Virus record (IMG/VR): IMGVR_UViG_3300031992_000010
Reading direction: 5' to 3' (one strand)
DNA length: 23,634 nt
From: a virus
Lineage: Duplodnaviria > Heunggongvirae > Uroviricota > Caudoviricetes
The notes under the pieces are model-generated. The model did not search any database. It was not told the origin of the DNA and worked only from the letters and a program-made list of their open reading frames with translations. Shown piece after piece: positions 1 through 23,634 of the stretch. How positions within the stretch are numbered: the stretch's first letter is position 1; every line of letters starts with the position of its first letter. Both the position numbers and the translations under genes were made by a program.

Positions 1-485
1 AACAGGAAAATGGTAATCCAATTTATGGTTGGATGAACGGCTCCGCCGCAGGCAGACAAATTATCGAAACCGCCTTGGAAAAAACGGTTGAGAATAATGC
101 AAGATATATGATTAAAAAATATATGACACCCGAAAACCGTCAGGAGTTTTATAAGTACGAATACCGTATTTATAAGGCGAATATATTTGAGGATGTTAGA
201 AGATGGGACGGATTTGCATATTGGCTTGATAAAAACCGTGTAATTAAACGAATTTGGGACGCCGAAGGTTTTAAGGAATTATTTGAAAGATACACGGCCG
301 CACGTGAGGCGATCAACGATTTTGCCGGTGTGAAAAATCGGAGTGTTATTTATATAATTAATAATTTTGACGTTCCGGGGGACCTTGTAACGAACTGCCG
401 AAGGGTCGCAGTGGAAATGAATGTTTTTTTAATAAAGGAATTTTCCAAAATTGAGGAACAATATGGATATTTTGAGGTAAAATAA
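1..485 (+). CDS. Hypothetical phage protein, 5'-truncated
   Basis: The frame is open from position 3 through the ATG at 33 to the stop at 485; no recognisable motif; a hairpin terminator follows. Confidence 0.7.
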   Translation, partial: QENGNPIYGWMNGSAAGRQIIETALEKTVENNARYMIKKYMTPENRQEFYKYEYRIYKANIFEDVRRWDGFAYWLDKNRVIKRIWDAEGFKELFERYTAAREAINDFAGVKNRSVIYIINNFDVPGDLVTNCRRVAVEMNVFLIKEFSKIEEQYGYFEVK

Positions 486-504
486 ACCACACCACAATAA
501 AACC

Positions 505-537
505 CGGACCGGAAATTAAATTTTTCGGTCCTTTTTT
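505..537 (+). terminator. Intrinsic terminator overlapping a promoter
   Basis: GGACCGGAAA...TTTTCGGTCC stem followed by a T-tract. Confidence 0.7.
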
Positions 538-546
538 ATATATAAT
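515..546 (+). promoter_or_regulatory. Putative phage early/middle promoter ATTAAA-N18-TATATAAT
   Basis: One of five intergenic copies with identical 18-nt spacing. Confidence 0.65.
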
Positions 547-585
547 ATTTAATATATGGAAATTCACCTCTAATACACATTAAAT

Positions 586-1353
586 ATGAAGTATACAAGT
601 TTAAAAATTTCAACGACCGGGCTTGACCGGATGAAGGATGAATTATTAAGAATCGTCATAATTGAATTTGAGGTGGACGACTCCCTCAAGCCATATCAGG
701 TCAAGGTTGTCCAACAACACGATATATTTATTAAACCGAAGGTGGACTTTGAGGTTGATCCGGAATACAATTCCTTTACGAAGGAGGATGTGCTGGAAAA
801 AGGATATGAATTTACCCCACAGGTTTCGAAGGCGATAGCAAAATACATTGAAGGTAAAAATCTCACAGGTTTCAATGTCGACAATTTCGATATATGTTTC
901 CTATATGAATACTATAAACGAAATGGGTTTACCCTCGACCTATCCGAAACAAAAACATTTGATACAATGTTGATGGATATTAAATTATATCCAAGAAATT
1001 TCGAAGGCATATATAAAAGATATACCGGTCGGCAAATAGAACCTGAAAAAACAAAGGATTCATTATTTGTGGCCCAATCAAATATGGACATATTTGCGGT
1101 GGAATTTATTCAATGCCGGGAACAGCAATTCTTACAGGATATTGGCCTCCCGGTATTATCACCGGAGCATTTCGTCGAGGATATAGGCGGTAGTATAGTA
1201 TTTTGTAACGGCAAATACCAACACAAGGATGTCGCCGATATTTGTAAACAGGACCCCCAATATATCAAATGGATATTCTCGGTGGCAACCGACCGGACGA
1301 AGGAGACCATAAAAAATTATTTTTATAAAAAATATCCACAAACCCTAAAATAA
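586..1353 (+). CDS. DnaQ/DEDDh 3'-5' exonuclease-like protein with ExoX-like C-terminal domain, probably catalytically inactive
   Basis: ExoI-like KISTTGLD (normally DxETTGLD), ExoII GFNVDNFDICFL, DTM motif, C-terminal NGKYQHKDVADICKQDPQYIKWI. Confidence 0.75.
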   Translation: MKYTSLKISTTGLDRMKDELLRIVIIEFEVDDSLKPYQVKVVQQHDIFIKPKVDFEVDPEYNSFTKEDVLEKGYEFTPQVSKAIAKYIEGKNLTGFNVDNFDICFLYEYYKRNGFTLDLSETKTFDTMLMDIKLYPRNFEGIYKRYTGRQIEPEKTKDSLFVAQSNMDIFAVEFIQCREQQFLQDIGLPVLSPEHFVEDIGGSIVFCNGKYQHKDVADICKQDPQYIKWIFSVATDRTKETIKNYFYKKYPQTLK

Positions 1354-1413
1354 TGGATTAAATATGGTATTCTTTATATGATAGTTTAAGTTTAATTTTA
1401 ATATTTATTTTTA

Positions 1414-2535
1414 ATGACAAAAAATTTTATTCAGCATTGTGAGCCTACGGAAATCGAATGGCCACAATACCACAGTGAACAGGAAAGAATTAAATTATTT
1501 TCCGAAAAGTTCAAAAACACACCATTGGAGGATGCGTTCTCCGAGGTTTATGGTGTAAAAATCAATATTACAAACGATGAGGATAAGGATATAATCAATT
1601 CGTTACCTCGTGAGGTTGAATTAGGTGAAACCATCGCGGTTCGAATCCTTTCCGTCGGCAAGGAAAGCATCGGCATTGATGCCTATAATGTAAAGGAGAA
1701 CATCGTTTGCAAAAACAACCTCTACAAATACAAAAAGTTCCAATCACCTCTACATGAGCCAATCGAGTGGTCCGCAAAGGTTATCAAAAAGGATAACAAA
1801 CAGGTAATTGTGGATATTATGGAACCAATGATTGATTCCTGGAAGGAGGAAATCGCCCTACATCCATTGGATCAATATAACGTTGCGGAGGACAAGTCAA
1901 CCTACGCGGTTGGATTAAAATTAATTAGCGGAGGATATTTATGTAAGGTTTGTGTTCCGGAGGTAAGTGAATTTATTGGTGAGGATTATTTCATCGATGC
2001 GTTCATTCCGGGTTCCCAAATCGTATTAAATATCGAAAATGATTTTTCACGTTGGGAAGGCAAATCGGTACGTGTATTCGTAACGAACTTTATGCCATCA
2101 CCTTCGGATCCAAGTAAAATGGTCGCCGTTTGTTCCGTTAAGAAGTATTTACAGCATATTGGTAATGTAAATATGATTAATATGTTCAAACATTATACCG
2201 ATGGCGTGGATGGAACGGAATGGTGGAAATCATTCACAAAACAACCAATTGGTGGTATCGTAACCGGAGTTATCAACTCAAGCAAACGTTGCGGTGTATT
2301 TGTGGAACTACCTGATTATCATATTACCGGTATGGTAATGTTGAAACCACAGGAAATTGTTAAGTATGCGCCACAAATGAAAATCAACGTAAACCTTACC
2401 GGATTCGACCTGCCAACATATTACAACGATATGGTTGGACAGGTACAACACGGTGTGCCATACGTATTCAATGACATTAATCCAAATGTATTGGAAAGAT
2501 GTGATTTGAAACCGGTACTTACGATTGCCGATTAA
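1414..2535 (+). CDS. Ribosomal protein S1-like OB-fold RNA-binding protein
   Basis: AFIPGSQI (cf. RpsA AFLPGSQI), GIVTGV..CGVFVEL..ITGMV S1 repeat, N-terminal ELGETIAVRILSV. Confidence 0.7.
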   Translation: MTKNFIQHCEPTEIEWPQYHSEQERIKLFSEKFKNTPLEDAFSEVYGVKINITNDEDKDIINSLPREVELGETIAVRILSVGKESIGIDAYNVKENIVCKNNLYKYKKFQSPLHEPIEWSAKVIKKDNKQVIVDIMEPMIDSWKEEIALHPLDQYNVAEDKSTYAVGLKLISGGYLCKVCVPEVSEFIGEDYFIDAFIPGSQIVLNIENDFSRWEGKSVRVFVTNFMPSPSDPSKMVAVCSVKKYLQHIGNVNMINMFKHYTDGVDGTEWWKSFTKQPIGGIVTGVINSSKRCGVFVELPDYHITGMVMLKPQEIVKYAPQMKINVNLTGFDLPTYYNDMVGQVQHGVPYVFNDINPNVLERCDLKPVLTIAD

Positions 2536-3167
2536 ACCTTTCCGGGATAATCGAAATCGATTTCAATATCATTATATTTAAGACGGAGGTCAAACGTTTC
2601 GGCTTGACGCTCCGCTCTTGAATATGAAAAATCAATACCATCGAGGGAATCAATTAAAATATCACGTAATATGATTTTACAGGTTACTTCCCCAAGTTCA
2701 TTCAATATAAAAATCATAAGGTCGTCATCCGGCTGCACCGCTGGTGCCTTTGATTGTTTTATAAGGATGGTTTCGTATAACATTAAATAATTATAAAGGC
2801 CGACATTCATTCTAAACGTTACGGAAATGGTATCCTCAATAAGATTAAGTGTATTTGCCGGAGATATGTATTTTTGGGCCTTACTTGGTTCAATACCTTG
2901 CCCACGCAAATCCTCACGTCTTTGTAATCCATTAAAATTATTTCCGCCGTGTTGTTGTTGCTCCGCAATCAAATCACTTATACCCGGAAAATGAAAACCT
3001 TGAATGGATTCATTGAGATAATCAATTGGTGTTGTGATTACATTCGTATTTTCATCCAGGACCTTTTGATACTTTTCGGTAACCGATGGAGGTAGGAATG
3101 TTTTATCGAATGAAATACGAAATAAATCATAACGTGGGGATAACGATAAGGATATTGAAGTTGGCAT
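2532..3167 (-). CDS. Putative tail tube terminator/completion protein (T4 gp3-like tube fold)
   Basis: FPGIS, ISVTFRMNVGLYNY and IDSLDGIDFSY...FDLRLKYNDIEI resemble the gp3/gp19 pattern; size of about 210 aa fits. Confidence 0.5.
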   Translation of the reverse strand: MPTSISLSLSPRYDLFRISFDKTFLPPSVTEKYQKVLDENTNVITTPIDYLNESIQGFHFPGISDLIAEQQQHGGNNFNGLQRREDLRGQGIEPSKAQKYISPANTLNLIEDTISVTFRMNVGLYNYLMLYETILIKQSKAPAVQPDDDLMIFILNELGEVTCKIILRDILIDSLDGIDFSYSRAERQAETFDLRLKYNDIEIDFDYPGKV

Positions 3168-3204
3168 TCTATAAATATTTTTTAAAAAAATAATATCGGT
3201 AAAA

Positions 3205-3236
3205 ATTAAATTTTAATATGAAACTTATTATATTAA
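3205..3236 (+). promoter_or_regulatory. Putative promoter ATTAAA-N18-TATATTAA for the que operon
   Basis: Consensus match ending about 20 nt upstream of queD. Confidence 0.7.
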
Positions 3237-3255
3237 CCATAAATAATTTTTAATT

Positions 3256-3870
3256 ATGCTAATTACAAAAATTTTCAATGTTGAATCGGCTCACATAGTA
3301 CGAAACTGTACAAGTGAACGCTGCAGTCACTCAATACACGGCCACAGTGCGGTGATTGAGGTAACATTTGAGGCAAAAGGATTGGATAACGCCCAAATGG
3401 TTATGGATTTCGGATTGATGAAGAATGAAATCAAATCCTTCATCGATGGTATGGATCATTGTTATTTACTATGTGATCGGGACAAGGATGAGTTTAGAAA
3501 ATTTATAAAGGAAAATTGTGACCGATGGATAGAGTTACCATTCAATCCAAGTGCGGAAATGCTTTCGATGTTTATATATTATGGCATAACAAAAATATTG
3601 GAATCCATAAAATTTTCAAATGGTGAGAAAAATGTATCGGTTCATTCGGTCAAATACCACGAAACAAAATCCGGTTCGGCCACCTGTTTTAAGGACGATA
3701 TGTTGGATATATGGAATCCATTGGTTGATAAACGTGGCGATTTCGAAATCAATTATAGCCCGGCGGTGGTACGTGATTGGAATTCACCTGAAATGGAGAA
3801 TATATTTATTAATGGAAAGGATGCCGTTATTTTTACGGATGAAATAAAACAACAAATAAAACTTTATTAA
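3256..3870 (+). CDS. queD: 6-carboxy-5,6,7,8-tetrahydropterin synthase
   Basis: SAHIVRNCTSERCSHSIHGHS, MVMDFG, DH, NPSAE and YHET motifs; adjacent to queE. Confidence 0.92.
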   Translation: MLITKIFNVESAHIVRNCTSERCSHSIHGHSAVIEVTFEAKGLDNAQMVMDFGLMKNEIKSFIDGMDHCYLLCDRDKDEFRKFIKENCDRWIELPFNPSAEMLSMFIYYGITKILESIKFSNGEKNVSVHSVKYHETKSGSATCFKDDMLDIWNPLVDKRGDFEINYSPAVVRDWNSPEMENIFINGKDAVIFTDEIKQQIKLY

Positions 3871-3871
3871 T

Positions 3872-4666
3872 ATGACTCCAATTTGCGATTTATTTGTAAG
3901 CATTCAAGGGGAGGGAAAATATATGGGTGTACCTTCCATTTTTATTAGGGTAAGTGGGTGTAACCTACGTTGTGTATTCAAGGGCTCAATTTGTGATACA
4001 CCCTATAGTTCATTCAAGCCGGAGGAAACCAAATATACGGTACAGGAGGTTATTGATTTTGTGAAAAACAATCCAAAAATCAGCCACGTGGTAATTACCG
4101 GGGGTGAGCCGCTCCTATATGCGAAGGATGAGGATTTCCGTACAATTATCCGGGAATTGAATAAAATGAATAAATTTATCACCATAGAAACCAATGGAAC
4201 CAAACCAATGTTGGATCCATTAAATTTCAAAATTGGTTTATATAGTGTCAGCCCCAAACTATCCACGTCGGTTTGCCCAAAGGAATTATGTGAAAAATAT
4301 GGTATCCCGGAACAAATGGCGGAACGACATAACAAGGAACGTATTAATATAGACGTTCTTACAAATATCGCCTTATATTCAAACGATTACCAATTCAAGT
4401 TTGTTTATAGTGGTCCGGAATGTGTGGATGAAATAGATGAAATATATAGACGTATGGCAAATAAAATCTCCGGTGAGGAGGAATTTACCCGTATGTTTTA
4501 TTTCAATAACCATCCAAATAAGCATACAATGCTAATGCCGGAGGGAATCACAAACGAATCGATTGCCGAAAAAGGAAAGGAAATCACGGACATATGTATT
4601 TCCCGAGGATGGAGTTATACCGATCGTTTACATATACGTTTATTTGGTGACAAAAGAGGTTTTTAA
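3872..4666 (+). CDS. queE: 7-carboxy-7-deazaguanine synthase (radical SAM)
   Basis: FVSIQGEG, GCNLRC..CDT, ITGGEPLL, IETNGT, SVSPKL, RLHI. Confidence 0.95.
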   Translation: MTPICDLFVSIQGEGKYMGVPSIFIRVSGCNLRCVFKGSICDTPYSSFKPEETKYTVQEVIDFVKNNPKISHVVITGGEPLLYAKDEDFRTIIRELNKMNKFITIETNGTKPMLDPLNFKIGLYSVSPKLSTSVCPKELCEKYGIPEQMAERHNKERINIDVLTNIALYSNDYQFKFVYSGPECVDEIDEIYRRMANKISGEEEFTRMFYFNNHPNKHTMLMPEGITNESIAEKGKEITDICISRGWSYTDRLHIRLFGDKRGF

Positions 4667-4667
4667 G

Positions 4668-4826
4668 GTGGAATCGGAGGAAATTAAAAGAAATGGGTTT
4701 ATTGAGGAGGTAACGAAAAAACAACTTCTTTACGTCCGAAAACTCAATTCCATCCTAAAAAGTTCGGAGGAAAATTTTAAACGATGGGATAAAAAATGGG
4801 AGGATTTAAGACAAGGTAATAAATAA
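4668..4826 (+). CDS. Small hypothetical protein (52 aa, GTG start)
   Basis: Fills the gap between queE and folE2 exactly. Confidence 0.4.
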   Translation: MESEEIKRNGFIEEVTKKQLLYVRKLNSILKSSEENFKRWDKKWEDLRQGNK

Positions 4827-4839
4827 AAATATAATTAAC

Positions 4840-5850
4840 ATGGGTAAAAATAGTGATATTAAGGTCAAGGACCTAACAAGGGGCTATGATGAAAACTTCA
4901 AGCCAACACAGGAGTATTTGGATTCAATGCCGGATTTACAAAACGGGGAATATATGGATATTCCAATCGAATTTGTAGGTATTCATAATTTTCACATCCC
5001 TATTCGCATACGTGAAAAGAATGGCGGTACACAGGAGGTTATGGCATCAATTACCGGTGAGGTTAGTTTAGGTGCCCAAAAACGAGGTATTAATATGTCA
5101 CGTATCATTCGTACCTTTTATAAATCAAAGGATGACATATTCGATATCAAAAACCTTGAAAAGGTATTGACCGACTATAAAAAGGATCTCGACACCTTCG
5201 ATGCACATATCCTTATGAATTTCAAGTATCGAATTTGGCAGGATGCATTGAGATCCACAAAAATTGTGGAACACGACGAATACAACCACACCATTAAGGA
5301 GGAGGTACCCGAAGGTGGATGGCAATACTATAATATCACCTTCGATGTAAATATGGATAAAATCGGTGAGGTGAAAAGAATTCTTTGGGTGGATTTTGTA
5401 TATAGTTCCGCATGCCCCTGTTCAACCGAATTATCCCTCCACGCGGCATTAAACCGTGGTGTATATGGCATTCCACACTCACAACGTAGTATTGCCCGCC
5501 TTGGATTGGATTTTAATATTCCGGAGGATGGTAACATGTTGTGGATTGAGGATGTTGTTGATATGTGCCGTGAGGCGTTGACGACCGAGACGTTGGTATT
5601 TTGTAAACGTCAGGATGAACAGGCATTTGCAGAGAAAAATGGTGCCCAGCCAAAGTTTGTGGAGGATGCGATAAGATTTTTGGGTCATAGATTAAATGAA
5701 TGTCCATTAATTGTGGATTACAAAATCATTTGTTCCCATCAGGAATCATTACATTCACACGATGCGGTTGCGGTAATGACCAAGGGTAAAAAGGATAGTT
5801 GTTTTAATCACCACGTAAGTTTGGGTGAGTGGCAATCAATGATGGTTTAG
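4840..5850 (+). CDS. folE2: GTP cyclohydrolase I type B
   Basis: PDLQN, VGI, RGINMSR, YSSACPCS, PHSQRS, KRQDE, KFVED, ESLHSHDA. Confidence 0.93.
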   Translation: MGKNSDIKVKDLTRGYDENFKPTQEYLDSMPDLQNGEYMDIPIEFVGIHNFHIPIRIREKNGGTQEVMASITGEVSLGAQKRGINMSRIIRTFYKSKDDIFDIKNLEKVLTDYKKDLDTFDAHILMNFKYRIWQDALRSTKIVEHDEYNHTIKEEVPEGGWQYYNITFDVNMDKIGEVKRILWVDFVYSSACPCSTELSLHAALNRGVYGIPHSQRSIARLGLDFNIPEDGNMLWIEDVVDMCREALTTETLVFCKRQDEQAFAEKNGAQPKFVEDAIRFLGHRLNECPLIVDYKIICSHQESLHSHDAVAVMTKGKKDSCFNHHVSLGEWQSMMV

Positions 5851-5860
5851 TACGGAAATG

Positions 5861-5892
5861 GGGGTTGATATTAAAAAATATATCAATTCCCC
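5861..5892 (+). terminator. Stem-loop after folE2
   Basis: GGGGTTGATAT...ATATCAATTCCCC inverted repeat followed by a T-rich tract. Confidence 0.55.
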
Positions 5893-5925
5893 TTATTTTA
5901 TATAAAAATAGATGAATATGCCTTT

Positions 5926-7518
5926 ATGGAAACCCCGGATATAAATGAATTAAATAATAGTATACATATCAAAAACGAGGAGTTTTGTAAAACAAAATAT
6001 CCTGAATTTACCGGGTTTTTGGAAAATAAATATCCAAACATTACACATATTGAACGTTTATATATGTATATACATCCATCCTGTCAACCAAAATGTGAAA
6101 CTTGTGGGGGGAGTGTTAAATTTATAAATTTCAATAAAGGATATCGGAAATTTTGTTGTCCGGGTTGTGTATCGAAAAATTCCAATATAAAGAACAAAAA
6201 AATCAATACCTGTCGTTTAAATTATGGTGTGGATAATCCATCATATTCAAATGATATATTGATTAAAAAGCAAACAACAATGCTTGAACGATATGGTGTT
6301 GATAATACGTCAAAATTAAAGGATAACCGAAAAAAGGCAAAACAAACGATGTTGGAACGATATGGGGTTGATAATGTAATGAAACTAAATTCGGTAAAGG
6401 AAAAAATCAAATCAAACAATAATAAAAAATACGGTGTTGATTGGCCTTTATCGTTGGATGTGGTTAAGGAAAAATCAAATATTACATATATCCAAAAATA
6501 TGGGGGGAGAGGTAATGCGTCCGATATTATAAGACAAAAAATGAAAAATACCTGTTATGAAAAATATGGGGATTTAAATTTTAGTAATCGGGAAAAGGCA
6601 AAACAAACGATGCTGGAACGATATGGTGAATTGGCCTACCATCACTATTGTATTCCGAAAGATACAAATATTGAAATTTTTGTACAAAATATATTGGATA
6701 AATATAATATAAATTATATAAAAAATAACAGGTCCATTCTCAAAGGTCGTGAATTGGATATATATATTCCTTCACATAAATTTGCAATTGAGATAAATGG
6801 ATGCCATTGGCATAGTGTAAAATTTAAACCAAAAAAATATCATTTTGAAAAATTCAAGGAATGTTTAAATGAGGATATACAACTTCTAACCATTTGGGAT
6901 GATCAAATCGTTGGAAATCCGAAATTGATTGAATCGATTATATTATCAAAACTTGGTATATATAATGAAAGAATATATGCAAGAAAATGTGATGTGCGAT
7001 ATGTTTCACCGGGTGATAGTTTAAAATTTTTATCGGAAAATCACATACAGGGGGGAGTGAATAGTAGTGTGCGTTTGGGTTTATATTGCAATGATGAACT
7101 CATAAGTATAATGACATTTGGAAAAAAACGTAAATCATTAAATCAAAAAGGACAGGATGGGGAGTGGGAATTGTATAGGTTTTGTAATAAAATAAATACA
7201 CAGGTTATTGGTGGTGCATCAAAATTATTAAAATATTTTATAAGAAACCATAAACCGGCATTGGTTGAATCCTTTTCAAGTAATGATATAAGTATGGGAA
7301 ATTTATATAAAACATTATCATTCAAAAAAAATGGTGAAAGTTTATCATATTGGTATGTTAAGGATTATAAAAGATACCATAGATTTAACTTTACAAAAAA
7401 ACGTTTGGTTGGGATGGGATTTGACCCATCAAAAACCGAACAACAAATTATGTCGGAAAATAGATATGAATGTATATATGATAGTGGGCAAACAAAGTGG
7501 ATTCTTGAATGTAAATAA
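5926..7518 (+). CDS. Hef-like homing endonuclease: Zn ribbon, YGxxN repeats, Vsr/DUF559-like PD-(D/E)xK domain and C-terminal GNAT/Mom-like domain
   Basis: CETC..FCCPGC; repeated ERYGVDN; ELDIYIPSHKFAIEINGCHWH; ELYRFC..VIGGASKLLKYF..IYDSGQ. Confidence 0.78.
   Translation: METPDINELNNSIHIKNEEFCKTKYPEFTGFLENKYPNITHIERLYMYIHPSCQPKCETCGGSVKFINFNKGYRKFCCPGCVSKNSNIKNKKINTCRLNYGVDNPSYSNDILIKKQTTMLERYGVDNTSKLKDNRKKAKQTMLERYGVDNVMKLNSVKEKIKSNNNKKYGVDWPLSLDVVKEKSNITYIQKYGGRGNASDIIRQKMKNTCYEKYGDLNFSNREKAKQTMLERYGELAYHHYCIPKDTNIEIFVQNILDKYNINYIKNNRSILKGRELDIYIPSHKFAIEINGCHWHSVKFKPKKYHFEKFKECLNEDIQLLTIWDDQIVGNPKLIESIILSKLGIYNERIYARKCDVRYVSPGDSLKFLSENHIQGGVNSSVRLGLYCNDELISIMTFGKKRKSLNQKGQDGEWELYRFCNKINTQVIGGASKLLKYFIRNHKPALVESFSSNDISMGNLYKTLSFKKNGESLSYWYVKDYKRYHRFNFTKKRLVGMGFDPSKTEQQIMSENRYECIYDSGQTKWILECK
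6332..6626 (+). repeat. 34-nt direct repeat (6332-6365 and 6593-6626, one mismatch) encoding KAKQTMLERYG
   Basis: aaaaggcaaaacaaacgatg(t/c)tggaacgatatgg occurs twice within the YGxxN repeat array. Confidence 0.85.
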
Positions 7519-7532
7519 TTTATATAAAACTA

Positions 7533-7551
7533 CCAAACCAATTTGGTTTGG
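7533..7551. terminator. Perfect inverted repeat CCAAACCAA-T-TTGGTTTGG, possible terminator
   Basis: Intergenic palindrome after the endonuclease gene, followed by TTATTATTT. Confidence 0.5.
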
Positions 7552-7585
7552 ATTATTATTTAGTAAATGTTAAAACCTGATTTAT

Positions 7586-8020
7586 ATGGAGTTAAATAAA
7601 ATTAAAAAGGAACTTCGGTGGGTTAAAATGAGCGATTTGAAACCATACGGCGCCAATCCTCGTCATAACAATAAATCCGCGAAGGTTGTGGCCGAATCAA
7701 TTAAGGCGTATGGGTATATAAATCCCATAATAGTGACGGAGGATTTAATGATCCTTGCAGGACATACACGTTTTAAGGCATTAAAATTATTGGGTGTTGA
7801 GGAAATTGATGTATTGGTAATCAAGGGATTAACCGAACAGCAAATCCACGGATTCGTAATTGCCGACAATCGTGTGGGTGAATTTTCGACGTGGAATTTC
7901 TCCGCTATGGATAGATTGTTATCAAAAAAGGAAATCGCTTCGGATACCTTGAAAAACTTGGGTATGATGTCGGTTGCCGATAATAAAAAGGAATTGGAGG
8001 ACCTTATAAAGGATGCATAA
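7586..8020 (+). CDS. ParB/Srx N-terminal domain protein
   Basis: LKPYGANPRHN, SIKAYGYINPIIV, ILAGHTRFKA, IADNR; overlaps the start of the next gene. Confidence 0.88.
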   Translation: MELNKIKKELRWVKMSDLKPYGANPRHNNKSAKVVAESIKAYGYINPIIVTEDLMILAGHTRFKALKLLGVEEIDVLVIKGLTEQQIHGFVIADNRVGEFSTWNFSAMDRLLSKKEIASDTLKNLGMMSVADNKKELEDLIKDA

Positions 8021-8846
8021 ACTTGTTTTTGGACTTGGAGGGGGATTTGTATATTCCTGCGGTGGTAACGGTAAATGGAAGACGGTACTACCCAAACTAT
8101 TAAATACATTCGATAACTGTGTGCTTATATCCACCGTGGATATGTCGCAGGTGGCGGCGAAGGTAATATATGACACGGTAGGACAGGAACGACTTTATTT
8201 GGATAGTGGTGGTTTTACCTTATATAAGAAACAGGTAAAACTTGGAGCCGATAATCCGGAGTTCCACAAACTATGTGATAAAATGAAGGCCCGGTTTATG
8301 AAGATGTTATCGATAGCGAAATATAATGAGGTATTCGAACTCGATAACGAATATTTCCGCAAGGATCCGGATATGTTATCCCCCAAAAATTATTGCCGGG
8401 AGGAGGTAAAGGCCTTAACAGGTTCATACCCTACACCGGTATTTAAGATGCATCAGGGATTTGAATATTGGAAACGATTATGCGAAAGTGATTTATATCC
8501 ACGCCTTGCCATTGGTGGTTTGGCCCAAACACGTGAATGGAATACCCACAGGGATGAGTTGACGAAAATGATGAGATATGCGAGGGATTGTGGTAAAAAG
8601 GTCCACCTATTGGGGTGTCAAAATGTGGAAAGTTTCAAAATGGTCCAACCTGATACCGTGGATTATTCAATATTCCAATATGCAATCAATTTAGGCTTCG
8701 TCAATGAGGAACATCCGGAGTTAACAACCTACGCCGAAAAGAAACAACAATGTGTATTATATGCGTTGGCGAGGGCGAAATCCCGAAGTTTCCTATATGA
8801 TAATGATTGTAAAATTTTAAACGAAGGCGAGGACTTTAAGGAATAA
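8013..8846 (+). CDS. dpdA: TGT-fold DNA 7-deazaguanine transglycosylase (DpdA-like)
   Basis: LYLDSGGFT, ELD, PVFKMHQG, LAIGGL, VHLLG and TVDYS motifs of the TGT/DpdA fold; lies with queD, queE and folE2. Confidence 0.78.
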   Translation: MHKLVFGLGGGFVYSCGGNGKWKTVLPKLLNTFDNCVLISTVDMSQVAAKVIYDTVGQERLYLDSGGFTLYKKQVKLGADNPEFHKLCDKMKARFMKMLSIAKYNEVFELDNEYFRKDPDMLSPKNYCREEVKALTGSYPTPVFKMHQGFEYWKRLCESDLYPRLAIGGLAQTREWNTHRDELTKMMRYARDCGKKVHLLGCQNVESFKMVQPDTVDYSIFQYAINLGFVNEEHPELTTYAEKKQQCVLYALARAKSRSFLYDNDCKILNEGEDFKE

Positions 8847-8872
8847 TCACAAATAAAAAAAACAATATAAAC

Positions 8873-8906
8873 AAAGGTCCGGGATTAAATATTTCGGACC
8901 TTTTTT
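8873..8906 (+). terminator. Intrinsic terminator overlapping a promoter
   Basis: AAAGGTCCGGGAT...ATTTCGGACCTTTTTT. Confidence 0.75.
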
Positions 8907-8915
8907 GTATATTAA
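8884..8915 (+). promoter_or_regulatory. Putative promoter ATTAAA-N18-TATATTAA
   Basis: Consensus match. Confidence 0.65.
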
Positions 8916-8959
8916 TGTGTAATAATGTTCCGATTATTATTGTAAAAAAGGTTATTACA

Positions 8960-9163
8960 ATGAAAGGATTAAGTGATAAAATAAAGGAGGAATTTGAAGG
9001 TGGAAGTGGCAATGGAGGTACATTATACGCCACACCCGGTAATACGTTGGGAATGGGGAATCCATATGCCGACGCCGAAGGTGCATCCGAACCAATAACA
9101 CCAATTCAAAAACCTATCGCCAATAATGGAAAACGCAAAAAAAGAAGATTTCCAAAACAATGA
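8960..9163 (+). CDS. 67-aa protein carrying a copy of the major capsid N-terminal motif; putative minor or internal head protein
   Basis: MKGLSDKIKEE leader; YATPGNTLGMGNP versus MCP YATPLNTVGMGNP; basic tail KRKKRR; ATGA coupling to the next gene. Confidence 0.7.
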   Translation: MKGLSDKIKEEFEGGSGNGGTLYATPGNTLGMGNPYADAEGASEPITPIQKPIANNGKRKKRRFPKQ

Positions 9164-9774
9164 AAAAGGATATTAATATAATGTACGTCCACGGGCTGAA
9201 CTCCGATGGAAATTCAATAACCGGGAAAACCATGGAACGGGTATTACAATCACAATTCCCGGATATGAATATAAATGTTTTTCGACCAACGTTTCCTAAA
9301 ACCGGCCCGGAGGCATTAAACGTTCTCAATAAGGAAATACGTAAAAATAAAATCAATATTGTTATTGGCACCTCACTTGGTGGTTTTGTAACACTAAACG
9401 CCCACGGACCTTTCCGTATTGTGGTAAACCCGGCAATGCATCCATCCAAGACATTACTTAAATTGGGCGAACCGGAGGAGGTTGCGGCCACATATAAGGA
9501 TATCGAGGAAAAATTATATTCGAACATTGATTTTGAGGATAAGGCCGCCACAATAGGCTGGTTTGCCGACAATGACAAGGTGGTTCAAAATGGAGGGGAA
9601 TTTAAAAAATTATATGGCCGGAAAAGGGAATTTCACGGCGAACATCGTATGGATGAACGTGCAATTAAGGACATAATTGTAAGATCAATACGGGAATGGA
9701 TTACCATGTGTGAAAATGGTACATTCGAGGATTTGACTTATTTTTCCAATATAAATAATTTATTATTAGATTAA
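9160..9774 (+). CDS. YqiA/UPF0227-like alpha/beta hydrolase (esterase)
   Basis: YVHGLNS, GTSLGG nucleophile elbow, VVNPA, DKVV, GEHR. Confidence 0.85.
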   Translation: MKKDINIMYVHGLNSDGNSITGKTMERVLQSQFPDMNINVFRPTFPKTGPEALNVLNKEIRKNKINIVIGTSLGGFVTLNAHGPFRIVVNPAMHPSKTLLKLGEPEEVAATYKDIEEKLYSNIDFEDKAATIGWFADNDKVVQNGGEFKKLYGRKREFHGEHRMDERAIKDIIVRSIREWITMCENGTFEDLTYFSNINNLLLD

Positions 9775-9786
9775 AAATTGCAAGGT

Positions 9787-10104
9787 ATGAAGAATATAAC
9801 GGAGGCCATGAATAAATCGGACCGCGAACTTCCGATGGGAAATAGTTGGATTGAGGTATCGAAAGAGGCATTTCTAAAAATAATAAATGATTGTAATATA
9901 AGTAATGGTGATTTATACTGTGGTATTCGCGCCATTTCCGAATTGGAGAAATTTACAATTTTTAAGGATTTTGTTGATAAGGATGTAAAAAGAATATTAA
10001 AATTATCGTTGGAGGAAACCAATAATCCTACGGTATGGATTAATGTATACAAATCCGGTGAATCGTTCAAATATAATGTACAAATTGTAAAAATGGTTTT
10101 TTAA
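9787..10104 (+). CDS. Hypothetical protein with MKNITEA leader
   Basis: ORF tightly packed in the operon; ATG at 9787. Confidence 0.65.
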   Translation: MKNITEAMNKSDRELPMGNSWIEVSKEAFLKIINDCNISNGDLYCGIRAISELEKFTIFKDFVDKDVKRILKLSLEETNNPTVWINVYKSGESFKYNVQIVKMVF

Positions 10105-10105
10105 T

Positions 10106-10681
10106 GTGAAACATCTATTTGATAAAATAAATGAGGCAATAAAACCATTATCATCACCAACGGCACTCGATGAGGGAAGTGATGGTGTTATTTTTGATTT
10201 GGGAAACGGAACGGTTAAAAAAATTCTTTTTCCTCCTTCCGATAATATGAGAAAAAAGGCCATCGATGTGGTGGAAAAATGGATTAATGTATGTAAAAAA
10301 GGTAAAAAATTGACGACAATCCCTAATATTGAGGTTGACAAATGGGATGAAGGGGAAATGTCATATATTATGCCAAAATACAAACTCAATACACCAAAAT
10401 GTAAATTAATCAACGATGCGGTGTGGAAGTTCCTTATTATGAATGATATTGAAAATGACCCGAAAAAACTTCAGGAACATAAATTAAAAATGGAGGCCGT
10501 TTATGGAGAGGCCAAAACAAAATATGCAATGAAGTGGTGCGAGGACTTTATTAAGGACTACCGCCTGATTACCGGCAATGAAAAGGGCCATATGTCGGAT
10601 GACATAAGACTCCCAAATCTCGGTGAGGATAAAAGAGGTAATGTTTGGTGTTTTGATTGGTATGACCCATATTGTGATTAA
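10106..10681 (+). CDS. Protein kinase-like fold protein
   Basis: Gly-rich loop LDEGSDGVIF, VKK lysine, YIMPK hinge, catalytic DIRLPN, CFD metal-binding motif. Confidence 0.7.
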   Translation: MKHLFDKINEAIKPLSSPTALDEGSDGVIFDLGNGTVKKILFPPSDNMRKKAIDVVEKWINVCKKGKKLTTIPNIEVDKWDEGEMSYIMPKYKLNTPKCKLINDAVWKFLIMNDIENDPKKLQEHKLKMEAVYGEAKTKYAMKWCEDFIKDYRLITGNEKGHMSDDIRLPNLGEDKRGNVWCFDWYDPYCD

Positions 10682-10695
10682 AAAAAATATTATAA

Positions 10696-11265
10696 ATGAA
10701 ACACCTGCATACAATTATAACGGAACAAATGATTTGCGAGGCGTTTGTCACCCTGTGGAAAAAGGATGGCGACGAGAATAGGATGCTCGAGTTGGAGGAT
10801 GTTTGTTGGCCAATGATGAAGGATGCGTATGCGTATCTCGTTACGAAGGAATGCCCAACAGGGATACTTAATGCAAATTCCTGGAAGGACCTCGTTGATG
10901 AGGCTGATATGATTAAGGTTGGAAAGGCCGGTGGTAGGATTGTTGCCTGTCAATTATATAAGATTAAAGGTGGCAATCGTAAGGCCTTTGTTGGATGCTG
11001 CGACGGTTCGGCCGATGGTAAGCGTATATTCACCATGATATTCAAGGAGGATCTCAAGGTGGCCGGAAGAAACGGTTATATTGAGGTTAGTGGAAAGGCC
11101 GAACATTGGTTGATTGATAAGTTGGGGTTCAAGGAATTTTGCATTCCGGTTGATAGGGTTGAAATGATATTGGGCAAGGAAATCATACCCGGTGCGGATG
11201 GATATCACTACCAGCGTATGATCGGGGGTAAAATGTACGAAAAAATAATGTTGGGAAATATATAA
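10696..11265 (+). CDS. Conserved phage protein, possibly GNAT-like, with a capsid-targeting-like leader
   Basis: MKHLHTIITEQMICEA leader; W..MKDAY, GRIVACQLYK, CDGSADGK, IEVSGKAEH pattern. Confidence 0.6.
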   Translation: MKHLHTIITEQMICEAFVTLWKKDGDENRMLELEDVCWPMMKDAYAYLVTKECPTGILNANSWKDLVDEADMIKVGKAGGRIVACQLYKIKGGNRKAFVGCCDGSADGKRIFTMIFKEDLKVAGRNGYIEVSGKAEHWLIDKLGFKEFCIPVDRVEMILGKEIIPGADGYHYQRMIGGKMYEKIMLGNI

Positions 11266-11269
11266 ATCC

Positions 11270-11301
11270 ATTAAATTTTTCCTATATATTTCATATATTA
11301 A
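11270..11301 (+). promoter_or_regulatory. Putative promoter ATTAAA-N18-TATATTAA
   Basis: Consensus match upstream of the ORF at 11320. Confidence 0.7.
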
Positions 11302-11319
11302 TCCATACGATACAAAAAT

Positions 11320-11577
11320 ATGAAACAGGAAAAAATTACAACAAAAAGTAACCTCGTATATTGGAGGATGTTGGAATTGACGGAAACCCATAAGTCATTC
11401 CTTGTCCAACACAAGGTGAAATTAAAAAATATATATTCCAAAAATAACGTATATTGGGTACTCCAAAAACACAATGCCAATATGGATGATGGTGTATATA
11501 TTAATTGGCCGGGCGTGGTACCTACGGATGTGGTCCCACTCATAGCATCACACGGATTTGTACAATTTAAAAAATAA
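11320..11577 (+). CDS. Hypothetical protein (85 aa)
   Basis: Flanked by its own promoter and terminator. Confidence 0.7.
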   Translation: MKQEKITTKSNLVYWRMLELTETHKSFLVQHKVKLKNIYSKNNVYWVLQKHNANMDDGVYINWPGVVPTDVVPLIASHGFVQFKK

Positions 11578-11601
11578 ATTTCATATCCTTTTATTTACTG
11601 T

Positions 11602-11634
11602 GGGGTATCCCTTAAAAAAGGGAACCCCTTTTTT
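11602..11634 (+). terminator. Intrinsic terminator
   Basis: GGGGTATCCCTT-AAA-AAGGGAACCCC-TTTTTT. Confidence 0.75.
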
Positions 11635-11658
11635 ATTTTTTAATAAAACCTTATAGTT

Positions 11659-11826
11659 ATGTTTACAATTATTGTCATTGCAATCTTAATGTGTTTATTT
11701 GTAAGTGGGACGGTATCAATGTTTTTCGATCAATATGACCGCGGGAAATTTGACAAAATTCCCGGTACAATAATAATGTCCGCCGTTTCAATTTTCCTAA
11801 TTATGGAATTTATTTTATTATTATAA
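11659..11826 (+). CDS. 55-aa membrane protein with two predicted TM helices (below the ORF-track cutoff)
   Basis: MFTIIVIAILMCLFVSGTVSMFF-DQYDRGKFDK-IPGTIIMSAVSIFLIMEFILLL; fills the intergenic gap. Confidence 0.6.
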   Translation: MFTIIVIAILMCLFVSGTVSMFFDQYDRGKFDKIPGTIIMSAVSIFLIMEFILLL

Positions 11827-11838
11827 AAAAATTTTTGT

Positions 11839-13347
11839 ATGAGGCATTTAAACGAATGTATGAGAATATTAAATTCCGTGGCAATCAATGAGGCGGTATC
11901 CAACGCCGATTTTGAAAAGGCACGGGCACTATGCCGTAAGTTTTTTACAAAATATGGTATTGGTGTAATGACCGACATTAATAATATTTCCGTTGATGGA
12001 AAACATTATTATAGTTCGTTTGCATATTGTATGTCCACAAACCTGGGATGTGCATTATTGTGGGCACAAACCGATAAATCATCCGAATTGGATGGAATTG
12101 TTTTCTATGACGATATTACAAAGGTGTTATTTGGAGCCGATGAGGGTGAAACCGCAAAATCGGAATGTGGTATGTATACCAATGGCATTTCGTTAACAAA
12201 ACTTATTCCTTTGATTAAGGATATGTTAACAGGTAAACTTTCGATGGACAAAAAGACGTTGGAAAAATCATTGGAAGGATACCAAATTACGGAGGATTTT
12301 GAGACCGAAATGGGGGAGTTGATTAATGAGGATATTGAGGCACTCCGTAAGAAACGTAATAATTTAAGTGTAAAAATAAATAATGCCAAAAAGGCCGGAA
12401 AGGATTTTACCGCATTGCAAAAGGAATATGATGATATTCGTTCCCAAATCAATAGTATGATGGTAAGCGGCTCACAAAAGGTTTCATATAACACCGACCC
12501 GGAGGTTGATAAGTTGGAACAACAATTTGAGGAACGTGTCACCCCGGAGGAAAGATTTGCCGATATGGACGCATACGTAAGAATGGTATGTAATGGCGTT
12601 CAACCTTCGTTGGTTGTTTGCGGTGCACCGGGTGTTGGTAAATCATATAGAATCCTAAAACAGGTTGAAAAACGTCATACATTTGGTGATGATTACTATT
12701 TGATTAAAGGTAAATGTACTGCGCAAAAATTCTTTCAAATCCTATTTGAATACCGTGAGGAGGGTGATATCATCGTTTGTGATGATGCCGACGATATTAT
12801 CCGTGACGATACAAGTATCAACCTTATCAAGGCCGCAACGGATTCGAGTGAAAAACGTCTTGTAACATATGGTACCACTATGGCACCACCTGCACCAATG
12901 GATTTGGTTGAGTTACACCCTGAATGGCCGTGGAACCGTATTGAAAGAAACGGTCGTGAGTTTGTAACATATCCAACCACATTTGAATTTAAGGGATCGA
13001 TAATTATTATCTCCAATATGCGTGCCGGTATGATTGATACCGCGATCCGTAACCGTGCATTCGTTTGTGACCTGGACTTTACAATCGACGAGGTATTGAG
13101 TATATTACGTGGATTGATTCCTGCCATTATGCCGGGACGTCTTGGTAGTGAGGCAAAAATGAAGGCATTTGATTTTCTACAATCTTTGGCCGACGAGGGT
13201 AATTCAAATATGGAAATATCAATACGTTCATTTATTACGTGTGCCAAAATTTATGAGGACCTTCCACCTTCGGAGGAAAAGGCGGCCGAAAGACGTATCA
13301 AGGAGCAAATGAGAAATCAATTTGCCCGTGGTGGTAAAAAATATTAA
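11839..13347 (+). CDS. AAA+ ATPase with an unknown N-terminal domain and a coiled-coil linker
   Basis: Walker A GAPGVGKS, Walker B IIVCDDAD, sensor IISN, arginine finger AIRNRA, ISIRS. Confidence 0.85.
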   Translation: MRHLNECMRILNSVAINEAVSNADFEKARALCRKFFTKYGIGVMTDINNISVDGKHYYSSFAYCMSTNLGCALLWAQTDKSSELDGIVFYDDITKVLFGADEGETAKSECGMYTNGISLTKLIPLIKDMLTGKLSMDKKTLEKSLEGYQITEDFETEMGELINEDIEALRKKRNNLSVKINNAKKAGKDFTALQKEYDDIRSQINSMMVSGSQKVSYNTDPEVDKLEQQFEERVTPEERFADMDAYVRMVCNGVQPSLVVCGAPGVGKSYRILKQVEKRHTFGDDYYLIKGKCTAQKFFQILFEYREEGDIIVCDDADDIIRDDTSINLIKAATDSSEKRLVTYGTTMAPPAPMDLVELHPEWPWNRIERNGREFVTYPTTFEFKGSIIIISNMRAGMIDTAIRNRAFVCDLDFTIDEVLSILRGLIPAIMPGRLGSEAKMKAFDFLQSLADEGNSNMEISIRSFITCAKIYEDLPPSEEKAAERRIKEQMRNQFARGGKKY

Positions 13348-13367
13348 TAATTATATTAATAAATTTC

Positions 13368-13399
13368 AAAAGGAGTTGGATTTTTCAACTCCTTTTTTT
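13368..13399 (+). terminator. Intrinsic terminator
   Basis: AAAAGGAGTTGGA-TTT-TTCAACTCCTTTTTTT. Confidence 0.8.
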
Positions 13400-13411
13400 A
13401 TTATATAAATA
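13398..13411 (+). promoter_or_regulatory. Putative late promoter (TTATTATATAAATA, contains the T4-type TATAAATA)
   Basis: Lies 10 nt upstream of the ATG at 13422; similar TTATT(A/T)T...AAA elements precede other late-type genes. Confidence 0.4.
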
Positions 13412-13421
13412 AAATCTTTAA

Positions 13422-14645
13422 ATGAGACTTTCCGAATTTATTAAGGAATCATTATTAAACGAAGGTGGACAATCCGGTCACCTAAAACATATAATCGATT
13501 ATAGTGAGTTAACATTCGACCAAATAAAGGGCATACTTTATTCCCTATTTAATGGTAAAATACAGGATATCACCGAGAAAATAGATGGAACCAATATACA
13601 GGCCTCGATGAATGATAATGATGAGGTTGTATTTGTAAGAAACAAAGGGGATTTGAATAGCGAACGTGGTGGTATGTTCGTACAGGATATGGTTACCAAG
13701 TGGTCCGGAAATCCAAAGGTACAGCAAACATTCGTTGAAAGTGGGAAAATTTTGGAGGAGTTATTCAAAAAGATAGGAAAACGATTCTTTAACCCGGATT
13801 CCAATACAAGAATATTCGCCAACTGTGAGTGTATGATTGAAGGTACCACCAACATTATGCCATACATTTCCTCGAAGGTAAACGTCCACGATTTGTGGGT
13901 ATATGAAAAAACACCATCCGGATGGGAATTGAAGGAAACCACCAAAAACGGCCTGAAAAAATTACAGGACGCTATGGAAGGAATGGATAACGTCCAAATA
14001 ACCCCGAATGTAATCGTTGACGTAACCGAAAAGGGTCAGGATGCACTGAAAAAATATATGAAGGATATAAATGACATATATAGGGCGGCCGGATTAAAAA
14101 CATCCTCAACAATAGAGGAATATAAGGAGGTTAGGTTTGCCGAATATATGGGCAAAAACGAATCGTGGTGGGAATCCAACCCGGAAGGCAAACATATTCT
14201 TTTTGAACGATTTATAAATCAGGATAAATCCGTGAATATCAGGGACATAAAGAAAATGTATCCGGATAATGTGGATGATATTACCCGGATTGATAAGAAT
14301 GGATACAAGGCCATTTATAAATTTGTTATGAATGACCTGGATACATTATTCCTCAAAATAGGTAATACAATAATAGATATGTGTTATGGTTTCATTAATT
14401 CCGGCGGTGAGGCGAAGGTTATTGCCGAGTTGGAGAAAAATCTTGAGGATGTAACGGCCGAAATAGAGGCAAACGGAAGTGAAAAGGCAAAAACAAAACT
14501 TGCCCAACAACTTGCCCGCCTTGCACAATTGGATAAATTGAATGCCACCGAAGGTATTGTATTTAGATATAAGGGAAGAATAATGAAATGTACGGGGGCG
14601 TTTGCACCTCTTAATCAGGCACTTGGAACAAGATTTGAAAAATAA
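13422..14645 (+). CDS. RNA/DNA ligase-superfamily nucleotidyltransferase (DUF6267-like)
   Basis: Motif I TEKIDG, motif III NCE, motif IIIa VHD, motif IV EGIVFR, motif V MKCTG. Confidence 0.65.
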   Translation: MRLSEFIKESLLNEGGQSGHLKHIIDYSELTFDQIKGILYSLFNGKIQDITEKIDGTNIQASMNDNDEVVFVRNKGDLNSERGGMFVQDMVTKWSGNPKVQQTFVESGKILEELFKKIGKRFFNPDSNTRIFANCECMIEGTTNIMPYISSKVNVHDLWVYEKTPSGWELKETTKNGLKKLQDAMEGMDNVQITPNVIVDVTEKGQDALKKYMKDINDIYRAAGLKTSSTIEEYKEVRFAEYMGKNESWWESNPEGKHILFERFINQDKSVNIRDIKKMYPDNVDDITRIDKNGYKAIYKFVMNDLDTLFLKIGNTIIDMCYGFINSGGEAKVIAELEKNLEDVTAEIEANGSEKAKTKLAQQLARLAQLDKLNATEGIVFRYKGRIMKCTGAFAPLNQALGTRFEK

Positions 14646-14655
14646 TTATATTAGG

Positions 14656-16047
14656 ATGAAGTTAAAGGAATTTATAATTGAAAAATTGATAATGGAATCC
14701 TCATTTTCAGTGGAGGATTGGACCAAAACAAACCATACGTACGGTCAGGATGTAATCGATAAATTGATTGGCGGCTCCCCGGTACGTTTGGGTGATAAAG
14801 GTACCGACGGTGAATACACCGCCACACCGGAGGAAATTGAAAAATTAAAAGGTCTTAAATGTGACTATTCAAAGGATACATTAAAACAATTTAATGATAT
14901 TTTCGATCGAAAAAATATGTGGCAATCCATTTTTAAAGGTGATTTTTCAGGTTATTCCACAGGAAATACCGAAGGTCAACAATATGAGTCGTTGGTTTGT
15001 TATTTATTCAATGACGACAATGCCGATGTGGATCTTTGGTTGCAGGTCAATGGTTTAACCGGCGATGAGTCGTGGATTGAATCCTGCCGTAAAACGGTGG
15101 CAACCATGAATAAATATGCGGATTTCAACCATAAGTGGACCAATGATGATTATGTGGCATGTCACGTTGATGGTAACGATTTTAAATTGGGTGCCGAATA
15201 TGAATTTGCCCGTGAATTGACCTCCATATTTTCCGGCAAGCCTGCAATGAGACAATTATTTGGAAAAAATATAGAAAACATTTATTCCGGAAAAGGTAAG
15301 GATACCTGGAACAAGGCCGATATCGTATTGATAAACAAACGTTGTAAAAACCTTTTAAAGGAAATGAAACAGGTTGTTTCCGATGGTGAATCATTAAATA
15401 ATGAATTATTAAAACAATTAACCGAAGGAAATATTATACCAATATCATTAAAAAAAATTCCAGGCAATCAAAAGGAGGGCCACATTGAAAAGGTAAATAT
15501 CGATGACGCGGAGGATATGAATGATGAGTTGGAAAAATATATGGACGGTGATATTTATATTTCATTGCCTAAAACCTTGGAAAACAACCGTTATCAAGGT
15601 ACAATCGATATGCTTTGCTCCCACCTGGATAGTAAATACAAAATCAGTTTCCTAAAGGCAACCTCCGGCAAAAATAACCTAAACGTGGAAACCACCATAG
15701 TCGGGTCGGTATCACGTGCCGGTAAGGCGGTATCAAATATCAAAACCGCATTAAAATTAGGAGCCGGAAATGATTATTTCGTTATAATGGATGATAATGA
15801 CGATGCAATTAAGGAATTAAGGAATTATGGATTTGAAATCCAAATGAAAAAGAATAATAACCTCGATAAGGCGGAGGAGTTTAGTCCGACATTTTGTGAA
15901 CGTCCTTGTATTGCCGGATTATTGGGTTTATTAAAACAATATGAAAAGGTTAAACACCCGGAGAAAAAGGATTTTTGTCAGGATTTTGCCGAATTTGTAT
16001 ATATGTGTTCGGTAAAAAGTTCGGGAGCATTTTATAAACTATCATAA
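14656..16047 (+). CDS. Putative PD-(D/E)xK restriction-endonuclease-fold protein
   Basis: QQYES helix, WNKADIVL, IPISLKK. Start reassigned to ATG 14656 (MKLKEFIIE). Confidence 0.55.
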   Translation: MKLKEFIIEKLIMESSFSVEDWTKTNHTYGQDVIDKLIGGSPVRLGDKGTDGEYTATPEEIEKLKGLKCDYSKDTLKQFNDIFDRKNMWQSIFKGDFSGYSTGNTEGQQYESLVCYLFNDDNADVDLWLQVNGLTGDESWIESCRKTVATMNKYADFNHKWTNDDYVACHVDGNDFKLGAEYEFARELTSIFSGKPAMRQLFGKNIENIYSGKGKDTWNKADIVLINKRCKNLLKEMKQVVSDGESLNNELLKQLTEGNIIPISLKKIPGNQKEGHIEKVNIDDAEDMNDELEKYMDGDIYISLPKTLENNRYQGTIDMLCSHLDSKYKISFLKATSGKNNLNVETTIVGSVSRAGKAVSNIKTALKLGAGNDYFVIMDDNDDAIKELRNYGFEIQMKKNNNLDKAEEFSPTFCERPCIAGLLGLLKQYEKVKHPEKKDFCQDFAEFVYMCSVKSSGAFYKLS

Positions 16048-16064
16048 AAATAAGGATACGATAA

Positions 16065-16937
16065 ATGGAAAATGTAAATATATTAATGGGTCGGTTCCAA
16101 CCAATAACATTGGGCCATATAAAATGTGCGGAGACGGCCTGGAAGGAAAATGGTGTAAAAACAATCCTATTGGTTGTTGAAACCACGAAGGAGGATGCCA
16201 AACATCCATTTGCCACAAGTATGTTATTACCTACATACAAAAAACTGGATAAGGAATTTAAATTTATGGCCGGGGTTGTTGTTGTAAAATCCGCCGATAT
16301 AGTTAAGAACGTGGAGATATGCCGGGACAATGGATTTGAACCGGTGTCGTGGTCGTGCGGTACGGATAGAATCGATGCCTACCAAAAAATGATTTCAAAA
16401 TATGGTCCACAAATAGGCCTTACCGATGATTTTAAGGTGATTGAAATCAAACGTGGCGATGATGATATTTCGGCAACACAGGTACGCAATGCCATATTAA
16501 AGGATGACAAAAACACATTCGAAAAATTGACACCAAAAACAATACATTCCCTGTATTCCAAATTAAAGGTAAATGTGGATAAATATTGTTCCATTAAGGA
16601 GGGAAAACTTTCATTAAAGGAATTTATATTGGAACGTATGGGTGAACTTTCGGTGGAAAAAATGTTCAAAACATACCATTCAAATATATCCTTACACATA
16701 TTAAAACAGGGCAAAAAACCTGCGGTTGTGGATAAACTTATGGATGCCATCGACGGTTGTTATAATGATACCTGTATATCCAATAATAGAATATACTGGT
16801 TTTTTGATGATATGAATGAAAGTGATGATGTGTGGGTTAAATTCCAACGAATCCTATCAAAAAAACCAATCAAGGATTTAACCGATCGACAGGTAATATC
16901 GGACGATTCCGTTGAATTGGTATATGCGGTTAAATAA
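16065..16937 (+). CDS. Cytidylyltransferase-like (HxGH family) nucleotidyltransferase with a C-terminal extension
   Basis: MGRFQPITLGH, HPF, CGTDR, ISATQVRNAI. Confidence 0.85.
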   Translation: MENVNILMGRFQPITLGHIKCAETAWKENGVKTILLVVETTKEDAKHPFATSMLLPTYKKLDKEFKFMAGVVVVKSADIVKNVEICRDNGFEPVSWSCGTDRIDAYQKMISKYGPQIGLTDDFKVIEIKRGDDDISATQVRNAILKDDKNTFEKLTPKTIHSLYSKLKVNVDKYCSIKEGKLSLKEFILERMGELSVEKMFKTYHSNISLHILKQGKKPAVVDKLMDAIDGCYNDTCISNNRIYWFFDDMNESDDVWVKFQRILSKKPIKDLTDRQVISDDSVELVYAVK

Positions 16938-16981
16938 AATTTATTCAATAAATTATTATATATAAAAAAAATAATTAAGAT

Positions 16982-17551
16982 ATGCCATTACCACATATAG
17001 AAAATTCGGAGGTTGGTATCAATAAGATGGAACCTCTATACAAGTCCCTATTTGAGGTGACTTTTACACTTCCAAAACCATTGGAGGAAAAGTTTGGTGC
17101 CGATCTTGCACTTCTAACCTCGCAGGTAACTAAAATCGGAGGATTGGAGGTAGCGAAAGGTGTTGAGGCCGGTACGGTACAAAAATTTATGGGTACAACA
17201 CGTTCATTCCTTAACTCAAAAATGGATGACACGTCGTTTGAAATTACGGTTACATTCAACCTCAACCTTCGTAACGGAACGGACAACTTCGTTTATAAAT
17301 TATTGAAGGCCTGGAAGGATTTGGGTTATAATCTTGAAACCGGTGAAACCGCATTGAAGGTCGACTATTGTGCCGATTGGTTAAAATGCCAGGTAGGAAA
17401 CCGTGCCGGTGATATATACCGTGAAATTATTATGAAGGATGTATTCATTTCCGGAGGTTTGGAAGGTTTGGGTGATTATGACTATGAAAATGGTTCGGAT
17501 ATCCAATCGGTTGATGTAAAATTCAAATCGGATTGGGCGAAGGAATATTAA
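16982..17551 (+). CDS. Tail tube protein (gp19-like)
   Basis: EPLYKSLFEVTF, ITVTFNLN, LKAWKDLGYN..TG..KVDY, and VKFKSDW at the C-terminus. Confidence 0.78.
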   Translation: MPLPHIENSEVGINKMEPLYKSLFEVTFTLPKPLEEKFGADLALLTSQVTKIGGLEVAKGVEAGTVQKFMGTTRSFLNSKMDDTSFEITVTFNLNLRNGTDNFVYKLLKAWKDLGYNLETGETALKVDYCADWLKCQVGNRAGDIYREIIMKDVFISGGLEGLGDYDYENGSDIQSVDVKFKSDWAKEY

Positions 17552-17573
17552 TGGTACCCAAATACCTATTATT

Positions 17574-17605
17574 AAAAGGATTGAATGTTTATTCAATCCT
17601 TTTTT
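17574..17605 (+). terminator. Intrinsic terminator
   Basis: AAAAGGATTGAAT-GTTT-ATTCAATCCTTTTTT perfect stem. Confidence 0.85.
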
Positions 17606-17632
17606 ATTTTATATAAAAATACATTATATATA

Positions 17633-17833
17633 ATGCCTGCAAAATCAAAATCACAACAACGCCTATTCGGAATGGCCCTCGCCGTTCGTAGAGGTGAATT
17701 AAAACGTGGGGAGGTAAATGATGAGGTCCTTAATATAGTCGATTCCGATATGACGGATAAGGAAATAGAGGATTTCGCCTCAACATCACATAAAGGTTTG
17801 AAGGAACACCTACTCGAATCCCTAAATCATTGA
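17633..17833 (+). CDS. DUF3008-family small protein
   Basis: MPAKSKSQQRLFGMALAVRRGE...DSDMTDKEIEDFAST.HKGL pattern; start reassigned to ATG 17633. Confidence 0.75.
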   Translation: MPAKSKSQQRLFGMALAVRRGELKRGEVNDEVLNIVDSDMTDKEIEDFASTSHKGLKEHLLESLNH

Positions 17834-17913
17834 TTATCAGATAATTAAAAAATCAATATACCGGGAACGTATTATAATAGTAGATATTCAAAAAAAAAAA
17901 AATTAATAAAAAA

Positions 17914-19692
17914 ATGATTACTGAAACTTCACAAAACAATTTGGTCAGCATATTGAAGGAGGATCTTCACGTAACTGACCCTTACAAATTGAAATGGATG
18001 AGTCAATATGCACAAATCCACGAAGCAAGACAGGACAAAGGTTACGGTAGATTGTTAACGGAAGGTTTACAACCATACGCTGACAACGTATCGAAAAGCA
18101 TCTACGCAACTCCATTGAACACCGTAGGTATGGGTAACCCTATGGCTCCACTTGGTGTTCCAGGTCCTGATGGTTTTAACGCAAATGGCGGAAATGGAAC
18201 AGGCATTGGTAACACAGGTGCGGATTTCCATAATCCAAATTACCAAACAGGTAGTGGTGATATCCCTATGTCTACATTACCAATGGCATTGGAAGTAGCC
18301 GCTATGACAATCGGTTTGGAATTGGTTCCTATCGTTCCTGCAACTGGCCCTTGGCATATGTTGACTTGGATGGATACTCCATACGCCGGTGGTAAACTTG
18401 GAAAAATCAACGAAACTTCATTCGATGGTAAAGGTCCGGGTAGCGAAAACAAACCTATTTACATCACTGTTAATGCCGACTTCACATTTGGTTCTCCAAG
18501 TGAAAAGAAATTCATCCAAAAATATGACGAGGTAGTTGTAGAGGGTGAAGGTGGAACATTGAATGGTAAATTTATGGGATGGAACCGTTACAATGCCGAC
18601 ATTATTATCAAGGTTGAGGATTGCGGTGATGAGGAAACTTCAATCAGCGATGTATTCTCACAGGAGGCTGAAGTTACAATCAACTTCAAGGGTGGATCAA
18701 TCACTTCGGCAAAGGCAAAAATGCGTCCTGATCTTGTAGGTTCATATGGTAACCACCAACAAGGTTTCTCTAACTTCTTCGAGGATAGCGAGGATCCAAT
18801 GACAAGAGCACAAAACGAAACAGGTGTAGGTAATACAATCGGTGTTCGTATGTTCTCAAAATGGATCCAAATGGGTTCCTATGAAGTAACAGGTGCGGTA
18901 ACCCGCCAACAATTACAGGATATGCCTTTATATGGTGTTGATGTTGTAGGTAAGGTATTGGAGGCAATGCAAAACCAAATTTCACAGGAAATCAACAACC
19001 GTATCCTTGATAGAGTACGTAAATTGGGTGTAACCAACGCCGTTATTCAAAAGAAATACCAAAACGTTGACTTGAACTTGACTTTCGATAGCACCGAAAC
19101 AGGTTACAAGGATCTTACTGAATTTGTTGGTTCGGATAAATTCGTTGGTATTGATAACCAAAACAAGGCTGAAGGCTGGGGACGTGTAAAGGTAGCCGTG
19201 GATAATACAAACTATGAAAACTATATGACTCACCAACGTCGTATTTCATCACGTATTTTGGCTGCTAAAAACTTGATCGCCGTTACATCACGTCGTGGTG
19301 CAGGTAACTTCGTGGTAACAAACTCGCAAGTTGTAACTGCATTGCAGGATAACGCTCAATTCGTTCCTTGTCCAATGACTAACACATTCGTACAGGATAA
19401 CTCTAAATCAATTTACTTCGCAGGTTCATATGCCGGTACAAATGTTTACTGTGATCCTTACCAATTGTGGGATGACACACGTGTAACAGTTGGACGTAAA
19501 GGTACTGAAAACGAACCGGGTGTAATCTTTATGCCTTACATCCTTTGCGATACAATCCAAATTACCGCAGAAGGAACTATGGCTCCAAAATTGTTGTGTA
19601 ACTCACGTTTCGCATTACCTGATATCGGTTGGGCTCCTGAACAATCATACTTCACATTCCTAATCGATGGTGATGGCGCAGCAATAATCTAA
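17914..19692 (+). CDS. Major capsid protein (T4 gp23-like)
   Basis: LPMALEVAAMTIGLELVP, ISQEINNRI, RRGAGNFVV, GTNVYCDPY, VGRKG..PGVIFMPY, PK..SRFA; codon usage typical of a highly expressed gene; poly-A leader. Confidence 0.92.
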   Translation: MITETSQNNLVSILKEDLHVTDPYKLKWMSQYAQIHEARQDKGYGRLLTEGLQPYADNVSKSIYATPLNTVGMGNPMAPLGVPGPDGFNANGGNGTGIGNTGADFHNPNYQTGSGDIPMSTLPMALEVAAMTIGLELVPIVPATGPWHMLTWMDTPYAGGKLGKINETSFDGKGPGSENKPIYITVNADFTFGSPSEKKFIQKYDEVVVEGEGGTLNGKFMGWNRYNADIIIKVEDCGDEETSISDVFSQEAEVTINFKGGSITSAKAKMRPDLVGSYGNHQQGFSNFFEDSEDPMTRAQNETGVGNTIGVRMFSKWIQMGSYEVTGAVTRQQLQDMPLYGVDVVGKVLEAMQNQISQEINNRILDRVRKLGVTNAVIQKKYQNVDLNLTFDSTETGYKDLTEFVGSDKFVGIDNQNKAEGWGRVKVAVDNTNYENYMTHQRRISSRILAAKNLIAVTSRRGAGNFVVTNSQVVTALQDNAQFVPCPMTNTFVQDNSKSIYFAGSYAGTNVYCDPYQLWDDTRVTVGRKGTENEPGVIFMPYILCDTIQITAEGTMAPKLLCNSRFALPDIGWAPEQSYFTFLIDGDGAAII

Positions 19693-19713
19693 TTAACGGA
19701 AGTTTAATTTAAC

Positions 19714-19745
19714 AAAAAGGCCGGTCGAAGGATACGGCCTTTTTT
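19714..19745 (+). terminator. Intrinsic terminator after the major capsid gene
   Basis: AAAAAGGCCG...CGGCCTTTTTT. Confidence 0.8.
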
Positions 19746-19804
19746 ATTTCCCATAATTTTGAATTTATCCCGGGGAAAAATTATTATTTAATAAAAATTC
19801 CTAT

Positions 19805-21457
19805 ATGACAATAGATTATTCGAATATAATGGAGGCGGAGGAAATTAAAAACCTACCGGGCTACCATATAACGGAGGCATCCAAAAAGGACAACGAGAAT
19901 GAAAAAGAGGTGGAGGACAATATTGAGGATACCGGGAAAAAACAAAAGGAAAAGGCACAAAATAAGGATGTTTATGATGTTATTTATGCAAAGAATGATT
20001 ATACCAATATTTTCAAACATATAATCATTTTCACAAACAACCGCGATCCAAAGGAAAACAAAACATTGAAAAATCTTTACGATGCGGTGGATGAATTGAA
20101 AAAACATAAATGTCCGATAATCCCCGAATTACACGTATTCATAGCCGCGCAGGTAGTTGCCGACGAGGATGAAAAGGAAATTACAATTTCGGATGATAAA
20201 GGTGAATTTGTTATTAAGGAACAATCAAACCTTGATACATTAATATTCTCACGTCTTGGTGTTCAAGGTGAGGATGAATGTGAGCACATAGTAAACATTT
20301 TGGTCGACCGCGGTTTCCTTGTATTGAATCCCGTAAAATATAGTGAATTGGCATCCAATAAATATGAAACGGCCGTCCTATTGCAAAAAGGTGAAATACC
20401 ACAACCAAACTTTTGCCTTATGACAAAGGATGTTCTTTACGATGAGAAACTTTACCTTGATGCCATGAAGGAGGTTTATCCCGAATTTACCGGCGATGGC
20501 GATAAGGATGAAAAACTCCAATTTGTCATCAAGATTTTGGACGGACATGGTGGTACCGGTGTTGCCTTGATTGATGGCAAACGTATATTGGCAATATTCC
20601 AAATGATATTTGCAATCGACCCGGAACGTCAAATAATAGTTCAAAAGAAGGAGGAGGCCGATGGCGGTGATATCCGCGTCCACGTATTGACATTAAGAAA
20701 CAAACAGGTAATCCTTGCCGCCATGAAACGTATAAAAATTGCATCGGATTTCCGTTCAAACGTATCATTGGGCGCGGAGGCCGAACCTGTTAATTTGACG
20801 CCTGAACAGGAACAAATAGCATTGAAGGCCGCCAAAATATCAAAACTACCATGGTGTGCGGTGGATATAATGCCACTTGTAAAGGGGTCGAATAAGGAAT
20901 TGGGCGATAACGTTGTATTGGAACTAAATGCCTCACCGGGGACGAATGGTATAACGGACGTGATGAAGGAAAACTTCGTCAATATATTATTAAGCGAATT
21001 AAATGATCCGGGGGAATTTTACCTCCAAAATAAGGTGGCCGGATATGTGGAGGCCGCACAGGTCGTATTTGAGGACGGTGATGAACCTATATCGGTGCTT
21101 GCCAAACTTGATACCGGCAACGGTGCGAAGGCATCCCACATTGAGGTAGGTAAATATGAGGTAAATGATAAGAAGGTCTCATTCGAAATTAATGGAAAGA
21201 AATATTCCTTCGACATTGTGGATGAATCCCACGCAAAAACAGGGGATGAGGAACACAACCGCCCCGTAATCGAAATCAAGGAACTTACCGTTGGTTTACG
21301 TAAGGTACAAAACGTCCGTATGGCAATTGTCGAGGTCCGCGACAAATCAACCAATATGCTTATCAATCGTGACGTTCTTGCCAAGTTGGGTTATGTAATT
21401 TCATCAAACGAAACCCACCTATTGACGGAGGAAATGGAAAAGGTTAAAATAGTATAA
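19805..21457 (+). CDS. RimK-like ATP-grasp ligase fused to a retropepsin-like (RimB-type) protease domain
   Basis: ASNKY, VIKILDGHGGTGV, GGDIRV, FRSNVSLG, AVDI, LELNASPG; C-terminal AKLDTGNGA..H, RPV, MLINRD. Confidence 0.88.
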   Translation: MTIDYSNIMEAEEIKNLPGYHITEASKKDNENEKEVEDNIEDTGKKQKEKAQNKDVYDVIYAKNDYTNIFKHIIIFTNNRDPKENKTLKNLYDAVDELKKHKCPIIPELHVFIAAQVVADEDEKEITISDDKGEFVIKEQSNLDTLIFSRLGVQGEDECEHIVNILVDRGFLVLNPVKYSELASNKYETAVLLQKGEIPQPNFCLMTKDVLYDEKLYLDAMKEVYPEFTGDGDKDEKLQFVIKILDGHGGTGVALIDGKRILAIFQMIFAIDPERQIIVQKKEEADGGDIRVHVLTLRNKQVILAAMKRIKIASDFRSNVSLGAEAEPVNLTPEQEQIALKAAKISKLPWCAVDIMPLVKGSNKELGDNVVLELNASPGTNGITDVMKENFVNILLSELNDPGEFYLQNKVAGYVEAAQVVFEDGDEPISVLAKLDTGNGAKASHIEVGKYEVNDKKVSFEINGKKYSFDIVDESHAKTGDEEHNRPVIEIKELTVGLRKVQNVRMAIVEVRDKSTNMLINRDVLAKLGYVISSNETHLLTEEMEKVKIV

Positions 21458-21484
21458 AAATTCCATAACAATAATTTGTTTCGT

Positions 21485-21519
21485 AAAGGTGTTTTCGGAA
21501 AATTTCGGAAACACCTTTT
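21485..21519 (+). terminator. Intrinsic terminator
   Basis: AAAGGTGTTTTCGGAA...TTCGGAAACACCTTTT. Confidence 0.8.
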
Positions 21520-21603
21520 ATTTTGCATTTTAAGGTAGGTTTAAGGCATTTTCGTGTCAAAAATATATAATTTATAGGGTAATGTGAAAATCCCTCGTTA
21601 TAC

Positions 21604-21635
21604 ATTAAATTTTTAATGCAATTTTTATATATTAA
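21604..21635 (+). promoter_or_regulatory. Putative promoter ATTAAA-N18-TATATTAA
   Basis: Consensus match 20 nt upstream of the phosphoesterase ATG. Confidence 0.7.
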
Positions 21636-21655
21636 TTTGTAAAAATAAATTGAAT

Positions 21656-22222
21656 ATGTCGAATATCTTTTTTACATCGGATACCCACTTCGGACACAAT
21701 AAGGAATTTGTATGGAAGGCAAGGGGTTTTGAATCGGTTGAGGATCACGCGGAAGGATTGATTAAAAATTGGAATTCCGTGGTGAAACCGGATGATATTG
21801 TTTACCACTTGGGTGATATGAGTCTTTCCACCGAATATGAGGAAAAATCATTACAATGGGTTAAACGTTTGAATGGAAACATTTGCTGGATTGTTGGCAA
21901 CCACGATTCGGAACGACGTATTGGTGTGTTTGGAATGTGTGATAATATATTTGAAATACAAAAGGTTGAAATTTGTAAAATGGATAAATTCAACTTATAT
22001 CTATCACATTATCCAACAATTACATCCAATACCATCGGACACATCAAGGAGGCTCCAAAACCCAATTCGATATTTAACCTACATGGTCATACACACCAAT
22101 CAACGAACTTCAATCCGGAGCTACCATTAACCTGTTACCACGTTGGATTGGATTCACACAACCTTACACCGGTTTCATGGGAGGATGTCAGGAGGGATTT
22201 GTGGAATATAATTAATAGATAA
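21656..22222 (+). CDS. Calcineurin-like metallophosphoesterase
   Basis: TSDTHFGH, HLGD, GNHD, LSHYP, LHGHTH, VGLD; ATG at 21656. Confidence 0.92.
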   Translation: MSNIFFTSDTHFGHNKEFVWKARGFESVEDHAEGLIKNWNSVVKPDDIVYHLGDMSLSTEYEEKSLQWVKRLNGNICWIVGNHDSERRIGVFGMCDNIFEIQKVEICKMDKFNLYLSHYPTITSNTIGHIKEAPKPNSIFNLHGHTHQSTNFNPELPLTCYHVGLDSHNLTPVSWEDVRRDLWNIINR

Positions 22223-22233
22223 AAGGGTACAAT

Positions 22234-22557
22234 ATGAAAACTTTTGATGAATGGAAATCAATTCCTACAATTGAGGATGGTGATAAGGAATTTTACGGAA
22301 AATATGTGAAAATTCCGGATAACCAGCAATTTATTTGGAGGACTTCGCTTGCGGATTACACGATGATAAAGGTAAATGCCAAGTATGCAGTGATGTTGCG
22401 TCCGGATAGTGATAAATTTTATAGTAATATCTACCGTATCTACCGGGCACAAACGAAAACATTCAATGCGGTCTCCGATGGAGGTATTGTTGTGAAATAT
22501 AATACATTTGTGGAGGCTTTGGATGCCATTAAACAAATATATGACGATAAATTTTAA
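22234..22557 (+). CDS. Hypothetical protein
   Basis: 107-aa ORF in an operon with the phosphoesterase. Confidence 0.7.
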   Translation: MKTFDEWKSIPTIEDGDKEFYGKYVKIPDNQQFIWRTSLADYTMIKVNAKYAVMLRPDSDKFYSNIYRIYRAQTKTFNAVSDGGIVVKYNTFVEALDAIKQIYDDKF

Positions 22558-22562
22558 GGCAT

Positions 22563-22591
22563 AAAAAAAGGAACCTCGCGGTTCCTTTTTT
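22563..22591. terminator. Bidirectional intrinsic terminator
   Basis: AAAAAAAGGAACC-TCGC-GGTTCCTTTTTT between convergent genes. Confidence 0.88.
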
Positions 22592-22609
22592 GTTGTTTGA
22601 ATAAATGGT

Positions 22610-23634
22610 TTAGGCCAATTTATTTAGGTCCGCCGCAATCTTTGCCAACATGGCAAGTTTCACAGGGTCGTTTTTATATTGTTCCGTTAACTTTTCGATA
22701 CGTTCGCGGCGCGCCTTCATCTCATCCTCGTGAATGGATTCCAATACCTTTTGTTTTTCCTCCGCCGTTTTTGTTTCAACAACCTTTTCGATTTGTTCCT
22801 GATAGTGTTCCTTTAAATCGATATTTGTTTGGTCCTTGATGTATTTTAATGCCTCGACAACGTCGGCCTTCGCACCCCACGTGTTATTCAACGATTTGGT
22901 GTAAATTTCACCATTATGTTCGATAACAATAAATGAATCCTTTTGTGATTTGATTACACGGACATTATCAAGTACCGATATTGAATCAAAGTTTTCGACC
23001 AATTTTGCAAATGCCTCCAAAACGAATTGGTTTGCCTTTGTTGTGCGTGTTTGACCTAATGCCGTAATATACATTTCATTATGTTCACGCAATCCGGCGG
23101 TATTAAATTCCTCCTCCGAAACAACCTCACCCTTTTCGTTTAATTTTTTCTTTTTGCATTTATCGCATTCCTTTGCCTCATATACGTAGTTACCTACCTG
23201 TACCGAGAATGTATCGTTTTCATATTTAATATTATTGGATTCCAATAAACGGGAAACAGTGATAAAATCGTTTGAAACCGAATTTACATTCTCCTCCAAA
23301 ATACCATTTTCACCGATACTGAAAATCATTCCCAATACCTCAAAGAATGTTTTTCCATTATTCGATTCGAAGAATGATATAGGGGTGATCGCCGTATATT
23401 CCGGGGCGGATTCAACCAATGGAATATCCTTGAAAATTGATTTTGTGATACCACGGAACGCCTCACAAAACATAACATTCTTTAATGCCCCTGCCTTGAT
23501 GTATTTAACCACATCCTCCTCACTTTTACCTTCCAAAAGGTCCTCAACCTGTTTGCAGGCGTTTTTGTTAAGGTAATCAAATTTCGATGATGAGTTAAGA
23601 ATACTTTCACAGGCGGATGCGAGTTGCCAAGAAT
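22610..23634 (-). CDS. 5'-truncated protein, possibly prohead core/scaffold-like
   Basis: The frame is open to the window edge; many (L/I/V)-x-E-S sites and a charged C-terminal coiled coil. Confidence 0.55.
   Translation of the reverse strand, partial: SWQLASACESILNSSSKFDYLNKNACKQVEDLLEGKSEEDVVKYIKAGALKNVMFCEAFRGITKSIFKDIPLVESAPEYTAITPISFFESNNGKTFFEVLGMIFSIGENGILEENVNSVSNDFITVSRLLESNNIKYENDTFSVQVGNYVYEAKECDKCKKKKLNEKGEVVSEEEFNTAGLREHNEMYITALGQTRTTKANQFVLEAFAKLVENFDSISVLDNVRVIKSQKDSFIVIEHNGEIYTKSLNNTWGAKADVVEALKYIKDQTNIDLKEHYQEQIEKVVETKTAEEKQKVLESIHEDEMKARRERIEKLTEQYKNDPVKLAMLAKIAADLNKLA

Follow-up and report, generated by a model that had tools for sequence, protein, structure and literature searches.

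In Escherichia coli, Vsr acts in a pentamer context and leaves a modest genomic footprint. It drives CTAGG to CCAGG (PMC2715241). The DpdA of phage CAjan targets G in GA, GGC and GGT (PMC10484667, PMC7544227), and the work on bacterial DpdA-DpdB (PMC10164549) reports no mutational footprint. We analysed a stretch of 23,634 nucleotides (the window) from a rumen jumbo phage. The capsid protein of this phage is 30-35% identical to those of Lak and pT24/PAU phages, a likeness to the Lak-like megaphages, but the genome differs from theirs in its size (~204-210 kb), its use of code 11 and its 37% GC; nearer members of the family are 47-79% identical.

An earlier note on this DNA, made from the letters alone, had counted trinucleotides by hand in two short intervals, and our recount gave identical numbers.
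661-900, + strand: first interval; 12 AGG, 2 AGC, 0 AGA and 0 AGT
13981-14220, + strand: second interval; 9 AGG, 1 AGA, 0 AGC and 0 AGT
Over the whole window, the observed/expected ratios (O/E, both strands) are 0.51 for AG, 0.25 for AGA, 0.21 for AGC and 0.35 for AGT. The three depleted words (AGH) and their complements (DCT) thus stand at 0.21-0.35 of expectation on both strands, not on one only, and AGG (1.50) is tolerated, as had been claimed. CTAG and AGCT occur 0 and 2 times, and CAGA 4 times of ~160 expected (whole window, both strands). There is a matching excess of GGA (1.87), GGC (1.42) and GGT (1.58), which the note had overlooked. In 27 of the 28 genes the O/E lies between 0.08 and 0.43 for AGH and between 0 and 0.61 for DCT. 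The depletion persists under the codon-aware null model that the note had named as a check: with amino-acid-preserving codon shuffles, A|G codon junctions number 167 against 698 (ratio 0.24, z = -35) and phase-2 AGA 21 against 322. Codon usage is altered in the manner described. Among Lys, Glu and Gln codons that precede a GH codon, 97% end in G, which fits the proposed adjustment of codon pairs (AAG GAA, GAG GAT), and GCC, ACC and TCC are preferred (GCT/GCC 17/133, ACT/ACC 29/122, TCT/TCC 6/104), the opposite of CCT/CCC (59/18). In non-coding DNA of strain G001, the A:G ratio is 45:143 at xGA, 5:47 at xGC and 43:119 at xGT, compared with 776:156 at xAA. The bias is present in independently assembled strains and is therefore no assembly artefact. 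Reassignment of the genetic code is ruled out by long code-11 open reading frames and by an effect that extends to all frames, both strands and non-coding DNA. The depletion of AGA, AGC and AGT is confirmed as real.

The change can be assigned to one base of the word.
1-23634, both strands: genome-wide shift from A to G at the first base of [A/G]GH (in the complement, DCT to DCC), with AGG/CCT spared
At synonymous [A/G]GH sites the share of A is 3-7%, against ~75% elsewhere. At fourfold Pro, Val and Gly sites before GH, G was counted 274 times, where purging predicts 144 and pure conversion 389. SNPs were taken from assembled strains and polarised by a 93%-identical outgroup. Mutation from G to A at [G]GH was found at 6/1009 and 1/236 sites, against a background of 80/835 and 60/176 (p = 1e-21 and 3e-24), whereas A to G at [A]GH was found at 7/72 and 8/20 sites, against 128/2384 and 119/743 (p = 0.11 and 0.01). 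Among strains the former is thus 7-80-fold below background and the latter ~2-fold above it, though this rise reaches significance in just one of the three polarised sets. For the second G of GGH and for [G]GG, mutation rates lie close to background. A second, independent lineage from human gut (12 sequences) shows the same pattern, with G to A at [G]GH in 7/1222 against 45/1090 (p = 3e-9). In six shifted pairs, A at target sites undergoes transitions at 1.4-2.7 times the background rate, compared with 0.5-0.8 times for controls. In terms of the pyrimidine strand, the strain data show a context-specific loss of C to T and gain of T to C, as in Dcm/Vsr-type repair. Mutation of G:C to A:T at RGH is therefore strongly suppressed and that of A:T to G:C roughly doubled. 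We consider it very probable that this mutational asymmetry, which is context-specific and affects the first purine of 5'-RGH-3' in either strand, is the main source of the missing AGH words; as a consequence, synonymous and non-coding sites have drifted almost wholly to GGH.

The earlier note had offered avoidance of a DarT-type defence as one explanation. More generally, selection could act against AGA, AGC and AGT (TCT, GCT and ACT) under a host DNA-targeting defence such as a DarT-type ADP-ribosyltransferase, a nuclease or a restriction enzyme. Several observations agree with this. All three transition routes that create AGH run below background among strains (16-fold, ~5-fold and ~5-fold), net shifts at the middle and third bases are ~4-5-fold relative to controls, and CAGA is avoided via both routes (252/3), in addition to the near absence of CTAG and AGCT. 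Gly codons, too, are fitted better by purging than by conversion. Word selection is route-blind, however, and would remove the word equally by every synonymous route. Only CAGA comes near to this: the first-base route shows a ~55-fold shift, and AGH made by other routes is reduced at most 2-5-fold. AAG and GAG before A or T persist (451/100, 498/110, 412/92), and the Arg AGA:AGG ratio matches that of controls (0.78 versus 0.72-0.78). Destruction of AGH by G to A is not accelerated, and creation by transversion is not suppressed (8/933 versus 6/1384; 0.25 expected under 16-fold selection, p = 3e-10). Furthermore, in the human-gut lineage G005 the first-base shift is complete, and the middle base shows neither shift nor avoidance. 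The major capsid gene is an internal exception.
17914-19692, + strand: major capsid gene; 46 synonymous AGH/DCT sites versus 48 GGH
The AGH sites of this gene, which word selection would not be expected to leave in place, are mostly conserved across strains, and its DCT O/E is 0.80, above the range of all other genes; some of its A's are held by translational selection. Word selection as the main cause of the depletion is thus largely refuted, and we regard it as unlikely. As for the weaker, 2-5-fold loss of AGH via other routes, one part is a by-product and another is genuine word avoidance, a minor component that is strongest for CAGA, AGCT and CTAG, with CAGA foremost.

The other explanation in the note was G modification by a DpdA-like enzyme at AGH, with costly or mutagenic sites purged. 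Purging of modified G can occur, since canonical preQ0 phages mildly lose G at their own motifs. In this phage, though, the G of A[G]H is lost no faster than background (6.3% and 3.6% versus 9.6% and 34% among strains); what changes is instead the base before it, from A to G, with a gain of GGH. We find this explanation scarcely credible. The target of an enzyme could also be the A of AGH itself, within ordinary A:T pairs; deamination to inosine, or promiscuous exchange of A for a modified G, would then revert G to A mutants. The direction would be correct, and A at [A]GH outside the capsid gene does turn over quickly between strains (40% versus 8.7% background). To hide 94% of G to A changes at 1.3% divergence, however, reversion would have to run several hundred times above background. 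Direct action would also erase any A that arises by transversion, yet such A's occur at a normal rate, and direct action is incompatible with the 46 sites left in the capsid gene; we consider it very unlikely. Polymerase slippage, with A copied as though it were the G that follows, was discarded as a sole cause: AGG is spared and the suppression of G to A is unexplained. An excess of transversions at the first G of GGH (19/1074 versus 1/457; 9/1796 versus 0/898) had been considered as a trace of abasic base-exchange intermediates. It was dropped because unpolarised control pairs that lack the transglycosylase described below show a similar excess (1.3-3.7-fold, against 2.9-fold here).

Given the mutational asymmetry, we put at about even the chance that its agent is a candidate ParB-assisted DNA transglycosylase encoded at 7586-8846. 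The relevant genes are as follows.
3256-3870, + strand: QueD-like protein; some unshifted controls have it too
3872-4666, + strand: QueE-like radical SAM protein; unshifted controls have it too
4840-5850, + strand: FolE2 GTP cyclohydrolase; unshifted controls have it too
5926-7518, + strand: mobile DUF7487/Vsr-like/Mom-like gene, a passenger
7586-8020, + strand: ParB N-domain protein, 144 aa (PF02195); overlaps the start of the next gene by 8 nt
8013-8846, + strand: TGT/DpdA-like transglycosylase, 277 aa, TIM barrel with a GGLAQT pocket motif (phrog_887, E = 9e-15); candidate cause of the bias
The model of the TGT-like protein (pLDDT 93) predicts a TIM-barrel TGT fold. TGT entries come first in its Foldseek ranking, and it scores Z = 13.2-13.8 against aTGT, bTGT and DpdA (7ui4), values that unrelated TIM barrels equal. 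D64, D111 and D217 are invariant in 45 homologues and, by motif analogy (PMC10164549), would be the acid, base-binding and nucleophile Asp residues. Searches of the protein gave no Pfam, NCBIfam or PADLOC match and no solved structure matched by sequence; its nearest named Atlas cluster carries PF23859 (DpdA) on 29% of members. Like DpdA1 of CAjan and iggy, it is a predicted TGT-fold DNA base-exchange enzyme, encoded beside folE/queD/queE and with the same motif order, and like DpdA1 it would recognise short motifs, GGC and GGT among them, on the 3' side of the G that is exchanged. The phage gene is nevertheless very distant from CAjan DpdA (hhalign probability 1%, E = 0.048), and has a ParB partner. 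No QueC was found in the 64 kb seen of the ~210 kb genome, where FolE2, QueD and QueE are present. The phage protein has an invariant Lys145 where CAjan DpdA has His, and several carriers of the ParB and TGT pair hold a separate canonical DpdA as well. The CAjan and iggy genomes, for which preQ0 motifs have been measured, show a mild shift at those motifs toward A, the opposite sign. From sequence, the pair would share three catalytic Asp, a GGhsbb-type pocket and a ParB-superfamily partner with bacterial DpdA-DpdB (Salmonella Montevideo, PDB 7ui4; PMC10164549), but its partner is a bare ParB N-domain and it is phage-borne, with no DpdC or restriction module. By analogy, it may also resemble the ParB-activated phage T-dioxygenases, in which a small ParB homologue activates a sequence-selective, post-replicative base-modifying enzyme; those enzymes perform thymine oxidation (PMC13229309).

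The distribution of the pair follows that of the shift within the Lak-related family. All 11 carriers are shifted toward G, some marginally, and none of the 8 non-carriers is (log2 GH shift -0.2 to -5.4 versus -0.06 to +1.35; p = 1e-5, or 7e-4 against the four nearest controls), although the lineages are non-independent and four of the non-carriers form one distant clade. This final test used the pooled GH shift because the TAG/CAG avoidance that is ordinary in bacteria inflates a score based on the lowest value among 5' contexts; loci L281 and L282 were left out, their bacterial bins being AG-poor themselves. In a quick capsid tree, the shift appears in at least four separate clades with unshifted sisters. 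Two lineages were noted as shifted before they were found to be carriers, and two loci retrieved by the TGT alone were both shifted. The pair is the sole module common to shifted genomes and missing from four control genomes; the ParB gene co-occurs with the TGT and is adjacent to it in further loci. The flanks are not the same from one lineage to the next (C[G]G, Y[G]GH, D[G]GH), consistent with a drifting enzyme specificity. Little or no shift was seen in the carriers G012 (two intact copies, -0.4), G041, G042, L028/L029, L279 and Campylobacter phage CC_R7, and recent insertion of the pair is shown only for CC_R7. The human-gut lineage L330, a possible non-carrier, is strongly shifted. An early reading from raw dinucleotide O/E, that DpdA homologues lack the bias, was reversed by the synonymous-site analysis. 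The link to a DpdA-like gene drawn in the earlier note is therefore supported by comparison, in that family carriers are shifted and complete non-carriers, the relatives in which an equal bias would have spoken against it, are not; it does not extend to every carrier. QueD, QueE and FolE are ruled out as markers of the bias, since controls carry them. The Vsr/Mom-like gene was rejected as a cause: it is absent at the same position in the equally biased strain L176, and homologues occur in unshifted controls.

The main rival to the pair is host repair or polymerase bias. The same directional bias could come from Vsr- or glycosylase-type T:G to C:G repair, supplied by the host or the rest of the genome, or from context-dependent fidelity of the phage polymerase, with the pair as a correlated passenger. 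The protected base on the pyrimidine strand is always the second C of CC, a typical Dcm/HpaII-type target, and removal of T from T:G, a well-known chemistry, accounts for both rate changes. The sign and logic are those of E. coli Vsr at CTAGG: a context-specific T:G to C:G bias with less C to T, more T to C and CT to CC at an internal C (PMC2715241). Unlike that system, the phage uses a trinucleotide context, covers about one-fifth of synonymous transition sites and has converted them almost fully. Some TGT-less gut bacteria have AG-poor genomes. Their pattern differs from that of the phage, however, with AGG depleted and GG unenriched; TGT-less small-genome Clostridia show TAG/CAG shifts, and in one (AG O/E 0.54-0.59) AGG is also depleted. 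The phage records searched, among them 257 kb of G002 and G003 and nine near-complete records, yielded no Vsr/methyltransferase pair and no C5-methyltransferase, UDG/MUG or HhH-GPD glycosylase; their only Vsr matches are mobile DUF7487 endonucleases, present in controls too. The shift also comes and goes with the pair among sister capsid clades. We therefore regard this rival as possible but rather unlikely.

Our best reading, with a probability of roughly 0.45, is that mismatch resolution or fidelity at G*GH favours G:C in a sequence-specific manner, most likely through the ParB and TGT pair. The pair would put a 7-deazaguanine in place of the first G of GGH (preQ0, or CDG should QueC really be missing), and transition mismatches at the first position (T:G, U:G or A:C) would be avoided or resolved toward G:C. 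If a mismatch became G:C always rather than half the time, A to G would rise ~2-fold and G to A would nearly vanish, in agreement with the strain data. Because active sites of the TGT family recognise guanine, they would not be expected to remove A or T, which argues against the pair as agent.

DNA modifications are known to raise mutation, as 5-methylcytosine does, or to be selected against. We found no published description of a genome shift of this kind. If our reading is true, a phage base-exchange system that lowers G to A 10-80-fold and raises A to G at the motif it targets would link modification and mutation in a new way, and target motifs (C[G]G, Y[G]GH, D[G]GH) could be predicted from sequence alone for an uncharacterised, widespread transglycosylase subfamily. 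Even if the repair rival is right, trinucleotide-wide, G:C-biased repair on phage DNA was not found described in the literature searched. Extreme k-mer depletion in phages need not signal avoidance of a defence. We tentatively suggest that a mobile phage ParB and transglycosylase pair may be a sequence-specific, mutation-biasing device that fixes transition mismatches at RGH as G:C by exchange of the first purine, and that it may, more than once, have remodelled codon usage and word content in several lineages of gut phages, leaving a motif that can be read from the genome sequence.

The window belongs to a T4-like jumbo phage (code 11, 37% GC) that occurs in sheep and cattle gut data. Contigs of its strains reach 204-210 kb; 64 kb of strain G001 and pieces of about 20 kb from other strains were read. 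The relevant features are:

3256-8846: queD, queE, folE2, a mobile DUF7487 gene, a ParB N-domain gene (7586-8020) and a TGT-like gene (8013-8846)
17914-19692: Gp23 capsid gene, 30-35% identity to Lak-type phages

AGA, AGC and AGT (together AGH) are scarce on both strands, with observed/expected ratios of 0.25, 0.21 and 0.35, while AGG stands at 1.50. The earlier note's manual counts of these words were reproduced exactly in both windows, and the bias it described persists in a codon-aware null model: a protein-preserving codon shuffle gave 698 A|G junctions against 167 observed (z = -35). The depletion extends to all genes and non-coding DNA and recurs in independent assemblies. It is not family-wide, since AG observed/expected is 0.85-1.25 in most of ~120 capsid-related loci. 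CTAG (absent), AGCT (2 copies) and CAGA (4) are also rare on both strands of the window, as are CATG (0.21) and GATC (0.44), both absent from the relative L033; this scarcity is likely separate restriction-site avoidance.

The depletion is real, and conversion of AGH to GGH describes it better than avoidance of AGH (probability roughly 0.85). A/(A+G) is 0.18-0.28 before GA, GC and GT and 0.62-0.76 before every other dinucleotide, GG being normal; an excess is seen for GGA, GGC and GGT but not for GGG. Lys, Glu and Gln codons end in G in 97% of cases before a GH codon vs 35% before GG. The third base of Pro codons is A 0.01, C 0.09, G 0.67, T 0.23 before GH, and A 0.60, C 0.09, G 0.12, T 0.19 before A. 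At fourfold sites in the 64 kb, 274 G were observed, where purging predicts 144 and pure conversion 389; the lost A's become mostly, not exclusively, G, although Gly codons are closer to the purging prediction. AGH formed by other routes is far less affected: before A or T, AAG and GAG are still common, Arg AGA:AGG is 0.78, as in unshifted control genomes, and the calculated net shift against controls is ~55-fold by the first-base route and about 4-5-fold by the others. Part of this residue is a by-product, such as Leu TTR to CTR after C. CAGA is the sole word strongly depleted by both routes.

The conversion is still running. Among three strains 1.2-1.4% apart, polarised with an outgroup at 6.7%, synonymous G>A at [G]GH (scored base in brackets) was found at 6/1009 sites vs 80/835 in the background, and on the deeper branch at 1/236 vs 60/176. 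A>G at [A]GH was 7/72 and 8/20 vs 128/2384 and 119/743. A separate human-gut lineage (12 sequences) also suppresses G>A (7/1222 vs 45/1090). We infer that transition mismatches are resolved toward G:C, which would raise A>G roughly two-fold and nearly abolish G>A. Mutation at the second G of GGH is normal; the word GGH is thus not being preserved as such. Transversions creating AGH occur at the normal rate, which argues against strong word selection; together with the 4-5-fold against ~55-fold routes, this makes DarT-type or other word-level defence avoidance, proposed earlier, improbable as the main cause. The same transversions argue against the fast reversion of A:T pairs that direct editing of A implies, leaving editing highly improbable. 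Purging of modified AG, also proposed earlier, is scarcely credible: A[G]H shows no elevated G>A, so AGH is not actively shed. The capsid gene retains 46 synonymous AGH sites, mostly conserved (codons GCT, ACT, TCT, GTA, GAA), which we read as translational selection resisting the mutational push. A G>A hot spot where G precedes C (31-56% vs 12-24%) occurs in the window species and controls alike.

Converted sequence includes mobile and strain-specific genes. The DUF7487/Vsr-like/Mom-like gene (5926-7518; 29% GC), without counterpart at that position in strain L176, is nearly wholly converted (A at 3 sites, G at 43), as are genes inserted specifically in L176; such genes therefore circulate inside the clade. 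A 30-gene tRNA cluster (G001 47321-52981, locus L174) includes Lys-CTT, Glu-CTC, Leu-CAA and Ser-GGA, which decode AAG, GAG, TTG and TCC, codons raised by the shift. The window's strain and L167 carry a MATCAP-domain gene past the window end (L031:19328-20470), which is deleted in G001, L168 and L170.

As the driver of the conversion, the ParB + TGT pair is the leading candidate, proposed tentatively. At least four separate capsid clades show the shift, each with unshifted sisters and lineage-specific flanks. Of all modules in the genomes compared, only this pair is both common to shifted genomes and absent from four controls, which are largely complete, carry queD/queE/folE and in 3/4 cases have a canonical DpdA. 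Within the family, the log2 change of A vs G at synonymous targets (negative toward G) is -0.2 to -5.4 in 11 carriers, two of whose lineages are putative carriers, and -0.06 to +1.35 in 8 non-carriers; the lineages are not independent and the weakest carriers lie scarcely under zero. The TGT-like protein has a TIM-barrel fold whose top matches include TGT and DpdA, keeps the three catalytic Asp and has a GGLAQT motif resembling a preQ0-type pocket (PMC10164549). Within the TGT/DpdA superfamily it belongs to a ParB-coupled subfamily that is uncharacterised. Both DpdA (PMC10164549) and phage T-dioxygenases (PMC13229309) have known ParB helpers. The DpdA of phage CAjan targets G in GA, GGC and GGT (PMC10484667), so modification of the first G of GGH is plausible.

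The DpdA link of the earlier note thus fits the family comparison, but several carriers show slight or no shift, and recent insertion is demonstrable only for Campylobacter phage CC_R7. A guanine-specific pocket alone does not account for T:G or A:C resolution. Another repair or polymerase bias is possible, if rather unlikely. On the pyrimidine strand the second C of CC is protected, as in Dcm/Vsr repair (PMC2715241), and the bias acts like very short patch repair, a likeness of action rather than of demonstrated membership; no C5 methyltransferase, stand-alone Vsr or glycosylase was found in the phage records searched, which cover part of the window's genome. Some small-genome Clostridia lacking TGT are AG-poor too, but their pattern differs. 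One ~1 Mb Eubacteriales bin (G047; C7, C12, C33 = L290, L309, L310) has AG observed/expected 0.54-0.59 with AGG also depleted, and one MutS-family match (791 aa). A transversion excess at target G was dropped as support, being not specific.

The TGT carriers L028 and L029 shift oppositely, C[G]G moving toward A by about +3 log2 (CG observed/expected 0.35-0.37). TGT paralogues P0219, P0255 and P0263 all lie on the same contigs (92,223, 129,523 and 68,932 long), and G012 has two TGT copies. We found no literature report of a GGH-type mutational footprint in phages. CAjan (L275) and iggy (L276), both with measured preQ0 motifs, show a mild shift toward A at those motifs, so ordinary preQ0 insertion does not yield the GGH footprint. 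Over 1-50000, [G]AC and [G]AG shift by +0.8 to +1.8 log2 in both; [G]GC shifts by +1.3/+1.5 in CAjan and +0.1/+0.2 in iggy, which has no GGC motif. Canonical DpdA motifs too may be legible from composition. CC_R7 (PQ092953.1), the only carrier in the GenBank phage collection, has the pair at L277:47257-48502 (58% identity), a position where its relatives (89-93% identity) lack it, and offers ready material for biochemistry.

Follow-up and report, generated by a model that had tools for sequence, protein, structure and literature searches.

Close to the capsid gene of a large phage, at least six unrelated proteins begin with a similar short tag, which raises the question of what this tag does. 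The DNA analysed here (the window, 23,634 nucleotides) belongs to an uncultured jumbo phage with a genome of about 210 kb. Its capsid protein links it to phages of Bacteroidota hosts (30-34% identity to PAU, the Lak phages and pT24). A 64-kb contig with 60 genes, G001, is 99% identical to the window and extends beyond it. An earlier note on the window had taken the N-termini for targeting leaders of the T4 type that are cut off by a protease.

Form and frequency of the tag

The tag is short and amphipathic; position 4 and either 7 or 8 are hydrophobic, and position 9 or 10 is a glutamate. Often a spacer and then another [LI]-x-E↓[A/S/G] site come after it (the arrow marks the presumed cut). 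All N-termini quoted in the earlier note were found in the window, as were the internal and C-terminal copies (Table 1); the start codon at 10106 is GTG, so that the N-terminus given as MKHLFDKINE reads VKHLFDKINE. N-terminal tags are present on a small basic protein, a kinase-like protein, a GNAT-like protein, a P-loop ATPase, a ligase-like nucleotidyltransferase and a conserved protein of 463 residues. An HxGH nucleotidyltransferase and a DUF3008 protein have the tag at or near the C-terminus. The 105-aa protein at 9787, for which no family was found, is the weakest member of the set, and the 550-aa ATP-grasp protein is a possible further one, a weak match with a start that fits only the loose pattern. 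Six further tagged genes lie beyond the window on G001, with starts such as MKHLSENILFE, MEHLYNFITE, METLKNKIME, MDSLKNLIME, MRHINETILNE and MKHINESILQE, and 13-15 of the 60 genes of this contig (22-25%) have the tag. No tag was found on the QueD/QueE/FolE-like, S1-like and exonuclease-like proteins, the phosphoesterase, the esterase at 9160, the helicase, the tail sheath or the tube-like proteins, in agreement with what had been said of the Que enzymes, S1, exonuclease and phosphoesterase. That tail, replication and Que genes are free of the tag counts in favour of a capsid targeting sequence (CTS).

The motif pattern of the earlier note was scanned against shuffled controls, in which residues 2-13 were permuted within each N-terminus and the composition was kept. 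On G001 it matched 7 of 60 genes when only the first start codon was considered, and 10 when a nearby Met was allowed as well; 0.28 matches were expected from the shuffles. The motif is about 25 times commoner at gene starts than in shuffled versions of those N-termini; internal positions matched at a rate of 0.22% and internal Met positions in 0 of 380 cases. Many bacterial and phage proteins begin with MK, and [LI]xE by itself is a frequent motif (about 1% per position), which would speak for chance or an ordinary composition bias of N-termini. We give this reading practically no weight: none of 5000 shuffles got to 7, and the pattern is kept in hundreds of homologues. It is refuted by the shuffles, the rates at internal positions and the conservation in homologues as compared to internal windows.

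Table 1. Tagged proteins of the window and the capsid protein; the arrow marks the presumed cut
Feature	Coordinates	Strand	Tag and remarks
67-aa basic protein	8960..9163	+	tag MKGLSDKIKE↓E (8960-8989)
105-aa protein	9787..10104	+	leader MKNITE↓A (9787-9804), six residues, weak
191-aa kinase-like protein	10106..10681	+	tag VKHLFDKINE↓A (10106-10135), GTG start
189-aa GNAT-like protein	10696..11265	+	tag MKHLHTIITE↓QMICE↓A; MKHLHTIITEQMICE↓A at 10696-10740
502-aa P-loop/AAA-type ATPase	11839..13347	+	two-part leader MRHLNECMRILNSVAINE↓A (11839-11892)
407-aa ligase-like nucleotidyltransferase	13422..14645	+	leader MRLSEFIKESLLNE↓GGQSGH (MRLSEFIKESLLNE↓G at 13422-13463)
463-aa conserved protein	14656..16047	+	leader MKLKEFIIEKLIME↓S (14656-14697)
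290-aa HxGH nucleotidyltransferase	16065..16937	+	no N-terminal tag; LSLKEFILE↓R (16608-16634); Pfam CTP_transf_like barely at cut-off
66-aa DUF3008-type protein	17633..17833	+	tag-like end GLKEHLLE↓SLNH (17795-17818)
Major capsid protein, T4 gp23-type	17914..19692	+	PHROG 138 and 28442
550-aa ATP-grasp (RimK-like) protein	19805..21457	+	start MTIDYSNIME↓A; RimK family match (NCBIfam)

Leaders in homologues and copies at domain ends

In five tagged families the homologues keep the leader, in most of them with an [LI]-x-E↓[A/S/G] site before the conserved domain. For the 463-aa protein the leader pattern matched 42 of 62 homologues, and [LIFVMY]xE[ASG] occurred within 36 residues in 49 of the 62, compared to 13% of internal windows; indels change the length of this leader. 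In the ATPase family, 54 of 56 full-length representatives had [LIVFMY]xE[AGS] in the first 50 residues, compared to 25% of internal windows. In the ligase-like orthologues of the lineages L009, L010 and L011, an invariant E↓GG..GH comes after a leader whose length varies. Homologues of the GNAT-like protein (70-75% identity) retain M.HL...I.E and [IL]CE↓A before AFVTLWKK, and two kinase-like homologues have MKHLYNYIIE↓N (P0064) or MKSISKCINE↓A with about 95 extra residues (P0065) ahead of the conserved GSDG domain. The tag is an add-on: the 463-aa protein has distant, untagged homologues in other phage lineages that begin with MA..., both AF2 models have it as a low-confidence helix (residues 3-11) before the folded core, and the ESM Atlas GNAT matches to the 10696 protein begin at residues 10-15.

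The enzyme labels given earlier fared unequally. The ATPase label has modest support from a Walker A motif (GAPGVGKS), PHROG 1250 and tblastn matches over residues ~210-500 to ATPase genes of T4-like phages (nrdC.10, phage CC31). Support for the ligase-like label is modest as well: KxDG and EGIV motifs are present, and RNA ligases lead the Foldseek listing, though with E values of at least 0.012. The 10106 protein may be a kinase (ESM Atlas fold match, TM 0.52-0.55) and the 10696 protein may be GNAT-like, both as leads from predicted structures only. The 463-aa protein had been called nuclease-like, but neither Pfam nor PDB sequence nor fold searches supported this label; no fold match was obtained, and its AF2 model has a pLDDT of 86. 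The 67-aa basic protein, for which no Pfam or PHROG family was found, continues after the tag with a Gly-rich stretch, the motif YATPGNTLGMGNP, which is also present in the capsid protein, and a KRKKRR tail.

In the HxGH transferase the tag copy lies at the end of the catalytic domain, with about 100 more residues after it. The orthologues end in ...ISLKEFIIE↓SLNI (L011) and ...CSLEDYIE↓NNNMFDID (L009), so that in three lineages the tag is found where the catalytic domain ends. Because of this C-terminal position the tag cannot be a translation-initiation effect. This bears on the reading that the shared N-termini are a nucleotide-level feature, either a portable 5' end of genes that recombination has spread or an A/T-rich start optimised for initiation, and that the peptide has no role. 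Such a feature would fit the P3 Ile codon, which is ATA in 11 of 11 tags as against 33% genome-wide, the run TAT ATA AAT GAA that is identical in several L011 tags, and the A-rich leaders of genes that have no Shine-Dalgarno sites. We nevertheless hold it to be very improbable: the Leu4 and Glu codons differ synonymously from tag to tag, shuffles that keep the N-terminal composition fail to give the motif, the tag is also internal or C-terminal in proteins, and the amino-acid pattern is maintained across lineages with different DNA. The exclusive use of ATA hints at some nucleotide-level constraint or at a shared descent of the tags. We conclude that the tag is real, under protein-level constraint and conserved across lineages.

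Head proteins of the phage and of PAU

For head building the phage is predicted from its sequence to use a capsid protein of the T4 gp23 type together with a prohead protease of the T4 gp21 family (S77). The protease gene is on G001, outside the window. Its product scored 35 bits for Peptidase_S77 (cut-off 27), matches PHROG 207 'head maturation protease' with an E value of 1e-36, and has LFE and LNE sites near its own N-terminus. The sites that had been reported for the capsid protein, ITE, LKE, IHE and LTE, are present at residues 4, 16, 37 and 50, so that the first 50 residues (17914-18063) hold four [LI]xE sites, and the cut at maturation is likely to be at LTE50↓G.

The cultured Sphingomonas (Sphingobacterium) phage PAU also has a T4-type capsid maturation protease, and its capsid protein is about 32% identical to that of the window. 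On maturation the PAU capsid protein is shortened from 585 to 520 residues, as known from N-terminal sequencing (PMC5646251 Table 1), and this published length places the cut after L63-M64-E65. About 21 of the 293 PAU ORFs (about 7%) begin with MK[TSG][LI]xx[LM][YFL]E. Most are found near the genes for the portal, the protease, the scaffold and the capsid protein; among them are gp152, annotated as the scaffold, and 4 of 5 genes with the annotation 'internal capsid protein'. We found no paper describing these tags, the sole pointers being the GenBank product names. Like the tag here, that of PAU (nine residues, MKT[LI]xxL[YF]E on the scaffold and the annotated internal capsid proteins) ends in L-x-E↓. 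The consensus differs, MKTLxxLYE in PAU as against M[KR]HLxxxIxE or MxLxEFIxE here, and unlike here most of the tagged PAU proteins are small proteins of unknown function encoded chiefly in the head module. The S77 protease, the PAU cut and tags and the leaders in five families together support the core of the earlier proposal, a leader of the T4 type for capsid targeting that a protease cuts, so that the proposal is supported in part. Against a CTS, LR756500, the best match of the capsid protein, has almost no tags within 20 kb on each side of its capsid gene.

Proposed packaging of the tagged proteins

The best explanation, which we consider probable, is a CTS-like packaging of an enzyme set, its maturation by the protease and its delivery with the DNA; the mechanism itself is already known from T4. 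There, the CTS of IPI, IPII, IPIII and Alt, cut by gp21, is likewise an N-terminal tag of about ten residues with the same spacing (MKTYQEFIAE in T4; MKLKEFIIE, MRLSEFIKE and MKHLFDKINE here). In T4, too, the tag is found on otherwise unrelated proteins, of which one, Alt, is an enzyme, and it likewise occurs together with a protease of the gp21 family and a capsid protein of the gp23 type that has several [LI]xE sites in its propeptide. In the T4 tag, positions 4 and 7 are important in targeting, whereas 8 and 10 are important in processing (PMC9026906 section 2.6). The tag here would act in the same manner. It would bind the prohead core and draw its protein into the assembling prohead, where the protease would cut after the Glu, remove the tag and free the mature protein. 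The cargo would be kept in the head, be ejected together with the DNA and act early on the host. Since at least six unrelated proteins beside the capsid gene have tags, an enzyme kit is probably carried into the host along with the phage DNA. Roles of this cargo in host takeover or anti-defence are speculation.

Several features differ from T4. Many more genes are tagged, on only 64 kb, the leader is often in two parts (tag, variable-length spacer, second cut site), and the tag is also found at the C-terminal end of a domain; T4 Alt is processed at its C-terminus as well (PMC9026906). The predicted cargo is mostly enzyme-like with 190-500 residues and not of the small basic kind. Points against a CTS are the place of the protease gene outside the window, the six-residue leader at 9787 and the exclusive use of ATA for the P3 Ile. 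Three more count against it: the tagged share of genes is high compared to PAU and the handful in T4, the set contains seemingly ordinary cytoplasmic enzymes, and the cut motif is not avoided in the mature part of the 463-aa family (78 observed, 45 expected). These last three would favour a docking or assembly motif for a non-capsid intracellular complex (a factory for replication or RNA processing, for example) or a signal for regulated degradation; the enzymes, among them the P-loop ATPase akin to those of T4-like phages, a P-loop kinase in L011 and the ligase-like protein, would then be cytoplasmic, late and never packaged. We regard this as rather unlikely, given that the PAU scaffold and annotated internal capsid proteins begin with a like tag, which clusters in the head module, that the end of the tag is the motif preceding the PAU capsid protein cut, and that the tag agrees position by position with that of T4.

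The tagged proteins could also enter the prohead as a disposable core or scaffold that is degraded or expelled at maturation, with no delivery of effectors. Most T4 core proteins (gp22, gp67, gp68) are cleaved into pieces that are lost from the head (PMC9026906), and many [LI]xE[ASG] motifs are found in the bodies of the 463-aa family. This outcome seems improbable to us; the tagged proteins are conserved, confidently folded and enzyme-like, unlike coiled-coil scaffolds, and T4 Alt and the internal proteins with a like tag remain in the head and are ejected (PMC9026906).

For packaging with delivery, the phiKZ-like giant phages (phiKZ, 201phi2-1, SPN3US) offer a further comparison. They load many head-internal proteins, including a virion RNA polymerase, into the prohead, a gp21-related protease processes ejection proteins at x-x-E motifs, and the proteins are ejected into the host. 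Their propeptides are mostly 80-160 residues long and the motif is [S/A/G]-x-E, whereas the tags described here have a T4-like length and a hydrophobic P3 residue.

Frequency and form of the tag

The short leaders ending in [LI]-x-E that the earlier note quoted for unrelated proteins near the capsid gene were all found in the sequence at their positions; the one weak item is the leader at 9787, which is present but only six residues long. For genome-level counts we used G001, an IMG/VR contig of 63,985 bp that contains the whole window, with 99% identity across the stretch described in the earlier note and a CheckV completeness of 31%. The regular expression proposed earlier, M[KR]x{0,2}[LI]x{2,4}[IL]xE, matched 7 of the 60 G001 gene starts at the first start codon, against 0.28 expected, and 10 of 60 when a Met within 25 codons was allowed. 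As a control, residues 2-13 were permuted within each N-terminus, which leaves the K/N/I/E-rich make-up of gene starts intact. In 5000 such permutations a count of 7 was never attained, and the same outcome was obtained when the N-terminal residues were pooled and redistributed. Inside the G001 proteins the motif occurred at 0.22% of internal positions and at 0 of 380 internal Met positions. Six more tagged genes were found on G001 outside the window, giving a total of 13-15 of 60. The Que/FolE/DpdA-like genes, the S1-like protein and the phosphoesterase were without a tag, and it was also absent from the G001 tail sheath, tube-like proteins, helicase, RuvC-like protein and esterase.

The commonest form of the tag was M-[KRED]-x-[LI]-x-x-x-I-x-E (e.g. 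MKHLFDKINE), which has the same spacing as MKTYQEFIAE, the capsid targeting sequence of T4. Suppressor analysis of the T4 sequence traced targeting mainly to residues 4 and 7 and processing to residues 8 and 10 (PMC9026906, section 2.6). A 9-residue variant, M-x-L-x-E-F-I-x-E, was found as MRLSEFIKE and MKLKEFIIE. Larger proteins often add a spacer and a second site right before the conserved domain, in the forms ...LLNE/GG, ...LIME/S, ...MICE/A and ...AINE/A (the slash marks the putative cut). The bodies behind the tags differ in predicted folds or families. In AlphaFold models of the 463-aa protein (39 input sequences, mean pLDDT 86) and the ligase-like protein (4 sequences, pLDDT 73), the tag was a short low-confidence helix of residues 3-11 ahead of the folded core.

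The P3 Ile of the tag was encoded by ATA in 11 of the 11 G001 tags that have it, compared to 33% of Ile codons genome-wide (P about 5e-6), and the Leu and Glu codons of these tags varied. In L011, an IMG/VR lineage with an orthologue of the ligase-like protein, ATA was used in 6 of 10 tags versus 32%. The bias could stem from a common origin of the tags or from a pause in translation. Just past the capsid gene, a RimK-type ATP-grasp protein starts with MTIDYSNIME/A, followed by ITE/A and an acidic linker, and may be another tagged protein.

Internal and C-terminal copies of the tag had also been noted, and these were borne out and extended by the HxGH nucleotidyltransferase, in which an N-terminal tag was never present. 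Its catalytic domain ends with ...KLSLKEFILE/R in the window, with ...RISLKEFIIE/SLNI-stop in L011 and with ...CSLEDYIE/NNNMFDID-stop in L009, another such lineage. The DUF3008-type protein ends with ...GLKEHLLE/SLNH-stop. A tag at the C-terminus is a strong argument against an explanation of the motif by translation initiation.

Features of the window and of related contigs (window positions unless a contig is named; L005 and L006 are other coordinate handles for parts of G001)
Feature	Position	Strand	Remarks
Small basic protein, tagged	8960-9163		67 aa, contains YATPGNTLGMGNP
Esterase	9160-9774		untagged
Six-residue leader	9787
Kinase-like protein, tagged	10106-10681
GNAT-like protein, tagged	10696-11265
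ATPase, tagged	11839-13347		Walker A GAPGVGKS
Ligase-like protein, tagged	13422-14645
463-aa protein, tagged	14656-16047
HxGH nucleotidyltransferase	start 16065		C-terminal tag
DUF3008-type protein	start 17633		C-terminal tag
T4 gp23-type major capsid protein	17914-19692	+	PHROG 28442, E 8e-98; PHROG 138 'major head protein'
YATPLNTVGMGNP in capsid protein	18103-18141		near predicted mature N-terminus
RimK-type ATP-grasp protein	19805-21457		candidate tagged protein
TTATATAAAWA copies	5898, 11821, 13401, 16956, 17609	+	16-25 nt upstream of genes 5926, 11839, 13422, 16982, 17633
Prohead protease	G001 37643-39046 (= L005:17643-19046)	-	~9 kb past window end; PF03420; PHROG 207
TATATTAATATGTAAGTT	G001, before genes at 5118 and 36978		related form before 58317
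30 tRNA genes	G001 47321-52981 (= L006:7321-12981)		array within 5.7 kb, outside window
Tag-like Lak-A1 genes	L094 (MK250016.1) 8509-9672, 33442-34491		TAG read as Gln

Processing machinery and conservation of the leader

On G001 a gene for a prohead protease was found. The first ~250 of its 467 residues match Peptidase_S77, the T4 gp21 family (35.2 bits, cut-off 27), and the match to PHROG 207 'head maturation protease' has an E of 1e-36. The protease itself has LFE and LNE sites near its N-terminus. A PDB sequence search with it gave chance-level rows only. The C-terminal half consists of an acidic Asn/Asp/Glu-rich linker and then ~five EKWVVEDYTPEI-type repeats; this half has the appearance of a scaffold, and the protein may be a protease-scaffold fusion.

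T4-like cleavage sites had been noted in the capsid protein, and four [LI]xE sites were indeed seen in its first 50 residues: ITE4, LKE16, IHE37 and LTE50/G. For the capsid protein of PAU, a cultured phage related by this protein, N-terminal sequencing gave a mature form of 520 of the 585 residues (PMC5646251, Table 1). When we mapped this published length to the PAU sequence, the cut fell after L63-M64-E65, a placement of our analysis and not a published site. By this placement, the cultured relative appears to follow the L-x-E rule of T4. The protease and the capsid protein together amount to a T4-type processing machinery.

The 67-aa tagged protein contains YATPGNTLGMGNP, a near copy of the YATPLNTVGMGNP of the capsid protein, and these are the sole two such motifs on G001. 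The PAU capsid protein has a related GDILGMG at its mature N-terminus. The 67-aa protein ends in a basic tail, KRKKRR, and in T4 the internal proteins are likewise basic.

Avoidance of the cleavage motif in the mature proteins was also analysed. [LI]xE[ASG] occurred 2 times in the mature part of the tagged G001 proteins against 4.1 expected, a weak trend, and 32 times in the untagged ones against 22.9. The bodies of the 463-aa family gave the opposite result, with 78 sites against 45 expected, i.e. no avoidance. Because of the weak trend and this opposite result, we do not count site avoidance as support.

The conservation of the leader was followed in the homologues. For the 463-aa protein, 62 homologues with 24-98% identity were collected, from contigs as long as 319 kb. 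A leader expression matched 42 of these, most homologues start with the MK[STN]L..[YF][IL].E type, and [LIFVMY]xE[ASG] was present within the first 36 residues in 49/62, compared to 13% of internal windows. The cut-site motif in this family is most often IFE/A or INE/A and abuts the start of the conserved domain, and the leader is ~10 to 30 residues long, its length changed by insertions and deletions. Distant homologues in other phage lineages start with MA... and have no such leader, so the tag is an addition specific to this phage group. For the ATPase, a site of the [LIFVMY]xE[ASG] type was found in the first 50 residues of 54 of the 56 full-length cluster representatives (25% of internal windows), and 48 of the 56 start with an amphipathic M..[LF].[ED]F[ILV] element. 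The ligase-like orthologues in three IMG/VR lineages each have a leader followed by an invariant E/GG..GH. The kinase-like and GNAT-like proteins keep the leader in their few homologues, one of which has ~95 extra residues separating the tag from the domain. Neighbouring genes in L009 and L011 carry the tag too, with twelve almost in succession in L011.

Taken together, the sequence comparisons make it likely that, in this group of phages, capsid targeting and protease cleavage of the T4 type have extended to many enzyme-like proteins. Such systems are already known in T4 and, in a form with longer propeptides, in phiKZ-like phages.

Predicted cargo proteins and the three-gene module

The ATPase label given in the earlier note stands, with the Walker A motif and a PHROG 1250 match of E 5e-35. 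In tblastn, residues ~210-500 matched ATPase genes of T4-like phages, e.g. nrdC.10 of CC31; the score to Pfam AAA_16 was under the cut-off. In the ligase-like protein the KxDG and EGIV motifs read K53-x-D55-G56 and EGIVFRYKG and are unchanged across 4 orthologues; the Pfam RNA_ligase score of 19.9 bits is below the cut-off of 27 and Foldseek was not significant, the top rows being T4 Rnl1, T4 Rnl2 and TbREL1 with E >= 0.012 for the model of pLDDT 73. We see modest support for a candidate member of the ATP-dependent ligase/covalent nucleotidyltransferase superfamily. The HxGH transferase is barely at the cut-off of Pfam CTP_transf_like and weakly resembles NMN adenylyltransferases.

The 463-aa protein had been called nuclease-like. 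It gave no match to Pfam or PDB sequences, and for its confident model Foldseek found none at E <= 0.001 and the best VIA-align Z was 4.2. The invariant D222 and S264-x-K266 of the family differ from the canonical D...(D/E)xK of PD-(D/E)xK nucleases. With no credible Foldseek or VIA-align match for the model, the name nuclease was dropped.

For the kinase-like and the GNAT-like proteins, no match was found in Pfam, NCBIfam or the PDB sequences; PDB sequence searches with these two, the ligase-like and the 463-aa protein gave chance-level rows only. The ESM Atlas model of the kinase-like protein had a TM of 0.52-0.55 to Pkinase and APH clusters, and in an adjoining Atlas cluster 23% of the members carry Phage_T7_kinase. 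With the GNAT clusters of the Atlas, the GNAT-like protein had a TM of 0.53-0.56 by query and 0.61-0.68 by target, with alignments starting from residues 10-15. We take the putative kinase fold and the putative acetyltransferase as leads only, suggested by these models. An Atlas cluster of 386-residue proteins, all with UPF0227, also matched the GNAT-like structure (TM 0.67), so that elsewhere one protein may combine the esterase with the GNAT-like domain.

The genes of the ligase-like protein, the 463-aa protein and the HxGH transferase occur together in L009 and L011. Since the HxGH transferase has a tag at the C-terminal end of its domain and the other two have N-terminal tags, the whole module is tagged. 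A rather improbable reading is that the module enters the head and is injected as a ready-made kit for the repair and modification of RNA or nucleotides, with a kinase and an acetyltransferase injected alongside. The kit could repair tRNAs that host anticodon nucleases have cut, ahead of any phage transcription; alternatively, it could restore a depleted cofactor prior to the transcription of phage genes. In this reading the tag would be functional at the N-terminus as well as at the C-terminus, which to our knowledge has not been described for that of T4.

That the cargo is ejected and active in host takeover goes one step further than capsid targeting, and we see the chances as roughly balanced. 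The predicted cargo is unusually rich in enzyme-like proteins, which would point to host manipulation or counter-defence from the moment of injection.

Relatives, cultured phages and promoter-like motifs

The window is A/T-rich (23.6 kb, ~37% G+C) and has nearly all genes on the + strand. One of its proteins is also encoded on a contig of 210,240 bp, which puts the phage genome at ~210 kb. The best matches of the capsid protein among GenBank phages had 30-34% identity and were a 462-kb uncultured phage, Lak megaphages of Prevotella, the Tenacibaculum phages pT24 and PTm1, Chryseobacterium phage MA9V-1 and PAU, whose true host is a Sphingobacterium (PMC3738902). From these relatives we infer a Bacteroidota host. 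In tblastn against GenBank phages the 463-aa protein had zero matches, and a locus search with the ligase-like protein alone gave no confirmed relative; the relatives were reached only with a profile of the 463-aa family.

The entire PAU genome with 293 ORFs was surveyed for the tag. About 21 ORFs start with MK[TSG][LI]xx[LM][YFL]E, mostly at 100-121 kb, where the genes for portal, protease, scaffold and capsid protein are located. Among the tagged ORFs are gp152, annotated as the scaffold, and gp142, gp154, gp199 and gp270, four of five with the annotation 'internal capsid protein'; the fifth, gp70, has no such leader. That the PAU tags mark head-internal proteins is backed by good but second-hand evidence, the GenBank product names. 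The tagged fraction of G001, a quarter of the genes, is far above that of PAU or T4. LR756500, the best capsid-protein match, has almost no tags near the capsid gene and no clear enrichment. In Lak-A1 two or three tag-like starts were found. Two of its proteins, with MNKLIKRLIE/SLFDD and MNKQIKQLLE/NLFDD, look paralogous to each other. In the literature we found no description of such tags in PAU-like, Lak or Jug phages.

If the tag acts like that of T4, the packaged and injected protein set would be readable from sequence for an entire clade of jumbo phages known without culture, which is related through the capsid protein to Bacteroidota phages from gut, rumen and marine habitats. Of particular value are the fully tagged conserved three-enzyme module, the use of a C-terminal tag and the testable link to PAU. 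The tag of 9-18 residues for reporter fusion, the predicted mature N-termini for mass spectrometry and the cultured PAU offer experimental handles.

A motif resembling the T4 late promoter TATAAATA, TTATATAAAWA, was enriched, with 27 matches at <=1 mismatch against 9.6 expected. The T4-late-promoter-like TATAAA[AT]A is located 16-25 nt upstream of several tagged and some structural genes, and of some untagged genes too; a link of the tagged genes to late promoters is suggestive only. A different motif, TATATTAATATGTAAGTT, precedes other G001 genes and may be another promoter class. G001 also carries an array of tRNA genes.
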